A DNA stretch of 64,000 bases, from contig CAISGE010000043.1 in NCBI GenBank assembly GCA_903884815.1, forward strand, positions 701-64,700. Direction: 5' to 3'. The notes beneath the pieces are model-generated. The model was not told where the DNA came from, searched no databases, and saw nothing but the letters and a program-made list of their open reading frames with translations. Positions 1-64,000 of this stretch are shown here, piece after piece (within the stretch, counting starts at the first letter, position 1; each line of letters starts with the position of its first letter). The position numbers and the translations under genes were made by a program. This DNA comes from Candidatus Omnitrophota bacterium. GTDB taxonomy: Bacteria > Omnitrophota > Omnitrophia > Omnitrophales > Aquincolibacteriaceae.

Positions 1-127
1 TTTTCTCTGTACCATTTAATGAGGTTTTTATGGAGAGGGTCTATCAATTTCGACTCAAGCTCACTTAGATTGTCCCGAGCATCTTCCATTTTATGCTCTC
101 TCTCTTTTAAGGCATGTCTTAGAACGT

Positions 128-1477
128 CTACGCATGGCTATGTTCAAACGCCTCTCGCAAGACTGCCTGCGTCAAAAGTTCGGTTCTACATTCACGTTCG
201 ATTACTTGCTTCTCTAAATCATAAATCATGGCCATCAGCTCATTAACCCTCGCAACGATAATTCGTTGTTCCCAAATGGGCGGCAACGGAATAACCAAAT
301 TCATCAATGTGGGAAGTTTTATATTTGGTTGCCCCGCCATCTGATATGCGGCCTTCTTGATTTCAGGCTGTTTCGAACGAAGTAACATTAAGATATAATC
401 CTGATTGCTGTGCGAGGTTGGTTTAATACCTATCATGCTGTCGGGAAAACACATGTCCATCCCTAGAACGCCTAAATTTCCTATAGTCCCGCCAACGATA
501 GCCACTGCAATCGTACCTTTCACGAACTGTTTGGAAACTGAGAATCCTTTATCGTTTAAGGTTTGCTTAAAATCTGTTATGACATCTCCATTGGCACTTA
601 GAGAGCCTATCTGAATGAAAGGATATTTCCCGCCGTAACAGCTTTTGTCATTCCTTGGCCGAATCGAGAATCGACCTCTTTCAAACAATGCATAGTTGCC
701 AAACTTGCACCACACCCACCCTTCGGGCAAAACCATTTTGGTCTCTTCATCTGACGGAGGCGTTAAAATCTTTTCCTTACGCATTTTGCCTTTCGACACA
801 AGAATGTCTCTCTCGACTTGGATTTTCGCAAGAAGCTTTGAGGCATGATTTTCCCCTCTAGTCAGATGTGGATTTTGCCTCCGCCACTCCGAGGTAAGGT
901 TGCCAGCGATAGCTTCTTGAAGAATGGACTGACGTAGATATTTTAGATAATCAATCTGTTCTAAGTGGGTGGAACTCAATGCGTCAATTTTGTCAAAGCT
1001 TGAATTAATGCTATCTAACATTTTTTTTTGGTCGGATACAGACTTATGAATTGATAACCGTTGCCGAAGGAAAAACTCTTCTTTTATTCTTACCCGCCCC
1101 ATCCCTTTTGTTAACTGGTACAGCATATTTAAAAATAATCTTTGGCGGAAAAGATGTATCAAGTAATCTGGCAAAATAATTTTATCGTTGATTTCAAAAG
1201 TGGGCATTTCATTCGTAACAACTGCGCCGTCTAACTCTGCGGGAACTAGGCCGAAAGCTCCAGTATGGGCTGCCAGCCGTGAATAAATAAAGGAACCGCC
1301 CCTAACACGGTACGCTTTGTCTGCTTTTATATTTATACCTTTTTTTTCTTCCCGCAAACTCACAACGCCTGTTTTCGATATCGTCACAAGCTTATACATT
1401 TCATTCGCATGGATAGAAACATCGTCCTCGTATTGCTTAAGAAATGTCCCCAACTCAACGGCAATCATCTCATGCAT
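128..1477 (-). CDS. hsdS: Type I restriction-modification specificity subunit HsdS (two target-recognition domains)
   Basis: 449 aa. Overlaps hsdM by 8 nt, suggesting translational coupling. Two-repeat architecture with central and C-terminal coiled-coil spacers typical of HsdS. Confidence 0.8.
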   Translation of the reverse strand: MHEMIAVELGTFLKQYEDDVSIHANEMYKLVTISKTGVVSLREEKKGINIKADKAYRVRGGSFIYSRLAAHTGAFGLVPAELDGAVVTNEMPTFEINDKIILPDYLIHLFRQRLFLNMLYQLTKGMGRVRIKEEFFLRQRLSIHKSVSDQKKMLDSINSSFDKIDALSSTHLEQIDYLKYLRQSILQEAIAGNLTSEWRRQNPHLTRGENHASKLLAKIQVERDILVSKGKMRKEKILTPPSDEETKMVLPEGWVWCKFGNYALFERGRFSIRPRNDKSCYGGKYPFIQIGSLSANGDVITDFKQTLNDKGFSVSKQFVKGTIAVAIVGGTIGNLGVLGMDMCFPDSMIGIKPTSHSNQDYILMLLRSKQPEIKKAAYQMAGQPNIKLPTLMNLVIPLPPIWEQRIIVARVNELMAMIYDLEKQVIERECRTELLTQAVLREAFEHSHA

Positions 1478-2906
1478 TACTGAGCTCCTTTTTCAGCTTC
1501 TCTAGGAGCTCGTCACTTTTTCGAAACGAATCGTGGAGCATAGAAACAATCTCAGCACTCGAATTGAAGGACTCTTCTTCGGGCACATGCGGATTCTTGA
1601 TGTCGAGGCTGTATCCGTGCTCAGCTATCGTTTTTATTGAAACCTTCCACGCCTGCTCGTTCTCTTTGCGTTTCTTCCACCACTTTTTGAGACTTTCGAA
1701 TTCACTCGTTTGAATGGGCTTGGTTTTACTATACGCCTTCACAGCCTCTGGAAGCTTGTGCTCCCAATACCAAATTTCTTTAGTCGGCTTACCCCTTTCG
1801 AAGAAAAGAAGGTTCGTTGCAACACTGGCATAAGGCTGGAATACTGAGTTGGGTAATCGAACAATGGTATGCAGATTGCAGTTCTCAAGAAAGTGTTGGC
1901 GTATTCGTTGCTTTACGCCATCGCCTGTAAGCGAACCATCAGGCAAAACAATACCGGCCCGACCACCTTCGTTTAGATATCGAATCATTAGAAGCAGAAA
2001 CAAGTCCGCACTTTCCATTGTACGAAAGTTCTGAGGGAAATTCGTCTCTACTCCGTCTGTCACAGAGGCACCAAACGGCGGATTAGCAAGAATCACATCC
2101 ACACGGTCTTTCTGACCTATCGATGTGTATTCACGATTCAAGCTGTCTGTGTAATCGATGTTAGGAACTTCTATATCGTGCAAAATAAGGTTCGTGACAC
2201 TCAACATAAAAGGCAGAGGCTTGAATTCCATTCCATGGATTGTTTTCTCAAGCTCCTTAAGGTCTTTAACTCCCTTAACATCTTGCTTCCGAATGTTCTC
2301 AATGGCGCTAGTCAAGAAGCCACCTGTACCGCACGCCGGGTCTAATACTTTCTCCCCCAAGCGAGGGTTAATCATCTCTGTAATAAACTCGGTAAGCGCA
2401 CGAGGCGTATAAAACTCACCATAGTTGCCAGCATTTTGCAAGTCTCGCAAAATCGTTTCATAAATATCGCCAAACACATGACGGTCCTCGGAGCTGTTGA
2501 AGTCAATCTGGTTGAGCAGGTTAATCACTTGGCGAAGGATGGTGCCGTTTTTCATGTAGTTATTTGTGCCATCAAATATCTCACGGATAATCAATGCACG
2601 CTTGCTACCAGAGCTGACATCAAGATTCTTGAGTTGAGGGATTAGCTTGTCATCAATGAAATTCTTGAGCTCATCACCAGTCATCCCTTCGTCATCAGCC
2701 GCCCAATTACGCCACTGTAATTTTTTAGGCATAGCTGAAACATACTTGCCGTTAAGAAGCTCGAGCTCTTTATCTTTGTCATCCAATATTTTGAGACTAA
2801 TCATCCAGCCGAGCTGTTCAATGCGTTGAGCGTCACCGGATACGCCCGGGTCTTTGCGCATAATGTTTTGCAGGGCTTTGATAATACCGCCGATATTTTT
2901 CATCAC
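1470..2906 (-). CDS. hsdM: Type I R-M N6-adenine DNA methyltransferase HsdM
   Basis: 478 aa. Carries the ANPPFG catalytic motif (VILANPPFGAS) and the N-terminal HsdM domain. Confidence 0.9.
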   Translation of the reverse strand: MMKNIGGIIKALQNIMRKDPGVSGDAQRIEQLGWMISLKILDDKDKELELLNGKYVSAMPKKLQWRNWAADDEGMTGDELKNFIDDKLIPQLKNLDVSSGSKRALIIREIFDGTNNYMKNGTILRQVINLLNQIDFNSSEDRHVFGDIYETILRDLQNAGNYGEFYTPRALTEFITEMINPRLGEKVLDPACGTGGFLTSAIENIRKQDVKGVKDLKELEKTIHGMEFKPLPFMLSVTNLILHDIEVPNIDYTDSLNREYTSIGQKDRVDVILANPPFGASVTDGVETNFPQNFRTMESADLFLLLMIRYLNEGGRAGIVLPDGSLTGDGVKQRIRQHFLENCNLHTIVRLPNSVFQPYASVATNLLFFERGKPTKEIWYWEHKLPEAVKAYSKTKPIQTSEFESLKKWWKKRKENEQAWKVSIKTIAEHGYSLDIKNPHVPEEESFNSSAEIVSMLHDSFRKSDELLEKLKKELSNA

Positions 2907-2912
2907 AACTCC

Positions 2913-5309
2913 TTAGGCTACAGCGTAAATTTCGCGTTCAAGCTCTTCGATAGCTTCTAAATACTTATCTCTGCCACCAAATATTTTCACAATTTCAGCA
3001 GGGGTTCCAAATCGGTTGAAGGGTTCTACCCTTAAAACTGAAGGGTCTTCAATGTTGTCTATGCCCTCATCGGCATACTTATCCAACAAGGCATTCAGAA
3101 TTGTGCGAGCCTTATCCTCATACTTCGTGAAATAATTACGCTTCTTCACTTTGTCCGCACGCTCACGGCGTGTAAGAGGTGGCTTATCCCAAGCGATATG
3201 ACAAATAAGGTCGAATGCGTCCAAATCTTTCTTCACCTCAGAGAGGAGATTGTCGAGCATGATTCCATGTGATTCTAACTGGTCAATGACTGCTCGTTTC
3301 TTCTCGAAGCTATTCCACCTTGCAAGAAAGTCATCAAGAGACCGGAACTCCTTTAAGAGCCCATTTTTTGTATAGTCCTTCAGTGTCTCCGTAATTAATT
3401 TGCCATTCAAATCCAAATGCTGAACTCTCTCATTGAGCACAGAGACATCCACTCCGTTCACATAAACCTTCGGTCCTGGCCATGAGGTAATCGTTCCGCC
3501 CTTGATAATCTCGGGCTTGTTTACGCCGTCAGTTTTATCAAAGTCAACGGGCTTGCCTGTTTCACCGTCGATTATTTGAGTATCTCTCTCCGGGTTTATA
3601 ACTTCATCCGTCAGCTCTTCATCAGCCTTAATGACTTTAATCATTACCGGGTCACCATCAAAATCAGGGCGGGCAAAGATGTCTGTTGCGCTTCGAAAGT
3701 CAATAATAGTAAAGAAGGTTTTCCCGAAGTCCTCTCTGATGCGAGTTCCACGTCCTATGATTTGCTTGAATTCGGTAACAGATTTGATGTTCGAGTCGAG
3801 CACTATGAGTTTGCAGGTCTGAGCATCAACGCCAGTCGTCATTAACTTGGATGTAGTCGCAATAACAGGGTAGCGCTCTTCAGGATTAATGAAATTATCC
3901 ACCTGACGCTTGCCCTCATCGTCATCGCCTGTAATCCGCATCACGTACTTGTAATTCTCCTTTACCAAAGCAGGATTGAGTGTGACGAGAGCCCGTCGCA
4001 TGCGTTCTGCATGCTCAATATCAACGCAAAAAATAATCGTTTTATCAAAGCGATTGGTCTTCGTGAGATATTCAGTTACTTTTTTGGCAACCATTTGCGT
4101 TCGCTCATCTATGACGATGCTCTTGTCATAGTCCTTCGTATTGTAGATACGGTCTTCCACCTCTTTGCCGTCTTTGTCGGTCTTGCCTTCTTCAGGACGC
4201 CATCCTTCAAGGTCTGTATTGAGTCCCACACGGATGACCTTATAGGGTGCTAAAAATCCATCCTCAATGCCCTGCTTGAGCGTGTAGGTATAAACAGGGT
4301 CACCAAAGTATTCTATGTTCGAGACTTCTTTTGTCTCTTTCGGGGTGGCGGTCATGCCTATTTGCGTTGCAGAGCTGAAATAGTTCAATATCTCTCGCCA
4401 TGCGCTATCGGCATCGGCACTTCCTCTGTGGCACTCATCAACCACCACGAGGTCGAAGAAATCACGGCTAAATTCTTTGTAGGCATCCTTGTCCTCGTTG
4501 TAATCCACGAGCCCTTGATAGAGAGCAAGGTAGACCTCAAATGCCTTATCAATCTTCTTATGCTTGATAATCGTCATCTTGTCTTTGAAGTGCTTGAAGT
4601 CATTACGCTTGGTCTGGTCAAGAAGCACGTTGCGGTCAGCCAAGAATAGAATTCTCTTCTTCATGCCACTTTTCCAAAGGCGGTAGATAATCTGAAAAGC
4701 CGTATAGGTTTTTCCTGTTCCAGTAGCCATTACGAGAAGGATTCTGTTCTGTCCTTTAGCAATGGCTTCGACTGTTCGATTGATGGCAATTTGCTGATAG
4801 TAGCGTGGAGTTTTTCCGGAGCCTTCGTAGAAATAGTCAAAACTTGCAATCTCTTCCTGCTTCGGCGTGGCAATGCCCTTGAACTTCTTGTACATGCTCC
4901 AGAGAGCATCAGGGGAAGGAAAATTTTCTAAGGTCAGCTCAATTTCAATAGACGCTGAAAATCCGGAGCTGTCATGCTGAATAAACCCGTCCCCATTTGA
5001 ACTAAAAGCAACAGGCACATCCAGTATTTTCGCATACCCGAGAGCTTGTTGCATCCCAGCGCCAACAGAATGGTTGTTATCCTTCGCTTCAATGACAGCT
5101 ATGGGAATGTTAGGCTTGAGATAGAGAATGAAGTCTGCTCGCTTGCGTTCCCCTCGTGCAGTTTTTTGGCCTTTGACAAAAATTCGGCCATCTGTGAAAT
5201 AGACCTCTTCTCGGACTTGCTTCTGGATATCCCACCCGGCTTTGACGAGAGCTGGCAAGATGAACTGCGTGCAAATATCTCTTTCGGAGAGTTCTTTTTT
5301 GGATGTCAT
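2913..5309 (-). CDS. hsdR: Type I restriction endonuclease subunit HsdR (short form, 798 aa)
   Basis: N-terminal MTSKKELSERDICTQFILPALVKAGWD nuclease domain followed by SF2 helicase motifs (MATGTGKT, DECHRG). Confidence 0.9.
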   Translation of the reverse strand: MTSKKELSERDICTQFILPALVKAGWDIQKQVREEVYFTDGRIFVKGQKTARGERKRADFILYLKPNIPIAVIEAKDNNHSVGAGMQQALGYAKILDVPVAFSSNGDGFIQHDSSGFSASIEIELTLENFPSPDALWSMYKKFKGIATPKQEEIASFDYFYEGSGKTPRYYQQIAINRTVEAIAKGQNRILLVMATGTGKTYTAFQIIYRLWKSGMKKRILFLADRNVLLDQTKRNDFKHFKDKMTIIKHKKIDKAFEVYLALYQGLVDYNEDKDAYKEFSRDFFDLVVVDECHRGSADADSAWREILNYFSSATQIGMTATPKETKEVSNIEYFGDPVYTYTLKQGIEDGFLAPYKVIRVGLNTDLEGWRPEEGKTDKDGKEVEDRIYNTKDYDKSIVIDERTQMVAKKVTEYLTKTNRFDKTIIFCVDIEHAERMRRALVTLNPALVKENYKYVMRITGDDDEGKRQVDNFINPEERYPVIATTSKLMTTGVDAQTCKLIVLDSNIKSVTEFKQIIGRGTRIREDFGKTFFTIIDFRSATDIFARPDFDGDPVMIKVIKADEELTDEVINPERDTQIIDGETGKPVDFDKTDGVNKPEIIKGGTITSWPGPKVYVNGVDVSVLNERVQHLDLNGKLITETLKDYTKNGLLKEFRSLDDFLARWNSFEKKRAVIDQLESHGIMLDNLLSEVKKDLDAFDLICHIAWDKPPLTRRERADKVKKRNYFTKYEDKARTILNALLDKYADEGIDNIEDPSVLRVEPFNRFGTPAEIVKIFGGRDKYLEAIEELEREIYAVA

Positions 5310-5339
5310 TCTATGTTCTTCTTTTGCATATCTAAATTT

Positions 5340-6050
5340 TTAGACAACGTCAGGGAAACTTTTGAGAATCTTGTATTTCAAATAGGTATTAGTGGCTTCG
5401 ACAACTTCAATACGAACGCCTTTGAAACCAATCGTTTTACTTTCGTTTAAATCATACTGAATTTCTTGCGAGAATGCAGGGCGCATTACGTCATTGGAAA
5501 GTTCTCTATACATAAACTTAACGCTATTTCCTACCTTGCCATTATAGAGAAGCTCTTGTTGAAAACTTGCCTTATCGATGGCACGTATTTTTTTCAGCTG
5601 GTAGTTTGGCGTTGGTTCAGGAGGGCCTTTTGTATACGGATGGCTACCAGCAAGTAAAAAAACTTCTACGGAACTATTTTTTTTAGAAATTCGCAATCCA
5701 CCCACTGCTTGAAAAGGCGCCCCGCCAACAGTAAAGTCCTTTGAAGAAAAATACGTCCAATTAGAATCTTCGCATTGAACAATCAAGTCGCCCTGCGGTA
5801 TTGTTACTACTGAGCCATAAAGAAATGTCGTCTTGAAATCCCCCTTCGAGTGGACTTCATTAAGGAGTTTCATGCCCTGATAAGTATAGAGCGTGCCTTT
5901 TGAAACAATTGTGTCGCCCAGCTCCGCTTGTTGCTCTTGATTCAGTTTCGGGATATCTATTTTTTCTAAATTTGGCTGGATTCCTCTTAATGAAGCTGTA
6001 GCGCATCCGCTCATCAATATTAAAATCGCCGCAAGGTATATTTTTTTCAT
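5340..6050 (-). CDS. Lipoprotein of unknown function
   Basis: Lipobox signal (MKKIYLAAILILMSGC). Overlaps the upstream HTH gene by 4 nt. Confidence 0.6.
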   Translation of the reverse strand: MKKIYLAAILILMSGCATASLRGIQPNLEKIDIPKLNQEQQAELGDTIVSKGTLYTYQGMKLLNEVHSKGDFKTTFLYGSVVTIPQGDLIVQCEDSNWTYFSSKDFTVGGAPFQAVGGLRISKKNSSVEVFLLAGSHPYTKGPPEPTPNYQLKKIRAIDKASFQQELLYNGKVGNSVKFMYRELSNDVMRPAFSQEIQYDLNESKTIGFKGVRIEVVEATNTYLKYKILKSFPDVV

Positions 6051-6229
6051 TTACTCTTCCGGCCCAATAGCTTCTCGATGTGATAAGTTTGTATCTTATT
6101 TGGCGTCTTTATCTTTCCGGTAAACCACCTATTGACCGTGCAGAAAGAAACCCCTAGCCTTTCGGCGAGTTCCTGCTGGGAGATACGCTTTTCCAGTCGG
6201 TATGTTTCTAATTTTTCTATCAAGTTCAT
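6047..6229 (-). CDS. XRE-family helix-turn-helix transcriptional regulator (60 aa)
   Basis: HTH_3-like motif ISQQELAERLGVSFCTVNRW. Confidence 0.65.
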   Translation of the reverse strand: MNLIEKLETYRLEKRISQQELAERLGVSFCTVNRWFTGKIKTPNKIQTYHIEKLLGRKSK

Positions 6230-6297
6230 ATGTTTAGCCTCTTATAGCATCTTATATCATGTCGTGATAAACTCCAATTGGTTATTCTGGAGGAAAA

Positions 6298-7224
6298 ATG
6301 GCACTTAAAACATCGAAAAAAACATACCAAAAAAACTACCTGCATTCGCAGTTAAGATGGCAAATAGCGGTAAGAAATCCCGATTTTTCAAAAGCTTTGA
6401 TTCAGCTATTTAAAAAAATCGATGAGATTAACGAGAAGTTTGGCCTACCTTCAATAACTCATCCAGATTATAAAAGCGCTGTTAAAAAACTCGATGCGCA
6501 TTCCGACCTCGAAAGAATGCACGTAATTCTTCCCTTGATAGAAAAACTCAAAGAAAAGTTCAATCTTTCTACAATTGAAGTCAATACAGCACGCCTGCCT
6601 GATGACATAAGAAGGATATTTAATATTTTCACAGCCCCCGTTAGATTTTTATGGAATGAAAATCCGCATCCCGGCAGATATATAGACCTTCGCATCGATG
6701 CACTCGCTGATTTGGAAGTTATCAAGTGTCAGGTGGGCATGATGATGAAAGTCATTTGCAATGGCGAGAAAGAAGGCGTTTTTAAAATACCTGGCCGAGA
6801 ATCTCACAAATTGCACTTGAGCAAAGCGAGTACATATATTCGAGTCTTTGACATGAGAAAAAGAAAGCCGCCTGTCCCGTATGAAGAAATTGCTACAAAG
6901 CTACAGAAGGATGGTTTCTATAAGGGATTAACTTTGAAAAAAGTGGTCAATTCCGCACGGCACGATTTTAGTTTAATCTTTGAAGAAATATACGGTGTCC
7001 CTTTCAAACAATACGACGCAAAGAAATTTAAAAGTGCTGGCATTAAGGAGTGCGCCATATGCGAAAAAAGGTCGCAGTGCAAGGAACTTTGCGCCCCAAT
7101 TTCTTATTTGCTATCGCTAGAAGAGGTTAAGCAACAACATTTTATAAGCACAAAAGCAGACGCAAGAGAGCAGTACAGAGATACCCACTCAGAGGAAGAC
7201 GCAGAAGAGCACGCCAATATCTAG
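6298..7224 (+). CDS. Hypothetical protein (308 aa), island cargo
   Basis: Good RBS (GGAGGaaaaATG). Contains a CxxC...C...C cluster near the C-terminus. No recognisable family. Confidence 0.5.
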   Translation: MALKTSKKTYQKNYLHSQLRWQIAVRNPDFSKALIQLFKKIDEINEKFGLPSITHPDYKSAVKKLDAHSDLERMHVILPLIEKLKEKFNLSTIEVNTARLPDDIRRIFNIFTAPVRFLWNENPHPGRYIDLRIDALADLEVIKCQVGMMMKVICNGEKEGVFKIPGRESHKLHLSKASTYIRVFDMRKRKPPVPYEEIATKLQKDGFYKGLTLKKVVNSARHDFSLIFEEIYGVPFKQYDAKKFKSAGIKECAICEKRSQCKELCAPISYLLSLEEVKQQHFISTKADAREQYRDTHSEEDAEEHANI

Positions 7225-7243
7225 CAAAACAACATAGCCACAA

Positions 7244-7591
7244 TTGAGAGGGCGAGGGCAAATAGCTTCTCGCCTTTTTTGTTTTCAGTCATACCCCTTT
7301 TTTCACACTCCCGCAGGCGATGCTTTCCCAGCCTCGCTTTTTTATCCCCAGCAGATGGTCATGGGTATACCCGTTTTTTCACTTTCCCATAGGTGTATGA
7401 AACATGACACCGCAGAAAACAAACCAATTCAAGAGTGGGAAAGGAGGTATGAAAAGCCTCTCTCAGCAGAGGACTACAAGCAAATCTGTAGCAATCTCGA
7501 CGGGTTTTTCACACTGCTAAAAAAATGGGACCTAGCAAATCAAACACAAATAAAAGGAGACTGCCATGAGAAAAACAGTAAAAACATTTGA
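7244..7591 (+). CDS. Hypothetical small protein (start uncertain)
   Basis: ORF only. The N-terminal part may be non-coding. Confidence 0.25.
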   Translation: MRGRGQIASRLFCFQSYPFFHTPAGDAFPASLFYPQQMVMGIPVFSLSHRCMKHDTAENKPIQEWERRYEKPLSAEDYKQICSNLDGFFTLLKKWDLANQTQIKGDCHEKNSKNI

Positions 7592-7838
7592 ATACAACGG
7601 TGTAACCCTAACCTATGCGCATAAAAAATATAGGTGGAATGGCTGCTGGCGTGATGTCCCCACCGTTACTATCCGGAGGAATTACCTAGATAAAAAATCC
7701 GACTCAAAACGGCCCACATTTTACAGTGAGGTCGACATCAATAATCTTGCAATAGCTATGTGTGAATTAAGAGATTACATGCTATGCGCAGAGAGATTGG
7801 ATGAGCCCGGATATTGTATGGATTGGAACATTGGTTAA
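7566..7838 (+). CDS. Hypothetical protein (90 aa)
   Basis: RBS AAGGAG 8 nt upstream of the ATG. Confidence 0.5.
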   Translation: MRKTVKTFEYNGVTLTYAHKKYRWNGCWRDVPTVTIRRNYLDKKSDSKRPTFYSEVDINNLAIAMCELRDYMLCAERLDEPGYCMDWNIG

Positions 7839-7877
7839 AAAGCGTAGTGAAAATTAAACATAAAAAAGGAGAAAACA

Positions 7878-8207
7878 ATGCCAACGCTACTGAATGACGA
7901 CAGCGACTACGTACCATTTATAAACCCAAGCCAGATTACAGACGGGGAAGAAGTCGAATTTGTGTCGGAAGGGAAATATACAGACGACCAGTTCGGTTCC
8001 AATCGACTGCAAATGGACGTTCGTTTTTCGAATGGGCAAGTACAGAGACTTACTGTAAATAAAACGTCTCAAAAAAACTTGTCGACCGTCTATGGACCGG
8101 AAACCGAAGCTTGGGTTAATCGCAAAGCCCGAATAACTGCAACTAAAAGGCCAACGAGTGTGCCCGGAAAGTGGAAATTCGTAGTAACCCTCTACCCTAT
8201 CGAATAA
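7878..8207 (+). CDS. Hypothetical protein (109 aa)
   Basis: RBS AAAGGAG upstream of the ATG. Confidence 0.5.
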   Translation: MPTLLNDDSDYVPFINPSQITDGEEVEFVSEGKYTDDQFGSNRLQMDVRFSNGQVQRLTVNKTSQKNLSTVYGPETEAWVNRKARITATKRPTSVPGKWKFVVTLYPIE

Positions 8208-8229
8208 CACCAACCACCGTAGAGAGCAA

Positions 8230-8330
8230 CATCCCTATGGATATACATATATATACATATATGTTTTGTACTTTTTAGCATAGTTTTTCTTATGATTAAA
8301 ACTATATAAAAATACATATCCATAGGGATG
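8230..8330. repeat. Inverted repeat (15-bp perfect arms CATCCCTATGGATAT / ATATCCATAGGGATG) flanking a roughly 60-bp AT-rich spacer
   Basis: Read directly. Lies between the cargo genes and the recombinase promoter region. Confidence 0.6.
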
Positions 8331-8770
8331 CATGCTCAGAAAGAAAGCGTTATGCCCCTAGATGGAACGAATAAGAAATGCGAACAGTGCCAAGAGAAGT
8401 GCAAGCAGTGGCGGCAGGTCACAATAATTCACTGCCCTTTTTTTCGGAGCAAACAAAGTCTGCCTACCCCTTCAGCTAAGGCTGGAACCACCAGGATGAC
8501 TTCTGGGACACCCTTTTCTGAAGATGAGCATAGCACCTAGGTAAGACGCACCGGACCACCCTTTAAGCAGGCCGGACGCAAATACCAGCGATTTAACAAA
8601 GCTAAGCGATATAGACGCTTTGGGAGCTTATATGCAACCCCAGCATAAACAACGAATTCGCCCCTGAATTTAAAGGGGTTACGCACTTAATCCCACCTTG
8701 GCGGGCGTCGTTAATAAGCTATAATAAGCTATAAAACGCCATAATCGACCAACAGAAAAGGGGAATTGCT

Positions 8771-10279
8771 ATGAAAGCTGTCATTTACGCAAGAGTTTCG
8801 TCAAAAGAACAGGAGCAGGAGGGCTATTCAATTCCGGCACAGCTTAAACTTCTCAAGGAGTATGCCGCAAAAAACAACTATCAGATTGTGAAGGAGTTCG
8901 TGGACATTGAAACCGCCAAAAAGGCTGGACGGGAAAATTTCAATACCATGATTCAGTTTGTAAAAGCTGATGTGAATATCAAGGCTGTTCTATGCGAAAA
9001 AACGGACAGGCTCTACAGAAACTTCAAAGACTATGTGACAGTCGATGAACTCGACTTAGAAATCCATCTCGTTAAAGAGTCAGAGGTTTTAAGCAAAAAC
9101 TCAAAATCGCATCAAAAGTTTATTCACGGGATAAAGGTATTGATGGCTAAAAACTACATCGACAACCTTGTTGAGGAAACTCGCAAAGGCATGCTTGAAA
9201 AAGCCGAGCGGGGCATATTCCCATCCGGGGCCTCCTTGGGGTATATCAATGCTGAGAAAAAGGCAGAGGGCAATACGATAAGGTATCTGGAGCTAGATAA
9301 GACCCGTGCGCCTGTCATAAATAAAATATTCAGACTCTATGCTACTGGCAAATACTCTATGGAAAAACTGGCGGAGATAGCTTTTGATGATGGCTTCAGA
9401 AATAAACGTGGTAGCAGAGTGAACAAATCGGTCATTGAGTTCATCCTGAAAAATCCCGTCTATTGCGGTGACTTTAGATGGAACAATCGTCTATATCAGG
9501 GAACACATGAAAAAATTGTGACAAAGGAACTCTTTGAGGCCGCACAAGCTCAGCTTAACGGGTCGAACAGACCTAAGCTCGTTAAGGGATTCGCTTATTC
9601 CGGGCTCCTTACTTGTGCAAAATGCGGATTCTCTATCACTGCCGAAATAAAGAAAGGGCGATACGTCTATTACCACTGCACTGAACGAGGCGGGCCTTGT
9701 GGCAATGCGTATGTCAGAGAAGAGGAATTAACCAAGCAGTTTGCCGAGATAGTAAAACAAATTCATATCGATGATGAGATATTGGAGTCCGTTAAAAAAG
9801 CTCTGCTAGAAAGTCATGAAGATGAACGCATGTACCATGCGCAAAAGGTCACGGCACTAAGCGTCCAAAAAGAACGTCTTGAGAATAGGATTCACCAAAT
9901 ATACATCGATAAACTGGATAAGAAAATTTCCAATGACAAATACGAAGCAATGACTTTTGAGTGGAACGAGGAATTAGGCAGAATGCAGAGAGAAATCGCT
10001 AAACACGAGAATGCTGATGCTAATTACCTTTCGCAGGGCGTTCACATTCTCGAACTTTGTAACCGTGCTTACGGTCTGTACTTACAGCAGGAGCCTCGTG
10101 AGGGTGCTAAAATACTGCATACCATACTATCGAACTGCAAGATGGATGGCGTAACTCTAATACCAGAAATGAGAAAGCCCTTTGACATTATCGCCAAAGG
10201 GCTCTCTCGTCTAGAATGGCTCCCCCGCCTGGGATCGAACCAGGGACACTGCGGTTACGGTCTGACTTCAGTTGCCTGA
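8771..10279 (+). CDS. Large serine recombinase (resolvase/invertase N-terminal domain, recombinase domain, zinc ribbon)
   Basis: N-terminal AVIYARVSSKEQ catalytic-Ser motif. C-terminal CAKCG...YYHC zinc ribbon. The last 21 codons as drawn read through the tRNA-Asn 3' exon, so the true stop may be earlier. Confidence 0.85.
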   Translation: MKAVIYARVSSKEQEQEGYSIPAQLKLLKEYAAKNNYQIVKEFVDIETAKKAGRENFNTMIQFVKADVNIKAVLCEKTDRLYRNFKDYVTVDELDLEIHLVKESEVLSKNSKSHQKFIHGIKVLMAKNYIDNLVEETRKGMLEKAERGIFPSGASLGYINAEKKAEGNTIRYLELDKTRAPVINKIFRLYATGKYSMEKLAEIAFDDGFRNKRGSRVNKSVIEFILKNPVYCGDFRWNNRLYQGTHEKIVTKELFEAAQAQLNGSNRPKLVKGFAYSGLLTCAKCGFSITAEIKKGRYVYYHCTERGGPCGNAYVREEELTKQFAEIVKQIHIDDEILESVKKALLESHEDERMYHAQKVTALSVQKERLENRIHQIYIDKLDKKISNDKYEAMTFEWNEELGRMQREIAKHENADANYLSQGVHILELCNRAYGLYLQQEPREGAKILHTILSNCKMDGVTLIPEMRKPFDIIAKGLSRLEWLPRLGSNQGHCGYGLTSVA

Positions 10280-10524
10280 AGAGTCGGACTTTCTCTTTGC
10301 CATATCCAAAATACTTGGACTTAGGCAGCAGGTGTAAAGTCTCTGCACTTGCCCTCCCGCCAAAGGCGGGATGCTAGCTCAGGATAGCCCCAACGCTTTT
10401 TGTTGGGATTTCCCTGACTTAGCCTGCTTATTCACCCTAAAGTTTCCCTTAGGGGCTGCTAACTTTGAGCGTGCTACGCTCACTCGTGCACAGCCGCATG
10501 CTCTACCAGCTGAGCTACAGGGGA
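10217..10524 (-). tRNA. tRNA-Asn(GUU) interrupted by a group I intron (exon 1 10490..10524, exon 2 10217..10257, CCA encoded)
   Basis: Exon sequence is UCCCCUGUAGCUCAGCUGGUAGAGCAUGCGGCUGU / UAACCGCAGUGUCCCUGGUUCGAUCCCAGGCGGGGGAGCCA. It is near-identical in architecture to E. coli tRNA-Asn. The anticodon loop CUGUUAA is restored after removing 232 nt. Confidence 0.7.
10258..10489 (-). ncRNA. Group I self-splicing intron (232 nt) in the anticodon loop of tRNA-Asn
   Basis: The 5' exon ends in U and the intron ends in G. P1 pairs GGCUGU with the IGS GCAGCC, giving a U.G wobble at the splice site. An R-like element (GUGCAGAGACU) and an S-like element (AAGAGAAAGUCCGAC) are present. No internal ORF. 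Confidence 0.6.
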
Positions 10525-10541
10525 ATAACATTTGAAAGAAC
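10517..10541. repeat. Direct repeat copy A (ACAGGGGAATAACATTTGAAAGAAC), covering the tRNA-Asn 5' acceptor strand plus 17 nt of leader
   Basis: Matches copy B at 10867-10891 in 24 of 25 positions. Confidence 0.7.
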
Positions 10542-10548
10542 GATGCTA

Positions 10549-10788
10549 CTAAAACCATTTTAAGAACTTCCTGCCTGCACCCGTTTTTAAATACTTCTCA
10601 CGAAGCAGCGCTTCTTTCCTAGAACGGTAATCCTCGGAACACAAGAGCGTGAAAGGACCGTTACTTCTTGTCCAAGCGTTCTTTCCTTCGTTGTGTTCTG
10701 CCAAACGAGTCTGAACTGATTTCCGGGTAAATCCGACATAGGACTTACCGTTCTTCAAACTCTTCAAAACATAAACATGATATATCAT
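10549..10788 (-). CDS. GIY-YIG nuclease family protein (79 aa, URI domain)
   Basis: Has YVYVL...GKSYVGFT, the GIY-YIG motif. It ends 24 nt upstream of the tRNA-Asn 5' end. Confidence 0.75.
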   Translation of the reverse strand: MIYHVYVLKSLKNGKSYVGFTRKSVQTRLAEHNEGKNAWTRSNGPFTLLCSEDYRSRKEALLREKYLKTGAGRKFLKWF

Positions 10789-10809
10789 AAAAAATCAATT
10801 GAGCTTCCG

Positions 10810-10863
10810 CCTTGAATTGAAAAACAATTCAAGGACGGATCCGTCCTCGCCTCAAGCGAGGCG
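10810..10863. other. Cluster of three consecutive hairpins (10-bp perfect stem CCTTGAATTG/CAATTCAAGG, palindrome GGACGGATCCGTCC, and CGCCTC-aagc-GAGGCG)
   Basis: Read directly. Confidence 0.5.
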
Positions 10864-10866
10864 GAA

Positions 10867-10891
10867 CAGGGGAATAACTTTTGAAAGAACA
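10867..10891. repeat. Direct repeat copy B (ACAGGGGAATAACTTTTGAAAGAAC)
   Basis: Together with copy A it brackets the GIY-YIG gene. Confidence 0.7.
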
Positions 10892-11015
10892 AATACGAAT
10901 CCAAGCAAAAAACGTCAAGACTTATCGATTACGGCTCAGCGCTTATCCCTTGGAGGCGTCAATTATAAAGATTGCGGCCCCTGGGTCAATGAGTGTTTTT
11001 GCCAAGTTTTTAGGT

Positions 11016-11043
11016 TTGCTTTGAAGTCCATAGGTGCTATATT
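11016..11043 (+). promoter_or_regulatory. Putative sigma70 promoter (TTGCTT, 16-nt spacer, TATATT)
   Basis: Sequence match. Lies 38 nt upstream of the ATG at 11081. Confidence 0.35.
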
Positions 11044-11080
11044 TTCACTGAGTCCGGCACCCAAACGAAAGGCAGTTCCC

Positions 11081-11437
11081 ATGACTTCAAAATCAGTTGT
11101 GCTGCTCTTAAGTCTCATCGCGATACTGGGGTTTTCCCCTTCGCGCGCGGTTTTCGCCGAAGACGATACCCTGGTGATGGAGTCCTTTCAAACAGTATCA
11201 GGCAGTGTAACGGAGGTGGATACGGATCACAAGCGGATCACGTTCCGATGGATGGCCGATGACCTCCGATTGCAATACCAGGATGTTGTGCTGGACGTCC
11301 CGGACACATGCGTGATCACCAAGAATTCGGAGACGATCGAGTTGACTGACCTTGAGTCGGGAGATTCCGGCACCGTGCGCTTCGATGAGAATGCCCAGCC
11401 CCTTCCAAAGGCAAGCTCCATCACGATCACAGAATAG
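11081..11437 (+). CDS. Small secreted protein of unknown function (118 aa)
   Basis: Signal peptide [26 protein letters not shown]. The upstream in-frame extension of the drawn ORF (10799..11080) is probably non-coding. Confidence 0.5.
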
Positions 11438-11487
11438 TTTTTAAGCATCGCCTTTTCATCTCAAAAAAAATCTCAGGAGAAAAATTC

Positions 11488-12237
11488 ATGTATAAACTCG
11501 TTTTGATACGCCACGGAGAAAGCATCTGGAATAAAGAGAACCGGTTCACCGGCTGGTATGACGTGGACCTCTCGGAAAAAGGCCTCGGGGAAGCCAAAGA
11601 CGGCGGGCAGCTTCTCAAGAAAGAAGGCTATGAATTTGACATTGCGTTCACCTCGGTGCTCAAGCGCGCGATCCGCACGCTCTGGATCGTGCTCGATCAG
11701 ATGGACCTCATGTGGATCCCGGTCATCCGCGACTGGCGCTTGAACGAACGCCATTACGGCTCCCTCCAGGGTCTCAATAAGTCCGAGACCGCGGCCAAAT
11801 ACGGCGACGAGCAGGTCAAGATCTGGCGCCGGAGCTATGACGTTCCGCCGCCGGCCCTTGAGGAAAGCGATCCCCGCAATCCGGCCAAGGACCCGCGCTA
11901 CAAGAGTTTCCGGAAAAGCGATCTGCCGCTTACGGAATGCCTCAAAGACACCGTCGCGCGCGTCCTTCCCTTCTGGCATGACGTTGTCTCCCCGATGATC
12001 CGGAACGGAAAAAAAGTCCTGATCACCGCCCATGGCAACAGCCTCCGGGCGCTTGTGAAGTATCTGGACAATATTTCCGAAGAAGAGATCCTCGGCATGA
12101 ACATCCCGACCGGCATCCCGCTCGTCTATGAGTTGGATAAAGACCTCAAGCCGATCCGGCATTACTACCTGGGCGATCCCGAAAAGATCAAAGCCGCGAT
12201 GGACGCCGTCGCCAATCAGGGCAAGGCGAAGAAATAA
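11488..12237 (+). CDS. gpmA: 2,3-bisphosphoglycerate-dependent phosphoglycerate mutase
   Basis: Has the [10 protein letters not shown] histidine-phosphatase motif. Full-length match to the GpmA architecture. RBS AGGAGAAAAATTCATG. Confidence 0.9.
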
Positions 12238-12352
12238 TCCCCTCGGGGATAAGACGTCATTCTGACCTCGCGCTTTCTTGCGAAAGCAAGAGCGTGGGAA
12301 GAATCCCGAGTTGAGATCCTTCTCCCGCCGTTGGCGGGATCAGGATGACACA

Positions 12353-12396
12353 AAAAAAAGGCCTGTTCCCTTTCGAGGGAGCAGGCCTTTTTTATT
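12353..12396. terminator. Bidirectional rho-independent terminator (A-tract, GGCCUGUUCCC / GGGAGCAGGCC stem, U-tract)
   Basis: Read directly. Lies between the convergent gpmA and rubrerythrin genes. Confidence 0.7.
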
Positions 12397-12413
12397 AGTT
12401 AAAACCTTCTCGC

Positions 12414-13202
12414 TTACTTGACCGAAATGAACCGTCGCCGGCTCGTCTCGCAAATCGGACAAACTTGGGACTTCATATTCTCCATCACATTACCGCAGAC
12501 CGGGCAGACAAAGAAATCCTTGTTCTTCCCCTTCCAAGCGTTCAGATCGCCAAGCGCCTTTTTGTAGAGGCCGGCGTGAACGGCTTCGGCCCTCCCCGCG
12601 TCCTCGAAAATATCAACGGCTTCTTTATTATTGTCTTTTTTCGCCTTGGCCAGGAATTCCGGGTACATGACCGTGCTTTCGTAGACTTCACCCTTCATCG
12701 CGGCCTCAAGATTCTCCGCGGTGGTTTTCGCGACAGAGGCTTCGATCGTCGCCGCGGGAACCGCCCCGAGGGACTTGATGATCTTGGCATGCCGTTCAAA
12801 ATGGACCTGCTCGGCGCGGGCGGCAGCCCTGAAAAGGCTCGCGACTTTCCCGTAACCTTCTTCATCCGCCTTCTTGGCGAACACCAGGTATCTGGCATTC
12901 GCATTGCTTTCGCCGTTGAACGCGGCCTGAAGATTCTCGAGCGTGGTCTTTTCAATGGGCACCGGAGGAACCGTTGCGACTCCGGAAACAACGGCTGGGG
13001 CAGGCGCAATGACCTCAACGGCAGCGGCCGGACTCCCCGGAACAACGACGATATTCGTCCCCGGGACCGGAGAAGCGGCGGGCGCCTCCACGGCAACCGC
13101 CTTCACGGCTTCCGTGGTTTTAGCTTCTTCGGCATAGGCGCAGAACGCCACGGCGAGAGAAAAGAAAACCGACACGATAAGGATCTTACGCAGATGCTTC
13201 AT
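12414..13202 (-). CDS. Rubrerythrin-family protein with N-terminal signal peptide and Ala/Pro/Val-rich linker
   Basis: Two ferritin-like E...ExxH half-sites. C-terminal rubredoxin-like CPVCG...CPIC. Signal peptide MKHLRKILIVSVFFSLAVAFCAYA. Confidence 0.7.
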   Translation of the reverse strand: MKHLRKILIVSVFFSLAVAFCAYAEEAKTTEAVKAVAVEAPAASPVPGTNIVVVPGSPAAAVEVIAPAPAVVSGVATVPPVPIEKTTLENLQAAFNGESNANARYLVFAKKADEEGYGKVASLFRAAARAEQVHFERHAKIIKSLGAVPAATIEASVAKTTAENLEAAMKGEVYESTVMYPEFLAKAKKDNNKEAVDIFEDAGRAEAVHAGLYKKALGDLNAWKGKNKDFFVCPVCGNVMENMKSQVCPICETSRRRFISVK

Positions 13203-13262
13203 CTTGGATCTCCTTGTGGATGGGTTGGGATACAGACCATGGATTTCAAGGACACTAATCTA

Positions 13263-14453
13263 TCACAAAAGCGGCGTTTTTGAAGACGTGTCTTTTTCCA
13301 AGAGAAATGCGAAAACATCGTCCGAAAGAAGCTGTCCTCGAAGCGTGAAACGCGTGTGTTCCCCCGCCTCTTCAAGGAGCCCCTCGTACCGGAGCGCCGC
13401 CAGCCGTTTTCCAATCCGCGGGTAAATAAGAGGGAATTTTTGAGGGATGACCCCCTCCCGCAGCCGGAGTCCCGTCACAAAGGTTTCGGTCTCTTTTTCT
13501 TCCTTTGTAAGGACATCCTCGATATCGCTCTTCCAGTCCCCGTTTTCGCATTTTTCAAGATAGCGCTCAAGATCCGGCGCGAATTGCGAGCGGATCCCGT
13601 TCAGGTACGTAAAGGCACTCGGCCCGAACCCAAGATATTCCTGATTATGCCAATAGGTCAGATTGTGGCGGGAGGCCAGGCCGGGCTTGGCGAAATTGAC
13701 CACTTCATAATGTTCGTAATCGGCCCCGGTCAGGATCTCGATCGCGCTTTCATACATCCTCGCGTGTTCTTCTTCTCCGGAAAGGTCGAGCTTATTCTCC
13801 TTTGCGAGCCTGCCAAACAGGGTTTCCTCGTGAACCTCCAGATCATAAAGCGATACTTGCGCCGCCTCAAGCGCGACACATCGTCGAAGCGAATCGCGGA
13901 AGTCCTCCAGCGTCTGGCCGGGCACACGAAGCATGAGATCGAAACTGAGATTCGTGATACCGGCCTTCCGGAGATTCAGGGCGGTCTGTTCAATCTCTCT
14001 TGCCGTATGCCGGCGACCCAATTTTTTGAGGATCTCATCCTGGAACGCCTGACAACCGAGGCTGACGCGATTCACGCCAAGCGCCCGAAGAGTCTCGATC
14101 TTGCCCGCGTCGCCATCCCCCGGATTCATTTCGCAGGTAAATTCATATCCGGGTTTCAATTCAAAAGCTCCCTGGATTCCGGACACCAACCTTTCCAGCT
14201 CCGGAATGCTCAGACAAGAGGGCGTGCCCCCTCCTAGATAGAGCGTGTCGAAGGAAAGCCTGCCATGACGCGCCCGAGCCTGATCTATTTCGTGACTCAG
14301 CGCTTTCTGAAATCGTTCACCGAGGTCCGGCGCATGTTCGGCCGTGGTCACAAAATTACAATAGTGGCAACGGGTTTCGCAAAAGGGAATGTGGACGTAG
14401 AAGCCGCGCATAGCTGATTTATAATCATTTCTCTCCCGCAGAGCAAGCGGCAT
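13263..14453 (-). CDS. hemW: Radical SAM heme chaperone HemW / coproporphyrinogen III oxidase-like
   Basis: Carries the HIPFCETRCHYCNF radical-SAM CxxxCxxC motif and the HemN-like C-terminal domain. Confidence 0.8.
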   Translation of the reverse strand: MPLALRERNDYKSAMRGFYVHIPFCETRCHYCNFVTTAEHAPDLGERFQKALSHEIDQARARHGRLSFDTLYLGGGTPSCLSIPELERLVSGIQGAFELKPGYEFTCEMNPGDGDAGKIETLRALGVNRVSLGCQAFQDEILKKLGRRHTAREIEQTALNLRKAGITNLSFDLMLRVPGQTLEDFRDSLRRCVALEAAQVSLYDLEVHEETLFGRLAKENKLDLSGEEEHARMYESAIEILTGADYEHYEVVNFAKPGLASRHNLTYWHNQEYLGFGPSAFTYLNGIRSQFAPDLERYLEKCENGDWKSDIEDVLTKEEKETETFVTGLRLREGVIPQKFPLIYPRIGKRLAALRYEGLLEEAGEHTRFTLRGQLLSDDVFAFLLEKDTSSKTPLL

Positions 14454-14530
14454 TGTAAGGAGTACGGCGGAAGGCGTACGACGGTTAAACCGCTCGTCCT
14501 GCGCCGTACACCGTACGCTGTACTCCTTAC
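14454..14530. repeat. Heptad-periodic palindromic element, GTACGG-type
   Basis: GTAAGGAGTACGGCGGAAGGCGTACG ... CGCCGTACACCGTACGCTGTACTCCTTAC imperfect hairpin. Confidence 0.6.
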
Positions 14531-14548
14531 CACAAAGCTGGCCAGCCC

Positions 14549-16090
14549 TCAGGAGGACTTACGCGTCAACCTTAAAATCTCTTCTTCTTCATTCTCGGGA
14601 TTCTCGGCGATCAGTTTCCGGATATGTTTTTCTTGTTCCTCGTCAAGCTCCCGGAGAGGCTTCCCGATGTGTTTTTCCAGAAGGGCGATGTCCTTCGGCG
14701 CGTCATAATCCTTGCCCGTCTTCATCAGCTCCCGGAGATAGCTCCGGAACTCCGCCGGATATTCGTCCATCAAGAAGTGCACCAGTCCCCAGCTCTGGGC
14801 ATAGCCTAAAAGCGTGTAACTCGGGTCCTGGAGTTTGCGGATCCCTGCGCCGTTCTTGATACTCAGCAGATACTGCAGCGGCATCAGGCTGTGCCCCGCC
14901 TGGAATTCTTCCTTCAGAGACGTCAGTCTTTCTTTATTGATCCCCCCGATGGGATCCGTCGAAACATATTCGGCAAGCCCCTCGGAGAGCCAAGCCCCCC
15001 GGTAAACGCTCCCGGAATCGATCCCGAGCAGATCAAAGAGCTGGTGCCCTCCCTCATGCCGGATGGTCTCCATCGTGCGCTCGCGCGCCCAGCTTTCAAC
15101 CCGTATACGGTCCGCTTCGATCTTGAGCTGGACCTTCTCTACTGCGTCGTAGAAGGCCCATTTCCCGGAAGAGGCGCCGCCGACATAAAGCTCCGCTTTG
15201 GTTTTGGCATCCCCGATCTTTTTTTCAAAATACTCGGCACGACCGATGAAAAAACGGATCATGTCGACCTCTTTGACGTTGTAGAGTACGAGGAATTTTT
15301 TGTCAGGCATGTAGAACCCCGCCATATTGGTCCCTTTGGGAAGACCCGCGAATTTCAAGAAGTCATCATAGGAGCCGAAGATCAGGACGCCGAGCGCGGG
15401 CGCCGGCTTTTCCGTATCGATCAGATCCAGGAACTTCATTGAAAATTCGGCGCAGAAATTCCGGAGCGTTTTCAGGTAAAAAACAAGGTCGGATGAATCG
15501 ACCGTCGAAATAATGTAGTAGGGCGGTTCCTTAAGAGAGTACTTGAAATTCAGGCTGCGAAGCTCTTTAAAGTCTTTGTCCAGGAGATCGTCCGGAGGAG
15601 GCGGCCAAAGCTCGATCTTTTCCACCTTGTCCGCGGCAAACCCGAAGGAAATGCTGCCTCCTCCGTCGACGGCCTGCTTGAGATAAAAGGTTCCTCCGTC
15701 TGCCGAGATCTTATTTCCCGAAGCGATGCGCCCGTCCTTAAGGTAGATCCTCGGATAAGGCGCTTCTTTTTCCGAAGGAGCGTAAGCGGGTTGGATGCCG
15801 TCGGCGGTCTTGACCAGCGTTTCACCGCGACGCACCTCGGCTACGTCATTTGTGGGAAATCCGATCTCGCCGCCTTTAATGCGGATCGTCACGCGGCCCG
15901 CGCTCTCATCAACGATGACACCCTGGATCATACTGCCGTTCTTCAGGATCAAGGTGTCTTTGGCATCTGTCGCCGCGACCTTTTCCGGCGCTTTTTTCAA
16001 CGGCGCGGTCTTTCCCTTGCAGGAGATCGCGAGGGGTAAAAAACAGAGCAGGAAAACAATAGGATAAATTTTTATTTTTAATGCCGTCAC
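14549..16090 (-). CDS. Putative lipoprotein with HExxH (HEGGH) metallopeptidase-like motif
   Basis: Lipoprotein signal (LAISCKG). HEGGHQLF motif. No firm family assignment. Confidence 0.5.
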   Translation of the reverse strand: MTALKIKIYPIVFLLCFLPLAISCKGKTAPLKKAPEKVAATDAKDTLILKNGSMIQGVIVDESAGRVTIRIKGGEIGFPTNDVAEVRRGETLVKTADGIQPAYAPSEKEAPYPRIYLKDGRIASGNKISADGGTFYLKQAVDGGGSISFGFAADKVEKIELWPPPPDDLLDKDFKELRSLNFKYSLKEPPYYIISTVDSSDLVFYLKTLRNFCAEFSMKFLDLIDTEKPAPALGVLIFGSYDDFLKFAGLPKGTNMAGFYMPDKKFLVLYNVKEVDMIRFFIGRAEYFEKKIGDAKTKAELYVGGASSGKWAFYDAVEKVQLKIEADRIRVESWARERTMETIRHEGGHQLFDLLGIDSGSVYRGAWLSEGLAEYVSTDPIGGINKERLTSLKEEFQAGHSLMPLQYLLSIKNGAGIRKLQDPSYTLLGYAQSWGLVHFLMDEYPAEFRSYLRELMKTGKDYDAPKDIALLEKHIGKPLRELDEEQEKHIRKLIAENPENEEEEILRLTRKSS

Positions 16091-16235
16091 AAAACCTCCG
16101 TGCAGTCGTTGTTCACCAGCCGCCCTGAGATTCCACTCAGAGTACCGGCCGCATTTGACAAAAGGGGATGTGGGTGTAGAAACCGCATTCCATGTCGAAG
16201 GTTATAAACAATCCGTTGTACCGTGGCAAGCCTTT

Positions 16236-16307
16236 CGTAAGGCGTACGGTGTACGGGGTACGGCGAAAACTTTTTCCTCCGTACTCAGAACGCCGTACGC
16301 CTTATCG
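16236..16307. repeat. Heptad-periodic palindromic element, GTACGG-type
   Basis: CGTAAGGCGTACGGTGTACGGGGTACGG ... CCGTACGCCTTATCG. Confidence 0.6.
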
Positions 16308-16364
16308 CAAAACTGGCATTCTTCTTGCTACGTGCGTTATAATCTCACAAACCATGAGGCACAA

Positions 16365-16835
16365 ATGATCATCATCTCCGATGCTTTGCTTAACATTCTG
16401 GAAAAGCGGGAATTCGTCTCGATCGCCACGGTTTCCCCGGGCGGCCAACCGAACTCCGTCCCGAAATTCTTTTTTCGCGCCAAAGGCTCGTTCCTTTACC
16501 TGATCGATCATGTCATGGGAAGGACCGTCGAGAATCTCCGAACCAATCCCCTTTGCTCGATCTCTTTCATGGACCTGAACACCCTCGAAGGCTATCGCTT
16601 CAACGGAAAAGCCCGGCTGATCTCGGGCGGAAAAAGCTTCGACGCGATCCTGAAGGAATGGAAGAATCGCCTGATCAAGCTCTCCACGGACCGCGTCATC
16701 GCGGCCGTCACGACAGGCAGGAAAAGCGGTCACTACGAACTGGAGATTTCCGAAAGATTCGTCGTCCTCAAGATCAAAGTAGAGACCATCATCAAGATCG
16801 GCCGTAAAGGGGACGTCTGGCAAGAGACCTCCTGA
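16365..16835 (+). CDS. Pyridoxamine 5'-phosphate oxidase family protein (FMN-binding split barrel)
   Basis: Start moved to MIIISDALL. The upstream part of the drawn ORF is the repeat element. PNPOx-like fold motifs. Confidence 0.55.
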   Translation: MIIISDALLNILEKREFVSIATVSPGGQPNSVPKFFFRAKGSFLYLIDHVMGRTVENLRTNPLCSISFMDLNTLEGYRFNGKARLISGGKSFDAILKEWKNRLIKLSTDRVIAAVTTGRKSGHYELEISERFVVLKIKVETIIKIGRKGDVWQETS

Positions 16836-17000
16836 TTTTTTTGCCTTTTCCTGCTATAATGATCTCCGTTTCGTGCCCCTCCCGCCGATGAAGCGATCTC
16901 GAAAGATCCTCTCGTAAGCGGCTCCAAGGTTTCCCCAGACGAAACCCCTTTTGACATCGCGACGTGTCTTTTACCCTATTTTTTTAAAGGAGGCCTTTTC

Positions 17001-18746
17001 ATGCTAAAACCAAAACTCTTCACCACACTTAAGAATTATTCCTGGGCTCAGTTTCGTGCCGACGGTATCGCCGGTGTTATCGTCGGCGTCGTGGCCTTCC
17101 CTCTCGCGATCGCTTTTGCCATCGCCTCGGGCGTTTCCCCGGACAAAGGTCTCGTCACGGCCGTTATCGCCGGCCTCATCATCTCCGGTCTCGGAGGCAG
17201 TCGCGTACAGATCGGCGGACCGACCGGCGCGTTCGTCGTGATCGTTTACAGCATTCTCCAGAAATTCGGCATGGACGGCCTCCTGGTTGCGACGATCATG
17301 GGCGGGATCATCCTTGTGGCCATGGGCCTTTTCCGCTTTGGCTCTATCATCAAGTTCATTCCCTATCCGGTGATTGTCGGTTTCACAAGCGGGATCGCGG
17401 TCATCATCTTCTCTTCCCAGATCCGCGACTTTCTCGGCCTGACCATGTACACGGTCCCGGCGCCCTTCGTCGAAAAATGGGGCGCGTACGCCCAGGCCTT
17501 TCACACGCTCGATTTTGCCGCGCTCGCGATCGGTCTTTTTTCGCTCCTGATCCTCATCCTCTGGAAGAAAGTCTCGAACCGCATTCCCGCGGCCCTGGTC
17601 GCGCTGATCGCCTCCACCCTGATCGTTCATTATTTTAAGATTCCCGTCGAAACGATCGGCAGCCGGTTCGGGGAGATCCCGAACTCCCTGCCGCATCCCG
17701 TATTTCCCGTGATCCACTGGAAAACCCTTGGGGCACTTTTGCCGAGCGCCATCACGATCGCGGTCCTCGCGGGCATGGAATCGCTTCTTTCGGCCGTCGT
17801 GGCGGACGGCATGATCGGAGGCAAACACCGGCCGAACATGGAGCTTATCGCCCAGGGGATCGCAAATATCGCTTCCCCGCTTTTTGGCGGTATCCCGGCC
17901 ACCGGCGCGATCGCGCGCACCGCAACGAATGTCCATAACGGCGGCCGCACACCGATCGCGGGACTCATCCATGCGTTAGTCCTTTTTATCATCATGTTCT
18001 TTCTCGGGAAATGGATCGCTTGGGTGCCGCTTTCCTGTCTCGCAGCGATATTAATCATCGTGGCCTATAACATGAGCGAACGAAAATCCTTCGCGATGAT
18101 TCTGCGGAGTCCCAAAAGCGATGTCGCGGTGCTTCTTGCGACCTTTCTTTTGACGGTCTTCGTCGATCTCACTGTCGCGATCCAGGCGGGCCTTTTCCTC
18201 GCAATGCTCCTTTTTATGCGGCGCATGGCGATGGTCACGAATGTGGGTCTTATCACGGAGGAGTTAAACGATCAGGAGGATACGGACGACCCAAACGCGG
18301 TAAGCAAGCGCAAGGTCCCGCCCAAAACTGAAGTGTATGAGATCAACGGGCCCTTCTTTTTCGGAGCGTCTTATAAATTCATGGAAGCGATGAACGACAT
18401 CGGCGTGAAATCCAAAGTCCGCATCATCCGCATGCGCAATGTCTTTGCGCTCGACGCGACGGGGCTCCACACACTGACCGAAGCTTACAAAACTTTCAAA
18501 CGAAGCGGGATCACGCTTATCATCGCGGACCTTCACGCCCAACCTTTGGTCGCGATGGAGCGTTCGGGACTTCTGGAGGAGATCGGAGAGAATAATATTT
18601 TCGGGAATATCGACGAAGCCCTGAACCGCGCCCGGGAGATCCTGGGACTGCCCCAGGTCCCCAGTTCCGTTCCTTTCATCCCGACCGTTGCACGCGAGGG
18701 GGGACTCCCGGCACCCAGAAACAGCAGCAATCAAGCGGAGTTTTAA
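17001..18746 (+). CDS. SulP-family anion permease with C-terminal STAS domain
   Basis: N-terminal FRADGIAGVIVGVVAFPLAIAFAIASG signature. 581 aa. Confidence 0.85.
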   Translation: MLKPKLFTTLKNYSWAQFRADGIAGVIVGVVAFPLAIAFAIASGVSPDKGLVTAVIAGLIISGLGGSRVQIGGPTGAFVVIVYSILQKFGMDGLLVATIMGGIILVAMGLFRFGSIIKFIPYPVIVGFTSGIAVIIFSSQIRDFLGLTMYTVPAPFVEKWGAYAQAFHTLDFAALAIGLFSLLILILWKKVSNRIPAALVALIASTLIVHYFKIPVETIGSRFGEIPNSLPHPVFPVIHWKTLGALLPSAITIAVLAGMESLLSAVVADGMIGGKHRPNMELIAQGIANIASPLFGGIPATGAIARTATNVHNGGRTPIAGLIHALVLFIIMFFLGKWIAWVPLSCLAAILIIVAYNMSERKSFAMILRSPKSDVAVLLATFLLTVFVDLTVAIQAGLFLAMLLFMRRMAMVTNVGLITEELNDQEDTDDPNAVSKRKVPPKTEVYEINGPFFFGASYKFMEAMNDIGVKSKVRIIRMRNVFALDATGLHTLTEAYKTFKRSGITLIIADLHAQPLVAMERSGLLEEIGENNIFGNIDEALNRAREILGLPQVPSSVPFIPTVAREGGLPAPRNSSNQAEF

Positions 18747-18755
18747 GTGCTCTGC

Positions 18756-18794
18756 CCTTCTAATTCCCGGAATTGAATTCCCGGAATTAGAAGG
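18756..18794. promoter_or_regulatory. 39-bp near-perfect palindrome containing two AATTCCCGGAATT units
   Basis: CCTTCTAATTCCCGGAATT-G-AATTCCCGGAATTAGAAGG. Lies just downstream of the SulP stop and about 55 nt upstream of the permease start. Confidence 0.45.
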
Positions 18795-18848
18795 GTTGTG
18801 AGAAATCGCTTTGACAAACTTTCGGGCCTCATGGCAAGATAGCATCCC

Positions 18849-20426
<1,578 letters not shown>

Positions 20427-20609
20427 AACTCCAAAAACCAAGATACAAGAACCAAGTAAATTCCAAAAACTAATAATCAAACGGCCAGTTTGGATATTGG
20501 GATTTGGCGATTGGGGATTGTTTGGTTATTGTTTCTTGGAGTTTGGTTATTTGAGAACGTCTCGCAATGAGCGTTCGAAGGAATGTTTGGAAAAGGAATC
20601 GACTGGGGC

Positions 20610-21848
20610 TTAAGTGGGTTCTGCCGATTTCTTCATCCAGCGTTTTCCGCCGAGGATGCGGGCAATCAGCATGCTGACCACATTGCTGCCGACCGCGTTG
20701 ACCAGGGTTGCCGGCGGATCGACAAGCGTGCCGACCATAGAAATGACCGGAAGCGCTTCCGGCGGGAATCCGTAAAGTGTCACGATCAGAAGTTCCCCAA
20801 GAAATCCGCCTCCCGGGATACCCGTCATCACGATCCCGCTGAGAAGCGCAATGCCAAGGGCCGTGACGATCGTCCCGATCCCCGCGAACTTCATCCCGAA
20901 AAAGCTGAAGAGAAGCGCGATCTTCACAACCGCGGAAATACAGGTGCCGTCCATGTGAACCGTCGCACCGATCGGGATCACGATCTTTGAGATATCCCGC
21001 GGGACGCCGATCCTGTCTGCCGCTTCGATATTGGACGGGATGGTCGCGAGACTGCTTCCGGTTCCGAGCGCGGTCAGCGACGCGGGAATAATATTTCTCC
21101 AGAAAGCCCTGACGCCGTTCCCTCCCCCCGCGATCAGCGCGTAGAAAGAAAATCCAAGGAAAAAATAGAGGATCGAGATCGGATAATAAAGCGCGACAAC
21201 CCGGAGGTAAGAGCCCAGCAAGGTGGGGCCGAACACTCCCGTCAAATACGCGAAATAAGCACCGAGTCCGACCGGCGCGTAATACATGATGAGATGGATC
21301 GCTTTCATCATGACCTTGTTGCCGGACACCAGAACGTTCACGAAGGGCTTGCCGTCCTCGCGCGCCAGGGATGCCGAAAGACCGACCAGGAGCGAAAACA
21401 CGATCAGGGCCAGCATGTTCTCTTTAGAAAGCAGGTGAACGAAATCAGGCACCGTAAAAGCCCGGACCAGCTGTTCGACGGTTTTCACCTGCGTGATGGC
21501 AACGCCCCCGTGAAAAACAGGATGATCCACCAGCGCCGGCGGATAAAGCTTCACCCCCAGGATCATGAGAGACGCGGAAACAAGTCCTGTCGCGACAAAG
21601 AGTGTCATCATCAAGGTCATGATCTTCCCCAGGCGGTGAAGGTCGGACATCTCGGCGATCGCGGAGGAAATAGAAAAGAAAACGAGCGGCACGACGGCGG
21701 TAAAAAGCAGGTTGAGGAAAATATCGCCGAGCGGCTTGAGGACCGCGGCTTTTTCCTTGAAGACAAGCCCGAGCCCCGCGCCGAGGGCGATGGAGAAAAG
21801 CAATATTAGCGAGAAAGAGTAGTTTTTCAGAAAATTTTTATGGCTCAT
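20610..21848 (-). CDS. Dicarboxylate/amino acid:cation symporter (DAACS, GltP-like)
   Basis: Typical DAACS N-terminus and length (412 aa). Confidence 0.85.
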   Translation of the reverse strand: MSHKNFLKNYSFSLILLFSIALGAGLGLVFKEKAAVLKPLGDIFLNLLFTAVVPLVFFSISSAIAEMSDLHRLGKIMTLMMTLFVATGLVSASLMILGVKLYPPALVDHPVFHGGVAITQVKTVEQLVRAFTVPDFVHLLSKENMLALIVFSLLVGLSASLAREDGKPFVNVLVSGNKVMMKAIHLIMYYAPVGLGAYFAYLTGVFGPTLLGSYLRVVALYYPISILYFFLGFSFYALIAGGGNGVRAFWRNIIPASLTALGTGSSLATIPSNIEAADRIGVPRDISKIVIPIGATVHMDGTCISAVVKIALLFSFFGMKFAGIGTIVTALGIALLSGIVMTGIPGGGFLGELLIVTLYGFPPEALPVISMVGTLVDPPATLVNAVGSNVVSMLIARILGGKRWMKKSAEPT

Positions 21849-21855
21849 TTCTATC

Positions 21856-21930
21856 CTCGGGAAACGGGGAACGGGTAACGGAGAACGAAAAAGATATTAC
21901 ATTCCCCGTTTACCGACGGACGTTCCCCGG
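21856..21930. repeat. Heptad-periodic palindromic element, GGGAAC/AACGG-type
   Basis: GGGAAACGGGGAACGGGTAACGGAGAACG ... CCCCGTTTACCGACGGACGTTCCCC. Confidence 0.6.
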
Positions 21931-22002
21931 TGCGTCGCTTTGTGGCGCATATTGTATTTGATTCCCGCCAGAAAATCAGTAAGCTTCATGCGTCACCCCA
22001 TT

Positions 22003-22034
22003 AATTCCCGGCCTTTCGCGAAAGACCGGGAATT
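22003..22034. promoter_or_regulatory. Inverted repeat AATTCCCGG-N14-CCGGGAATT immediately upstream of the MFS start codon
   Basis: Shares the AATTCCCGG half-site with the 18756-18794 palindrome. Confidence 0.45.
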
Positions 22035-22045
22035 GGAAAGGGCTT

Positions 22046-23278
22046 ATGGAAGCAAAAAATCCGGATTCGAAACGCAAAGCCCTTCATCTCATTCTCCTTT
22101 TCGGCCTCGTCAGCCTCTTCGGGGACATTATTTATGAGGGTGCCCGGAGCGTCAACGGGCCTTACCTCAAAGTCCTGGGGGCCAACGCCCTGACGGTCGG
22201 TCTCATCGCGGGGCTCGGCGAATTCATGGGCTACGGAATCCGCCTCCTCTCCGGATATTTTTCGGATAAAACGAAATCCTACTGGTTTTTCACGATCGCC
22301 GGTTACTCGCTGCTGATCAGCGTCCCGCTCCTCGCACTCACCGGTTTCTGGAAAATGGCGGCACTTCTCATGGTGATGGAACGCATTGGCAAGGCTATCC
22401 GGAGTCCGGCAAAAGACACGATCCTCTCACAAGCCACAAAACAGGTCGGCACGGGATTCGGGTTCGGTCTCAACGAAGCCATGGACCAGATTGGGGCGAT
22501 CGTGGGGCCGCTTCTTTTCACCGTCGCGTTCCTGGGCACGGCCCAGGCTGAAAAAGGCCTCCGGGATTATCAGGCGGGCTATCACCTGCTGTGGCTGCCC
22601 TTCTTTTTCCTTATGGCCTGCGTCCTGTTCGCGTACTGGAAGACCCCGGATCCGGAAGCCCTTGAAACCTCGGTCACCCGGAACGAATCCGAAAAACTCC
22701 CGAAGATTTTCTGGCTTTACACGGCGTTCAGTTTCTTCGCGACCGCGGGCTTTGTGAGCTTTGTCCTGATGGCCTATCACTTTAAATCGAAGCATGTCCT
22801 CTCCGACGCGCAGATTCCGCTTTTCTACGCGGTTGCGATGGCCGTTGACGGCGGCGCGGCGCTTGTGATCGGGAAGCTTTATGACCGGATGAAAGAAAAG
22901 CAGAAACATGAATGGGCTGGCATCGGCACGCTTCTCATGATCCCCACGCTGTCGCTTGTGATCCCTTTCCTCTGTTTTACCACCACGCCCTGGATCGCGA
23001 TCGTGAGCATCGTTCTTTGGGGCATCGTGATGGCGGGGCATGAAACCATCATGAAGTCTACGATCGCGGACATCACGCCCCTTAAAAAACGCGGCACGGG
23101 CTACGGCATCCTGAATGTGGCCTATGGTCTCGCCATGCTCGTCGGCGGAGTCGTAATGGGTTACCTCTACGACCGCTCCCTCCCAACGCTCATGATCGGC
23201 GTCGCGGCCCTCGAACTTCTCTCGCTCCCGTTCTTCTTCGCGATGAAACGGGAAGTCGCGAAAACAGCCATCTGGTAG
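22046..23278 (+). CDS. MFS transporter
   Basis: 12-TM MFS-like profile. 410 aa. Confidence 0.8.
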   Translation: MEAKNPDSKRKALHLILLFGLVSLFGDIIYEGARSVNGPYLKVLGANALTVGLIAGLGEFMGYGIRLLSGYFSDKTKSYWFFTIAGYSLLISVPLLALTGFWKMAALLMVMERIGKAIRSPAKDTILSQATKQVGTGFGFGLNEAMDQIGAIVGPLLFTVAFLGTAQAEKGLRDYQAGYHLLWLPFFFLMACVLFAYWKTPDPEALETSVTRNESEKLPKIFWLYTAFSFFATAGFVSFVLMAYHFKSKHVLSDAQIPLFYAVAMAVDGGAALVIGKLYDRMKEKQKHEWAGIGTLLMIPTLSLVIPFLCFTTTPWIAIVSIVLWGIVMAGHETIMKSTIADITPLKKRGTGYGILNVAYGLAMLVGGVVMGYLYDRSLPTLMIGVAALELLSLPFFFAMKREVAKTAIW

Positions 23279-23297
23279 GGCAGGTTTAAACCTGCCC
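23278..23297. terminator. Perfect 20-nt palindrome GGGCAGGTTTAAACCTGCCC overlapping the MFS stop codon (no U-tract)
   Basis: Read directly. Confidence 0.35.
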
Positions 23298-23451
23298 TAC
23301 AACTAAAAACCCCTCACCGAACCTCTCCGACCTTCGGACTTGAGTCTCTTATCGCTGGTCCCAGCCCCCGATTCTCCGAATCCATGCTACATTTCTCTGA
23401 GAGAATGCCGATGAGTAAGGGCGAAAATCACTGCCTTGCTCATATAGGAGA

Positions 23452-23949
23452 ATGATCATGAAAAACACGCGAAAAGGCTTCACCCTTGTTGAAGTATTGA
23501 TCGTGGTTGTTATCATCGCTATCCTGGCGTCACTCATTGTCCCCCGAATGCTGATGCAGACGGAAAAAGCCAAAGCCGCGGAAGCCGCCCAAATAGTAGG
23601 GGTTATGAAACGAGCCGCCGAAAGAAGATTCGATCAAAATAGCGGTAATGCTTATTTCTATACGACTTTCGATGGGAAAATCATTGGTCCGGGCGGAATC
23701 ATCCTTAGCGAAAATCCTCTAGACCTCATCGGGATCGAAAAATCAAAAGATTGGAGCTACACGTACGATGCTACTTCCGATTATTGGATGGTCCAGGCAC
23801 AAAGAGCCTCCGATGGGGCTGGCCTATATTACGTGTATGATCCTAATTTTGTTTACTTCGGAGGACCCCAAACTGAAGTGTGGGGCTGCAGCGGCCCTTT
23901 TAAAGATCGCAAAGATTCCAACGGCGTTGTCATCGGTTGCACGATTTAA
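23452..23949 (+). CDS. Prepilin-type N-terminal cleavage/methylation domain protein (type IV pilin / pseudopilin-like)
   Basis: MKNTRKG|FTLVEVLIVVVIIAILA class III signal. Confidence 0.7.
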   Translation: MIMKNTRKGFTLVEVLIVVVIIAILASLIVPRMLMQTEKAKAAEAAQIVGVMKRAAERRFDQNSGNAYFYTTFDGKIIGPGGIILSENPLDLIGIEKSKDWSYTYDATSDYWMVQAQRASDGAGLYYVYDPNFVYFGGPQTEVWGCSGPFKDRKDSNGVVIGCTI

Positions 23950-24077
23950 AAACAGACTGGAATTTGCAAGCTAAAAACGCTGCCATCAGTCCCTCCACCC
24001 TTCGGACGCGAGTCTCTGGGCTGTGGTCTCTTGTCACCAGTCTCACTCCGGCCTTGCCTTAGTGCTATAATCTCCCC

Positions 24078-25145
24078 ATGAGAAAAGTGATACTGGGTAT
24101 ACTCATCAGCCTGATAGCATTCGGAACTGCGGAGGGTTATTCCATGGAAAAAGATGCCAAGAAGCCGGCCGTTTCAAAAGGGGCTCAATGCGCCCTTCCC
24201 ACAAGCGACGCTGAACTCCGGAAGCTCCTCACGCCCGAACAGTATCGCGTCATGCGTGAAAATGGCACGGAAGCGCCTTTCGTCAATGACCTCTGGAACA
24301 ATCACAAGCCCGGAATCTATGTCGACAGGATCACCGGCGAGCCTCTTTTCAGCTCTGTCGATAAATTTGATTCCGGCACCGGTTGGCCGAGCTTCATCCG
24401 CCCCATTGAAAAAGATGCCGTCACCGAAAAGGAAGACACCACTCACGGCATGGTCCGCGTCGAGGCTCGGTCGAAAAAAGGAAACTCCCATCTCGGTCAC
24501 GTCTTCCCCGATGGCCCAAAGCCGACGGGGCTCCGTTATTGCATTAATTCTGCGTCGCTGCGCTTCGTGCCTGTCGCAAACCTTGAAAAAGAAGGCTACC
24601 GAATGTATCTGACGCTCTTCGGAAAAGATCCCGAGAAAAAGAATGCGGCGGTGACCTCAAAAACAGAAACCGCCACCTTCGCCGCGGGGTGCTTCTGGGG
24701 CTCGGAGTACGCTTTCCGAAAGATCCCGGGCGTCCTCAAAACCACCGTGGGATATACCGGTGGCCACACGAAGGACCCGACCTATGAACAGGTCTGCTCC
24801 CACACGACCGGCCACGCCGAAGCCGTTCAAGTCGAATTCGATCCCGCGAAAGTATCCTACGAAAAGCTCCTGGAAACTTTTTGGGCGATGCATGATCCGA
24901 CCACCGTGAACCGCCAGGGGCCGGATATCGGGGATCAATATCGCTCCGCGGTCTTTTTTAACTCTCCGGAACAGGAAAAGGCGGCGTTGGCGCTTAAGAG
25001 CAAACTGGAAAAGTCCGAAAAGTTCAAACGGCCGGTCGTCACCGAGATTACCGCCGCACCGCGATTTTATCCCGCCGAGGAGTATCACCAGCAGTATTTC
25101 GAAAAAACCGGACAGCGGCCGCAGTGCCATCTCCCCAAAAGCTGA
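24078..25145 (+). CDS. msrAB: Bifunctional peptide methionine sulfoxide reductase MsrB-MsrA with signal peptide
   Basis: MsrB motifs ([16 protein letters not shown]) are followed by MsrA (AGCFWGSE). N-terminal signal [16 protein letters not shown]. Confidence 0.85.
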
Positions 25146-25330
25146 CCATAGACCATCGACTAAAGACCAAAGCAAAAATATCCGGCAATATTCTTGTGGC
25201 TAGTCGCTAGTCGTTAGTCATCGCTCTTCGGCGCCGCTTCTTGATAAAAATTCGGGCGGTTCGTAGAGGAATAACGTATAATCCCTTCACTTCCACCATG
25301 CAGCATTCATTCTAAAATTAAGGAGAGATC

Positions 25331-26035
25331 ATGGCACTTCAAGGCTGGTTTCAATTCAAAAAAATGCGCGTGATCTTGGCTTGGAGCGCGATCCCGCTCC
25401 TTCTTCTTTGTTCCCACATGACGGACCGGAGTTTCCAGTGGGGCGCCGTCCTCATGGTGATCGGCGAAATGATCCGCTTTTGGGCGCTCGGCTTCATGGA
25501 GAAAAAAGGGCAGAAACTTGCCATGAGCGGGCCCTACGCCTTCGTGCGCAATCCTCTCTATGTCGGGAATTTCTTTCTGGGCCTGGTCGTCACCGTCATC
25601 GTCTGGAACTGGATCATCCTGGTTGTGTTTCTTGTCGGCTTTCTCGGGATCTACGCCGGGACGATCCGCGGCGAAGAAAAACATCTTCTGGAAAAGTTCG
25701 GCAAGACCTTCGAAGATTACTGCAAGAATGTCCCCTCACTTTTCCCAAGGTTCTCGCCCTATGACGCGCCGACGCGAGACGCCTTTCTGTGGAGCCGCAT
25801 CACCAAGCATCACGAGTACATCACGGTCATGGGCGTCGCCCTGATCCTTCTCCTGATCCAGCTTTACGAAAAACTTTTCCGGCTCAAAGAACCGGCCGCT
25901 GACCACAAGATGCTGATCGCGTCAGCCGTGATCGTGGTGCTCGCCCTTGCGCTCGAACGTTTATTGGTCAGTAAACTCCACATCACATTTTTTGAACGGC
26001 TCCGGGAAAAACACACGCCTTCTCAAAAATCTTAA
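25331..26035 (+). CDS. Isoprenylcysteine carboxyl methyltransferase (ICMT)/phospholipid methyltransferase family membrane protein
   Basis: VRNPLYVGN and EEKHLLEKFGxxFxxY motifs. Multi-TM. Confidence 0.65.
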   Translation: MALQGWFQFKKMRVILAWSAIPLLLLCSHMTDRSFQWGAVLMVIGEMIRFWALGFMEKKGQKLAMSGPYAFVRNPLYVGNFFLGLVVTVIVWNWIILVVFLVGFLGIYAGTIRGEEKHLLEKFGKTFEDYCKNVPSLFPRFSPYDAPTRDAFLWSRITKHHEYITVMGVALILLLIQLYEKLFRLKEPAADHKMLIASAVIVVLALALERLLVSKLHITFFERLREKHTPSQKS

Positions 26036-26042
26036 GCCTTCC

Positions 26043-26080
26043 CAAGGCCCGGTCTTTTTTTAAAGGCCGGGCCTTTCATT
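26043..26080 (+). terminator. Hairpin AAGGCCCGG-N13-CCGGGCCTT followed by a T-rich tract
   Basis: Read directly. Lies downstream of the ICMT-family gene. Confidence 0.45.
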
Positions 26081-26183
26081 CTCGCCACGAAAAAATTCGC
26101 TTAGCCCTCAGTAAAAAGTTGACCCGAGCGCGGCTGAGTCCCTATAATCCCTCAGATCATTTTTCTCTCGGGAGGTTTGACCC

Positions 26184-27635
26184 ATGATGGATTTTAAACA
26201 AAAGGTCCTTTGCATCGGTTTCGGCTCTGTCGGAAAATGCGCTCTGCCGATTCTCCTCGAGCACATCCGCATTCCCTACAAAAACATCACGGTCCTCGAC
26301 TTGGCCGACAAGCGCAAGGAACTCGCGCCCTGGATCAAGAAAGGCGTTGTCTTCTCCCAGGAACGCATCAACCCCATCAATATCGCCCGAACCCTTTCAA
26401 AATATGTCTCGCCCGGCGGCATGATCATCGACCTGGCGTGGAACATTGATTCGATCGACATGCTTTCCTGGTGCCATGAAAATAAAGTGCTCTACGTGAA
26501 CACTTCCGTCGAGGAATGGGACCCCTACGCCAACATCGATAAAAAAACCCCCCTGGAAAAATCGCTTTATTTCAAGCAAATGGAGATCCGCAAGATGACG
26601 GCCAAATGGAGCGACGGGGCCACGACCGCGGTGCTGGACCACGGGGCCAATCCGGGGCTGATCTCCCACTTCACGAAGCAGGGGCTTCTCGATATCGCCG
26701 AAAAAGCGACGCGCGACAAAACCACGTCCAAGCGCGACCGCAAGACCCTGGAACGTTTTATCCGCGATGAGAAATTCCACCGCCTGGCGATGAAGCTCGG
26801 GGTAAAAACCATTCACATCAGCGAGCGCGACACCCAGATCACCGATCAGCCCAAGGAAGTGGATGAATTCGTCGGAACCTGGTCGATCGAAGGGCTCCGG
26901 GAAGAAGCCATCTCCCCCTCAGAAATGGGTTGGGGCACGCATGAAAAAGAACTTCCGCTTCTGGCCACGATACCGGACTACGGCCCGCAGAACCAGATCT
27001 TCCTGTCTCAGATGGGAATGAACACCTGGGTACGCTCTTGGGTTCCTAACTACGAGATCGTCGGAATGGTCATTCGCCACGGCGAAGCCTTCTCGATCTC
27101 TGAAAAACTCACGGTGTGGAAGAACGGGAAAGCCATCTATCGCCCCACGGTCCATTACGCTTATATGCCTTGCAACGAAACCCTGGCCTCGGTCCACGAA
27201 CTCCGGTGCCGCAATTACGAGCTTCAGCCCAAATGCCGCATTATGTCCGATGAGATCGTCAAAGGCGCGGACATCCTGGGCTCGCTCATCATGGGACACA
27301 AATACAACTCCTGGTGGACGGGAAGCATCCTGACGATCGACGAAGCCCGCAAACTCGTGCCACATCAAAACGCGACCACGATCCAGGTCGCGATCGGCGT
27401 CGTCGCGGCAGCCATGTGGATGATCGAGAACCCTGGAAAAGGCGTCTGCGTCGCGGATGACCTCCCGCATAAGGAAATCCTCGCGACCGCAAAACCCTAT
27501 CTCGGAACGTTTGTTTCTGAAGTCAACGACTGGACACCTTTTGAGAATTATCAGGTGTTCTTCAAAGAGAACCTCCATTCGCACCTGGACAAGAAAAACC
27601 CCTGGTGCTTTAAGAACTTTCTTTTTAAACCCTGA
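26184..27635 (+). CDS. hss: Homospermidine synthase
   Basis: Near-colinear with bacterial Hss. Motifs GFGSVG, KGIHISERDTQ, VNTWSVEG, HYAYMPCNE, QNATTIQV, PYLG and DWTP are present. Confidence 0.85.
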   Translation: MMDFKQKVLCIGFGSVGKCALPILLEHIRIPYKNITVLDLADKRKELAPWIKKGVVFSQERINPINIARTLSKYVSPGGMIIDLAWNIDSIDMLSWCHENKVLYVNTSVEEWDPYANIDKKTPLEKSLYFKQMEIRKMTAKWSDGATTAVLDHGANPGLISHFTKQGLLDIAEKATRDKTTSKRDRKTLERFIRDEKFHRLAMKLGVKTIHISERDTQITDQPKEVDEFVGTWSIEGLREEAISPSEMGWGTHEKELPLLATIPDYGPQNQIFLSQMGMNTWVRSWVPNYEIVGMVIRHGEAFSISEKLTVWKNGKAIYRPTVHYAYMPCNETLASVHELRCRNYELQPKCRIMSDEIVKGADILGSLIMGHKYNSWWTGSILTIDEARKLVPHQNATTIQVAIGVVAAAMWMIENPGKGVCVADDLPHKEILATAKPYLGTFVSEVNDWTPFENYQVFFKENLHSHLDKKNPWCFKNFLFKP

Positions 27636-27646
27636 GAATCCTGTCC

Positions 27647-28108
27647 ATGCCAACGACAAGCCTCTGCGCAGAGCATCAGCAACCCGGCCAGGGAAATTGC
27701 GCCGCATGCCAGAAGAGTCTCTGCAATGCCTGCACGATACGCCTTTCCCAGGGACGGACGCTTTGCGCTTCCTGCTTTAACTCTCAAGCCTCCGGGGCGG
27801 GAGAAGCATCCCTGGCGGCCTACCGAAAAACCTGGACGCAATTCAAATGGTTCCAGATCCTCGGTGTCCCTGCGACCATCGCGTTTGTTTATTTCTTGAA
27901 TAAGGCCAATTCCCTTAGCTGCGCTTTCCGGATAGATGCCTATCTTTATTTCCTTATACCGCTCCCCATCGTCACCTATCTTTATTTTTTCTTTAAACTG
28001 CGCTGCCCTTCATGCCGCAGCTATGTGCTTTTTTATTTCGGTAACAGCATCTTGGAGTCCGTCCGGTCCAAGTTCTGCCCTCGCTGCGGCCAACAGTTGA
28101 AAGCCTGA
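27647..28108 (+). CDS. Membrane protein with N-terminal B-box-like zinc finger and C-terminal zinc ribbon
   Basis: Cys clusters flank two predicted TM helices. Lies 12 nt downstream of hss. Confidence 0.5.
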   Translation: MPTTSLCAEHQQPGQGNCAACQKSLCNACTIRLSQGRTLCASCFNSQASGAGEASLAAYRKTWTQFKWFQILGVPATIAFVYFLNKANSLSCAFRIDAYLYFLIPLPIVTYLYFFFKLRCPSCRSYVLFYFGNSILESVRSKFCPRCGQQLKA

Positions 28109-28116
28109 TTTCGCCC

Positions 28117-28464
28117 ATGATCAAAAAAAAGAATGAACGGGAAGTCGAAGTCCGCCAGCACATGCGCGGAGGCGAGGGCGCCGTGACCGTCCGCCACTAT
28201 TTCAAGCCCGAGGAGATCAAAGTCGCGACGCGACTTTGCGCGGAGCTTTTGCTCCCTCCCGGCACGGACATCGGCCTTCACGACCATGTGAACGAAGATG
28301 AGATCTATATCATTCAAAAAGGGCGGGGGCTCATGACCGACGGCGGCAAAGAATTCCAGGTTGAAGCTGGGGACGCCATCCTCACCGGCCAGGGCGCCTC
28401 GCATTCCATCAAAAACACCGGCACGGAAGATCTCGTCATCACGGCCGTCATCATCAAGTACTAA
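28117..28464 (+). CDS. Cupin domain protein
   Basis: HDHVNEDEIYIIQKGRG ... HSIKNTG cupin motifs. Confidence 0.65.
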   Translation: MIKKKNEREVEVRQHMRGGEGAVTVRHYFKPEEIKVATRLCAELLLPPGTDIGLHDHVNEDEIYIIQKGRGLMTDGGKEFQVEAGDAILTGQGASHSIKNTGTEDLVITAVIIKY

Positions 28465-28525
28465 GATTTTAAATTTTCCCGCCTTTGGACGGGACCCCGC
28501 CGCAGGCGGTGGCAAACTTTGAGAT
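28465..28525. repeat. Roughly 60-bp repeated element, copy 1 (AAATTTTCCCGCCTTTGGACGGGACCCCGCCGCAGGCGGTGGCAAACTTTGAGAT)
   Basis: About 90% identical to 30706-30767. Conserved CCGCC-NNN-GGCGG hairpin. Confidence 0.65.
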
Positions 28526-28532
28526 CGTAGCC

Positions 28533-29648
28533 ATGCATCCCACATTCCCGCAAGAGACGTTCCTTCCTCCCCGGATCCTTTTTAAAAGGGGCGGACTTTC
28601 GGATCTCGCAGACGAAGTCGCGGAATTCTCCGGACCCGGCCTGATCGTTCACGGCGTGTCGCTGGCAAAAAATGGTTTTTTGGAAAAGATCGCCCAGGAT
28701 CTCAAACTCGCGGGACTTCGCGCGGAATTCTTCTGCAGATCGAAGGGGGAACCGACCCTAGCGGAGATCCGCGCGGTGATCACGCAAGGTCGCGCCGACA
28801 AGGTCCGATGGATCGCGGGGATCGGCGGCGGGAGCGTGCTGGACCTCGCCAAGGCCGCGGCCGGACTTTACAACGCGAAGCAAGATCCCACCTATTATCA
28901 GGAGGGCGGTACCCTCGAGGAACCCGGCATCCCTTTTATCGCGGTCCCGACCACCGCCGGCAGTGGTTCCGAAGCCTCGCTCAATGCCGTGATCATCAAT
29001 TCTGAGAAGAAAATAAAGCTCTCTATCCGCCACAGGGATTTCCTCGCGCGGAAGGTGATCCTCGACCCCGATCTCCTAAAGGGTCTTCCCTTCGCCGTCA
29101 TGGCTCATTCCGGTATGGATGCTTGGGTGCAGGCGTATGAATCCTTTATTTCGAAGAACTCCTCCTGGTTCAGCGAAAATTTCGCGCTCAAGGCCATTCA
29201 ACTTATCAGCCGGCATCTGGTGCCCGCGCTGAACGCCGGCAGAGACGAAGATCTCGAAGGCCTTTTGCTCGGCAGTTTTTTATCCGGAGTGGCCTTCTCA
29301 CATTCGCGACTCGGCGTGATCCACGGCATCGCCCATCCCCTTGGCATTCTGTATGACGTCCCGCACGGGCTGATCTGTTCGCTTTGCTTCATCCCTTCGA
29401 TCAAGCTCAACCTCGACGCCATGGGCAATCAGAAATACGCCATCATGAGCCAGGCGGTCGGAATGGATCTCCTCCAAAAAATCCATGAACTCCAAAAGAC
29501 CCTCAGGATCGTCTCCCCTTTCAAGGGGAAGCCTATTCTCGATAAAGAAAAGATCATTGCGGAGACCCTCAAATCCGGTTCCACCGCCGCAAACCCCAAG
29601 ACCATCACCCGCGCGGATGTCGAATATTTGCTTCGAGAGATTTTTTAA
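28533..29648 (+). CDS. Iron-containing alcohol dehydrogenase family protein
   Basis: GGGSVLD, PTTAGSGSE and HGIAHPLG motifs. Start placed at MHPTFP, after the repeat element. Confidence 0.8.
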   Translation: MHPTFPQETFLPPRILFKRGGLSDLADEVAEFSGPGLIVHGVSLAKNGFLEKIAQDLKLAGLRAEFFCRSKGEPTLAEIRAVITQGRADKVRWIAGIGGGSVLDLAKAAAGLYNAKQDPTYYQEGGTLEEPGIPFIAVPTTAGSGSEASLNAVIINSEKKIKLSIRHRDFLARKVILDPDLLKGLPFAVMAHSGMDAWVQAYESFISKNSSWFSENFALKAIQLISRHLVPALNAGRDEDLEGLLLGSFLSGVAFSHSRLGVIHGIAHPLGILYDVPHGLICSLCFIPSIKLNLDAMGNQKYAIMSQAVGMDLLQKIHELQKTLRIVSPFKGKPILDKEKIIAETLKSGSTAANPKTITRADVEYLLREIF

Positions 29649-29661
29649 AACATCTCTCGAA

Positions 29662-29690
29662 GAGGGAAACGGCTAACGGGAAACAGGGAA
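29662..29690. repeat. Heptad-periodic element, GGGAAC/AACGG-type
   Basis: GGGAAACGGCTAACGGGAAACAGGGAA. Confidence 0.5.
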
Positions 29691-29764
29691 TGCAGCGCTT
29701 TTACGCTACCCGTTCCACGTCCGCCGATCCCCTGGAAATAAAAGGCGGTCGCCTTTTTATTTTC

Positions 29765-30682
29765 ATGCTACGATGCCCCATGGATCAGAAACCTTCCTTA
29801 GGCTATTGGCTTCAATACATCCTCGTCCGCCTTTTAGCATTTCTTGCGACGGTGCTTCCCGTGGAAGCCTCGCATCAGGTCGCCTGCGCCTTCGGGACCC
29901 TGAGCTACTGGGTTCTCGGCAAACGTCGCAGAATCGCGCTTGAGAATATCGCCAACGCCCTGGGGGACTCCCTTCCGGATCGAAGAAAAAAAGAGATTGC
30001 GCGGGCCGCGTTCCAGAGCGCCGCTCTTTCCATGATGGAGCTTTTCACCGTCGAAAAGATCAAGAAAGAAGCCGCCACACGTTTTAAGCTTTACGGAAAT
30101 GAATTCCTCGAGGAAGCGTTTTCCAAAAATCAGGGCGTCGTGCTCGTGATCTCCCACCTGGGTTCCTGGGAATATCTCTCCTTCCTTCCCTTTTTCACCA
30201 AACGACCTTGGTCGGTGGTGGTGAAGAATATTAAGAATCCCTATCTCAACACGGCGATTGATGCCATGCGACGCGTCATGACCGTCAACCCGATCTCTAA
30301 AGATAGCTCCGTGCGGGCCCTCTTTCAGGAACTCCGGGCCGGCCACGGTGTTGCGATCCTGGTGGACCAATGGAGCGGCCCTGACGGGCTCTGGGTGGAT
30401 TTCTTTAACACCGGGACCTCCACCACATCGATCCCCGCGAGGCTTTCTGAAAAGACCGGCTGCGCGCTTGTCTCAGCCTACTGTCTGAGGACGACGCCGG
30501 GACATTATGAGATCCATATCGAGAAACCGATCGCCCATAACATGGAACAACCGGGCTGGGAGAATACGATCACGAAGGATCTTAATGAAGTCCTGGAGCG
30601 ACAGATCCGGACGCATCCCGAACAATGGCTGTGGGGCCATCGCCGGTGGAAAGACAAGCCCGATAATCTCCGGAATGTTTAA
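29765..30682 (+). CDS. LpxL/HtrB-family lipid A biosynthesis (lauroyl/myristoyl) acyltransferase
   Basis: The N-terminal TM segment (YWLQYILVRLLAFL) and acyltransferase-domain motifs fit the family. The in-frame ATG at 29690 is an alternative start, but it lies inside a repeat element and ahead of a small hairpin plus T-tract at 29737-29762. Confidence 0.65.
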   Translation: MLRCPMDQKPSLGYWLQYILVRLLAFLATVLPVEASHQVACAFGTLSYWVLGKRRRIALENIANALGDSLPDRRKKEIARAAFQSAALSMMELFTVEKIKKEAATRFKLYGNEFLEEAFSKNQGVVLVISHLGSWEYLSFLPFFTKRPWSVVVKNIKNPYLNTAIDAMRRVMTVNPISKDSSVRALFQELRAGHGVAILVDQWSGPDGLWVDFFNTGTSTTSIPARLSEKTGCALVSAYCLRTTPGHYEIHIEKPIAHNMEQPGWENTITKDLNEVLERQIRTHPEQWLWGHRRWKDKPDNLRNV

Positions 30683-30705
30683 CTAGCCCTGCGGGCTGGA
30701 TTTTG

Positions 30706-30767
30706 AGATTTGAAATTTTCCCGCCTTTGGGACGGGACCCCGCCGAAGGCGGTGGCAAATTTGGGAT
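30706..30767. repeat. Roughly 60-bp repeated element, copy 2
   Basis: GATTTGAAATTTTCCCGCCTTTGGGACGGGACCCCGCCGAAGGCGGTGGCAAATTTGGGAT. Confidence 0.65.
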
Positions 30768-30774
30768 AAAAACA

Positions 30775-31941
30775 ATGGACATTGAACTCAAGATCGAAAA
30801 ACTGGTGTTTGGCGGCGACGGGCTGGGATTCGTCGAGGGAAAGGCGTGCTTCGTCGAAGGAGCGCTTCCGGGCGAGAAGATCCATGCCCGTATCCTCAAC
30901 GACAAATCCAACTTCATGAAAGCCAAGCTTATCCACGTGCTTGAGGCCTCCCCGCTTCGCATGGTCCCGCCCTGCCCTTATGTGGAACGCTGCGGCGGAT
31001 GCCAGTACCAGCATCTTCCCTATGCCGAAGAACTGAAATGGAAAGAACTTCAGGTCCGCGAAAGTTTCAGGCAGGCGTTCAAGGGTGAAGAGATCTCGAT
31101 TCTTCCCATTCAACACGGCAGCCGGGATTACGGCTACCGGTCGAGCATCACGATCCACCGCACGACGGAAAAAAACCATAAACCCCAGCGCCTTGGTTTT
31201 GTCGGCCATGACAACTATTCCAAGGTTATGATCGATCACTGCATGCTGGCCGACGACCGGCTCCGGGAGATCTTCACGACAGAGCACAAGCTCAACCGGC
31301 GCGAAGAACGGCGCGGCTTCAAACTGGATGAAAAGGGGCGCATCTTCACTAACGATGAGGAAAAACTTTATCGCGTGGCGATCGGCGGTCAATCCCTTTG
31401 GGTCAGCTCCATGGGATTTTTCCAGAATAATATTGAGGTCACGGAACTCATCGCCAAAAAACTCGCGGAGTATGTCGCGGTTCTAAAGCCCGCCCGTTTT
31501 CTGGATCTTTATGCCGGCGTCGGGACATTCCCGCTCCTCGCGGCTCGTGACGTTCCGGAAGTCCATTGTTTTGAGGATAGTCCTTTCAGCGTCGGATGCC
31601 TGCGGCGCAATGTCCGGGACTTAGGGATCCCTCTGGCGGGCATTTTTGCCGGAAAAGTCGAGAAGACCTTTCCGCGTTTTATGGTCCAGCATCCCAAGCC
31701 CGGAACACTGGTTTTTATGGACCCGCCGCGCACGGGGATCGCTTCCTCGCTCGCGGATTTTCTGGCCAAGGAAGACGCCGGGGAGAATATCTTTTATCTT
31801 GCCTGCGACCTGCAGATCCTCCTGCGCGACCTGAGGCTCATTCTTTCCACCGGCCGCTACAAGGTCCGCGAAGTCACGCCCTTCGACATGTTCCCCCGCA
31901 CGAAGCATATCGAGGTGCTAACGCACCTCCGCCGAACGTAA
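30775..31941 (+). CDS. TRAM-domain 23S rRNA (uracil-5)-methyltransferase, RlmD/RumA-like
   Basis: N-terminal TRAM domain, CPYVERCGGCQ Fe-S cluster, and C-terminal SAM-MTase domain (FMDPPRTG). Confidence 0.75.
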   Translation: MDIELKIEKLVFGGDGLGFVEGKACFVEGALPGEKIHARILNDKSNFMKAKLIHVLEASPLRMVPPCPYVERCGGCQYQHLPYAEELKWKELQVRESFRQAFKGEEISILPIQHGSRDYGYRSSITIHRTTEKNHKPQRLGFVGHDNYSKVMIDHCMLADDRLREIFTTEHKLNRREERRGFKLDEKGRIFTNDEEKLYRVAIGGQSLWVSSMGFFQNNIEVTELIAKKLAEYVAVLKPARFLDLYAGVGTFPLLAARDVPEVHCFEDSPFSVGCLRRNVRDLGIPLAGIFAGKVEKTFPRFMVQHPKPGTLVFMDPPRTGIASSLADFLAKEDAGENIFYLACDLQILLRDLRLILSTGRYKVREVTPFDMFPRTKHIEVLTHLRRT

Positions 31942-31943
31942 AC

Positions 31944-31996
31944 TCGGGGAACGGGGAACGAATCGTTAGCCGTTCCCTGGGGATCGTTCCCCGTCG
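31944..31996. repeat. Heptad-periodic palindromic element, GGGAAC/AACGG-type, overlapping the 3' end of the HI0933-like gene
   Basis: CGGGGAACGGGGAACGAATCGTTAGCCGTTCCCTGGGGATCGTTCCCCGTCGG. Confidence 0.6.
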
Positions 31997-33186
31997 GAGC
32001 TTTTAGCTCCGGCTACCGCGCCGCTGGCCCAGGCCCAGGCAAGATTGTAGCCGCCCCGCCGTCCCTGAACATCGAGAATTTCCCCCGCGAAATAAAGACC
32101 TTTTTTAAGGCGGGATTCCAGCGTCTCCGGGTCCACATCTTCCAACCGTATCCCCCCCGCCGTGAACTCCGCTTCATTCCAACCGCGTGTCCCGATCACT
32201 TTAAATTCCTTATGCTTGAGCAGGCGGGCGATCGCCGCCGCATCGGAATCTTGCAAAGTCCCGCGAAGAAGTCCTGACATTTTATGAGGCAGCAGCCCTT
32301 CCACGAGATTCTCCCGGTGGATCCCTCTCTCCAATTTCCCGGACAGCTCTGCCACAAGCTCTTTCTCTTCCATGAACGGGACAAGGTCCACCGTCACCGT
32401 GACATTCGATATGTGATCGCGATTGACGGCAACCGAGATCTCATCGCTCACGTCGAGTACCGCCGTCCCGGAAAGTCCGTACTGTGTAAAAAGGAGTTCC
32501 CCCGTCGCTGTGCGGATCTCATTTCCCTGAATGCGACTCGTCACCGCGGCCCGGACCTTCTGCCCCTGAAGCGCATGACACCACGGATCTTTCACGATAA
32601 GAGCCACGGTGCTTGGCACCGGTTCCAGGATCTTGTGACCCAACGCCGCCGCGAGGGTGTAACCGTTGCCGTCGGCTCCGAGCGCGGGGTAGGATTTGCC
32701 GCCGGCACACAGGATCACTTTGCGTCCCGTCTCCGCTTCCCCGCTTCTTGCGCGAACTTCAAAACCATTCTTGGCAGGACGGACACTCTGGATCTCACAG
32801 CCAAGATCAAGCACCACCTTGAGCCGTTCCAGTTCCATCTCAAGGACTTTCAGCACCGACGCGGCCTGATTGGTCACCGGAAAGACGCGACCGGACTCAT
32901 CCGCGTAAACGGCAAGCCCGAGTTCTTTGAAAAATTGAAGCATAGCGTCTTTTCCAAACTGCTCTAGGACCGAACGAACCAAGGCTTGACCCGCGGGATT
33001 GTAAAAAGAGGCGTCGAGGGTTTCGTTCAAAAGGTTGCAGCGGCCGGCGCCGGTGACGAGGAGTTTCTTCCCGAGCTTCGGCATCTTTTCACAAAGGAGC
33101 ACAGACGCCCCCTGGCGCTTCGCGGTGATCGCCGCCATGATCCCGGCGGCACCTCCACCGATCACGATCACATCATACGGTGTCAT
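31966..33186 (-). CDS. HI0933-like (YhiN/aminoacetone oxidase family) NAD(P)/FAD-dependent oxidoreductase
   Basis: YDVIVIGGGAAGIMAA Rossmann motif. 406 aa. The C-terminal tail is encoded by the repeat element. Confidence 0.8.
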   Translation of the reverse strand: MTPYDVIVIGGGAAGIMAAITAKRQGASVLLCEKMPKLGKKLLVTGAGRCNLLNETLDASFYNPAGQALVRSVLEQFGKDAMLQFFKELGLAVYADESGRVFPVTNQAASVLKVLEMELERLKVVLDLGCEIQSVRPAKNGFEVRARSGEAETGRKVILCAGGKSYPALGADGNGYTLAAALGHKILEPVPSTVALIVKDPWCHALQGQKVRAAVTSRIQGNEIRTATGELLFTQYGLSGTAVLDVSDEISVAVNRDHISNVTVTVDLVPFMEEKELVAELSGKLERGIHRENLVEGLLPHKMSGLLRGTLQDSDAAAIARLLKHKEFKVIGTRGWNEAEFTAGGIRLEDVDPETLESRLKKGLYFAGEILDVQGRRGGYNLAWAWASGAVAGAKSSDGERSPGNG

Positions 33187-35059
33187 AGTCGCCTCCCGAG
33201 CGCAACGGTCTACGGTTAACGGTCAACGCGCCGCCTTTCCGTTGCCCGTTGTAAGTTATCCGTTGTCCGAATCTTTTCGGCTGTATCATGAGTCTCTGCG
33301 CCTCACGTTCTTTATAAGTTTTCGCGACGGGGACGGCTTCTCCCGTCAGCGGATTTTTCCCTGTGTAATACATGCAGGTTGAAACCGTCATCGGAAGCGG
33401 CATAAAATCCTGAACCTGCTCGGGATGCATGCCGTGCGCCTCCAGATACGCGGCAAGCTCGCGAGCATCGGCGTCGGTCGAACCCGGATGCGCGCTCACA
33501 AAATAATTCACGAGATACTGTTCCTTCCCGGCCTTGCGTGTCATCGTCTTGAAACGCTCCGCGAAGCGCTCGTAAACCTTGAACGGCGGTTTATTCATTT
33601 GCTTGAGCGTGGCATCCGAGGCATGTTCCGGCGCGACCTTGAGCTGCCCGCTCACATGGCTGCGGCAAAGGGCCTCGAGATAAGCATCCGATTCCTTTTC
33701 CACGAGCAGGTCATACCGGAGGCCGCTTTGGATAAACAGATGCTTCACCTTCGGGATGGCCATCACTTCTTTCCAAAGCTCCATGGATTTCTCATACCCC
33801 AGCTTCAAGCTGGGACATTTCTTCGGCATCATGCATTGCTTCGTCTTACAGGCGCCGGAGTTTTCCCACATTTCGCAGGTCGCGCCGTAGAGATTGGCGG
33901 TCGGACCGCCAATGTCGGTAATCGTCCCCTTGAAATCCTTGAGCGCCGCGAGTGTCCGCACTTCCTTCAGGATTGACTCCTTGCTTCGGCTCTGGATCAT
34001 CCGACCCTGATGCGCGTAAAGCGAGCAGAAGTTGCATTCCGCCGAGCAGCCGCGATGCGATGTGATGGAAAAGCGAACGGTTTCAAATCCGGGAACACCT
34101 CCGAGCTTAGCATAGACCGGATGCCAGGCGCGCGCGAAAGGAAGGTCATAATAATGATCGAGCTCGGGAGCCGTCAGCGGGAAAGCCGGGGGCTGCTGGA
34201 TCACATAGCGGTTGCCGTGCTTCTGGACCACGGGCTTTCCACGGATGGGGTCCGCCTCGCCGTACATAAGCCGGAAGGCCTCGTTGAATTTCTCCTTGTC
34301 GGCAGCAACTTCTTCATACGACGGGATCTGAACAGCCCCCTCGCAGCCTTCCGTGTTGCGGCGTATGACTGCCGTGCCGCGGATATTGTCGAAAAGCTGA
34401 CCGATCCCTTTTTTGTCATCCCCGAATGTTTTTATCGGGGATCCAGGTTCTGGATTCCCGCCTAAAGCCTGCGGGAATGACAGCAAAGAGCTAACAGCGG
34501 CGAGGCGCCTCGCGATCTCGAGGATCTGGGTTTCCCCCATGCCATACACAAGAATGTCGGCTTTCGCGTCCACGAGCATGGAGCGGCGGACGCTTTCTTC
34601 CCAATAATCAAAATGCGCGAGACGCCGAAGGCTCGCCTCGGGGCCTCCGAGCACCACCGGCACGCCGGGGAAAAGTCCTTTGATCTTGCTGGAATAAACA
34701 ATGGAAGCGCGGTTGGGGCGAAGACCGGAGTGACCGGCGGGCGCGAAACTGTCCACGCGGCGGGGCTTTTTGCTCGCGGTATAATTGCTGACCATGGAAT
34801 CGAGATTCCCGGCTGAGATCCCGAAAAAAAGACGGGGCCTCCCGAGTGCGAGAAAATCGTCGTTCTTGCGCCAGTCCGGCTGAGCAATGATCCCGACCTT
34901 GTAGCTGGCATCCTCAAGCACACGGCCGATCATCGCCGCGCCATAGGAGGGATGGTCCACATAGGCGTCGCCGGTGATGAGAATGATGTCACACTCACTC
35001 CACCCGCGCTCTGCCATGTCTTGCTTGGATATAGGAAGAAATCTCTTTCGATCACTCAT
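33173..35059 (-). CDS. ygiQ: YgiQ-family radical SAM protein (UPF0313)
   Basis: N-terminal DIILITGDAYVDHPSYG signature. Radical-SAM core. The C-terminal 25 aa are encoded by a repeat element. Confidence 0.85.
   Translation of the reverse strand: MSDRKRFLPISKQDMAERGWSECDIILITGDAYVDHPSYGAAMIGRVLEDASYKVGIIAQPDWRKNDDFLALGRPRLFFGISAGNLDSMVSNYTASKKPRRVDSFAPAGHSGLRPNRASIVYSSKIKGLFPGVPVVLGGPEASLRRLAHFDYWEESVRRSMLVDAKADILVYGMGETQILEIARRLAAVSSLLSFPQALGGNPEPGSPIKTFGDDKKGIGQLFDNIRGTAVIRRNTEGCEGAVQIPSYEEVAADKEKFNEAFRLMYGEADPIRGKPVVQKHGNRYVIQQPPAFPLTAPELDHYYDLPFARAWHPVYAKLGGVPGFETVRFSITSHRGCSAECNFCSLYAHQGRMIQSRSKESILKEVRTLAALKDFKGTITDIGGPTANLYGATCEMWENSGACKTKQCMMPKKCPSLKLGYEKSMELWKEVMAIPKVKHLFIQSGLRYDLLVEKESDAYLEALCRSHVSGQLKVAPEHASDATLKQMNKPPFKVYERFAERFKTMTRKAGKEQYLVNYFVSAHPGSTDADARELAAYLEAHGMHPEQVQDFMPLPMTVSTCMYYTGKNPLTGEAVPVAKTYKEREAQRLMIQPKRFGQRITYNGQRKGGALTVNRRPLRSGGDYDTV
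33199..33268. repeat. Heptad-periodic palindromic element, AACGG-type (CAACGGT CTACGGT TAACGGT CAACGCG ... CCGTTGC CCGTTGT ... CCGTTGT), in-frame in the ygiQ 3' end
   Basis: Read directly. Confidence 0.6.
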
Positions 35060-35081
35060 AGCTTAGAATTATACCTCAAAA

Positions 35082-35195
35082 CGTAAGGCGTACGGTGTAC
35101 GGAGTAATGAGTTGAGTACGGGGTACGGGGTACGGCGCAAACACCTCTCCAACAAGAACGCTAGTCCCCGTACGCGTTACTCCTTACTCCGTCCT
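35082..35195. repeat. Heptad-periodic palindromic element, GTACGG-type, immediately downstream of the giant-gene stop
   Basis: CGTAAGGCGTACGGTGTACGG ... GTACGGGGTACGGGGTACGGCG ... CCCCGTACGCGTTACTCCTTACTCCG. Confidence 0.6.
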
Positions 35196-35198
35196 GTG

Positions 35199-38100
35199 TT
35201 ACGCGGCGGAGGCGAGGGAGCGGGCGGCTTCGGCGAATTTCTGGAGATTCTCCGCAAGCTTGAAGATGACGCTCAGGGACTGGACCCCGTGAAGCCTGTT
35301 TTGCTCTTCGGGCTTTTGTTCAAGCAGTGTGTTGATCGCGGCGATCAAGCCGTAAGACTTCTGGGTGAGCGTCATGCCTTTATCGCTGAAAACAAAGAGC
35401 ATCCGTTTCCCTTGATTGGATATGGACACAGCAGGCTCAAGCACCCGGAGCGCCTCCCCGTTATCTTCACGGAGATCATACACCAGCGCGTTTTCGGAAT
35501 TCTGTTTCGCGAAACCCGTGATCGCGGTTTCCTCCGAAACAACCTTCACATCCACACCGCCCTGGATACCGCGCGTCTCTTGGACCTTTCTAATGAGAGC
35601 GCCATGGAACTGTTCCAGATCCGCCGGCAAAGCGCCCGGCACCACGACCTGGAACTGGAGTTTGCTCTTGGCCATGACCTCAACGAGTCTCTTGAGCACC
35701 GAATCCTCCTTCTGAGGAATAGCACCAAAGATGACCGACACCTGCTGCCGTCCCGATTCCAGCTTCGTCGGATCCGTCAAAAGCTTCTCCACGCTGACCC
35801 TCTTTTCCGAACGCGTCATCGCGTGAGCGCTTGGCATGAGCTGATCCATCGTCTTCATGAACATCTCACGCCCGATTTCAAGCACGCGCGGCGCGGCGAA
35901 AACATCCTTCGCCGCCTCATGCGCCACCCAAATCTCTGCATCGGAAAGACGATGCTCAGACCTCCTCTCCTCCCTAGAGACCGGGTTCCCGGTGGATGGC
36001 GTGGAACGACCTTCGGCGGGAGGGTGGCCGAACACCTTCACGGTGAGCCAGAGCGCGGCTTGGCTTTGATATTCGAGGGCTTTTCCTTTCTGTGGATCCA
36101 AGGCGTCTTTGAAAATATTGCTGTTAAGAAAAATCCTCTCGTAGAAATCATCCGCATCCGTGAATGGCCGCATCGCTTCGATCGGTGCGATCTCTTCAGC
36201 CATCAGTTCAAAAGAAGCGTAGCCGCCTTTATCGAACCAGATTTCGTTTGTCATCCCTCTCAAGATATTCTGCCATTTGCTGACCGCCGCCGCCAAAGCT
36301 TGGCGCCTAGAAGACTCGTCCTGTTTCGTCGCGGCGCCATCAGGAGAAGCCGGCTTTTTCACCAATTCCCCGACAAATCGCCATCCCAGTATCGTTTCGC
36401 CACTATAGGCAACATCCGGCTCTGGGATCTTGAACCCCAACGATCGCGCTGTGGCCGCAAGCCGCGATACATATTCGGGGGTCAACTTCTCCGAGACGGC
36501 AACGCGTTCCCGCAACATTTCTTCGTGGTTTTTAAAAACCATGGCTTGCAATAAAAGCAACCCTTTCAATCGATCAAGCGGAATCTCTCCATCCCCCCCT
36601 CTGGCAATAGTTATTAATGCCTGAATAGCATTCAAAAGTTGCTTGAAGAATTCCAGCGTTACATTATCCTCCGTGCCGACAAACTTCCTCACGTCGGTGA
36701 TTGCGGACTGGATCTTTCCCTCCACGACCTCAAGCCGCTGAATGATCTGTGGGCGCGTGGGAACCGGGTCCCAATCCGCGATCCGGCCCAGGCCCGCTTC
36801 ATCGAGCGGCCCTAACATTTCCAACTCGTATTTTGTCGCCTGGGTGATCGCGCTACCGGGATGATGCATGAAAAAGCAGAAGCGCCCGCCTTCCTTTAAG
36901 ATGATCGCGGCCTGCCGCAGAACGGCCGGAACATCGCCGTATTCCACCCCGTATTGGCTCATCACCAGATCTGCTGCATCCTTCGGGACCCCCGGGGCCT
37001 CGGACGCTCGCTCCATAGCGGCCTGAACGAACGTCACACCCTTGGGCTTGCTTCCGGGCGTGTTCCGGAAAGGATCCACATAATCCACCGCATGGACCTG
37101 CGCACCGGGCGTAATCGCAAGAACACCGGCTTCGGCCTTTCCGCGGCCCGAAGCCAGACCCACGACCTTGGCGTCGGAAGGCAGCTTGCGGAACAAGGGC
37201 TCCCACACCGACTTCATCAAAGCTCGTTCAAGTTCCGGCCAAACAGGGCTATGCTCCCCGCTTGGCATGACGTCATAAAGAGATTGCCAATCACGCTGAG
37301 GGTCATAAGATTTTGCCGGGACCGCCTGAGGAGGCGCAGCTTTCCGGATCAGGCGGCCCCTGAAATACAGCCCCATCACACTGCCATTCATTTTAGCCCC
37401 GCTCACGTCCTTTTCCGTAATTTGGAACCCCAAATCCCGAGCCGTAAGGACGAGCTCCCGGAGATATTCCGGGTCCATTTTTTCGGCGACCCTGACCCTC
37501 TCCTGCAAAAATCGTTCCTGGTCATCAAGAGTCGCCGGCAAGGCACCAAGAAGAAGCTTAAGATCTTCGTCCGGCCTATAATCCGGTCTACGAACGCCCG
37601 CCAGTAAAGCGTCGATGGCCCGCAGGTACTGATCGAAAAATCCGGCGGCATCATTGTCATTCCCGTCCCTGGTCCTTCTAACCGACTCCACAATGGGTTC
37701 GATCCTCTTCCGGAGGGTCTCAAGACGTTCGAGGATCTCCTCCCGGTCAGGGACCGGGGCCCAATCGGCGATCCGGGTGACGCCTGTTTCGCGGGCCTTC
37801 TTAATCGCTTCCAGATCTTCCCGCGCGGAGTTGATGATCGCGCTGTAGGGATGATGCATGAAAAAGCAAAATAGTCCGCCTTCTTTCAAGATGTCCGCGG
37901 TCTCACGGAGTACCTTTATTACATCGCCGTATTCCACGCCAAATAGGCTCATGACCAGGTCCGCGTCGTGCGGTATCCCCGCCGCTTTGGACGCCTGCTC
38001 CATATCGGCTTGAATGAACGTGACACCCTGGGGCTTGCTTTCCGGATCATCCCGGAATGGATCTATGAAATCCACCGCGTAAACCTGGGCCCCCTGGACG

Positions 38101-41100
38101 ATCTTGCGGGCCCAGGTTTCGGGGACCGCGCGACCCGAGGCCAAACCGACCACCTTGGCGCCAGGCGGCAGCTCGCGGAACAAGGGTCCCCAAAGATTGA
38201 GCTTCAGGAACTGATCGTAATCATCCGGAACCACGCTGTTTTGCCCGGGAGCCATAGCGTCATAAACCCGTTGCCATTGTTTCTGCGGGGTCGTGGGGCT
38301 TTCAGCCAAACGAAGCTTCATGTTGCCTCGCGGCAGCCGCGTTTCCGCCCGACCCGGAGAATCCCCGGGAGCTGCCGGCACCGCGATTGGTTGTGCGGGA
38401 CTCGCTTCAGACCGTTCTGTTTTCAATACATTCTTAACCTCAGGAAAGATTCCTATTCTCTTTAAAAGCTCTTCCGCCAAGGGCAAATCTTCCCGAACGC
38501 CACGAGCCATCAACCAAAAACCACGACATACATTCCACACGGTCAAAAACAGTATTTTGATCTGGAAAGCGACCGACCAGTGCACCCTTTCATAGTGGTT
38601 GTACGCAATGCTTGGCCTCACATAGCTTGAAGCAAGAAAACCTTTTTGCGTGGAAGCGCCAAGAGGAAACTGCGCCTTGAAATAGCTAAAAAGTCCGGGC
38701 TTTCTGAAAGCCAGGATCGCATCCAGATGTTGCCGCGTTGTTTCGCCCTTGAGCAACGGCCTAGGGCCAAAAAAAGTCATTGAGCCTTCGATGATATTGA
38801 AAAGCTGGGGCAATTCATCCAAGCCCGATCTCCTCAGGATCGCGCCAAAGGGTATAGAAAAGCTACCGAACGGCAACGTTATTTCTTCCTTATTCTTCTC
38901 TAGGGTTCTTAATTTATAGACCATGAAGAGTTTTCCCCGGTAGCCGACCCTTTGTTGTTTCAAGATCACCGGACTTCCGGAAAACAGCCAGATCAAACCG
39001 GAGATGATCAGAATCACGGGAGAGAAAAGTATCGCTAAGGAAAGCCCTGCCAGTACATCGAAGATCCGTGATCCCGTGATCGGCCGGAGTCCTTCAGATT
39101 TTTTGGCCCATGATCCGGTGCCTGACGTTCCTCGATCCATCACGAACGTCGCAAGAATGTTGGGATCCTGTTGCCCGTCAGCCGGCTCCCGCATCTCCGC
39201 CCGCTCCGGAGAATCCCCGGGGGCTGCCCGTGTGGCTGTGGAAGCGATCAACTCACCGACAGGCACCTTGTTGGCAGTCACCCCGGGGGATGTTGCGGAT
39301 TGATTGATTTTTTGGATACGCGATTCGGCACGACTGCCTTTGTCCTTTTCCACGCGCCCGGCGGGACTAAACCCGGCGTTGGCGAGATACTGCTCGACGT
39401 TCTTCCAGTGGCTCATCGGGAAAAGGTGGATCCCCGTTACACCCGGCAGGAGCAAGGCCTTTTCAAACCGGCCGCGATTGTAAGAATCCCGGAACTTTCC
39501 GAACGCCTCGGGCTGCTTTACCTTGAAGGCCTCCGCTCTTTGCCAAGCATCGAGCGATTTTGCGGCCTCGGGATCGCGATAGGGATCCACTCCCATGAGA
39601 TGGCACCAGAAGCGGAGGTTCTTCGCACTCGATATCTCGGTCATGCCAATCTTGAATTGGAGGTTATCCATTAAGCCTGCGGCTTGAGCGGCATCCCAAG
39701 TTTTCCGGAACTCGCCGGGGAAAAGTGGCGGCTGGGTGTAGATCACGGTCGCACCCGCTTTTTTCTTCCTCGTCAGATCCTGGAGGGCATCTCCCGCATG
39801 GGGATTCCAGGTCGCCCAGATCTGAACATTTGCCGGAATCTCGCCGTTTTTCTTCATCTTGACCGCTTCTTTGATTGCCCAGTCGGTCTGGACCAGGAAT
39901 TGAGCGAGCGGTGTTTTCCTCAAGGGGTGCCCCCCGCCCATGAAGAGAAGCGCCTTCGTCTGGGGCCGGTTCCCAAGGTCCCGGATTATATCGAGTACAT
40001 CGAACGCCGACTGGGTTTGAAGCGCCACGGTCGCGACAAAATCCGTCCCAGGCAGTGGCATTTCCCGAATCTTCTCAAAACGCCCGACCTCGCTCCACAT
40101 GTCGGCGATTTTGACGGCGCGCGGGTCCTGAGAATTTTCAATCTTTTCGCCCCGACGACGCATGAATTCCTGGAACCCCCGGGGATACGGGAACGAGTCC
40201 TTGCGAAGCTTTTTTCCACGCATCATCAAAGCGGCATCTTCGACCCAAGCCGGAACTTCCGGAGCGCTCCGCGTGCTTGTCCCGTCAATCCACCCCGCTC
40301 CGTATAGCTGCATGAACGCGTCCCTTTCAGCAAGATACTTTTTCATGGATGCGGGATCATCCAACCGCGGCGCCGCAAGTTCCGCCGTCACGGTGAATTT
40401 CTTTTCGCTTACCCTCTCAGACAATCGCCCCAATCGGTTTCGCGTCTCGAATCGCAAAGAATCTCCGGGGACTGCCGGCGTGACTGCAGGAGCGATCAAC
40501 TCACCGACAGGCACCTTGTTGGCAGTCACCCCGGGGGATGTTGCGGATTGATTAATTTTTTGGATACGCGATTCGGCACGCGAAGCTTCAGCATCGGAGC
40601 GAGCGGCATCTGCTCCCGCGCCACTTGATACCGTGTCAGCCGAAGCATCGGTTTCTTTGGCTGCATTATTTGCCTCGATGAAAGCCTCGGCTTTATCCAG
40701 CGCGACATCCAATTGTCCTGGGGAAGGCTTGTGCCAAAGACGGGAATCCGGCCAATAATCCGCCAGGGGGCCGGCGACACTGCGATACCCGAGCGCCTTG
40801 AACACAAGCCTCTCCAAGACCTGAAACCAGAAAAATATTCTCTCGAAGAATCGAACCACGGGATTTCGTGTGGATTGCCGGCGGCCCTCCGGGAGATAGT
40901 CGATATCCGTCTTCACCCAGAGCTTCCACTTGCCATCCTCCGGATCATACGTCAATACCGTCATCGCGGCATTCTTGAGATTCCCTCTTTCAAAATGTTG
41001 GTAGACCGCGTCGAACTGGGAGGAGGGGATCTCCAGCATGTTCATGAGGTCCATCAAAAAATCAAGCCTGTGCACACCGATGAGAAATGTCTTTTCCGGA

Positions 41101-44100
41101 CGCGTGGGGATCTCTTTCAAAAACAGGAGCGCCTTGTCCTTTTCGGCCTGGGATCCGGAATAACCTTCGATCTCGTACTTCGCGGGATCTCTCCTGAAGA
41201 TCCTGAACATTTTCGCCCGCGTGGACGCAACCCAACGGTAAGGATAACCGCCGAACCAGTCCAATTTCACTTCGCGCAAGCTCTCCAGAACCTCCGGCTT
41301 TTTGCCCGCCCGGCGCGCCAACGGAGAAACCGTTTGGTAGTCCCGCTCGAGATCGCTGGAGAGATAAGCCTCAAAGGTGATCTTCATTTTCTTGAAAAAA
41401 GCCACCAGGGCCGCGACCTGAAGACGCCCGAAAATCGTCAAGGGCGAGAACATGGAATGATCCTGATGGTACTCAAACTCATTGGACCCGGAACGCCCGT
41501 GGGATACAAGGGTCACAAGCTTTCGCCCCGGCTTTTCCGCAAGCCATTGGCGCATGTCCTCATATTGATCAAAGAAATTTTCGGCAAACATGTATTCCGG
41601 ATTCAGGCGCTTTATTTCCTCGGACGTCAATTGCTTCGGTTTATCCCGATTCTCAGAGCGGCGTGCAACGCCAACTTGAACCGGTTTCAACCGCGTAGGT
41701 TGAAGGGGTTTATGCGGCAGGACCTCACGAATTTGCGGCATGTAGATCGCCCCCAGGGCTAAAAGAATATCCCCGGCTACAGTGAAACCGATCTGAAACC
41801 ACCAGTCCTGGATCCAAAAAACAGGATTCATCATGAGCCACGCGCTGTCTTGGTGTAACTGAAGAACAATTGGAAGGTTCACAAATGCCGTCGCGAAAGA
41901 AAGCGCCAGTTTTAGGCGCGTGACACCGGAAACCAACGGTAAAGTTCCCTCAGGCCGCGAAGATGCGTAGGGATTAAAATCAGCTTCGGAAATCGCGGCG
42001 GATTGCGCCTGGCCGTCTCTACTTTCTGAACGGTCAAGCGGTTCAAGACGGACCCAATACGAATCCTGAAGGCGGGAATCCCGAGGAAATCTCGAAGGGG
42101 TCAGTTGCGCGTCCAGGATGACGCCCTTGTCGGTGCGCCCTTGAAAATATTTTTTCCATGTCGGGGTCTGCCGGGTCCAAAAAAAGACGGAGTCAGCTCC
42201 CTTCTCCTGCATCGCGGCAAAAAAGGTATCCCGGAAGAAAACCCAGTCCTGATCCGGACCGTCCGGCCGCGTCACAAGAGCCTGAAGCACCACTTTCTTG
42301 TAGGTCTCACGGGTTCCTTCTTTCTCATGCCCCCAAGGCGTGAAAAACAAGATCCCGTCGAGCTTCATGTCCGCGTCAAACATCGCCCAGACCGGCTCGC
42401 CGTAAGACAGAGTCTCCCTCAAGATCTTCTCCGTCATCCAGAAGCCGTCCCGCCCGTGGTCTTTCGCTTCGATCGCCTCAAGGCTCGCAAAAACTTTTGC
42501 GAGCACGGCCTCATCCGTTATCTTGGACAGATCCGCGATGATCAGCCCGTCCGGCCTTTCCGCGATCACCGCGCCGGCAAGATCTTCTTTGCGAAGCTCT
42601 GAGCGGATGGCCCCAGAAAATTCCCGGAATTCCGCGCGGGGATTTCCGGGAATGGTTCCGGGTTGAATGGCTTGCCGCACTTCAGAGCGCTTCTCTCCTC
42701 TTTCACGAACAAAATCTATCGTCTTGCCCAAGACCCGGAATAAGGCCTCGTTGTCTTCGAAAAGAATCCCCGCCTCCGTAATGGCTTCCCGCACGTGATA
42801 ATCGGACGGGATCGGCTGACCATTCCAGACCAGTTCCCGGCAATGCTGCAAGGTGAACTCGATCGCCTCCCGACGCATCCGCTCGATCAGCTGTTCTGCC
42901 AGTAAGCGCGCCTGGATCAGCTCGATCCCCATTAGAAAGAATGTCTTGTCGTCGGGCAAGGAAGGCATTTCCGCGGGCGGACGATTCCCATGCTTGCGAT
43001 CGAGCGCTTTATTGATGACGGAAGCGTCAACCCTCTCCAGGGTCGCCAGGATCTCCAGGGAAGCCAGGATCTTCCGCAACTTTTCTTTTGAAAGTTCCAT
43101 GAACGGAGGGCCGTCATCCAACATGTCCGGGGATTCTTCATCCGAGGCCATTTGTGAGATCATCTTCTCCACCTCTGACCGGTGCTGAAACTCCCTTTGA
43201 TCCACGACCCATTGGACCACAATGATCGCGTCTTCAATAAGCCGGCGCTCGGCTTCGGCTGTTTTTCCGGAAAGGCCCTGCCCCGCCAAAGCTTCTCGGA
43301 CGGATACGATCGCTTTTGACCGACCCTTCTCGAGCGGCTGCCCGCCATGGAGGACCTTCTCATAGGCCCTGAGCGTACGGATCACTCCGTCAAGAGCCGA
43401 GCGTCTGCCGATGACTTTCCCATTTCCGTCTTTCGGCATCAGTGCCACGCCCAGCGCTTTCGCCTCTTTTTTTTGATCCGGCGAAAGGTCCTTATAATCG
43501 ATCTTATACCGCATCTCCGACCGGGTGGCCTCAGCTGCGGCGATCGCGCGCAGAATATCCGCTTCCCGGATCTTTTTCAGGGAGAGAAGTTCTTCAAAAG
43601 CACTCCGGATACCGGCTTGGAAATGCTCCGACAAGGGAGTCCCGTCGCCATTCTTCATCTCAAAGATATCTTCGGCGCCAAAACTGCGGGTCTCCACGGG
43701 AACGTCGTCGATATTGATCTTGAGCTCATCCAAAACCCGGGTCACGACATGCATGCGGCCAAGCCCGTTGGGCATATGGACAAGCAGCCGTACATTTCCC
43801 TGCTTTTCCGAGGGAAGGAATTTGAGCGAGGCCGGACCGCCGCTGTCCTCGAACGTATCAAACTCATAAGGCCGTCCCTGCGCCGCAAAGAGCGCCCGCA
43901 GCTTCGGCATGTAATCCTTCTCGACGACGATTTCTCTCAGGGCCTTCGTCAGAGCTGCCACAAAATCATCCGAGACCCCCATCTCTTCACCTTCCTGGCC
44001 GACCTGGTAGACCATAAAATGGTCGAAGGTCTTCCCGTCAAATCCCGTCACGTCCGCGTCATGAATACTGAGACGAAAACCAGCAAACACCCCCGTGAGA

Positions 44101-47100
44101 CGTGCGAGTATCCCGGGCTCGTCGAAGGGAACACCGACCGCGATGTGGAGAAAGTGCTGATCGGCCCGCGAATAACCCTCCTCCGAGTGTAAGACGCTGA
44201 CGAGCGGGATCCCCTGCCGGTCCACCGGCATCTCTTCTAGCTTATTGAAAAGGACCAGGTGTTCTTGGATCATATCCGGCCGAAAACGACGGAGATAATC
44301 ATAACCTTTCAGTGCGGCGAATTTCCCGAGCTGTTTGCGGGCCTCGGCGAGGGCCGCCTCAGACGGATAATATCGCTTTAATTGATCGAGCAGTTCCTCG
44401 GTGTAAGCCCTGTTCTTCTCATCGCGGCGGCGAAGGATCTTTTCCCGTGAAAGTGCATTAAAGCCGCTTTCAAAGAACGCCTGAAGCTCGAGAAAGAACT
44501 CCCGCGTCCGTTCCAGAATGATCGGATTGACCCAAGCCTCAGGCGCTCTCCCCATCAATTCTGCGTTCCGGTCGGGATGCGTTCCGAGACGGTCGGCGAG
44601 CGTTATCGCGGCAAAAGCGCGGATCAAGGAACGGGGATCGAGCCCTTCTTCCGCGCTCATCGCAAGCCGCGCCTGCCAATCGAAAAGCGCGCTTTCGATC
44701 AGTTCCCTGAAATTCTGGATAATGGAATTACCGTGTTGGTGATACCAAATGATGAATTGAAGGAATGCAAAGGTCCGGAATTCGTCCGCGGCAAACTGGG
44801 TGAGAAGCCCCGCTCTCTCAAGGATTTGGGGCAGGAGTGTGATCGCGCCGCGGATCTGATGGGACACCTGGAATTTCGTCAGGATCAACTGTTTGCCGAC
44901 GTCGTGGAAAAGAACTCCCAGGCGCATCCTCGCAAGCCATTCCGGATCTTTGGCCGACTCGTGAAACCCGACGGCCCCGAGAACCTGGGAAGGCGCTCCG
45001 TTCGGCGGCAAGTCCCCGAACGTGAGCTCCTCGAAATTATCAAACGCGTAAAGCGCGTGATTGCTCACGCGATAATAATGCCAGTACGCATTGTCATCAT
45101 AGATATTATCAAGCTCCGCGAACTCCGGGCTCATCAGAGAAAGCAACCCCGTCTGATGCATCGCGTAGACCGCGTCAGAAATATCGGTCTGGACTCTCAG
45201 GAAACGCATGAATCCTTTCCAAAGTTCCCGGGCCTCCGGGCTATCGGACGCGACCGTTCCGGCGGCAGCCATGATCGCGATCTGATTAAACGCGCTCACC
45301 GGCTTCTTTGTCTCGGCGGACCGGATAAAAAGATCCATGACTCGCTCGGGATCGAATGTCTTTCCCGGATCAGGATCGATTATTTCCCGGGCAGTTTCCG
45401 CGATAGGCGTTTCCAAAATCCCGCTACCGATCTCATAAAGAAGATCGATAAAAAGGCGCGCTTTCAACAATGCGCTCTCAAACTCAGGACGGAACTCCCC
45501 TTGCGCCGGGCGTCCCCTTTCATCAACTTCGCTCAGCGTCTGAAGCGCTTCCTTCCAGCCCTTTCCTAAAACTTCTTCATTCAGACCTTTTTCATGAAGG
45601 AACTGCCTGGCAGCTTCAACAAGTCTTTGGTCCCCCATATTAAGCCACTCGCGCTCGATCTGCCCTGCTTCATTGGGAATGATCTCCTCAGGGCGGAGAA
45701 CTACTTCATCGCCACGGATGGTGATGCCAAAGGCTTTTTGAAGGAGAGGCAGCTGCTGCGTGATCAGGTAGGCGGCTTCCATGCCCGGATCGGGTTGTTT
45801 GCGGCCAAGATCCTTGTCCTTGGGACGATTTTTACTCCAGGCCCTCGCGGCTTTCGAAAAGCTGTCTTCATCCACCACGCGCATGTTGGAACGATTGGCT
45901 CGCAGACGATGACGGGAATCGACGCGGACGAGAACTTCATTTAAAACCTCGTCTGTGATCGTTTCGTGGCTGAACGCGAATTCCAGATCCTCCGCAAGAT
46001 CTTTCATTTCGCGACTGGACGGTTGACTTCCGTCAGGCCGGAGAACATGAATCGTATCCTGGATCTGGAGTCCCACCTTGCGGCTGTACCCCACCGTATC
46101 GATCGTGCTCCGGGGGCCCAACAATAAACCGTGCATGAGAAGAATATGCGCGATATCCGCCAAAGCGCCGATCCCGTCCGGCGTTTCAAGGTAGACAAAG
46201 TTCGAGTGCCCGTAGTGGCGCACCAGCACCTTCGTCGGCGGCAGCGGCATCAACGCCGGGCTGCGGAAAAAAGGCTTGTTCCGGTAGCCGGACCTGACCT
46301 TGCCGGCATCTTCCATAAGAAGCGCGGACCGGAATCTTTCCGTCAGATTTTCGCTGAATTTTGGATCTTCTTCCAAAGCCTGGTCCAGAAAATTGCGACG
46401 GACGATCATCGCATTGACCGTAATAGCCCCCTTGGCGAAGTGTTGCGGAAGAAGCGACAGAACGCTGAACTGTCCCTGCTTTCCGCTCGCCAGGACGGTC
46501 GCGATCCGGAAGAGACGCCCCGGCCGGTCCAAGCGGCTGCGGGACGCGACACGCAGCACCCACGTATCGGGGATGCCCGTCGCTTCCCAGTCAACCCGCA
46601 CCTCATCGTCCTCCAATCCCTCCGCAAAGCCAGGCAGCTGATCAAGAGGCACGTGTTCCCGGTAATACGTCTTCATTCTTTCCGGATCCATGAATTCCTC
46701 TTCCGTGATCTCAAGGAAAGGCTTGAGGCGGTTCAGATAGATTTCGGTCCGGCCCTTCTGGAAGGTCTCGATTTGGGTCAGGGTAAGGGCGACAAGCACC
46801 TGCCATCTGTGAAAATCGGGCCGGCCGGCGGCATCGCTCAGGTTATCTCTTTGGAACTCCAGGAACTCGTCGGGATAATAGAGCCCGCTGTTCTGCATCA
46901 AAGAAAAAAGGGCTGTGCGTTTTTCGATCAACCAACGGGCCTTACCGGCTTCCGCCGGATCAAGGCCGATCAAAGCGAAAACCTTGGACGGGTCGATCCC
47001 GGGGATCTTCTGATCGATCAGGGCATCCACCAGCATCGCCGCGCGCACGGGAGCCAGCCAATCCTCCGGGATCGAAAGGCGAGACGCTCCGGCCATCGGA

Positions 47101-50100
47101 CCGGTCACTTCAGCCTTCCCCCGGAGGCCGTCCAGAATGCGGGCATAATTGATCGATTGAACATCCAGCGTATGCTCGTATTTAAAATCCTGGACCACGC
47201 GATGGTTGAGTTCACGGTATCCGGGGACGATCTCTTCGAGAAGTCCCAACAGATGCGCCTGCAGCAAAAGATCCCCGATGGGACCCTTCGCGCGTAGGAT
47301 GGCGGCAAAAGCCGCCCGGGCCTGAGCGCGAAAGGCCTCGTCCCGGCCAAGATGCTCCAGAAAAGCAGCCCGGGCATTTTTTATGCCGTCCAAAAGTTCT
47401 CCCGTGAGGGCACAGTCGTGCTCGGCGGCAAATTTGAATATTTCAAGGATGTCGTCCGGACGGATACTTTGACCGGGATGCAGCGTGAGAACCGCTTCCT
47501 TCCGGTCTTCGGGAATAAGCACAGGCCCGTTTTCCGTGATCGTTTCCCCAAAGCGCTTGGCCTTCTCCACTCCCGGGAATGGGAATTTCTCATCGTCCCC
47601 ATCCGGCAGGAAATCGTATTGAAGCGGTGTGGTCTTCTGAAGGGCGCGGTCCAGGATCGTCGAGGCGTAGAGGTAAAGGGTTCTCTGCGCCCTGTGGAGA
47701 TCTTCGAGAAAAAGGACCACCCGCGCGTCTTCACCGGCACCGGTCTCTCGGTACATCCACTCCGCGAGCGCGGGCTGCTGCTCAAGCCCTAGCCGGTCGC
47801 TTGAGCCCCCTTCCTCCGCAGTCGGCAACGCCTGAAGTTTCCAGCGGATCTCACGGATATGCGCCGCGGCCTTCCGGGCTTCTTCAAATTCTTCGCGGGT
47901 CAGAAAAGCGATGTTGTGGCCGGAGGTCTGATCGATCGCGTCATTTTCATCCCGGAAGAACAAACGCACGACCCAACTCGCCACATCAAAATCCTTAAGC
48001 CCACCGGCTCCCCACTTGAGGTCCGGCTCGCGCTCCGCGAGTCCGCTGAAATAGCCCTCCTCCTGCCTGTGTTCGTCCCACGCATCCAGAATCTGTCGCA
48101 GGACCCGGGCTCTCTTCACCGGTTGATCCAGGTGGTTTTTCAAAGCCGTCTCCAACTCTGCAAACGGAAGACCCGGAGAGCTCACTTCCCGGGCGAACAG
48201 CAGCTGTGTCATGGCCTCTCTTTGGATCTCAGGGGCTGTGGTGCGATGCGTGGCTTGCATGCGAGCCGCGAAAGAAGCGCTCGACGCAGCGTTGAATTCC
48301 TTGGTCAGCCCCAGATCGGTTACAGTCACGGGGTTTTCAAATTCTTCTAGAGCGAAAAGATCCCAGGCCCCGCCCAGGACTCGGGACGATTCATAAACGA
48401 ACCCGCCGGGCGTGAAGTGATCCTTAAGGGATTCAACGTCTGCATGGGTCCGGACCACGACGAGCCCGTCATAGTCCGAGTGAGGTGCCACTTCCCGGCG
48501 CCCGTAACTGCCCGTAGCCACAAAAAGCATCGGTGGCGTATCGGGATAATTCCTGTGGATGTACCGTTTGAACTCCTCGGCCACTTTCGCCACATAGTGA
48601 TCCGCGAGGTCCGCGAGTGCCACGGACTTCTCCTCCCAAGGGGTATTACTTTTCAGAATCTTTTCCCGCTGGGCTTTGAATAAGGCGCCTTCCCGGCTGA
48701 TCCAATCGAGCTGATCATCCGGCAGCGTGGTATTCCGCGTCTCCGACCGGCGTCTGTGACGCCCGCGATCCCGAGGGCCGGAGCCACTAAATTCACGCAT
48801 AACATCGTTATAGTCCATCACCCATTCGTGCACGTCGGGGTCCTTACATCTCTCAAAAGTGTCGCGATCCCAAACCATGATGAGATAGTCCTTCGCCCTG
48901 GAAATGGCCACATTGATCCGGTTTCTTCCCTCCACCGGATCGGCCAAAAAGCCGACATTGTCATCCTCGTTGGAACGCACCCAGGAAACGATCACGGCTT
49001 TGTACTCCGAACCCTGGGATTTATTGACGGTCGTAACATCCAAAAGAGAAACCTCGATCTCATAGGCTGCCGGAAAGCTCCCTTCAAGTCCCAAAAATCT
49101 GAGGATCTCTGCAGCCTGGGTTCTACGGTCGCCTTCGCCCCGCCGAATCCTCCTGAGAGAGTCCTTGATCCCCCTGACTTTCTCCCTGCGCACCCCGCCC
49201 TTCTGCTGCCCTCGAAGACCCCGATAACCCGGATGATTGGCCATAAGCCAAGAATCGGCCCGATAATCGACCCTGGCTTCAAGGGCCTCCGACCCGAACA
49301 ACTCCTCAAACACTATCCATTCGTCATTGCTCAGTTCTTGTCCCGCCGCAAGCCGGACCAGATAATCATGGGCCTTTGATGTGGCGAGAAGACGGTCGCG
49401 GATCAACTCCACCTGATCCGCGTAAGGCGAGATCACGCCGATGTCTTCAGCGCCAAGATGTTTCTTGTTCATCAACCAATGAATATGCGTGATCACACGA
49501 TCCGCTTCTCCGGGATTTTTTTTGCCCCCATCATGATCCTCACTATTCGCGTTCTCATCATGGAAGCCGAAGCGCCCGTGAGTATTATCATCGATCACCA
49601 TCCCCGTGATCTCCCGCCCGGCCATCAGTTTGGGACGACCGGACTTACGGTAAAAATAGTTGATCAGACGTACGATCCAGCTGCCCGAACGCCGTTGAAT
49701 ATTCAGAAAGAAATAGGGTGCAAAAGAAACAAATCCGGCAAGGGCCAGCTCGCGCGGGTAAAAAAGATCCAGCGCTTTTTCCAGATAGGATTTTTTGTGA
49801 GCATTCCGTTTCTCCTTGTCCAGGATCTCAAGGAGCGTCCTTTGCCCGAAACGGGTCTTCAACTCATTGCCGGCAAAGATATTTCGGCCGAGCTTCTTTG
49901 CCTGATTCAGATATTTCGTAATAAATCTCCGGTCCTCATCACTGATCCCGAATGCCGGTAACTGGTCGGGATCGCCCACCACGATTATTTTTTTTACGCC
50001 TTGCAGCTGCGCAAAAGCGAAAAAGAACTCGGGGAGCGTCGCAAGACTGGCTTCATCAATGATCAGAACGTCGGTGTTCAGCAGTTCCGGCCGTGTCCTG

Positions 50101-53100
50101 ATCTCCTTATCTCCGGAAAAACCATTGATCGTCCCGATCAAAAGGCTTCCTCCGCCGCTTTTTCTCTGTTTGAGCATGAGATCCAGCTCGGGACCGCGTG
50201 CTTCCCAGGAGGGCAGGATCTCATGATCAATGGCATCTTCATTGCTCCCGACCCGGACAAAGGGAAGTCCGTCTTCGAGCAGTTTTTTTGCAACATTGTC
50301 GGCTCCCGCGTTGGATTGTGACAACACCACCACGCGCTGCCCCCCCTCGGATGCCAATTTTGTGATCCATTCGATCACCTTGGTCTTTCCCGTTCCGGGA
50401 GGTCCCTGGACCAGGACGATGGGGCTTGCGGAACCATAGTTTCCGGGGCTTCCGGCCGGCCGCAAAGTCTCTTTGACGGCCGCCCGCTGAGCCGGATCCA
50501 GGGCCTTTCCGCTCTCGGCATACTCCGCCTCCATCTTTTCGAAGGCCGAAAAATCGGTTTCCTTTTCTTGAGCCGCCACCCCGATCTGAAGACCCAGGGC
50601 ATAATCCACCAGGGCATTCCCCGTGGTGGCCTGTGTGGTCAGGAGACCGTTTCCCTTTGCGAGGCGGGTGCTTGTCGTAAGGTTCAACACATAGTCGGCA
50701 AGATAATCTTCCTGTCTTTCCAAGGCCCGGGCAGACGTGCGTGTCAGGATACCGCCCTTCGAAACCTCACCGGTCAATAGCGCGTTCAGGTAGTCAAAAC
50801 CTTTGTGAGTTTCCGGAAGCTCAAACTGCATAAAGCTCCGGCCGTGTTCCACGCCCCGCTTCACCAGACGGAAAAAGGGCTGCATCGGCTCCTTTTTCGA
50901 AGGATTGCGGATCCGGAATGTGTCTTCCGGCCAGCCGAATTTTTCCGGTTTCCCGAGATCATCCCATACCGTTTCTCCCCCCGTAGCTCCGGCGCGACCC
51001 AGTTTGAGATCGTAAACGGTAAACATCCGTTTTTCGGGATGTAATTCGATCTTTGAAAACTTGATCTCGATCGGCCGGCCATTGGACTCCCGGATGTTCT
51101 CTTCTTCACGCTCTTGTCTGGCTTTCACCATGGCCGAGATCAGAAAGCCCTGGTCCGTGAGTTCCGGTAGCCAGTGCTGAGCCATAGCATGGGACGCCAG
51201 ATTTCTCGCTGCGCGCCCTTCGTCCGCAATGACGGGAAATTCACGTTCGAGTTCGGCAACGAACACCGCGTAATAATAGGCCTTCTTAAAATCCGTGGCT
51301 TTACCCGCGACACCCGAATGGAAAGCCTCTTCCGCCAGTCTCAGTACAAGCTGCGCGGCACGGACAGCTCTGTTCGGAAAAACCGCGAGCCGTTTCGCAT
51401 TTTCAAAAACGGCCGAATAAGTTCCATTCCCCGAGATCGCGTGCTCCAGCCCCTGGAGTGTGGACCGGAGATCCTGAATCTCGTCCCGAAGATGCTGCAC
51501 GGTATCATGCTCCGCCAAAGGACTCCCCTGACTCCAGTTTTTCTGCATCTCCCGAAGGGAGTTTTCAAGTTGTCCCTCCGCTTTCTCAAGCTCGCTTCTC
51601 TCCAGCGATCCTCGGACTGTGCTAAGCGCCCCGATCCAGGTCTCAAGTGCTTTTCTGCGCTTGCGCGTTTTGTTGCCCGTCAAAGATTCCGGGAACTCCT
51701 GCAATTTTTCCAACGCTCCGGAATAATCCTCCTCCGCGAACTTTTCGAGGGCCTGAGCTTCGATCTCCCGGGCCCCCTGAACCTTTTCTTTTAAATCAAG
51801 CGCTTCCCGGTCCTCGGAATTGTCTTTTAAAATCGCGGTGATCGACCGCTCGAGAGAATCCAGATCTTTGTCCTGGGCCGCAAGATCTTTTTGTAATTGC
51901 CGTTTTCTTTCTGCCACTCTCTTTCTCTTTGCCGCCAGTTCCTGGATCGAAAGCGCCAGGTCTCCGGATGCGCCGTTCCTCCGCGCAGTTTCGAGCGACT
52001 GGCCGCATTCAGCATATTTCGCGTCCTTGAATTGTTGCTCGGCAAGCTCGTAATATCCCTGCGGCGTCAGTTGCGTTTCAAGCTCCTTGCGGAAAGCGCT
52101 CACGGGAGCCTGCCACTGTTTCGAAACGTCGTCCCGGAGTATCCTGTCGCAAAATAATACGGCCCCGATGGCCGGCACCGACGAAGGCGCCATTTCGGTA
52201 AAAACATCCACCCAGGCGCTGCGTTCAGCAGGACTGCCATCCGCCCACTTCGAATCCATGACCCGGAAAAGAGCCATATTCCATTCCGGGGAAGCCACGC
52301 GTGACATCAGGGCATTCAGAACAAAAAAACGGTTATCCACCGAATCGACCGGAATGCGCGTCTCAGCGCGTCCCTCGGCGATAAGTTCCGCCAAAAGCGA
52401 TATCGCCGTTTCTTTGTAGGCCGGCGGGAGATTCAAGAAGCGATTCAAAAGAATTTCGATCCGGTCATAAACAGGCGGCGCGCGCGTCCCGTTTGCCGCC
52501 GCAGCGTTCTCCTGAAAAATAAAAAGCTTCTCCAGGATATCCAAAGCTGCCTTGCGGCTTCCGCCCTCCTGCACTGTAAACACCGCTTCCACCAGCGCCG
52601 TATCCATCGCCGGAAATGTTGCCCCGTCCCCTGCTTCCTCATCAGCCCTGTGAAGTTCCGTAAGCGCCATTTTTACCGCGTCGTTGTCCTCTCGGGCCAG
52701 GGCAAGGCACAACCGGAAATAAGCTTGTTGATTTCTGGCAAAGGGCTTGTCGGTGGAAAAATGAGAAGCGCGTGAACCTGCTTGGAATTCCGCTTCGGTC
52801 ACCGGATTCCTGGAAGCAGCCGCGGTTTCCCGGAAATAGGCTATCGCGACACCCAAGGCCTTTTCGGCCAGCTCCGGTTCTTGGCTACGAATCTCATTCG
52901 CGAAGAGGAACAGACTGTTGATCATTTGTGCTTTGAAAGAATCGATGTCAGGCGTTGAAGGATCACTCAAAGCAATGGGCTTCATCGCTGCATAAAAACG
53001 CTCACGCTCCGGGTTGTGGCGGGCCAAAAGCGCCAAATTGAGCGACTCAGGAGATGGAGCAACCGGAGCCTGCTCACCGCTCTCCGGGAAGAAAACTCCC

Positions 53101-56100
53101 AGGAGCTCCGGATTGGACATAAGAAGAATGTCGATAAGGCCGGTGTTGACCCCCGCGATGGAACGAAGCGCCACCGAATGTTTTCCGGATCGCTCGCTGC
53201 TATCCCCCGCCGCCAATCGCGGAACAACTTTCAAAAGACGGATCCACGGAACCATCCATTTCTGAAGCTCCTCCCATTTTTGAGCGCGGAACAAATACTC
53301 CGCGCGATGGGCATAAGCCTCCAGGATCTCTTGAGGGTCCAGCTCAAGTTTTTTCGCGGCGTTTTCAAGATCTTCGGAACCGACATTGCGTCTCCCGAGT
53401 TGTCTGAAATAAAGGACGAAGAACCTGTCGAGAAGCGCTTGATGCACTTTCTCAAACCTTTCTTTCAGCGGATGCGACGCCGCCTTCGCCCCCAGCTCGA
53501 ATAACATTTCAGACAAATAACTGTAAACCTGAAGGAGCAACTGATCTTTCGCTTCGGGCGAGGCTTTTTTCTCCGCGGGACTGAACAACACTTCAAAAGC
53601 CGCGGGCCCCCCCTCGAGCAAGCCCTCAAGAAAGGAAAGTATATTTTCCATGAAAGCAACGGACGCTTTATTTTCAGGATTAAGGGCCATCACTCGCGAT
53701 AAGCTGGAGATACTCTCAATGAAGTAAAAAAGATAACTCGAGGCGGCCAACGTACTTTCCTTTCTCTTGGACAGTCTGTCGTGAAGGACCTTGTCTTGGG
53801 TCTCTTGTTCGACGGCCTCTTGAAGGAGTTCCAGGAGACTTTCCGGCTTATAGCCGCTCGCCACAAGACGCGCCGCAAAAGATTCATAAACAAGGGTCTT
53901 CAGGGATCTTTTGTGCTGCCGCATAAAAGCGGTAATCCAGTCGTTGATCGCCTGCGTGGATCGGGGCCGCACTTTCCCGGAAAAGAGCGCCCGGATGACC
54001 GCGTTCGAGTCCGTGACAAATGCCATGACGTTCCGGTGATCCGCCTCTTTTGCCTGTTCGATCAGGAATGCCATCATATCCGCGTTCAAGGCTGGGTCTT
54101 GGATCTGGACACAGAAATGAAGCGCCGCGAGCCAGATCTCGAGACCTTGTTCTTGAAGAAGAATGCTCAGTGCCGCTTTCAGAGAGGGTTCATGGTCAAC
54201 GTTAAACTCCCCCTCCATGCCTAAGTCGGCCCAGGCCACGAGAACCTTTTCGATCACCTCAGGATTGTTTCTAACGGCGTAGATCAGCATTTCGGCAAGG
54301 ACTTTGGGATCCTCCGGCCACCGGTAGGGGTCGACCAGGATCGAAACGATCGCGGCGTCGGAGCGGGACACATAATGACCGCTCTCAGGGGATGCCGGAT
54401 CCTCAAACGGCGTAAAAGGCATGCCGGGGTGGAAGAATTGGCTAAAACTACCGTAACGGGAGGAGCCCTTGACCCCGGTTTTTCCATTTTTCACGAGGTC
54501 ACTGAAAATACCGGTCAAAACTTCCGTGGCCTCCGCTTCCTTCCCCTGCTCGAGAAGCCACTCCGCGTAATAACTTTCCGCGATTCGCGTCGCGAACCAG
54601 ACTCCGGAGATCCCCCGGATGTCTTGGTAGCGCCGGCGCATTTCCATTGCCGTCTCGGCCGAAAAATCATCTTCGATCAGCCTTTCATAATAAAAAACCA
54701 TCATCTCTGCCGTCTTTTGCCAAGCCGCCTCAGCCCGGGCTTCGGCAGCCAGGGCTTCGCCCTCATCACCCTGTCGCTGGCCGGCCATGACTCCCATAAA
54801 GTGGCTAAAGCGTCCACTATCCAGAAAACCCTTTGCCTTAGCCAGATATTCAAGCGCAGCGGGCATATTTCCGGCTCTTCTAAGACGGTCCGCCTTCACC
54901 AAATAAGCCGGGAAGAGGATTGCCACGTCATCGTTCACTCCTCCACCGCTCCCCTCGCTCAGCTGAATCGCGCGATCGAGACTCGCTTCGGTGTGGTGTA
55001 CAGACAGCCAAAGAGCATTCACAAATTGCGACTGGGTCCGGCTGCCCCTCACAACATTGATCAAGGTTTCTTCGGGACGCTCAGGGTCAAGATCATGCGG
55101 TTTGTCTTTATAATAAGCGAGAATCTTCCTCCGCATAGACTCCCCCGTTTCCCGGGCCTCCGCTTGAACCTTCTGGAGGGTTTCTTCCATGTCGGCAAGG
55201 GTCTCGAGCGAGAACCTGAGAAGTTCTTCCGTGGCAGGGATTCGGCGGCTGTCAAGACTGAAATCCATGCTCAGTTTTCCGAGAAGCTCCGTGAGTAAGC
55301 CTATGAGACCGGCATCCAAAGTTCCGTCATGACCGTCTAAGATCAAGGAAAGTGCCGCGATGCTAAAGAAAAGGGATCTCTCTCTTTCCCCGATTTTCCG
55401 GTAATTGCCGGCAAGAGTAGCAAATCCATGCTCCGTAAGTTCCGGGGTATAACCGTAAAGACGGAACGCTTTCATGCGTTGTTCGATCCCCTCGCGGTAT
55501 TGCCCCCGCATCTCCTCCCACCCCGGCAAAAGAAACAGGTTCAGCATCTGCACTCTCGCGACGCCGATATCTGCGGGCAGTGTAATATCCTCAATGCTCC
55601 GAATCCCTTTTCTCCGAAAGTGGACTTCGCAAGCCTCCTCTAATTCAGTCAAAATAGCCCCCATCACCGGGGTGGGCCATTCGTTGACTGAATTGCCATG
55701 CCCGACCCGGATCCTGTCAAAAACAGATCTCGCGAACGGCTCTTGGAAATACTTCTCGGATTTGCTGATAAAATAAGCCCGGAATTCTTCTTCCGTGAGT
55801 TCCCCGTCCAAGTCGATCCGGCCCTCAGAACGCGATGTGGTCGTCCCCAAAGAAACAAGTGATTGTCCCGCGAATTTATTGAGCAGTTTTCCGGCAGACC
55901 GGGCTCCGGGTTCCGCCCCGGATTCTTTTCGCGCCTCGGCGCGGACCGGATGAGTAACGCGAAACAGGGCAAGCGAGTCCCCGAGCGTGCTATGTCCTTC
56001 GTGGATTTCTTTTCCGTATTTTTCCTGGAAATCCTCCCACCACGCCTCGCTCTCAGCAGTCTCAAAAATAACGTCAAAGTTGTGCTCCCGGAGAGCGCGG

Positions 56101-58655
56101 GCGATCATGGTGGGCGACAGAAAGTCCGTCACCATGTCTCCCGGGCCGGAAATAGCGTGCCAAACACTTACAATCTTAGTATTTTTCTTGTAGTTTTGGA
56201 GCATTTCCCCGGAATGACTCCCCTCTCCGAAAAGCAAAATGCCTATGCTCTGAAAGAACTTCGCGAGGGCATAAGCGCTGTCGATCGTAACGGGCGCGTC
56301 GTTCAGAGGATGGGTTAGAAGGATCTTGTCTCCATCCAGCCGGATCGCTATACGGCCCGCCGAGGGATGAAGTTTCTTGAAGAGGCCCGGACAGTAAAGA
56401 GCCTTGTAATCAAGGGGATGCAGGCTGTGACTTTTTCTTTGATACTCCCGCCGGTAACTTTTTTTGTTGGCCTCCATATAAAAAACGCTCCGGCGGGGAC
56501 GAACTATGATCTCCTCATCCGTAACCGTAACGACCTCCAGCCATTCTGGCCTTTCGGGATCTAAAATAATCCCGTCCCCGGGCTCTAGATCCTGGCCTTC
56601 ATACAGAAAAGCCCGTGGAACTTTGCCGTCGATCTTGATCCCCCGCTTTTTTTCCGAGGGGCGAGACTTAGCGTTTTCTTCAGCCTCTTCTTGGACAGCA
56701 GGATTCGCCGTCCGATTCTCCGCGCGGGCAAAGCTAAGTTGAGTACCGTTCCACGCAAGACCGAGGGCCGCCAACCTGGGAGCGATCAACTCACCGACAG
56801 GCACCTTGTTCCGGCCGCCGACCGTTCGAAGGGCTTCCTGGAAAATTCCAAGAAGATGGCCGGCGATGACGGGCCCAAGGTCTTTGCGTAGATCCGGGAG
56901 CAAAGCGAAGGAAGGAGCACGAACGCTTGAATCTTGATCGCGCGACGAATCGGACCCCGGTTTTGGCGTTGCGCGCTGCGCTCTGCGCGCTGCGCCCGGA
57001 GGTGGGGTGATACCCGTCATCACGCTGAGGTAATTCGCATTCGATTCCAGATTCGTGATACGCGGCGCGACGCGGACATAAGAAATTCCGTTTTTCTTAA
57101 AGAGTTCCGCGAGACCTTCCGAATGGAATCCGCCAGTCACGAGAACCGCATTCGCCTGCTTCAGCGATTTCATTTGCGCGAACATGTTCCTGAAGAGTGC
57201 CTGTTCCCGCTTTTCAGCAGTCTCATAGAAGCTCAACGCGCAACGCGCAACGGTCAACGTTGGACTCGCGAGCTTTTCACGTTGTGCGTTGTGCGTTGTG
57301 CGTTGCTCTAGCAATTCCTGATACTCTTCCCGCGAAAGTTCCAGGCTGAAAAGTTTCTTCAGCGACCGGTACTCTTTATACCTTTCGATCAGGGCTTTCT
57401 CCACATCGGAAGTCGCGAGCTTCGCGAGAATCTGATCGTTTAATTTTTCGACCTCCTTGAAAAGGTCCGGCGCTTGCAACTCGTTTGAAAGGATCGCGAT
57501 CCCGATACGACGGGTCAGATTCGGATAATCTTCAAAACGGAAACCGAGCGGCGCGGCCTTGGAATAGAAATCCTCCATGAGAGAGCGAATGTCTCTACCG
57601 CGAGGTAAGGCGGAAGGCGTACGGCGTGCGGCGCCCGACGCTTCGTCTTGTAGAATATCTGACAGATGATAGCTCTCCGGATCTAACCGATGGGCTAAAA
57701 TCCAGGATATAAGCTTTTGTTTTTCCTCCCCATACTCCGTACCCCGTACTTCGTACGCCGTTTTTTCAAGTGCTTTTAATTTAAAAAATCGAACTAATTG
57801 CGGCCAATCGTATTGTTCCCGGGCATTCGTAAGGTCCAGCGCGAGATGCTCCTCCGCGACTTTCGGAAGTTGTTCCAGCCCTGCGAAAGGCTCGGCCGCA
57901 ACCTCACTGTGAAAAGCCCAATCGCGGAAGAATTTTTTGAGTCCGAGATTGAAGGCCACGGAGGCTTCATCGGTGATCTTCTGGCGGATCTCTTTGAGGG
58001 CGGCATCGGTTTGCGGCTTTGCCGCATAAACAGCGCGAAACTGCTCGAGGTTTTCTTTGTAGAGCTTGAGGTCTTCGACGCCGTAAACGCGTCCGGCGGA
58101 AGGCGAACGGCGAGCGAGGCTTTCTTTTGCGCCGTACTCCGTACTCCTTACTCCGTACGAATCAGCAAGATCCAGCTCCACACCGCCGATCAGTCCCCGG
58201 CGATTCATTTCTTCAAGAAGTTGGCGATTCAGTTTCGCGTCATCAAAAAAATGGAGGTTTGCAGGATCAAGGGGTTTCCAGGCACCCTCGAGATAAACCG
58301 TATTGAGACCGTAGGCCTTTCGCAGGTGGGCGAGAATACGTTCAATGTTTTCCTGCCCCTCGGGCTGCCCGTGAGCTTCTTCCACGTGGACAATCACGGG
58401 TACGGCGGAAGGCGTACGGTGTACCGCGTCACTGCTTTGAGGTGATACCTCATGATAGACTTCTCGGATGATTCCAAGTTCAGAAGGGATTGAGATCTTC
58501 TCCTCTAAGGAAGTTAGAGAAATCTCCGGACTCCGTACGCCGTACGCCGTACTCAGAGTAGGAGTAGCCTGGACAGTCGTCGTCGTAAAGCAGATCAGCG
58601 TGCAAACAGCAAACGCACGCAAAAAGTGAGAGAACTCTCCCTTAGTTTGACGCAT
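35199..58655 (-). CDS. Giant multidomain protein (7,818 aa). It has a signal peptide, a UPF1-like SF1 helicase, a GlnD/GlnE-like nucleotidyltransferase with HD and ACT domains, internal TM helices, a MetF-like domain, a PglC-like phosphoglycosyl transferase and tandem SAM-MTase-like units.
   Basis: One uninterrupted ORF of 23,457 nt in a 58%-GC background. Multiple unambiguous enzyme motifs are all in the same frame (see the sub-features below). There is a plausible promoter and an N-terminal Sec signal. Confidence 0.75.
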   Translation of the reverse strand: MRQTKGEFSHFLRAFAVCTLICFTTTTVQATPTLSTAYGVRSPEISLTSLEEKISIPSELGIIREVYHEVSPQSSDAVHRTPSAVPVIVHVEEAHGQPEGQENIERILAHLRKAYGLNTVYLEGAWKPLDPANLHFFDDAKLNRQLLEEMNRRGLIGGVELDLADSYGVRSTEYGAKESLARRSPSAGRVYGVEDLKLYKENLEQFRAVYAAKPQTDAALKEIRQKITDEASVAFNLGLKKFFRDWAFHSEVAAEPFAGLEQLPKVAEEHLALDLTNAREQYDWPQLVRFFKLKALEKTAYEVRGTEYGEEKQKLISWILAHRLDPESYHLSDILQDEASGAARRTPSALPRGRDIRSLMEDFYSKAAPLGFRFEDYPNLTRRIGIAILSNELQAPDLFKEVEKLNDQILAKLATSDVEKALIERYKEYRSLKKLFSLELSREEYQELLEQRTTHNAQREKLASPTLTVARCALSFYETAEKREQALFRNMFAQMKSLKQANAVLVTGGFHSEGLAELFKKNGISYVRVAPRITNLESNANYLSVMTGITPPPGAARRAQRATPKPGSDSSRDQDSSVRAPSFALLPDLRKDLGPVIAGHLLGIFQEALRTVGGRNKVPVGELIAPRLAALGLAWNGTQLSFARAENRTANPAVQEEAEENAKSRPSEKKRGIKIDGKVPRAFLYEGQDLEPGDGIILDPERPEWLEVVTVTDEEIIVRPRRSVFYMEANKKSYRREYQRKSHSLHPLDYKALYCPGLFKKLHPSAGRIAIRLDGDKILLTHPLNDAPVTIDSAYALAKFFQSIGILLFGEGSHSGEMLQNYKKNTKIVSVWHAISGPGDMVTDFLSPTMIARALREHNFDVIFETAESEAWWEDFQEKYGKEIHEGHSTLGDSLALFRVTHPVRAEARKESGAEPGARSAGKLLNKFAGQSLVSLGTTTSRSEGRIDLDGELTEEEFRAYFISKSEKYFQEPFARSVFDRIRVGHGNSVNEWPTPVMGAILTELEEACEVHFRRKGIRSIEDITLPADIGVARVQMLNLFLLPGWEEMRGQYREGIEQRMKAFRLYGYTPELTEHGFATLAGNYRKIGERERSLFFSIAALSLILDGHDGTLDAGLIGLLTELLGKLSMDFSLDSRRIPATEELLRFSLETLADMEETLQKVQAEARETGESMRRKILAYYKDKPHDLDPERPEETLINVVRGSRTQSQFVNALWLSVHHTEASLDRAIQLSEGSGGGVNDDVAILFPAYLVKADRLRRAGNMPAALEYLAKAKGFLDSGRFSHFMGVMAGQRQGDEGEALAAEARAEAAWQKTAEMMVFYYERLIEDDFSAETAMEMRRRYQDIRGISGVWFATRIAESYYAEWLLEQGKEAEATEVLTGIFSDLVKNGKTGVKGSSRYGSFSQFFHPGMPFTPFEDPASPESGHYVSRSDAAIVSILVDPYRWPEDPKVLAEMLIYAVRNNPEVIEKVLVAWADLGMEGEFNVDHEPSLKAALSILLQEQGLEIWLAALHFCVQIQDPALNADMMAFLIEQAKEADHRNVMAFVTDSNAVIRALFSGKVRPRSTQAINDWITAFMRQHKRSLKTLVYESFAARLVASGYKPESLLELLQEAVEQETQDKVLHDRLSKRKESTLAASSYLFYFIESISSLSRVMALNPENKASVAFMENILSFLEGLLEGGPAAFEVLFSPAEKKASPEAKDQLLLQVYSYLSEMLFELGAKAASHPLKERFEKVHQALLDRFFVLYFRQLGRRNVGSEDLENAAKKLELDPQEILEAYAHRAEYLFRAQKWEELQKWMVPWIRLLKVVPRLAAGDSSERSGKHSVALRSIAGVNTGLIDILLMSNPELLGVFFPESGEQAPVAPSPESLNLALLARHNPERERFYAAMKPIALSDPSTPDIDSFKAQMINSLFLFANEIRSQEPELAEKALGVAIAYFRETAAASRNPVTEAEFQAGSRASHFSTDKPFARNQQAYFRLCLALAREDNDAVKMALTELHRADEEAGDGATFPAMDTALVEAVFTVQEGGSRKAALDILEKLFIFQENAAAANGTRAPPVYDRIEILLNRFLNLPPAYKETAISLLAELIAEGRAETRIPVDSVDNRFFVLNALMSRVASPEWNMALFRVMDSKWADGSPAERSAWVDVFTEMAPSSVPAIGAVLFCDRILRDDVSKQWQAPVSAFRKELETQLTPQGYYELAEQQFKDAKYAECGQSLETARRNGASGDLALSIQELAAKRKRVAERKRQLQKDLAAQDKDLDSLERSITAILKDNSEDREALDLKEKVQGAREIEAQALEKFAEEDYSGALEKLQEFPESLTGNKTRKRRKALETWIGALSTVRGSLERSELEKAEGQLENSLREMQKNWSQGSPLAEHDTVQHLRDEIQDLRSTLQGLEHAISGNGTYSAVFENAKRLAVFPNRAVRAAQLVLRLAEEAFHSGVAGKATDFKKAYYYAVFVAELEREFPVIADEGRAARNLASHAMAQHWLPELTDQGFLISAMVKARQEREEENIRESNGRPIEIKFSKIELHPEKRMFTVYDLKLGRAGATGGETVWDDLGKPEKFGWPEDTFRIRNPSKKEPMQPFFRLVKRGVEHGRSFMQFELPETHKGFDYLNALLTGEVSKGGILTRTSARALERQEDYLADYVLNLTTSTRLAKGNGLLTTQATTGNALVDYALGLQIGVAAQEKETDFSAFEKMEAEYAESGKALDPAQRAAVKETLRPAGSPGNYGSASPIVLVQGPPGTGKTKVIEWITKLASEGGQRVVVLSQSNAGADNVAKKLLEDGLPFVRVGSNEDAIDHEILPSWEARGPELDLMLKQRKSGGGSLLIGTINGFSGDKEIRTRPELLNTDVLIIDEASLATLPEFFFAFAQLQGVKKIIVVGDPDQLPAFGISDEDRRFITKYLNQAKKLGRNIFAGNELKTRFGQRTLLEILDKEKRNAHKKSYLEKALDLFYPRELALAGFVSFAPYFFLNIQRRSGSWIVRLINYFYRKSGRPKLMAGREITGMVIDDNTHGRFGFHDENANSEDHDGGKKNPGEADRVITHIHWLMNKKHLGAEDIGVISPYADQVELIRDRLLATSKAHDYLVRLAAGQELSNDEWIVFEELFGSEALEARVDYRADSWLMANHPGYRGLRGQQKGGVRREKVRGIKDSLRRIRRGEGDRRTQAAEILRFLGLEGSFPAAYEIEVSLLDVTTVNKSQGSEYKAVIVSWVRSNEDDNVGFLADPVEGRNRINVAISRAKDYLIMVWDRDTFERCKDPDVHEWVMDYNDVMREFSGSGPRDRGRHRRRSETRNTTLPDDQLDWISREGALFKAQREKILKSNTPWEEKSVALADLADHYVAKVAEEFKRYIHRNYPDTPPMLFVATGSYGRREVAPHSDYDGLVVVRTHADVESLKDHFTPGGFVYESSRVLGGAWDLFALEEFENPVTVTDLGLTKEFNAASSASFAARMQATHRTTAPEIQREAMTQLLFAREVSSPGLPFAELETALKNHLDQPVKRARVLRQILDAWDEHRQEEGYFSGLAEREPDLKWGAGGLKDFDVASWVVRLFFRDENDAIDQTSGHNIAFLTREEFEEARKAAAHIREIRWKLQALPTAEEGGSSDRLGLEQQPALAEWMYRETGAGEDARVVLFLEDLHRAQRTLYLYASTILDRALQKTTPLQYDFLPDGDDEKFPFPGVEKAKRFGETITENGPVLIPEDRKEAVLTLHPGQSIRPDDILEIFKFAAEHDCALTGELLDGIKNARAAFLEHLGRDEAFRAQARAAFAAILRAKGPIGDLLLQAHLLGLLEEIVPGYRELNHRVVQDFKYEHTLDVQSINYARILDGLRGKAEVTGPMAGASRLSIPEDWLAPVRAAMLVDALIDQKIPGIDPSKVFALIGLDPAEAGKARWLIEKRTALFSLMQNSGLYYPDEFLEFQRDNLSDAAGRPDFHRWQVLVALTLTQIETFQKGRTEIYLNRLKPFLEITEEEFMDPERMKTYYREHVPLDQLPGFAEGLEDDEVRVDWEATGIPDTWVLRVASRSRLDRPGRLFRIATVLASGKQGQFSVLSLLPQHFAKGAITVNAMIVRRNFLDQALEEDPKFSENLTERFRSALLMEDAGKVRSGYRNKPFFRSPALMPLPPTKVLVRHYGHSNFVYLETPDGIGALADIAHILLMHGLLLGPRSTIDTVGYSRKVGLQIQDTIHVLRPDGSQPSSREMKDLAEDLEFAFSHETITDEVLNEVLVRVDSRHRLRANRSNMRVVDEDSFSKAARAWSKNRPKDKDLGRKQPDPGMEAAYLITQQLPLLQKAFGITIRGDEVVLRPEEIIPNEAGQIEREWLNMGDQRLVEAARQFLHEKGLNEEVLGKGWKEALQTLSEVDERGRPAQGEFRPEFESALLKARLFIDLLYEIGSGILETPIAETAREIIDPDPGKTFDPERVMDLFIRSAETKKPVSAFNQIAIMAAAGTVASDSPEARELWKGFMRFLRVQTDISDAVYAMHQTGLLSLMSPEFAELDNIYDDNAYWHYYRVSNHALYAFDNFEELTFGDLPPNGAPSQVLGAVGFHESAKDPEWLARMRLGVLFHDVGKQLILTKFQVSHQIRGAITLLPQILERAGLLTQFAADEFRTFAFLQFIIWYHQHGNSIIQNFRELIESALFDWQARLAMSAEEGLDPRSLIRAFAAITLADRLGTHPDRNAELMGRAPEAWVNPIILERTREFFLELQAFFESGFNALSREKILRRRDEKNRAYTEELLDQLKRYYPSEAALAEARKQLGKFAALKGYDYLRRFRPDMIQEHLVLFNKLEEMPVDRQGIPLVSVLHSEEGYSRADQHFLHIAVGVPFDEPGILARLTGVFAGFRLSIHDADVTGFDGKTFDHFMVYQVGQEGEEMGVSDDFVAALTKALREIVVEKDYMPKLRALFAAQGRPYEFDTFEDSGGPASLKFLPSEKQGNVRLLVHMPNGLGRMHVVTRVLDELKINIDDVPVETRSFGAEDIFEMKNGDGTPLSEHFQAGIRSAFEELLSLKKIREADILRAIAAAEATRSEMRYKIDYKDLSPDQKKEAKALGVALMPKDGNGKVIGRRSALDGVIRTLRAYEKVLHGGQPLEKGRSKAIVSVREALAGQGLSGKTAEAERRLIEDAIIVVQWVVDQREFQHRSEVEKMISQMASDEESPDMLDDGPPFMELSKEKLRKILASLEILATLERVDASVINKALDRKHGNRPPAEMPSLPDDKTFFLMGIELIQARLLAEQLIERMRREAIEFTLQHCRELVWNGQPIPSDYHVREAITEAGILFEDNEALFRVLGKTIDFVRERGEKRSEVRQAIQPGTIPGNPRAEFREFSGAIRSELRKEDLAGAVIAERPDGLIIADLSKITDEAVLAKVFASLEAIEAKDHGRDGFWMTEKILRETLSYGEPVWAMFDADMKLDGILFFTPWGHEKEGTRETYKKVVLQALVTRPDGPDQDWVFFRDTFFAAMQEKGADSVFFWTRQTPTWKKYFQGRTDKGVILDAQLTPSRFPRDSRLQDSYWVRLEPLDRSESRDGQAQSAAISEADFNPYASSRPEGTLPLVSGVTRLKLALSFATAFVNLPIVLQLHQDSAWLMMNPVFWIQDWWFQIGFTVAGDILLALGAIYMPQIREVLPHKPLQPTRLKPVQVGVARRSENRDKPKQLTSEEIKRLNPEYMFAENFFDQYEDMRQWLAEKPGRKLVTLVSHGRSGSNEFEYHQDHSMFSPLTIFGRLQVAALVAFFKKMKITFEAYLSSDLERDYQTVSPLARRAGKKPEVLESLREVKLDWFGGYPYRWVASTRAKMFRIFRRDPAKYEIEGYSGSQAEKDKALLFLKEIPTRPEKTFLIGVHRLDFLMDLMNMLEIPSSQFDAVYQHFERGNLKNAAMTVLTYDPEDGKWKLWVKTDIDYLPEGRRQSTRNPVVRFFERIFFWFQVLERLVFKALGYRSVAGPLADYWPDSRLWHKPSPGQLDVALDKAEAFIEANNAAKETDASADTVSSGAGADAARSDAEASRAESRIQKINQSATSPGVTANKVPVGELIAPAVTPAVPGDSLRFETRNRLGRLSERVSEKKFTVTAELAAPRLDDPASMKKYLAERDAFMQLYGAGWIDGTSTRSAPEVPAWVEDAALMMRGKKLRKDSFPYPRGFQEFMRRRGEKIENSQDPRAVKIADMWSEVGRFEKIREMPLPGTDFVATVALQTQSAFDVLDIIRDLGNRPQTKALLFMGGGHPLRKTPLAQFLVQTDWAIKEAVKMKKNGEIPANVQIWATWNPHAGDALQDLTRKKKAGATVIYTQPPLFPGEFRKTWDAAQAAGLMDNLQFKIGMTEISSAKNLRFWCHLMGVDPYRDPEAAKSLDAWQRAEAFKVKQPEAFGKFRDSYNRGRFEKALLLPGVTGIHLFPMSHWKNVEQYLANAGFSPAGRVEKDKGSRAESRIQKINQSATSPGVTANKVPVGELIASTATRAAPGDSPERAEMREPADGQQDPNILATFVMDRGTSGTGSWAKKSEGLRPITGSRIFDVLAGLSLAILFSPVILIISGLIWLFSGSPVILKQQRVGYRGKLFMVYKLRTLEKNKEEITLPFGSFSIPFGAILRRSGLDELPQLFNIIEGSMTFFGPRPLLKGETTRQHLDAILAFRKPGLFSYFKAQFPLGASTQKGFLASSYVRPSIAYNHYERVHWSVAFQIKILFLTVWNVCRGFWLMARGVREDLPLAEELLKRIGIFPEVKNVLKTERSEASPAQPIAVPAAPGDSPGRAETRLPRGNMKLRLAESPTTPQKQWQRVYDAMAPGQNSVVPDDYDQFLKLNLWGPLFRELPPGAKVVGLASGRAVPETWARKIVQGAQVYAVDFIDPFRDDPESKPQGVTFIQADMEQASKAAGIPHDADLVMSLFGVEYGDVIKVLRETADILKEGGLFCFFMHHPYSAIINSAREDLEAIKKARETGVTRIADWAPVPDREEILERLETLRKRIEPIVESVRRTRDGNDNDAAGFFDQYLRAIDALLAGVRRPDYRPDEDLKLLLGALPATLDDQERFLQERVRVAEKMDPEYLRELVLTARDLGFQITEKDVSGAKMNGSVMGLYFRGRLIRKAAPPQAVPAKSYDPQRDWQSLYDVMPSGEHSPVWPELERALMKSVWEPLFRKLPSDAKVVGLASGRGKAEAGVLAITPGAQVHAVDYVDPFRNTPGSKPKGVTFVQAAMERASEAPGVPKDAADLVMSQYGVEYGDVPAVLRQAAIILKEGGRFCFFMHHPGSAITQATKYELEMLGPLDEAGLGRIADWDPVPTRPQIIQRLEVVEGKIQSAITDVRKFVGTEDNVTLEFFKQLLNAIQALITIARGGDGEIPLDRLKGLLLLQAMVFKNHEEMLRERVAVSEKLTPEYVSRLAATARSLGFKIPEPDVAYSGETILGWRFVGELVKKPASPDGAATKQDESSRRQALAAAVSKWQNILRGMTNEIWFDKGGYASFELMAEEIAPIEAMRPFTDADDFYERIFLNSNIFKDALDPQKGKALEYQSQAALWLTVKVFGHPPAEGRSTPSTGNPVSREERRSEHRLSDAEIWVAHEAAKDVFAAPRVLEIGREMFMKTMDQLMPSAHAMTRSEKRVSVEKLLTDPTKLESGRQQVSVIFGAIPQKEDSVLKRLVEVMAKSKLQFQVVVPGALPADLEQFHGALIRKVQETRGIQGGVDVKVVSEETAITGFAKQNSENALVYDLREDNGEALRVLEPAVSISNQGKRMLFVFSDKGMTLTQKSYGLIAAINTLLEQKPEEQNRLHGVQSLSVIFKLAENLQKFAEAARSLASAA
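36400..37345 (-). other. Giant protein: SAM-methyltransferase-like unit 2 (tandem duplicate of unit 1)
   Basis: DAKVVGLASGRGKAE, ADLVMSQYGVEYGD, ILKEGGRFCFFMHHP. DNA also similar: 36861-36890 versus 37849-37878. Confidence 0.5.
37350..38300 (-). other. Giant protein: SAM-methyltransferase-like unit 1
   Basis: GAKVVGLASGRAVPE (motif I-like), ADLVMSLFGVEYGD, ILKEGGLFCFFMHHP. Confidence 0.5.
38600..39080 (-). other. Giant protein: PglC-like monotopic phosphoglycosyl transferase (bacterial sugar transferase) domain
   Basis: RIFDVLAGLSLAILFSPVILIISGL re-entrant helix, YKLRTL, LRRSGLDELPQLFNIIEGSMTFFGPRP (catalytic DE dyad), FRKPGL. Near-colinear with C. jejuni PglC. Confidence 0.75.
39209..39330. 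repeat. Intragenic repeat encoding linker RAESRIQKINQSATSPGVTANKVPVGELIA (copy 1)
   Basis: About 90 nt essentially identical to 40459-40580. Core GCGATCAACTCACCGACAGGCACCTTGTTGGCAGTCACCCCGGGGGATGTTGCGGATTGATT. Confidence 0.7.
39340..40440 (-). other. Giant protein: MetF/methylenetetrahydrofolate-reductase-like TIM-barrel domain (tentative)
   Basis: Order-preserving resemblance to MetF: FTVTAELAAPR / LYGAG / VIYTQPPLF / GIHLFPMSH versus VSFEFFPPR / VTYGA / AITQFFFD / DFHFYTLNR. Weak, so tentative. Confidence 0.35.
40459..40580. repeat. Intragenic linker repeat (copy 2). A partial third copy lies at 56775-56805.
   Basis: Read directly. Confidence 0.7.
41700..41960 (-). other. Giant protein: internal cluster of 2-3 transmembrane helices
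   Basis: LKLALSFATAFVNLPIVLQL ... VFWIQDWWFQIGFTVAGDILLALGAIYM. Confidence 0.5.
43690..44190 (-). other. Giant protein: tandem ACT domains
   Basis: HIAVGVPFDEPGILARLTGVFAGFRLSIHDADV and VRLLVHMPNGLGRMHVVTRVLDELKINIDDV. Confidence 0.5.
44500..45100 (-). other. Giant protein: HD phosphohydrolase domain
   Basis: MRLGVLFHDVGKQ (H...HD...K metal-binding signature). Confidence 0.6.
46000..46260 (-). other. Giant protein: ACT-like domain
   Basis: VLVRHYGHSNFVYLETPDGIGALADIAHILLMHGLLLG. Confidence 0.4.
47950..48600 (-). other. Giant protein: GlnD/GlnE-like nucleotidyltransferase domain
   Basis: LFVATGSYGRREVAPHSDYDGLVV (G-S-x9-D-x-D NTase motif) and downstream DLKWGAGGLKDFD. Confidence 0.7.
48880..50450 (-). 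other. Giant protein: UPF1-like superfamily 1 helicase domain
   Basis: Walker A LVQGPPGTGKT, Walker B LIIDEAS, VVGDPDQLP, ISPYADQV, VNKSQGSEYKAVIV, NVAISRAK. Confidence 0.8.
51480..52000 (-). other. Giant protein: long coiled-coil segment
   Basis: Heptad-like charged repeats RKRVAERKRQLQKDLAAQDKDLDSLERS ... LEKAEGQLENSLREMQ. Confidence 0.45.
57244..57316. repeat. Heptad-periodic palindromic element, CAACGCG/GTTGTGCG-type, in-frame inside the giant gene
   Basis: CAACGCG CAACGCG CAACGG ... GTTGTGC GTTGTGC GTTGTGC GTTGC. The arms pair with G.U wobbles only on the plus-strand transcript. Confidence 0.55.
57603..57765. repeat. GTACGG-type palindromic element (arms 57603-57645 and 57730-57765), in-frame inside the giant gene
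   Basis: AAGGCGGAAGGCGTACGGCGTGCGG ... CATACTCCGTACCCCGTACTTCGTACGCCG. Confidence 0.55.
58088..58158. repeat. GTACGG-type palindromic element, in-frame inside the giant gene (encodes SYGVRSTEYGAK / ARRSPSAGR)
   Basis: Read directly. Confidence 0.55.
58397..58562. repeat. GTACGG-type palindromic element (arms 58397-58427 and 58530-58562), in-frame inside the giant gene
   Basis: GGGTACGGCGGAAGGCGTACGGTGTACCGCG ... CTCCGTACGCCGTACGCCGTACTCAGAGTAGG. Confidence 0.55.
58566..58655 (-). other. Giant protein: N-terminal Sec signal peptide (MRQTKGEFSHFLRAFAVCTLICFTTTTVQA)
   Basis: Positive n-region, hydrophobic core, VQA cleavage-like site. Confidence 0.55.
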
Positions 58656-58703
58656 AGTCTGAATGGTGTAGATGCCTTTCGTATAGTGAGTTGATCTGTT
58701 AGA

Positions 58704-58732
58704 AATGTAGCACCTGGAATGGCTTTTTTCAA
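58704..58732 (-). promoter_or_regulatory. Putative sigma70 promoter of the giant gene (TTGAAA, 17-nt spacer, TACATT on the minus strand)
   Basis: Sequence match within a 270-bp AT-rich divergent intergenic region. Confidence 0.35.
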
Positions 58733-58770
58733 ATTTTTATAAATGTTATTTATAAAATAATAGACTTCTT

Positions 58771-58800
58771 TATAGCATTCATAGCAATACATAGCATTAC
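58771..58800. promoter_or_regulatory. Three phased ATAGCA(A/T)T direct repeats (spacing 9-10 bp) in the AT-rich divergent region
   Basis: TATAGCATTCATAGCAATACATAGCATTAC. Confidence 0.35.
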
Positions 58801-58869
58801 TATCTATCAGATTAACATCGATTCTGTTCTCTTATTAACTTCAATCTGTTTTCAATGCGGGTTTAAAGT

Positions 58870-58896
58870 TTACGAGACGAGGTTTCGTGATATAAT
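58870..58896 (+). promoter_or_regulatory. Putative promoter of the peroxiredoxin gene with extended -10 (TGATATAAT)
   Basis: TGnTATAAT at 58888-58896. The ATG at 58941 is preceded by GGAGG. Confidence 0.45.
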
Positions 58897-58940
58897 TCCC
58901 GCTCTTCGAGGCGCTTTAATCAACTCTTTTGGAGGCTCGT

Positions 58941-59504
58941 ATGGTCAAGATCGGCGAAGCAGTCCCTAATTTCGAAGCCCAGGCTTATCAAAACAATGAG
59001 ATCAAACGGATCAAATTGTCCGACTACAAAGGCAAGTGGGTCGCCATTGTCTTCTACCCTGCCGATTTCACGTTTGTCTGCCCCACGGAACTTGAGGAAG
59101 CCGCCGCTCTCTACGAAGACTTCAAGAAGGAAAGTGCGGAGCTTCTGAGCGTCAGCACAGACACGGTATTCGTCCATAAAGCATGGCATGACGTCTCACC
59201 CGCGATCCAGAAGGTAAAATACCCCATGGTCGCCGACCCGACAGGGAATCTCTGCAAAATGTTCGGGACCTACATCGAAGCGGAAGGTCTCGCGCTGCGC
59301 GGCAGCTTTGTGATCGACCCGGACGGCGTGCTTCAGGCCTATGAAATCCACAATTTGCCGGTCGGCCGCAGCATGCAGGAATTGCTTCGCAAGCTTAAAG
59401 CTTCCAAATTTGTTCACGAAAACGGCGGAGAGGTCTGCCCCGCGAACTGGCAGCCAGGCAAGAAAACCCTGAAACCGGGGTTGGATCTCGTCGGAAAAAT
59501 CTAA
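58941..59504 (+). CDS. Peroxiredoxin (AhpC/TSA family, typical 2-Cys)
   Basis: FTFVCPTEL peroxidatic Cys motif and resolving Cys near the C-terminus (EVCPANW). Confidence 0.85.
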   Translation: MVKIGEAVPNFEAQAYQNNEIKRIKLSDYKGKWVAIVFYPADFTFVCPTELEEAAALYEDFKKESAELLSVSTDTVFVHKAWHDVSPAIQKVKYPMVADPTGNLCKMFGTYIEAEGLALRGSFVIDPDGVLQAYEIHNLPVGRSMQELLRKLKASKFVHENGGEVCPANWQPGKKTLKPGLDLVGKI

Positions 59505-59655
59505 AGGCAGCATGTCGTTCAGGGTATGTTGTAGGTAGCAATCCACATTTTTTTCGACATACTACATACGACCTGCCATATACAATGCGTTCTATTTACG
59601 TTATCATCAATCACTGATTCTGAAACGGATCGGTCAAACTGAAAGAGGTATCAAA

Positions 59656-60237
59656 ATGTCCTTCACGCTCCCCGAACTGCCTTACGCCATGGACGCCCTT
59701 GCCCCGCAGATCAGCAAGGAAACGCTCGAATATCATTACGGCAAGCATCACAACGCCTATGTCACGAACCTCAACAAACTGACGGACGGGAAACCGGAAG
59801 CCGGAAAATCCCTCGAAGAACTGATCAAGACCGCCAAGGGCCCGATCTTTAATAATGCGGCACAGGTCTGGAATCACACCTTCTACTGGAACTGCCTGAA
59901 ACCCCAGGGCGGCGGCGAACCCACGGGAGCTCTGGCGGATGCGATCAATGTGTCCTTCGGAAGCTTTGAGGAGTTCAAGACCCTTTTCACCAGCATGTCG
60001 GTCGGACTTTTCGGGTCGGGTTGGGCCTGGCTTGTAAAGGACGAGGATGGAACGCTCGGTATCGAAGCGATGTCAAACGCCGGATGCCCTCTCACGAATG
60101 GTCAGACACCGCTTCTTACCTGCGACGTCTGGGAACATGCTTATTACGTCGATTACCGGAACGCCCGCGCGAAATACGTGGAAACATTCTGGAATCTCGT
60201 CAATTGGGAGTTTGTTTCAAAGAATTTACAGGGGTAA
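59656..60237 (+). CDS. sod: Superoxide dismutase [Fe/Mn]
   Basis: LPELPYAMDALAPQISKETLEYHYGKHH and the DVWEHAYY motif. Confidence 0.9.
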   Translation: MSFTLPELPYAMDALAPQISKETLEYHYGKHHNAYVTNLNKLTDGKPEAGKSLEELIKTAKGPIFNNAAQVWNHTFYWNCLKPQGGGEPTGALADAINVSFGSFEEFKTLFTSMSVGLFGSGWAWLVKDEDGTLGIEAMSNAGCPLTNGQTPLLTCDVWEHAYYVDYRNARAKYVETFWNLVNWEFVSKNLQG

Positions 60238-60240
60238 ATT

Positions 60241-60382
60241 CTCGTACGGCGAAAGGTGTACGGCGTACAGCGCAGAGTCAAAAGGCCCGGTCTTGATTTT
60301 AAGATCGGGCCTTTTTATTGTTCCAAATATTCTTCATGAACCATTTGATTTTTGCCGTACTCCGTACGCCTTACGCCGTACT
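60241..60382. repeat. GTACGG-type palindromic element whose two arms (60241-60270 and 60348-60382) bracket the sod terminator
   Basis: CGTACGGCGAAAGGTGTACGGCGTACAGCG ... GCCGTACTCCGTACGCCTTACGCCGTAC. Confidence 0.55.
60280..60319. terminator. Rho-independent terminator (GGCCCGGUCUU / AAGAUCGGGCC stem plus U-tract), bidirectional for sod and the TPR gene
   Basis: Read directly. Confidence 0.7.
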
Positions 60383-60872
60383 AGTTCAGCATCGATTGCA
60401 TGCGTGAGATGGCTTTTCCTGCAAGAGAATATTCGGGGTTCTGTTCAAGGGCATGCCTGTAAGCTTCAAGCGCCTGAGCCCAATCGCCCTGATGCTCCCA
60501 AACGCGTCCCAGATTATACCAGGCGTAAAAACGCCCGTCATAGCGCTCTGCCACCGTGGCCTTCTCCAGCCACGTAAGAGCCTCGTCCCAACGTCCTGTC
60601 TCGATCATATAGGCCCCGATATCGTTATAGGGATTTCCGTATTCGGGATCAAGCCGAATGGCCTTTTCACACTCGCGGATCGCGTCTCCATACTGACCTT
60701 TGACGCTGAGGGCCCAGCCCAGGCACGTGTGCGCCTCAGGCGTAGCTTGTGAAACAATGGATTTCCTGTAAAGCACGATTGCCTCATCCACTTTGCCGGC
60801 CATTTGCATTTCATAGGCCTCCCGAAGGAATTTTGCCGCCTCTTCATCTTTATTCAGATTAAATTCATTCAT
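60381..60872 (-). CDS. Tetratricopeptide repeat protein
   Basis: Four or five TPR units (W-LG-Y-A-F-A-P pattern). Confidence 0.7.
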   Translation of the reverse strand: MNEFNLNKDEEAAKFLREAYEMQMAGKVDEAIVLYRKSIVSQATPEAHTCLGWALSVKGQYGDAIRECEKAIRLDPEYGNPYNDIGAYMIETGRWDEALTWLEKATVAERYDGRFYAWYNLGRVWEHQGDWAQALEAYRHALEQNPEYSLAGKAISRMQSMLN

Positions 60873-60888
60873 TTTTCATCCATGGTGG

Positions 60889-60963
60889 TTGGGGGAACGG
60901 GAAACGGTGAACGGGTAACGAAAAGGGCTTTTACGTTCAACGTTCCCCTTTAGCCGTTCCCCG
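60889..60963. repeat. Heptad-periodic palindromic element, GGGAAC/AACGG-type
   Basis: GGGGAACGGGAAACGGTGAACGGGTAACG ... CGTTCAACGTTCCCCTTTAGCCGTTCCCC. Confidence 0.6.
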
Positions 60964-60967
60964 GTTA

Positions 60968-61603
60968 TTAGAATTTCATGTAAGGGTTCGTGCGTCTCTC
61001 ATTTCCGATAGTCGAGGAATCCGCATCTCCATAGGCGTGCCCCGGAAAAACCTGCAGAGATCCATCGAGACCGGCAAGACGCTTGAGGCTTTGCATCAAC
61101 TTCTTCTCATCCCCGCCCGGAAGATCGCATCGGCCGCAGGCGCCCACAAAGAGCGTATCGCCCGTCACGAGCTTCTCTCCAACCTGGATGCACTGAGCGC
61201 CTTCCGTGTGGCCGGGCGTGTGAAGAAAGATCATCTCCACGGCCCCAATCTTGAGCGTAAAACCTTCCTTCGTTTCTATGAGCTGTTTCGAGGCAACGTC
61301 CTTCAGGAATTTCGCTTCATTCGCGTGAACATAGATCTTTGCGCCGGTCTTTTCGACGAGGGCCTCGACGCCATTCGCGTGATCAAAATGCGTGTGCGTC
61401 AGGATCCCCGCGACGACCTTCATCCCGTCTTTCTCGGCCTCCTTCAGGATCGCATCCACGTCCCAGGCCGGATCCACCACCGCGCATTCCTTGACCTTCT
61501 TGTCCCCGATCAGGTAGACAAAATTCCCCATATAGCCGACGGAGATCTGCTTGAAATACAAGTCTGGGCTACCCACAACAGCAGCATCCCTTACTCTTCT
61601 CAT
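60968..61603 (-). CDS. MBL-fold metallo-hydrolase (hydroxyacylglutathione hydrolase-like)
   Basis: THTHFDHANG zinc-binding motif. The start as drawn overlaps folA by 35 nt, so the true start is uncertain. Confidence 0.7.
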   Translation of the reverse strand: MRRVRDAAVVGSPDLYFKQISVGYMGNFVYLIGDKKVKECAVVDPAWDVDAILKEAEKDGMKVVAGILTHTHFDHANGVEALVEKTGAKIYVHANEAKFLKDVASKQLIETKEGFTLKIGAVEMIFLHTPGHTEGAQCIQVGEKLVTGDTLFVGACGRCDLPGGDEKKLMQSLKRLAGLDGSLQVFPGHAYGDADSSTIGNERRTNPYMKF

Positions 61604-62057
61604 AATAGATCACCTCAAGCAACGGATCGTCCTGGATTTTGAGTCTTTTCTTCTCGGTGAAAGCGGCCGGAATCTCCGGGTAGAGAACGTCACCCTCGAA
61701 ATCCGCATGGATACGGGTCAGATAGATCGCATCCACACGATCGATGGTGGTCCTGTAAAGCATCGCCCCCCCGATAATGAAGGCGTGTTCGGTCTTGACG
61801 CTTTTCAAAGCCTCGTCCAAGGACGCAAAAAAGGTCTGTCCGGGATAGGGTTTCTGCCCGCTCTGGTCCAAAATGATATTGGTACGACCCGGCAAGGCTT
61901 TGCAACCAAGGCTTTCAAACGTCTTGAGCCCCATGATCACAGTCTGTCCCAAAGTCGTCGCCTTGAAATGCTGAAGATCCTTGGAGAAATGCCACGGGAG
62001 CTGATTCCCCTTCCCGATCACGCGGTTATTCGCCACTGCAACGATATGAAATAACAT
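61569..62057 (-). CDS. folA: Dihydrofolate reductase
   Basis: Start moved to MLFHIVAVANNRVIGKGNQLPW, which has a GGAG RBS. The upstream in-frame extension runs into a repeat element. Confidence 0.8.
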   Translation of the reverse strand: MLFHIVAVANNRVIGKGNQLPWHFSKDLQHFKATTLGQTVIMGLKTFESLGCKALPGRTNIILDQSGQKPYPGQTFFASLDEALKSVKTEHAFIIGGAMLYRTTIDRVDAIYLTRIHADFEGDVLYPEIPAAFTEKKRLKIQDDPLLEVIYYEKSKGCCCCG

Positions 62058-62105
62058 AAGCGGTATAGATTCTCCTTTTCTGTTTTGTGGCCCGAACAAG
62101 TTAAA

Positions 62106-62166
62106 CGAGTACGGCGTCTCGCGTACGGCGCTTTCCCTCCGTACTCTGTACGCCTTACACCGTACG
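62106..62166. repeat. GTACGG-type palindromic element between thyA and folA
   Basis: CGAGTACGGCGTCTCGCGTACGGCG ... CCGTACTCTGTACGCCTTACACCGTACG. Confidence 0.6.
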
Positions 62167-62961
62167 CTAAACGGCCACCGGCGCTTTGATCGCCGGATGC
62201 GGGTCATAATTTTCGAGCGTAAAGTCTTCGAATTTGAAATCGAAAATATTTTTTACAGCCGGGCTCAGCTTCATGATGGGAAGCGCGCGAGGCTCCCGCG
62301 ACAACTGAAGATCCACCTGTTCGAGATGGTTCCGGTAAATATGCACATCCCCAAAGGTGTGGATGAATTCCCCGGGTTGAAGCCCCGTCACCTGCGCCAT
62401 CATCAGAGTAAGAAGAGCGTAAGACGCGATGTTGAACGGCACTCCGAGAAAAACATCAGCGCTCCGCTGATAAAGCTGGCAGGAAAGCCTGCCGCCCAGG
62501 ACATAGAACTGGAAGAACGCGTGACAGGGCGGCAGCGCCATTTTCTCGATCTCGCCGGCATTCCAGGCGCTCACAATAATGCGCCTGCTATCCGGATTCG
62601 TCCGGATCATTTCCACCGCCTGAGAGATCTGATCCATGACCGTGCCGTCCGTGCGCTTCCAGGCACGCCACTGAGCCCCGTAAACCGGCCCCAGATCCCC
62701 ATTCGCATCCGCCCACTCATCCCAGATCGTAACGCCGTTATCCTTCAGGAACTTGATGTTCGTATCGCCCCTGAGAAGCCAGAGCAACTCATAGATCACG
62801 GCTTTGGTATAAACTTTCTTGGTGGTCAAAAGGGGAAAACCACGAGCAAGATCAAAACGCATTTGATAGCCGAACGTGCTGATCGTTCCGGTGCCCGTGC
62901 GATCCTGCTTTTCAGTCCCGTGATCCCGGATATGCCTTAAAAGATCCAGATATTGTTTCAT
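62167..62961 (-). CDS. thyA: Thymidylate synthase
   Basis: N-terminal [21 protein letters not shown] signature. 264 aa. Confidence 0.9.
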
Positions 62962-63989
62962 GAAGTTTGTGCCGGACCGTCCGGAAGGCCTGTCCCGGAT
63001 TCTTTGGGTGGAACTTTGGCAAATCCCGGGAGAGCCACTTCTTTCACAAAGTGCGTGTCATCCACATTCAAATCATCAAAAAAAGAACTCTTAAGAGAAA
63101 AAACGGATCCGTCTGCGGAACTCTTCACGTAATAGCAATCCCCTTCCGCAGACTTCGTCCCGGACTTAAGGATCTGCTTGGCATTGTTCTCGGTGACGAT
63201 CAGCTGCCAGACGGGTTTCTCCAATCCATACTTCGTCCCATCGGGAGCCACGACCTTTTCGGCCCGTACACTGTTCATCGTCGCAATGAATTTCACAACT
63301 TTGTCGGAATCCAAGGGAAGCCGCATCTCTTGGCGGAGAAATTTCCAGGTGCTCTGGGCGGGATCCTTGGGATCGACTTCGCGCACGAGTCCTGCCACCA
63401 TGTTTTGCTCGGTCCCCTTGGCAAGGTAGATTTGGATCTTCGTCACCTTCTCGGGATCCAGGTTGAAGAGCCGGAGATCGACCCAAAAATCGCCTGAGGG
63501 CTTGGCTGTTTCGAGATCCATGAAAATCCCCAGGCTCTCCGGCAGATCCCCCTCAACACGATAAACATCCGCGCTTCCGGATTTACGGATAAAAGAACCT
63601 CCGGCGCCGTCCTTCTTGGCCCCGACCCGAAGATCCAGAAGCGGCACATCCCCCGTCCCCAGACACTTGATCGAAAAGGAATCCGTGTCGTCTATTCCGA
63701 AATCCTTAAAAAGTTCTTTCCCCGTCCCGCGCAGTTCCCCTCGTGCCAAAATAAGTTGCCCGATAAGTTTATCCACTTTCTCGGAGTTCGCCGGAGCATT
63801 CCAGAGGCTTTTGACTTTCCAGACGCCGTTCTCTCTTGCGAGTTCGACAGGCTCCGTCTCAGCTCCGCGAGAGACCAAGATCCTCTCGACTTTGGCTGAG
63901 TCAAAATTCGCAAGAGCAGCCCCCGTTCGCTGTGAGGAATTCTCTCTCTCCCCCGCGAAACGGACCCAGGTTTTGAGAAGTATCCCCAT
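62958..63989 (-). CDS. Hypothetical protein (possibly DUF4340-like), N-terminus may extend beyond the window
   Basis: ORF overlaps the thyA start by 4 nt. No confident family call. Confidence 0.4.
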
Positions 63990-64000
63990 AGCGAGAACTC

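Follow-up and report, generated by a model that had tools for sequence, protein, structure and literature searches.

A giant multi-enzyme gene of an Omnitrophota bacterium with a TIKI-like head and recurrent R-S-E-x-R linkers: a candidate cellular polyprotein

The window analyzed here, a 64,000-nucleotide stretch of DNA, carries one very long open reading frame (ORF) on its minus strand. As the sequence-only reading had proposed, positions 35199 to 58655 form a single frame that starts with ATG, encodes 7,818 amino acids (aa), and has no internal stop; the GC content of the region, given earlier as 58%, proved slightly lower (53 to 58%, mean ∼55%). Stop codons make up ∼4% of random codons, so that 7,818 open codons exclude a chance origin. 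The genes upstream (ahpC, sodB, folA, and thyA) and downstream (ygiQ, a gene for an HI0933-like flavoprotein, and lpxL) are ordinary Gram-negative housekeeping genes, and the adjacent YgiQ has its closest named homologues (71 to 75% identity) exclusively in Candidatus Omnitrophota.

The exact 7,818-aa sequence (P0001) is present on at least 10 public contigs of 50 to 200 kb from different assemblies (ENA ERZ1426631 and ERZ27245625, NCBI, and JGI); near-identical variants differ by 1 to 4 substitutions, with length and frame unchanged. The C-terminal 5,000 aa served as query in the homology search. A chimeric or split ORF had been named earlier as grounds for refutation; identity across independent assemblies makes a chimera, a collapsed repeat, or a hidden frameshift very improbable. 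We give virtually no weight to the possibility that the gene is an artifact, either an assembly chimera or an operon seemingly fused by sequencing errors: the sequence is metagenome derived and some low-coverage relatives show single in-frame stops, but 23,454 nt run here without a stop, and the same layout of head, modules, and tail recurs in hundreds of relatives. One real gene, carried by an Omnitrophota bacterium, accounts for the ORF.

The encoded chain consists of ∼16 segments of usual protein size, many of them recognizable and mutually unrelated enzymes; at least eight distinct enzyme or regulatory families tile the one frame (Pfam and NCBIfam):

35199..58655, minus strand: whole giant ORF, 7,818 aa plus stop (ORF listing; identical to P0001)
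58566..58655, minus strand: signal-peptide-like segment, aa 1-30, MRQTKGEFSHFLRAFAVCTLICFTTTTVQA (read from sequence)
57006..58562, minus strand: conserved N-terminal head, aa 32-550, ∼520 aa, with a TIKI/TraB/erythromycin-esterase-like predicted fold
48789..52127, minus strand: helicase module, aa 2177-3289, a helical/coiled region plus a UPF1-like SF1 core (aa 2719-3263)
47085..48677, minus strand: GlnD-like nucleotidyltransferase (NTase) and GlnD_UR_UTase region, aa 3327-3857 (Pfam/NCBIfam)
44556..45218, minus strand: HD-like region, aa 4480-4700, with H4533, H4584-D4585, H4639, and D4688
43587..44501, minus strand: two ACT domains, aa 4719-5023 (Pfam/NCBIfam)
41736..41924, minus strand: weakly hydrophobic cluster, possible transmembrane (TM) helices, aa 5578-5640 (Kyte-Doolittle 1.63)
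40914..41513, minus strand: His_Phos_1 histidine phosphatase, aa 5715-5914 (58 bits, cut-off 21.7)
39333..40448, minus strand: orphan module, aa 6070-6441, labelled MetF-like by the sequence-only reading
38526..39068, minus strand: Bac_transf, PglC-like phosphoglycosyl transferase, aa 6530-6710 (Pfam/NCBIfam)
36366..38288, minus strand: two paralogous SAM-methyltransferase units, aa ∼6790-7100 and ∼7120-7430
35202..35249, minus strand: conserved C-terminal tail, NLQKFAEAARSLASAA-COOH (family comparison)

Profile-HMM scans (Pfam and NCBIfam) placed the helicase, GlnD-like, ACT, Bac_transf, and methyltransferase assignments made earlier from the sequence above curated cut-offs. The UPF1-like SF1 helicase scores above gathering level for both AAA_11 (78 bits) and AAA_12 (89.4 bits), carries Walker A (GPPGTGKT) and motif II (DEAS), and is common to the relatives P0003, P0004, P0005, P0007, and P0098. 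Its core matches the PADLOC profile MkoA (E = 8e-53), with weaker matches to Hhe and PLuB, as might be seen in an anti-phage defense protein built around a Mokosh/Hhe-like helicase. We consider such a role most improbable: the generic UPF1-like core alone matches, far below curated cut-offs, neither the head nor the NTase module has a defense match, and a helicase is missing altogether from many family members.

The GlnD-type module likewise stands (GlnD_UR_UTase, 42 to 44 bits; ACT, 30 to 35 bits). A TIGR01693 match (E = 1.5e-32) spans its NTase/UTase part and the C-terminal ACT pair, and the GlnD order of NTase, GlnD_UR_UTase, HD-like, ACT, and ACT is recognizable. Support for the proposed HD domain is moderate: the family profile shows an invariant H..HD..H..D pattern and aligns with the corresponding region in A-adding enzymes (E = 8e-11), but there is no Pfam HD match. 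With 112.8 bits in TIGR01693 against an equivalog cut-off of 519.4, and at about twice the normal length (1,742 aa versus ∼890 in GlnD, with ∼860 aa inserted), the module is not a true GlnD.

Toward the C terminus, the PglC-like assignment is borne out by a Bac_transf (PF02397) score of 115.6 bits against a cut-off of 27 and by the Asp-Glu dyad in GLDELPQL; the N-terminal hydrophobic helix (aa 6540-6558) reaches a Kyte-Doolittle value of 2.56, a measure of hydropathy rather than of geometry. The two tandem methyltransferase units were also recognized by Pfam/NCBIfam, and their DNA repeats are 75 to 84% identical and 987 to 990 nt apart. The MetF-like identity of aa 6070-6441 is unproven. This segment aligns weakly and colinearly with genuine MTHFR (BLASTP, E = 0.001, 156 residues), has no match in Pfam (PF02219 included) or among PDB sequences and no homologue in 5.8 billion proteins or among 272 family sequences, and its single-sequence AlphaFold model (pLDDT 39.5) is unusable. 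The histidine phosphatase, together with the head, the tail, and the motif described next, had been overlooked by the sequence-only reading.

An unprompted search of the giant for gapped patterns returned R-[S/A]-E-x-R as the most enriched, with 17 sites versus 0.72 expected (maximum of 5 in 500 shuffles) and none in the 34 other ORFs of the window, neighboring genes included. The sites lie between domains only and take the form R-[S/A]-E-[M/V/L/A/T]-R within Pro/Ser/Thr-rich linkers:

56777..56810, minus strand: third copy of the 34-nt linker core (NKVPVGELIAP, aa ∼616-626), just behind the head
56712..56726, minus strand: junction motif 1, RAENR, aa 644
55929..55943, minus strand: junction motif 2, RAEAR, aa 905
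55818..55832, minus strand: junction motif 3, RSEGR, aa 942
52356..52370, minus strand: junction motif 4, RAETR, aa 2096
48735..48749, minus strand: junction motif 5, RSETR, aa 3303, between helicase and NTase
43509..43523, minus strand: junction motif 6, RSEMR, aa 5045, directly behind the ACT pair
42591..42689, minus strand: three-motif cluster RSEVR, RAEFR, and RSELR, aa 5323, 5340, and 5351
42018..42032, minus strand: junction motif 10, RSESR, aa 5542
41646..41660, minus strand: junction motif 11, RSENR, aa 5666
40458..40580, minus strand: linker cassette copy A, RAESR-IQKINQSATSPGVTANKVPVGELIA..., holding motif 12 (aa 6026)
39189..39332, minus strand: linker cassette copy B, with motifs 13 (RAESR, aa 6442) and 14 (RAEMR, aa 6485)
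38337..38351, minus strand: junction motif 15, RAETR, aa 6769
35949..35963, minus strand: junction motif 16, RSEHR, aa 7565
35799..35813, minus strand: junction motif 17, RSEKR, aa 7615

Sites at aa 5666 and 6026 bracket His_Phos (5715-5914), and those at 6485 and 6769 bracket Bac_transf (6530-6710); no site separates the two methyltransferase units, and in the relative P0002 a site splits the region corresponding to the GlnD-like module. Cassettes A and B, on either side of the orphan module, share 93% DNA identity over 123 nt, and the linker core (about 30 to 34 nt, 30 nt exact) occurs three times in the giant. Thus, recombination does happen at linkers.

More than 9,000 protein clusters, with few exceptions from Omnitrophota, are defined by the head, and relatives come almost entirely from Omnitrophota metagenome-assembled genomes, with several paralogues per genome; the family is very large, and current domain libraries (Pfam and NCBIfam) hold no annotation for it. 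Across 151 head-bearing proteins the motif occurs 870 times versus 28.8 expected, with three or more sites in 108 of them, and 80 independent genome loci hold 323 sites versus 14.3 expected; the genome scan used the head pattern [IV]QDAH..., whereas the P0001 head reads VEEAH, so the window's own genome went unmatched. In ordinary ORFs adjoining family loci, the motif is no more frequent than the background when tandem giants are left out. Enrichment is 59-fold, and Lys for Arg or Asp for Glu is essentially not tolerated. Position 2 takes Ser, Ala, or Thr in the family and Ser or Ala in this protein; because Ala or Thr can stand in for Ser, a phospho-Ser site is unlikely, and we rejected that reading. 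No site lies within the head (first site at a median of aa 680, minimum 486), and none of 77 sites in six proteins falls within a Pfam or head interval (P = 3.5e-8). Family sites bracket other modules as well, e.g., Methyltransf_28 (2463-2712, between 2389 and 2755) and DeoC (1415-1627, between 1391 and 1693). The median spacing is 306 aa, and 11% of spacings are double sites 15 to 50 aa apart.

The motif might instead be a nucleic acid signal (CGY-TCN-GAR-NNN-CGN) for module-shuffling recombination or RNA processing, with peptide conservation secondary. Arg1 is encoded by CGY in 80% of sites versus 41% in the background and Ser by TCN in 96% versus 68%, and the duplicated linker DNA shows that recombination reaches linkers; we nevertheless find this reading very unlikely. 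The Glu codons and the six codons of Arg5 are near background frequencies, third-codon positions and flanks carry ≤0.3 bit, position 4 is limited by amino acid class (M, V, L, A, or T) rather than by nucleotide, and the motif always lies in the coding frame and in linkers only. Since the 75-nt contexts are unrelated at 398 of 400 sites, an origin of the motif as a DNA repeat was also rejected. The nonneutral codon use does leave room for a weak component at the nucleic acid level. At the peptide level, a small residue follows the second Arg at 48% of sites versus 26% in the background, bulky N-degron residues are found there in 6% versus 19%, and Pro is depleted there and enriched upstream; this flank bias is suggestive of cleavage.

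The head is present in all motif-bearing giants and is N-terminal in 150 of the 150 best matches. Ahead of it lies the signal-peptide-like segment, which can be read directly in the sequence as claimed earlier; in 116 of 134 family members the head is preceded by K/R and a 10-aa hydrophobic core. The putative catalytic residues are E93-x-H95, E123, R483, and H511, and the pattern [E/D]93-x-H95, E123 (+28), R483, H511 (+28) is 100% conserved in 131 heads. The predicted fold matches the α/β parallel-sheet core of the erythromycin-esterase/ChaN/TraB/RRSP group (TIKI superfamily), with the catalytic residues predicted at the ends of parallel strands. RRSP uses a 2His/2Glu set plus a basic residue (E3900-x-H3902, E3930, R4001, and H4030); when sequence positions are compared, the order and spacing of the set in the head agree with those in RRSP and Bcr135, with His to Glu at +28 in all three and Arg to His at +28, although at 29 in RRSP. 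The head differs from the superfamily in a ∼250-aa helical insert that splits its two half-motifs and in its fusion to the N terminus of giant proteins. Neither Pfam (TraB_PrgY_gumN, Erythro_esteras, and Cofac_haem_bdg; E up to 1) nor NCBIfam matched the head, its profile returned noise alone from PDB sequences, and Foldseek against PDB gave no significant match. The superfamily (Tiki1/2, RRSP, EreA-C, BcR135/136, ChaN, TraB, PrgY, and GumN) includes the site-specific endopeptidases Tiki and RRSP; it also holds esterases and nonenzymes (EreA-C and ChaN), so that a peptidase does not follow from the fold. That the gene, its family, the motif, and the fold class of the head are all real seems to us close to certain.

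We propose, with a probability of roughly 0.55 and from sequence patterns, that the giant is a polyprotein processed at the pentapeptide sites. Translation would yield one continuous chain, which a sequence-specific endopeptidase would then cleave at the pentapeptides, probably directly behind the second Arg. The most plausible candidate for this enzyme is the head of the giant itself, working in cis or in trans, an assignment that we make tentatively on the basis of the predicted fold; Pfam and NCBIfam find no peptidase family in the giant. Cutting would turn the modules (helicase, GlnD-like module, phosphatase, sugar-phosphate transferase, methyltransferase pair, and the rest) into products of their own, and modules would apparently be gained or swapped at linkers. 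Such processing would account for the presence of a signal peptide in one frame with cytoplasmic-type, nucleotide- or SAM-dependent enzymes; if the signal peptide exports the head, however, the head and the cytoplasmic modules would end up on opposite sides of the membrane, which argues against the scheme. The earlier remark that these enzymes make no single pathway was fair, and such a mix would be the expected look of a string of independently released products.

The chain could also stay uncut as a multi-enzyme scaffold at the membrane, with R-S-E-x-R serving as a docking, regulatory, modification, or structural-cap feature of the linker. Membrane-anchored multi-enzyme or scaffold proteins are the published view of long Omnitrophota proteins; the motif-free methyltransferase pair implies that multidomain products exist, and some members with an intact head lack the motif. 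We nonetheless judge a scaffold unlikely. Exact Arg, Glu, and Arg residues that tolerate neither Lys nor Asp would be superfluous in a purely structural, otherwise unconserved P/S/T-rich linker, and the substitutions at Ser speak against phosphorylation. A signal peptide followed by ∼5,500 aa of ATP-, UTP-, and SAM-dependent enzymes with no TM segment is hard to reconcile with one uncut chain, and the double sites resemble excised spacers.

Cleavage by the same mechanism, with the products acting elsewhere, is what a MARTX-like exported multi-effector would show: secreted by a predatory or parasitic Omnitrophota cell, delivered into prey, and processed at the pentapeptides, it would act on prey ATP, SAM, and membranes. 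MARTX toxins, too, are giant chains with constant ends and variable, strain-specific, unrelated modules, freed by a built-in protease (here, the candidate head) that cuts the intermodule linkers. The signal-peptide-like N terminus of most members, the highly variable middle with module exchange at linkers, and the status of RRSP, structurally related to the head, as a MARTX effector all fit such a role, as does the host-dependent or predatory lifestyle inferred for Omnitrophota, to which giant ORFs have been tied in the literature. Even so, this destination appears rather more doubtful still, because RTX/glycine-rich repeat arms, an InsP6-activated cysteine protease domain (CPD; Pfam/NCBIfam), and nearby type I secretion genes were looked for and not found; moreover, modules such as the GlnD-like sensor, undecaprenyl-phosphate sugar transferase, and methyltransferases have the look of enzymes that serve the producer's own housekeeping or regulation, and each genome holds several paralogues. 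The candidate protease also differs in being N-terminal and TIKI-like, the site in being a strict five-residue motif, and the family in reaching >20 modules versus ≤5 in MARTX.

The polyprotein reading has a further parallel in picorna-, flavi-, and nidoviruses, where unrelated enzymes share one chain with a short motif per junction, the protease (a candidate here) is part of that chain, and site and protease change together between lineages. The giant differs in being a bacterial chromosomal gene with housekeeping neighbors and many paralogues per genome, in the fold of its presumed protease, and in that its cleavage is proposed from sequence. Some family members carry RTEMR or [GA][AS]-SLG-[DE] in place of the usual motif at similar spacing; since the three heads of the ASLG class are probably members of a single clade, the apparent covariation of head and motif (e.g., D243 to H) is confounded by phylogeny. 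Among long members, ∼8 to 10% combine an intact head with a lack of both R-S-E-x-R and any obvious replacement for it; they include P0007 and loci labelled Clostridia or Elusimicrobia. A degenerate head was considered as the cause of the missing sites in P0007 and rejected, as its catalytic residues are intact.

The tail comprises ∼20 aa and ends in Ala-Ala-COOH in the giant; the family C terminus is [A/S/M]-A in 112 of 151 proteins. Extended to the phylum, our proposal would be that Omnitrophota hold thousands of chromosomal genes that are strings of enzymes, each processed at R-S-E-x-R by its N-terminal TIKI-family endopeptidase, with the Ala-Ala tail as a handling signal; this generalization may well prove too broad. 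If true, it would be the first cellular polyprotein system of such a kind in bacteria, a virus-like expression strategy, and would explain how small-genome Omnitrophota tolerate giant genes. Omnitrophota, like other host-dependent ultrasmall bacteria, are marked by giant genes, whose products may work either as one chain or as cut products. With the pentapeptide, candidate cut sites can be named explicitly in hundreds to thousands of proteins and used to split giants for structure prediction and to seek neo-termini in proteomes; with a candidate enzyme and defined putative catalytic residues, cleavage assays can be designed and cutting is now testable. Confirmation would show that bacteria use a cellular polyprotein strategy, and would add a new protease/site pair whose high sequence specificity might be useful in biotechnology, as well as a domain family of >9,000 clusters currently missing from Pfam and NCBIfam.

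Multi-enzyme giant proteins of Omnitrophota have already been described (10.1101/2023.11.21.568195; 10.64898/2026.06.07.730766; PMC10066038), so that the class is known, and the novelty claimed earlier for this combination holds for the exact domain set. Their proteolytic processing has been suspected, with C39/S8 peptidase domains proposed as processors (10.1101/2023.11.21.568195; 10.64898/2026.06.07.730766), and West-Roberts et al. noted that unknown cleavage points blocked further analysis (10.1101/2023.11.21.568195). The two papers that propose these processors make no mention of a TIKI-like head, an R-S-E-x-R motif, or an Ala-Ala tail, and in the literature outside subscription journals we found no paper linking Omnitrophota with polyproteins, TIKI/TraB, or the motif; motif, conserved head, and Ala-Ala tail thus appear to be undescribed. 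P0001 resembles the published giants in phylum, in being one very long ORF tiled by unrelated Pfam enzyme domains of which none dominates by copy number, and in having a signal peptide at the N terminus, only a few TM segments, and long stretches without annotation; it differs in size, its 7.8 kaa lying at the small end of the published range.

The giant gene is a single open reading frame (35199..58655, minus strand) that starts with ATG, has zero internal stops and encodes 7,818 aa (P0001), as a sequence-only reading had described; GC content is ~55% across it. We found the identical protein on at least 10 public contigs of 50 to 200 kb from independent assemblies, and variants with 1 to 4 residue differences keep both frame and length, which makes it very unlikely that the ORF is a product of misassembly or of a frameshift. 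Its neighbors are ahpC, sodB, folA and thyA on one side and, on the other, ygiQ, a flavoprotein gene and lpxL, all ordinary housekeeping genes of Gram-negative bacteria; the closest homologues of the adjacent YgiQ that carry a name (71 to 75% identity) all come from Candidatus Omnitrophota. Giant ORFs are already known as a hallmark of this phylum, and P0001 belongs to the class of very long multi-enzyme Omnitrophota proteins defined in a 2026 preprint (10.64898/2026.06.07.730766).

Pfam and NCBIfam searches backed most of the enzyme domains named in the sequence-only reading, whose list was incomplete: it overlooked a histidine phosphatase (His_Phos_1, aa 5715-5914, 58 bits). The UPF1-like SF1 helicase (aa 2719-3263) matched AAA_11 (78 bits) and AAA_12 (89 bits), and the PglC-like sugar-phosphate transferase matched Bac_transf (aa 6530-6710, 115.6 bits); it carries the GLDELPQL dyad, and residues 6540-6558 form a strongly hydrophobic helix. 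The nucleotidyltransferase region matched GlnD_UR_UTase at aa 3527-3657 and TIGR01693 (E = 1.5e-32), the latter covering both its N-terminal portion and the ACT pair at its C-terminal end; because it scores 112.8 bits against an equivalog cutoff of 519 and is twice the normal length, we call this module GlnD-like rather than GlnD. Its proposed HD domain had no match to the Pfam HD model, but a profile of the region from five family members shows an invariant H..HD..H..D pattern and aligns with the corresponding part of A-adding enzymes (E = 8e-11). The module called MetF-like (aa 6070-6441), here the orphan module, yielded no family, PDB or homologue matches apart from a single weak, colinear BLASTP hit (E = 0.001) to a bona fide MTHFR; its single-sequence structure model was unusable. 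The two methyltransferase units were also recovered. They lie at window 36366-38288 and are recent tandem duplicates, with four DNA repeat families, 75 to 84% identical, 987 to 990 nt apart.

A pentapeptide, R-[S/A]-E-x-R, occurs 17 times in the giant compared to 0.72 expected (maximum of 5 in 500 shuffles); it ranked first among enriched gapped patterns when no motif was assumed in advance, its copies use different codons, and it was not found in the 34 other ORFs of the window. The copies fall exactly between recognized domains, at these positions of the minus-strand product:

aa 3303, after the helicase
aa 5045, after the ACT pair
aa 5666 and 6026, before and after the histidine phosphatase
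aa 6026 and 6442, either side of the orphan module
aa 6485 and 6769, before and after Bac_transf

Unlike these borders, that between the two methyltransferase units has no junction motif. The motifs split the giant into pieces of 11 to 1,742 aa, the larger of which are the size of ordinary proteins and are separated by short spacers of 11 to 50 aa. A native junction linker includes GDSPGRAETRLPRG. Linker DNA is duplicated around the orphan module (93% identity over 123 nt), and three copies of a 30-nt core are present, which suggests insertion or exchange of modules by recombination at linkers. This duplicated linker cassette (window 39204-39290, aa 6447-6473) has a borderline match to the Pfam Flagellin_IN motif (21.9 bits; cutoff, 22.7), probably a compositional coincidence.

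The motif is shared by the giant's relatives. Those found with its C-terminal 5,000 aa were only other giants (3.7 to 7.5 kaa) with different enzyme sets; three of six, plus a second giant adjoining one of them, carry 6 to 12 copies each, likewise bracketing single enzymes. All-against-all BLAST revealed that every motif-bearing giant shares an N-terminal region of ~500 aa, the head. The 151 head-bearing proteins (478,625 aa) contain 870 motifs compared to 28.8 expected, with at least three in 108 of them. Across 80 independent genome loci, head-bearing ORFs carry 323 (14.3 expected), while control ORFs carry 43, of which 35 are in neighboring tandem giants and the rest match expectation. In six scanned proteins, all 77 motifs lay outside Pfam and head intervals (P = 3.5e-8); heads contain none, and the first site lies at a median of aa 680. 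Sites are a median of 306 aa apart, with 11% of intervals shorter than 60 aa (double sites around short spacers).

The motif logo, R-S(>A)-E-[M/V/L/A/T/I]-R, is 59-fold enriched and essentially excludes Lys and Asp; upstream flanks are rich in Pro, Ser and Thr, and downstream flanks are acidic. Small residues follow the second Arg in 48% of sites, bulky N-degron residues are depleted there (6% versus 19%), and Pro is also avoided, a bias that fits a scissile bond after Arg5. At 401 sites from the window and loci L002-L085, codon usage was biased at Arg1 (CGC/CGT, 80% versus 41% background) and Ser2 (TCN, 96% versus 68%), while Glu3 and most Arg5 codons were at background; judging from Glu, Arg5, the flanks and the DNA contexts, selection acts on the peptide. 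Alternative motifs occur among L038, P0137 and P0088 and in L044 and P0115 (L, loci; P, proteins): [GA][AS]-SLG-[DE], in 5 to 10 copies, and D-RTEMR (7 copies), both of which replace R-S-E-x-R in a few members. Both RTEMR and [GA][AS]-SLG-[DE] are spaced similarly to R-S-E-x-R. At some few conserved positions the three ASLG-class heads depart from the others, e.g., D243 to H. About 8 to 10% of long members have an intact head and no recognizable junction motif.

The head had no Pfam, NCBIfam or PDB-sequence match. Its profile retrieved 9,169 clusters at E ≤ 1e-3 (5,067 at E ≤ 1e-30) from 1.84 billion representative proteins, and in all of the best 150 matches (536 to 7,984 aa) it is N-terminal. 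A scan of GTDB species genomes identified 158 head relatives, almost all in Omnitrophota MAGs; a genome often carries more than two of them, at times in tandem. Same-strand tandem giants are frequent (L004 21524-30530, L021, L048, L059 and others), and isolate SO_2016_GW1_117 and genome SRP342105_co1_308 have six and four loci, respectively. The invariant residues [E/D]93-x-H95, E123, R483 and H511 correspond, in the same order and spacing, to the 2His/2Glu-plus-Arg catalytic set of the TIKI superfamily (RRSP E3900-x-H3902, E3930, R4001 and H4030; Bcr135 H85/E113), to which the fold match is moderate. Sequence-specific endopeptidases (Tiki and RRSP) belong to this superfamily, as do esterases and a protein that binds haem; the head could therefore plausibly act as a peptidase.

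The giant's own head (window 57604-58428, aa ~76-350) is atypical: EEAH replaces QDAH, the extension conserved downstream of the GGFH region is missing, and insertions carry short repeats (YGVRSPE, YGVRSTEYG and YEVRGTEYG, and HRTPSAVP, RRSPSAGR and RRTPSALPR; DNA repeat family D6). Three head-bearing ORFs contain a single in-frame stop, after which the frame continues (L006 5523-5525, TAG; L027 2273-2275, TAG; L078 1021-1023, TAA); because these come from low-coverage MAGs, the stops could be sequencing error, pseudogenes or read-through.

At the other end, 112 of 151 family proteins terminate in [A/S/M]-Ala-COOH, preceded by an amphipathic tail of ~20 aa; 65 of the 112 end in Ala-Ala, where ~0.8% would be expected and none of 138 control proteins does. 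Most of the other 39 are short, probably truncated proteins. P0001 ends in ...ARSLASAA (tail, window 35202-35249), and 20 of 110 members have their final pentapeptide ≤12 residues from the C terminus (...ARAEVRKAA). We take the tail to resemble an ssrA-type degron or a ligand of a PDZ-domain protease. P0003 has the tail without head or junction motifs.

The giant is best explained as a polyprotein cut at the linker pentapeptides. Several features argue for this reading: a protease-like head, protein-sized modules of unrelated function, an exact motif found in linkers alone, double sites that flank spacers, a junction site that switches by lineage, and, behind the signal peptide, ~5,500 aa that hold cytoplasmic-type enzymes and no TM segment. 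The data establish the gene and its family, the statistics and placement of the motif, and the head's fold class with its conserved residues; from this architecture we infer that cleavage occurs, and at which bond and by which enzyme; we put the probability of processing at the junction motif at roughly 0.55. The most plausible processing enzyme would be the giant's own head, an assignment we regard as tentative. An exported head would be separated from cytoplasmic substrates, a difficulty that, speculatively, delivery into prey in the manner of MARTX (multifunctional autoprocessing repeats-in-toxin) toxins would resolve. These toxins and viral polyproteins are the closest functional analogues, but the giant lacks the defining MARTX features: repeat arms, the cysteine protease domain (CPD) and type I secretion neighbors. 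A search of literature outside subscription journals found no paper that connects Omnitrophota to polyproteins, to TIKI/TraB domains or to the junction motif; the head-motif-tail architecture, apparently undescribed, makes cleavage of giant proteins a directly testable question.

Elsewhere in the window, a tRNA gene contains a group I intron (RF00028; 10217-10560, minus strand; Rfam match 10265-10485, 51.8 bits versus a gathering score of 50). ARAGORN predicted a tRNA (73 to 75 nt) only after in silico intron removal, with an anticodon that varies with the exact splice point. A low-GC island (128-10279; 43% versus 55%) encoding type I restriction-modification proteins (HsdS, HsdM and HsdR) and a large serine recombinase ends beside this tRNA gene and is thus probably an integrated mobile element.

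Follow-up and report, generated by a model that had tools for sequence, protein, structure and literature searches.

Monotopic phosphoglycosyl transferases (PGTs) gate the initial membrane-committed step of bacterial surface-glycan synthesis and are known as free-standing proteins or with one or two extra domains. What, then, does a PGT core do deep inside a polypeptide of 7,818 residues? The question arises from the window, a 64,000-nucleotide stretch of a contig from a Candidatus Omnitrophota bacterium, in which a giant open reading frame (ORF) carries such a core ~6,500 residues from its N-terminus and ~1,100 from its C-terminus, an internal copy that departs from both known arrangements. 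It is also asked how a re-entrant membrane helix inserts once ~6,500 residues have already been synthesized, and which role the domain has beside helicase, PII-uridylyltransferase-like, phosphatase, and methyltransferase cassettes. An earlier note, made from the letters of the DNA, had described a PglC-type PGT in the middle of a giant protein, flanked by a MetF-like domain and methyltransferase-like units, and had read it as a membrane-anchored catalytic site at the cytoplasmic face inside a giant scaffold.

The first point to settle is whether the giant gene is genuine. Two observations could raise the suspicion of a chimeric assembly or of adjacent genes fused and now decaying: a related short contig splits the gene just within the PGT (its product, P0001, begins MRLGRF...), and the histidine-phosphatase cassette of the related locus L086 has what looks like a frameshift. 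However, the ORF runs for 23.5 kb without a stop, the identical 7,818-aa gene was called in at least four independent assemblies or samples, a second species has the PGT in frame with its neighbors, and pN lies below pS, all of which make an artefact hardly credible. Loci L002–L005 are 99.99–100% identical to the window across the C-terminal 9.8 kb, the stretch compared in those assemblies, and two members of the same cluster (P0291 and P0295) differ from the giant protein by 1–4 residues.

The 7,818-aa protein is modular and made up of ~13 enzyme cassettes (Table 1). Many distinct Pfam families tile it; its Pfam and NCBIfam content includes helicase, GlnD-type nucleotidyltransferase, ACT, His_Phos_1, Bac_transf, and methyltransferases, and a hydropathy scan adds hydrophobic segments. 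Its relatives follow one plan: the N-terminal head is conserved, the tail ends in -AA, and the enzyme cassettes in between vary. The named members of this family are Omnitrophota, including two head-domain homologues named Candidatus Omnitrophota/Omnitrophica with 30–31% identity. A defense-system reading of the protein was dropped because a PADLOC scan gave merely generic helicase similarity (MkoA, RecD-like).

Table 1. Features of the giant ORF and its PGT region, in window coordinates, listed from the N-terminus of the protein.
Feature	Residues	Nucleotides	Strand	Basis
Giant ORF, 7,818 aa, without stop		35199..58655	(-)	ORF translation
Signal-peptide-like N-terminus and conserved ~600-aa head	1-643	56727..58655	(-)	family comparison
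Putative membrane hairpin cassette (hydrophobic 5581-5601, 5619-5640)	5547-5665	41661..42017	(-)	hydropathy
Histidine-phosphatase cassette, common to many giant relatives	5671-6025	40581..41645	(-)	Pfam
Linker repeat copy 2, 92.7% identical to copy 1		40458-40580	(-)	repeat comparison
MTHFR-like ('MetF-like') cassette	6073-6441	39333..40439	(-)	transitive homology to PF02219
Linker repeat copy 1 (SRAESRIQKINQSATSPGVTANKVPVGELIA...)		39210..39332	(-)	repeat comparison
RAEMR, upstream PGT-cassette boundary	6485-6489	39189..39203	(-)	motif scan
PGT cassette, between two R-A-E-x-R motifs	6490-6768	38352..39188	(-)	motif positions
Re-entrant membrane helix (SRIFDVLAGLSLAILFSPVILIISGLIWLFSG)	6529-6560	38976..39071	(-)	hydropathy + model
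Pfam Bac_transf PF02397 (monotopic PGT) domain	6530-6710	38526..39068	(-)	Pfam, phmmer, fold match
Ser-Pro break (PglC S23-P24)	S6545-P6546	39018-39023	(-)	alignment + model
Catalytic Asp-Glu dyad (PglC D93-E94)	D6613-E6614	38814..38819	(-)	alignment
PRP motif (PglC P111-R112-P113)	P6631-R6632-P6633	38757..38765	(-)	alignment
Divergent C-terminal subdomain (KPGLFSYFKAQFPLGA in place of (R/K)PGITGxAQVNGR)	6653-6705	38541..38699	(-)	alignment
Degenerate RSEAS	6748-6752	38400-38414	(-)	motif scan
RAETR, downstream PGT-cassette boundary	6769-6773	38337..38351	(-)	motif scan
Two tandem paralogous SAM-methyltransferase units	6774-7564	35964..38336	(-)	Pfam Methyltransf_11/23
Conserved C-terminal tail, ending ...SLASAA	7570-7818	35202..35948	(-)	family comparison

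The peptide on which the earlier note rested (RIFDVLAGLSLAILFSPVILIISGL ... YKLRTL ... LRRSGLDELPQLFNIIEGSMTFFGPRP) occurs verbatim in this minus-strand ORF, from residue 6530 (nt 39068), in agreement with the position of ~6,500 residues that it had given. Its colinearity with small monotopic PGTs is borne out by a Bac_transf match over profile positions 2–178 of 179 (E 2.2e-33; 115.7 bits versus a gathering score of 27). Searching PDB sequences with phmmer returned PglC from Campylobacter concisus (E 5e-19) and WbaP (E 4e-16), and an AlphaFold2 model of residues 6490–6768, with a core pLDDT of 85–96, found its best Foldseek PDB matches in PglC (8g1n/8e37; E 7e-12; TM 0.68–0.70, normalized to PglC), followed by WbaP (8t53; E 5.8e-9). 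The interval first assigned to the domain (38600–39080) covers residues 6526–6686, or ~85% of it, and stops short of the domain end at nt 38526 and the cassette end at nt 38352; the word 'middle' holds in that the domain is internal, loosely so for a location at 83–86% of the length.

The nearest small PGTs share just 38–42% identity with the domain. Scanning genome representatives with the PGT segment gave a sole match, an unrelated Clostridia PGT (42%), and a metagenome contig scan yielded no close relative, its output being dominated by generic PGTs since one of the two patterns used (DELPQL[FL]N) is family-wide. Among giants, the PGT was found in two instances only, the species of the window and one relative. 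No Shine-Dalgarno-like sequence precedes the conserved Met 6506 as a start for internal translation. The lower GC content of the cassette (0.50 versus 0.52–0.57) was set aside as evidence of transfer because hydrophobic composition can explain it.

We compared the cassette with the 48 positions that are at least 90% conserved among 118 small PGTs. In both species, 31 of them are kept, including the whole catalytic core: the Asp-Glu dyad is present, as are K6581 (PglC K59) and R6608 (PglC R88), together with the PRP motif, which has been described as nucleotide-binding (PMC10186338). The re-entrant helix is the highest hydrophobic peak of the giant protein (Kyte-Doolittle 2.56) and retains the helix-break proline (PglC P24; a Pro in 209/223 family domains); in the model, cassette residues 37–54 and 56–70 are helical, with the break one residue before S6545–P6546, where the superfamily has its Ser/branched-residue-Pro break. 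Both the dyad and the proline, the two features singled out for an alignment check by the earlier note, are therefore in place.

The other 17 of the 48 columns have changed. The N-terminal Lys-Arg motif (PglC K7-R8) reads S6529-R6530 (Lys in 210/223 family domains) and the partner of K7, D169, has become Q6698 (Asp in 212/223); both replacements recur in the relative. The PGxTGxxQxxGR block has turned into PGLFSYFKAQFP / KPGLFSYFKAQFP (T137→F, G138→S, Q141→K, G144→F, R145→P), and the C-terminal subdomain further carries a ~10-residue insertion, D157→N, Y160→E, and D169→Q; model confidence is low at cassette residues 178–186. S91, S107, and A140 (PglC numbering) are likewise replaced. In PglC, K7A inactivates the enzyme (PMC6133551), and R145, assigned to polyprenyl-phosphate binding, lowers activity 100–200-fold when mutated to Ala or Gln (PMC10519829). 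With 17 of 48 conserved columns changed, K7 and R145 among them, catalytic competence cannot be taken as given. The diNAcBac fingerprint of PglC, i.e., an aromatic box of Y118, Y122, W150, F154, and F197 plus a GLLLP loop (PMC10186338), is also absent (Y118→E, Y122→Q, W150→T), with EEITLPF at the loop position. Thus, 'PglC-type' is accurate for a monotopic PGT with the PglC fold, and not in the narrow sense of the name. Judged on its sequence, the segment is a complete, genuine but atypical monotopic PGT, whose activity is not callable from sequence.

The orthologous locus of the second species (L086, protein P0299) allows the selective regime to be gauged. There, too, the PGT is read in frame, with a Pfam E-value of 1.4e-35, and the product of the downstream gene ygiQ is 81–87% identical. 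Between the two species, 43 of the 48 superfamily-conserved columns are identical versus 133 of 182 others (Fisher p 0.02), and pN (0.124) is lower than pS (0.207) across the PGT cassette (p 0.005), which together indicate that the cassette is constrained rather than decaying. This constraint is weak, given that dN/dS is ~0.5–0.6 in the cassette, far in excess of the ygiQ neighbor (0.07) and the tail (0.27). Most of the changed positions (12/17) are the same in both species, pointing to a new constraint rather than decay.

These patterns bear on whether the PGT fold is catalytically silent and kept only to hold the C-terminal cassettes at the membrane. A silent anchor would tolerate the loss of K7, R145, T137/G138, Q141, D157, Y160, and D169 and the relaxed dN/dS, and would have no use for partner glycan-assembly genes, none of which stand among the flanking genes examined (glycosyltransferase, flippase, and polymerase domains were found neither there nor in the giant protein); dedicated hydrophobic hairpin cassettes are putative anchors in the family. 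However, an anchor has no need of D93, E94, K59, R88, N100, and PRP, which both species have kept, nor does it account for a new constraint on the shared changes. We consider silent anchoring rather unlikely.

On balance, we lean toward a complete and genuine monotopic PGT cassette with the small-PGT fold, one of ~13 in the giant protein, that would work as follows. In the producer's inner membrane, the re-entrant helix would dip into the cytoplasmic leaflet and there tether the C-terminal portion of the giant chain, probably with the assistance of the hairpin cassette at residues 5547–5665. The kept core (D6613–E6614, K6581, R6608, and P-R-P) would perform the ping-pong chemistry of the family, whereby the Asp would attack a nucleotide-activated phospho-donor, the nucleoside monophosphate would depart, and the phosphoryl-linked group would be passed to a lipid phosphate. 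The remodeled substrate half is held constant in both species (K7/D169 salt bridge to S/Q, D157→N, and Y160→E) and suggests that the donor, the acceptor, or both depart from the UDP-sugar and undecaprenyl phosphate of canonical PGTs. The lost R145 may be compensated by K6660, which occupies the Q141 position. The 17 changed columns, the high dN/dS, and the missing glycan-assembly domains weigh against this reading. Being remodeled alike in two species, the substrate half is a naturally occurring variant with which the residues that govern donor and acceptor choice in PGTs can be explored.

The cytoplasmic-face topology predicted for the catalytic site fits the basic residues found on both flanks of the re-entrant helix. 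Most long proteins of Omnitrophota are predicted to be membrane-anchored with a cytoplasmic bulk (preprint 10.64898/2026.06.07.730766). The hydrophobic helix of the PGT, together with the membrane-embedded cassettes of relatives (e.g., a polytopic CPBP/Rce1-like protease in P0140), fits such an architecture. As a separate observation, the N-terminus of the giant protein is Sec signal-peptide-like and conserved in the family, which counts against regarding the topology of the PGT cassette as settled.

The cassettes around the PGT are of uneven clarity. The methyltransferase-like units of the earlier note are borne out by two units downstream, whereas the 'MetF-like' neighbor stands at one remove: the cassette itself has no Pfam, PDB, or word-index match, and a profile built from it gave one PDB match only, an MTHFR-like protein at E 0.08. 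Its homologues, collected by exhaustive HMMER, do match Pfam MTHFR, over the full profile in P0145 (E 8e-11) and more weakly in P0169, P0147, and P0164. Thus, the cassette is MetF-like by transitive homology alone. The hairpin cassette at residues 5547–5665 has no Pfam match.

What separates the cassettes is a short motif, R-[S/A]-E-x-R, which bounds every cassette in the giant-protein family. The giant protein has 18 copies, with varied codons, whereas shuffled sequences average 0.8 (at most 5 in 2,000 shuffles) and the other ORFs of the window have a single copy in 25,340 residues. Across 14 family proteins (55,067 aa), the motif occurs 108 times, mostly with M, V, or L at position 4, and variants with K, D, or Q appear 1–3 times only. 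It never falls inside a Pfam domain, and in each case the first copy comes after the head domain, between residues 530 and 644. The motif also coincides with the limits of apparent sequence exchange. DNA identity to L086 is 85.7% in the PGT cassette versus 73.6% in the flanks, with dS of 0.26 versus about 1.0–1.2, and the high-identity block is ungapped from residue 6487 to 6761, its two ends coinciding with the motifs on either side of the PGT. Thus, the cassette behaves as an exchangeable unit; cassette content, too, varies between orthologous loci.

A motif of this kind invites a reading as a cassette polyprotein, in which cuts at R-[S/A]-E-x-R would free the PGT as an ordinary free-standing small PGT of ~280 aa. 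The enrichment, family-wide strictness, and placement of the motif, the ends of the high-identity block, and the unequal cassette content would all suit it, as may the alternating R-E-R, which is suited to the extended strand that proteases take as substrate. Against it, Pfam and NCBIfam find no protease domain in the giant protein, and a structural or docking role for the motif is an alternative. The head domain, suspected from motifs to be a hydrolase, has its three best Foldseek matches at E 0.2–0.4, i.e., not significant, in proteins that we take to be Tiki/erythromycin-esterase-type hydrolases, and its profile found nothing relevant in the PDB; the assignment is kept as a lead only. Liberation of the PGT by cutting is thus a tentative possibility, and the giant scaffold with a catalytic site within it is one reading only, as the flanking motifs could be processing sites. 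A bolder form, which we hold to be improbable, would be a polyprotein of a type so far undescribed in cellular organisms, cut at the motifs, possibly by the head, with cassettes swapped and the PGT released as a fast-evolving enzyme for a non-canonical substrate; if true in the extreme, the released PGT would have as its target the polyprenyl phosphate of a host or prey cell. Literature searches found no relevant reports of the motif or of an 'Omnitrophota polyprotein'. Whichever way it acts, the delimiter, with the head/tail signature and the signs of cassette-level exchange, is a testable handle on how Omnitrophota-associated giants are built and possibly processed.

The same architecture could describe an exported effector array, with the giant protein or its cassettes entering a host or prey and the PGT inserting into the target membrane to tie up polyprenyl-phosphate. 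Omnitrophota have been reported to live as predators or episymbionts, a lifestyle in which giant proteins are implicated (10.1101/2023.11.21.568195), and export would make sense of the signal-peptide-like N-termini with A-x-A-type ends, conserved family-wide, the fixed head and tail around variable cargo, and the fast cassette turnover with high dN/dS. However, the hydrophobic hairpins, the re-entrant helix, and the polytopic cassettes of relatives would stop Sec export; Pfam, NCBIfam, and PADLOC found no RTX repeats, autoprocessing cysteine protease, type I secretion signal, or secretion-system domain in the giant protein; and no dedicated exporter lies among the flanking genes examined in the window. 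We regard an effector role as very unlikely.

How does the cytoplasmic, membrane-tethered PGT cassette that we favor compare with known systems? MARTX toxins and viral polyproteins also combine conserved ends with an enzyme cargo that varies internally and with short conserved sites between domains. The resemblance is an analogy only. Neither RTX repeats nor a cysteine protease domain nor a viral protease is found in the giant protein by Pfam and NCBIfam, and cleavage here is hypothetical. The closest structural counterpart is PglC of C. concisus (PDB 8G1N/8E37), with which the cassette shares its fold, the length of the catalytic unit, the Ser-Pro re-entrant helix, D11, Q45, R47, K59, R61, T62, R88, the Asp-Glu dyad, N100, PRP, and P134-G135. 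It differs from PglC by the ~10-residue insertion and the replacement of K7, S91, S107, T137, G138, A140, Q141, G144, R145, D157, Y160, and D169, and from small PGTs at large, which are free-standing and of ~200 aa, by its embedding in a 7,818-aa ORF. As in the large monotopic PGT WbaP of Salmonella (PDB 8T53), other domains lie N-terminal to the PGT core, but neither a four-helix transmembrane bundle nor a PF13727 domain precedes it, and the NCBIfam EPS_sugtrans score (112.7) is below the cut-off of 295.55.

Bifunctional PGTs (Bi-PGTs) join a PGT core to one extra catalytic domain at the N- or C-terminus (PMC11626204, PMC10942596). The giant protein likewise has its core covalently fused to other enzymes, here methyltransferases and the MTHFR-like cassette in frame; unlike Bi-PGTs, the core is internal among ~12 unrelated cassettes, in a far larger architecture. 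With the very long proteins of Omnitrophota, it shares the tiling of one polypeptide by many distinct enzyme domains; those proteins typically contain PF08241 methyltransferase and HD-type regulatory domains and signal-peptide/transmembrane content (10.64898/2026.06.07.730766, 10.1101/2023.11.21.568195), and the catalog is cut at 10 kaa, above the 7.8 kaa seen here. The same two preprints mention no Bac_transf/PGT domain, linker motif, or polyprotein and do not describe the head / R-S-E-x-R / -AA tail signature. In summary, the PGT cassette and its giant protein are a variant of known bifunctional PGT fusions and of the multi-enzyme giants of Omnitrophota.

A monotopic phosphoglycosyl transferase (PGT) cassette with a complete fold, an intact catalytic core, a re-entrant helix with basic flanks, and weak purifying selection lies within a giant protein of 7,818 aa, the product of a single, stop-free ORF in the window. 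The substrate half of the domain is remodelled, and this remodelling is conserved in two species. The peptide quoted in the earlier note occurs verbatim in the translation, starting at residue 6530 (nt 39068). Residues 6530–6710 match Pfam Bac_transf PF02397 (E 2.2e-33) over profile positions 2–178 of 179, the top NCBIfam match is the polyprenyl glycosylphosphotransferase family, and in the PDB the sequence matches C. concisus PglC (E 5e-19) and Salmonella WbaP (E 4e-16). An AlphaFold2 model of residues 6490–6768, with 85 aligned sequences as input, has a core pLDDT of 85–96, and its only significant PDB neighbors are PglC (E 7e-12, TM 0.68–0.70 normalized to PglC) and WbaP. The window contains no second PGT gene, and no Rfam family overlaps the PGT region. 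The giant ORF is no assembly accident: four or more independent assemblies carry the same 7,818-aa gene, and its C-terminal 9.8 kb, as readable there, is 99.99–100% identical to the window; members of the protein's cluster differ by 1–4 residues. Together with an orthologue in a related species, these assemblies effectively exclude an artefact of assembly or gene decay.

The first search supplied 118 free-standing PGTs (~200 aa each), with which the domain was aligned, C. concisus PglC serving for numbering; the alignment was redone with the relative's complete domain and then with 223 diverse family domains. The residues D11, S23-P24, Q45, R47, G49, K59, R61, T62, G84, R88, D93-E94, P96, N100, G110-P111-R112-P113, P134-G135, K171, and T176 (PglC numbering) are kept, and the helix of the model breaks at the residue before S6545-P6546. 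Thus, the two features that the earlier note had considered decisive, the Asp-Glu dyad (D93-E94, by alignment) and the re-entrant-helix proline (S6545-P6546, by alignment and model), are both present. Seventeen of the 48 columns of at least 90% conservation are altered. K7 is replaced by S and its salt-bridge partner D169 by Q; in PglC, K7 pairs with D169, and K7A is inactive (PMC6133551). S91 has become G and S107 T, while PG-I-T-G-x-A-Q-V-N-G-R reads PG-L-F-S-Y-F-K-A-Q-F-P (T137F, G138S, A140F, Q141K, G144F, R145P). In PglC, where modelling places R145 at the head group of undecaprenyl phosphate, R145A/Q reduces activity 100–200-fold (PMC10519829). D157N, Y160E, and a ~10-residue insertion are also found, and PglC's diNAcBac-specific aromatic box (PMC10186338) is absent by alignment. 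Given these altered columns and the absent box, the earlier 'PglC-type' designation does not hold in a strict sense: the domain is small-PGT-like, not a PglC orthologue.

We propose that the re-entrant helix would enter the producer's inner membrane at its cytoplasmic leaflet, beside a probable hairpin cassette, and that the Asp-Glu dyad would carry out the family's chemistry. Monotopic PGTs work through a covalent Asp-phospho intermediate. The donor and/or acceptor may be other than UDP-sugar and undecaprenyl phosphate, and K6660, which occupies the place of Q141 and lies a helical turn away from R145, could stand in for the lost arginine. That the PGT fold serves as a membrane anchor only is unlikely, since the catalytic residues are completely kept.

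Among ~5.8 billion clustered proteins, the only close relatives form cluster P0001 (77% identical), and the next-best matches are ordinary small PGTs (38–42% identical). A longer member of this cluster, P0299 (1,364 aa), lies on JGI contig L086; as the same ygiQ-type radical-SAM gene follows downstream there (product 81–87% identical), the contig represents the corresponding, orthologous locus in a related species. The PGT is again in frame within a long ORF (Pfam E 1.4e-35), preceded by RSEMR, in different company: the MTHFR-like cassette and both methyltransferase units are absent, with other cassettes instead. An apparent frameshift in the histidine-phosphatase cassette of L086 splits the giant gene into two calls with a 58-nt overlap. 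Twelve of the 17 atypical PGT residues are the same in both species, which agree at 43/48 superfamily-conserved columns versus 133/182 other columns (p 0.02). The 275-codon cassette has a pS of 0.207 and a pN of 0.124 (p 0.005), and the 217-codon PGT core a dS of 0.26 and a dN/dS of ~0.5; selection on the cassette is thus purifying, though weak. An ungapped DNA block that fills exactly the stretch between the two flanking motifs is 85.7% identical between the species, versus 73.6% for the tail (dS 0.99, dN/dS 0.27) and ygiQ (dS 1.19, dN/dS 0.07). Thus, the cassette's common ancestor is more recent than that of its surroundings, which is best explained by a cassette-level exchange, apparently a recent one.

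The cassettes are bounded by a five-residue motif, R-[S/A]-E-x-R, with 18 copies in the giant protein, one R-F-E-T-R included. Shuffling the protein 2,000 times gave a mean of 0.8 copies and a maximum of 5; the motif codons vary, and the window's other ORFs hold one copy in 25,340 residues. All copies are interdomain and split the chain into ~13 cassettes, with a motif at each boundary. Family-wide, 108 copies occur in 55,067 aa, with mostly M, V, or L at position 4 and Lys, Asp, or Gln variants occurring one to three times. The motif may serve for processing or for docking. Processing would be compatible with PGT catalysis but contradicts the earlier reading of a catalytic site inside a scaffold; it is favored by the enrichment of the motif and by exchange boundaries that fall on motifs. 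Against it, Pfam and NCBIfam searches of the giant protein, and Foldseek and PDB profile searches with its head domain, identified no protease, and we regard it as possible but rather doubtful.

Features of the window, the giant protein, and the orthologous locus
Feature	Nucleotides	Residues	Strand	Basis or remark
Giant ORF	35199–58655		-	
Signal-peptide-like N-terminus and head domain	56727–58655	1–643	-	
Superfamily-1 helicase		2719–3263		Pfam/NCBIfam
Two GlnD-like nucleotidyltransferase/ACT regions		about 3308–5044		Pfam/NCBIfam
Hairpin cassette	41661–42017	5547–5665	-	
Histidine phosphatase		5715–5914		Pfam/NCBIfam
Direct repeat	39210–39332, 40458–40580			
Partial linker copy		616–626		NKVPVGELIAP
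PGT DNA block	38374–39197	6487–6761		L086 3671–4494
Two tandem paralogous methyltransferase units	35964–38336		-	Pfam/NCBIfam
Tail domain	35202–35948	7570–7818	-	
Motif starts		644, 905, 942, 2096, 3303, 5045, 5323, 5340, 5351, 5542, 5666, 6026, 6068, 6442, 6485, 6769, 7565, 7615	-	
L086 frameshift	1394–1451 (L086)			
Low-GC island	1–10300			
hsdS, hsdM, hsdR (type I restriction-modification)	128–1477, 1470–2906, 2913–5309		-	within island
Large serine recombinase	8771–10279		+	within island
tRNA gene, Thr-CGT	10217–10524		-	ARAGORN, introns allowed
Group I intron	10265–10485			Rfam RF00028, 51.8 bits
ORF with DUF1570 domain	14549–16090		-	E 2.8e-9

The unit upstream of the PGT, previously called MetF-like, has no direct match in Pfam, the PDB, or a word-index search, but its homologues match Pfam MTHFR; the sole PDB match of its profile is an MTHFR-like protein (E 0.08). 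A 123-bp direct repeat (92.7% identical) encodes the two linkers (SRAESRIQKINQSATSPGVTANKVPVGELIA...) on either side of this cassette, with a third, partial copy elsewhere in the protein, and could be a recombination site for gaining or losing it. The methyltransferase units both contain the exact strings AKVVGLASGR, GVEYGDV, and FCFFMHHP, which points to an internal duplication. A 119-aa cassette without a Pfam match, with two hydrophobic helices, an aromatic loop between them, and a basic flank on either side, has the appearance of a dedicated membrane hairpin; relatives carry hydrophobic cassettes of a similar kind.

The family was gathered by exhaustive HMMER searches with residues 5570–6768. 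It consists of long proteins (2,000–8,000 aa) with a signal-peptide-like N-terminus, a ~600-aa head domain, and a histidine-phosphatase cassette, the last being part of the query; several members have a homologous C-terminal tail, and two proteins homologous to the head domain carry the annotation Candidatus Omnitrophota/Omnitrophica. Other cassettes in relatives include an RNase T exonuclease, an aminoglycoside-phosphotransferase-type kinase, a LOG-like domain, and a polytopic CPBP/Rce1-like protease. In a set of 21 proteins (1,000 aa or longer) gathered before P0299, whose PGT copy came to light later, this PGT occurs only in the window's protein; the set also includes an unrelated 1,157-aa PGT fusion. 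The polytopic and hairpin cassettes of relatives fit a membrane-anchored protein with its bulk on the cytoplasmic side, a topology of the kind predicted by the Omnitrophota long-protein survey (10.64898/2026.06.07.730766). An exported effector array is very improbable, given the internal membrane segments and the lack of export machinery among the protein's domains and the flanking genes examined.

The head, N-terminal in many giant relatives, has invariant H95, E123-G124, R483, and G508-G509-F510-H511. Its profile found no match in the PDB, and its three best Foldseek matches (3b55, 2rad), which we take to be erythromycin-esterase-type B. cereus proteins, have E values of 0.2–0.4. The tail has homologues in P0001 and P0170. 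All nine aligned family proteins (P0133, P0001, and seven relatives) end in Ala-Ala (SLASAA, ARAA, AVAA, QRAA, ERAA, AGAA, TRAA, EQAA), endings that recall C-terminal recognition tags.

Elsewhere in the window, a low-GC island (0.43 vs. 0.55) is probably an integrated mobile element. Directly adjoining its edge is a tRNA gene, missed by the default tRNA scan, whose anticodon loop is split by a 232-nt group I intron. DUF1570, found in a further ORF, is associated with Planctomycetes-type genomes, and its presence would be in keeping with a Planctomycetes-related origin of the window.

Neither the PGT literature (PMC11626204, PMC10942596) and the Omnitrophota giant-protein texts (10.64898/2026.06.07.730766, 10.1101/2023.11.21.568195) nor a full-text literature search yielded an internally placed PGT cassette, the head plus -AA tail signature, cassette-level exchange, or a description of the R-S-E-x-R delimiter, the most promising lead of the finding. 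Bifunctional PGT fusions and large PGTs are each a recognized class, and multi-enzyme giant proteins of Omnitrophota are already catalogued.
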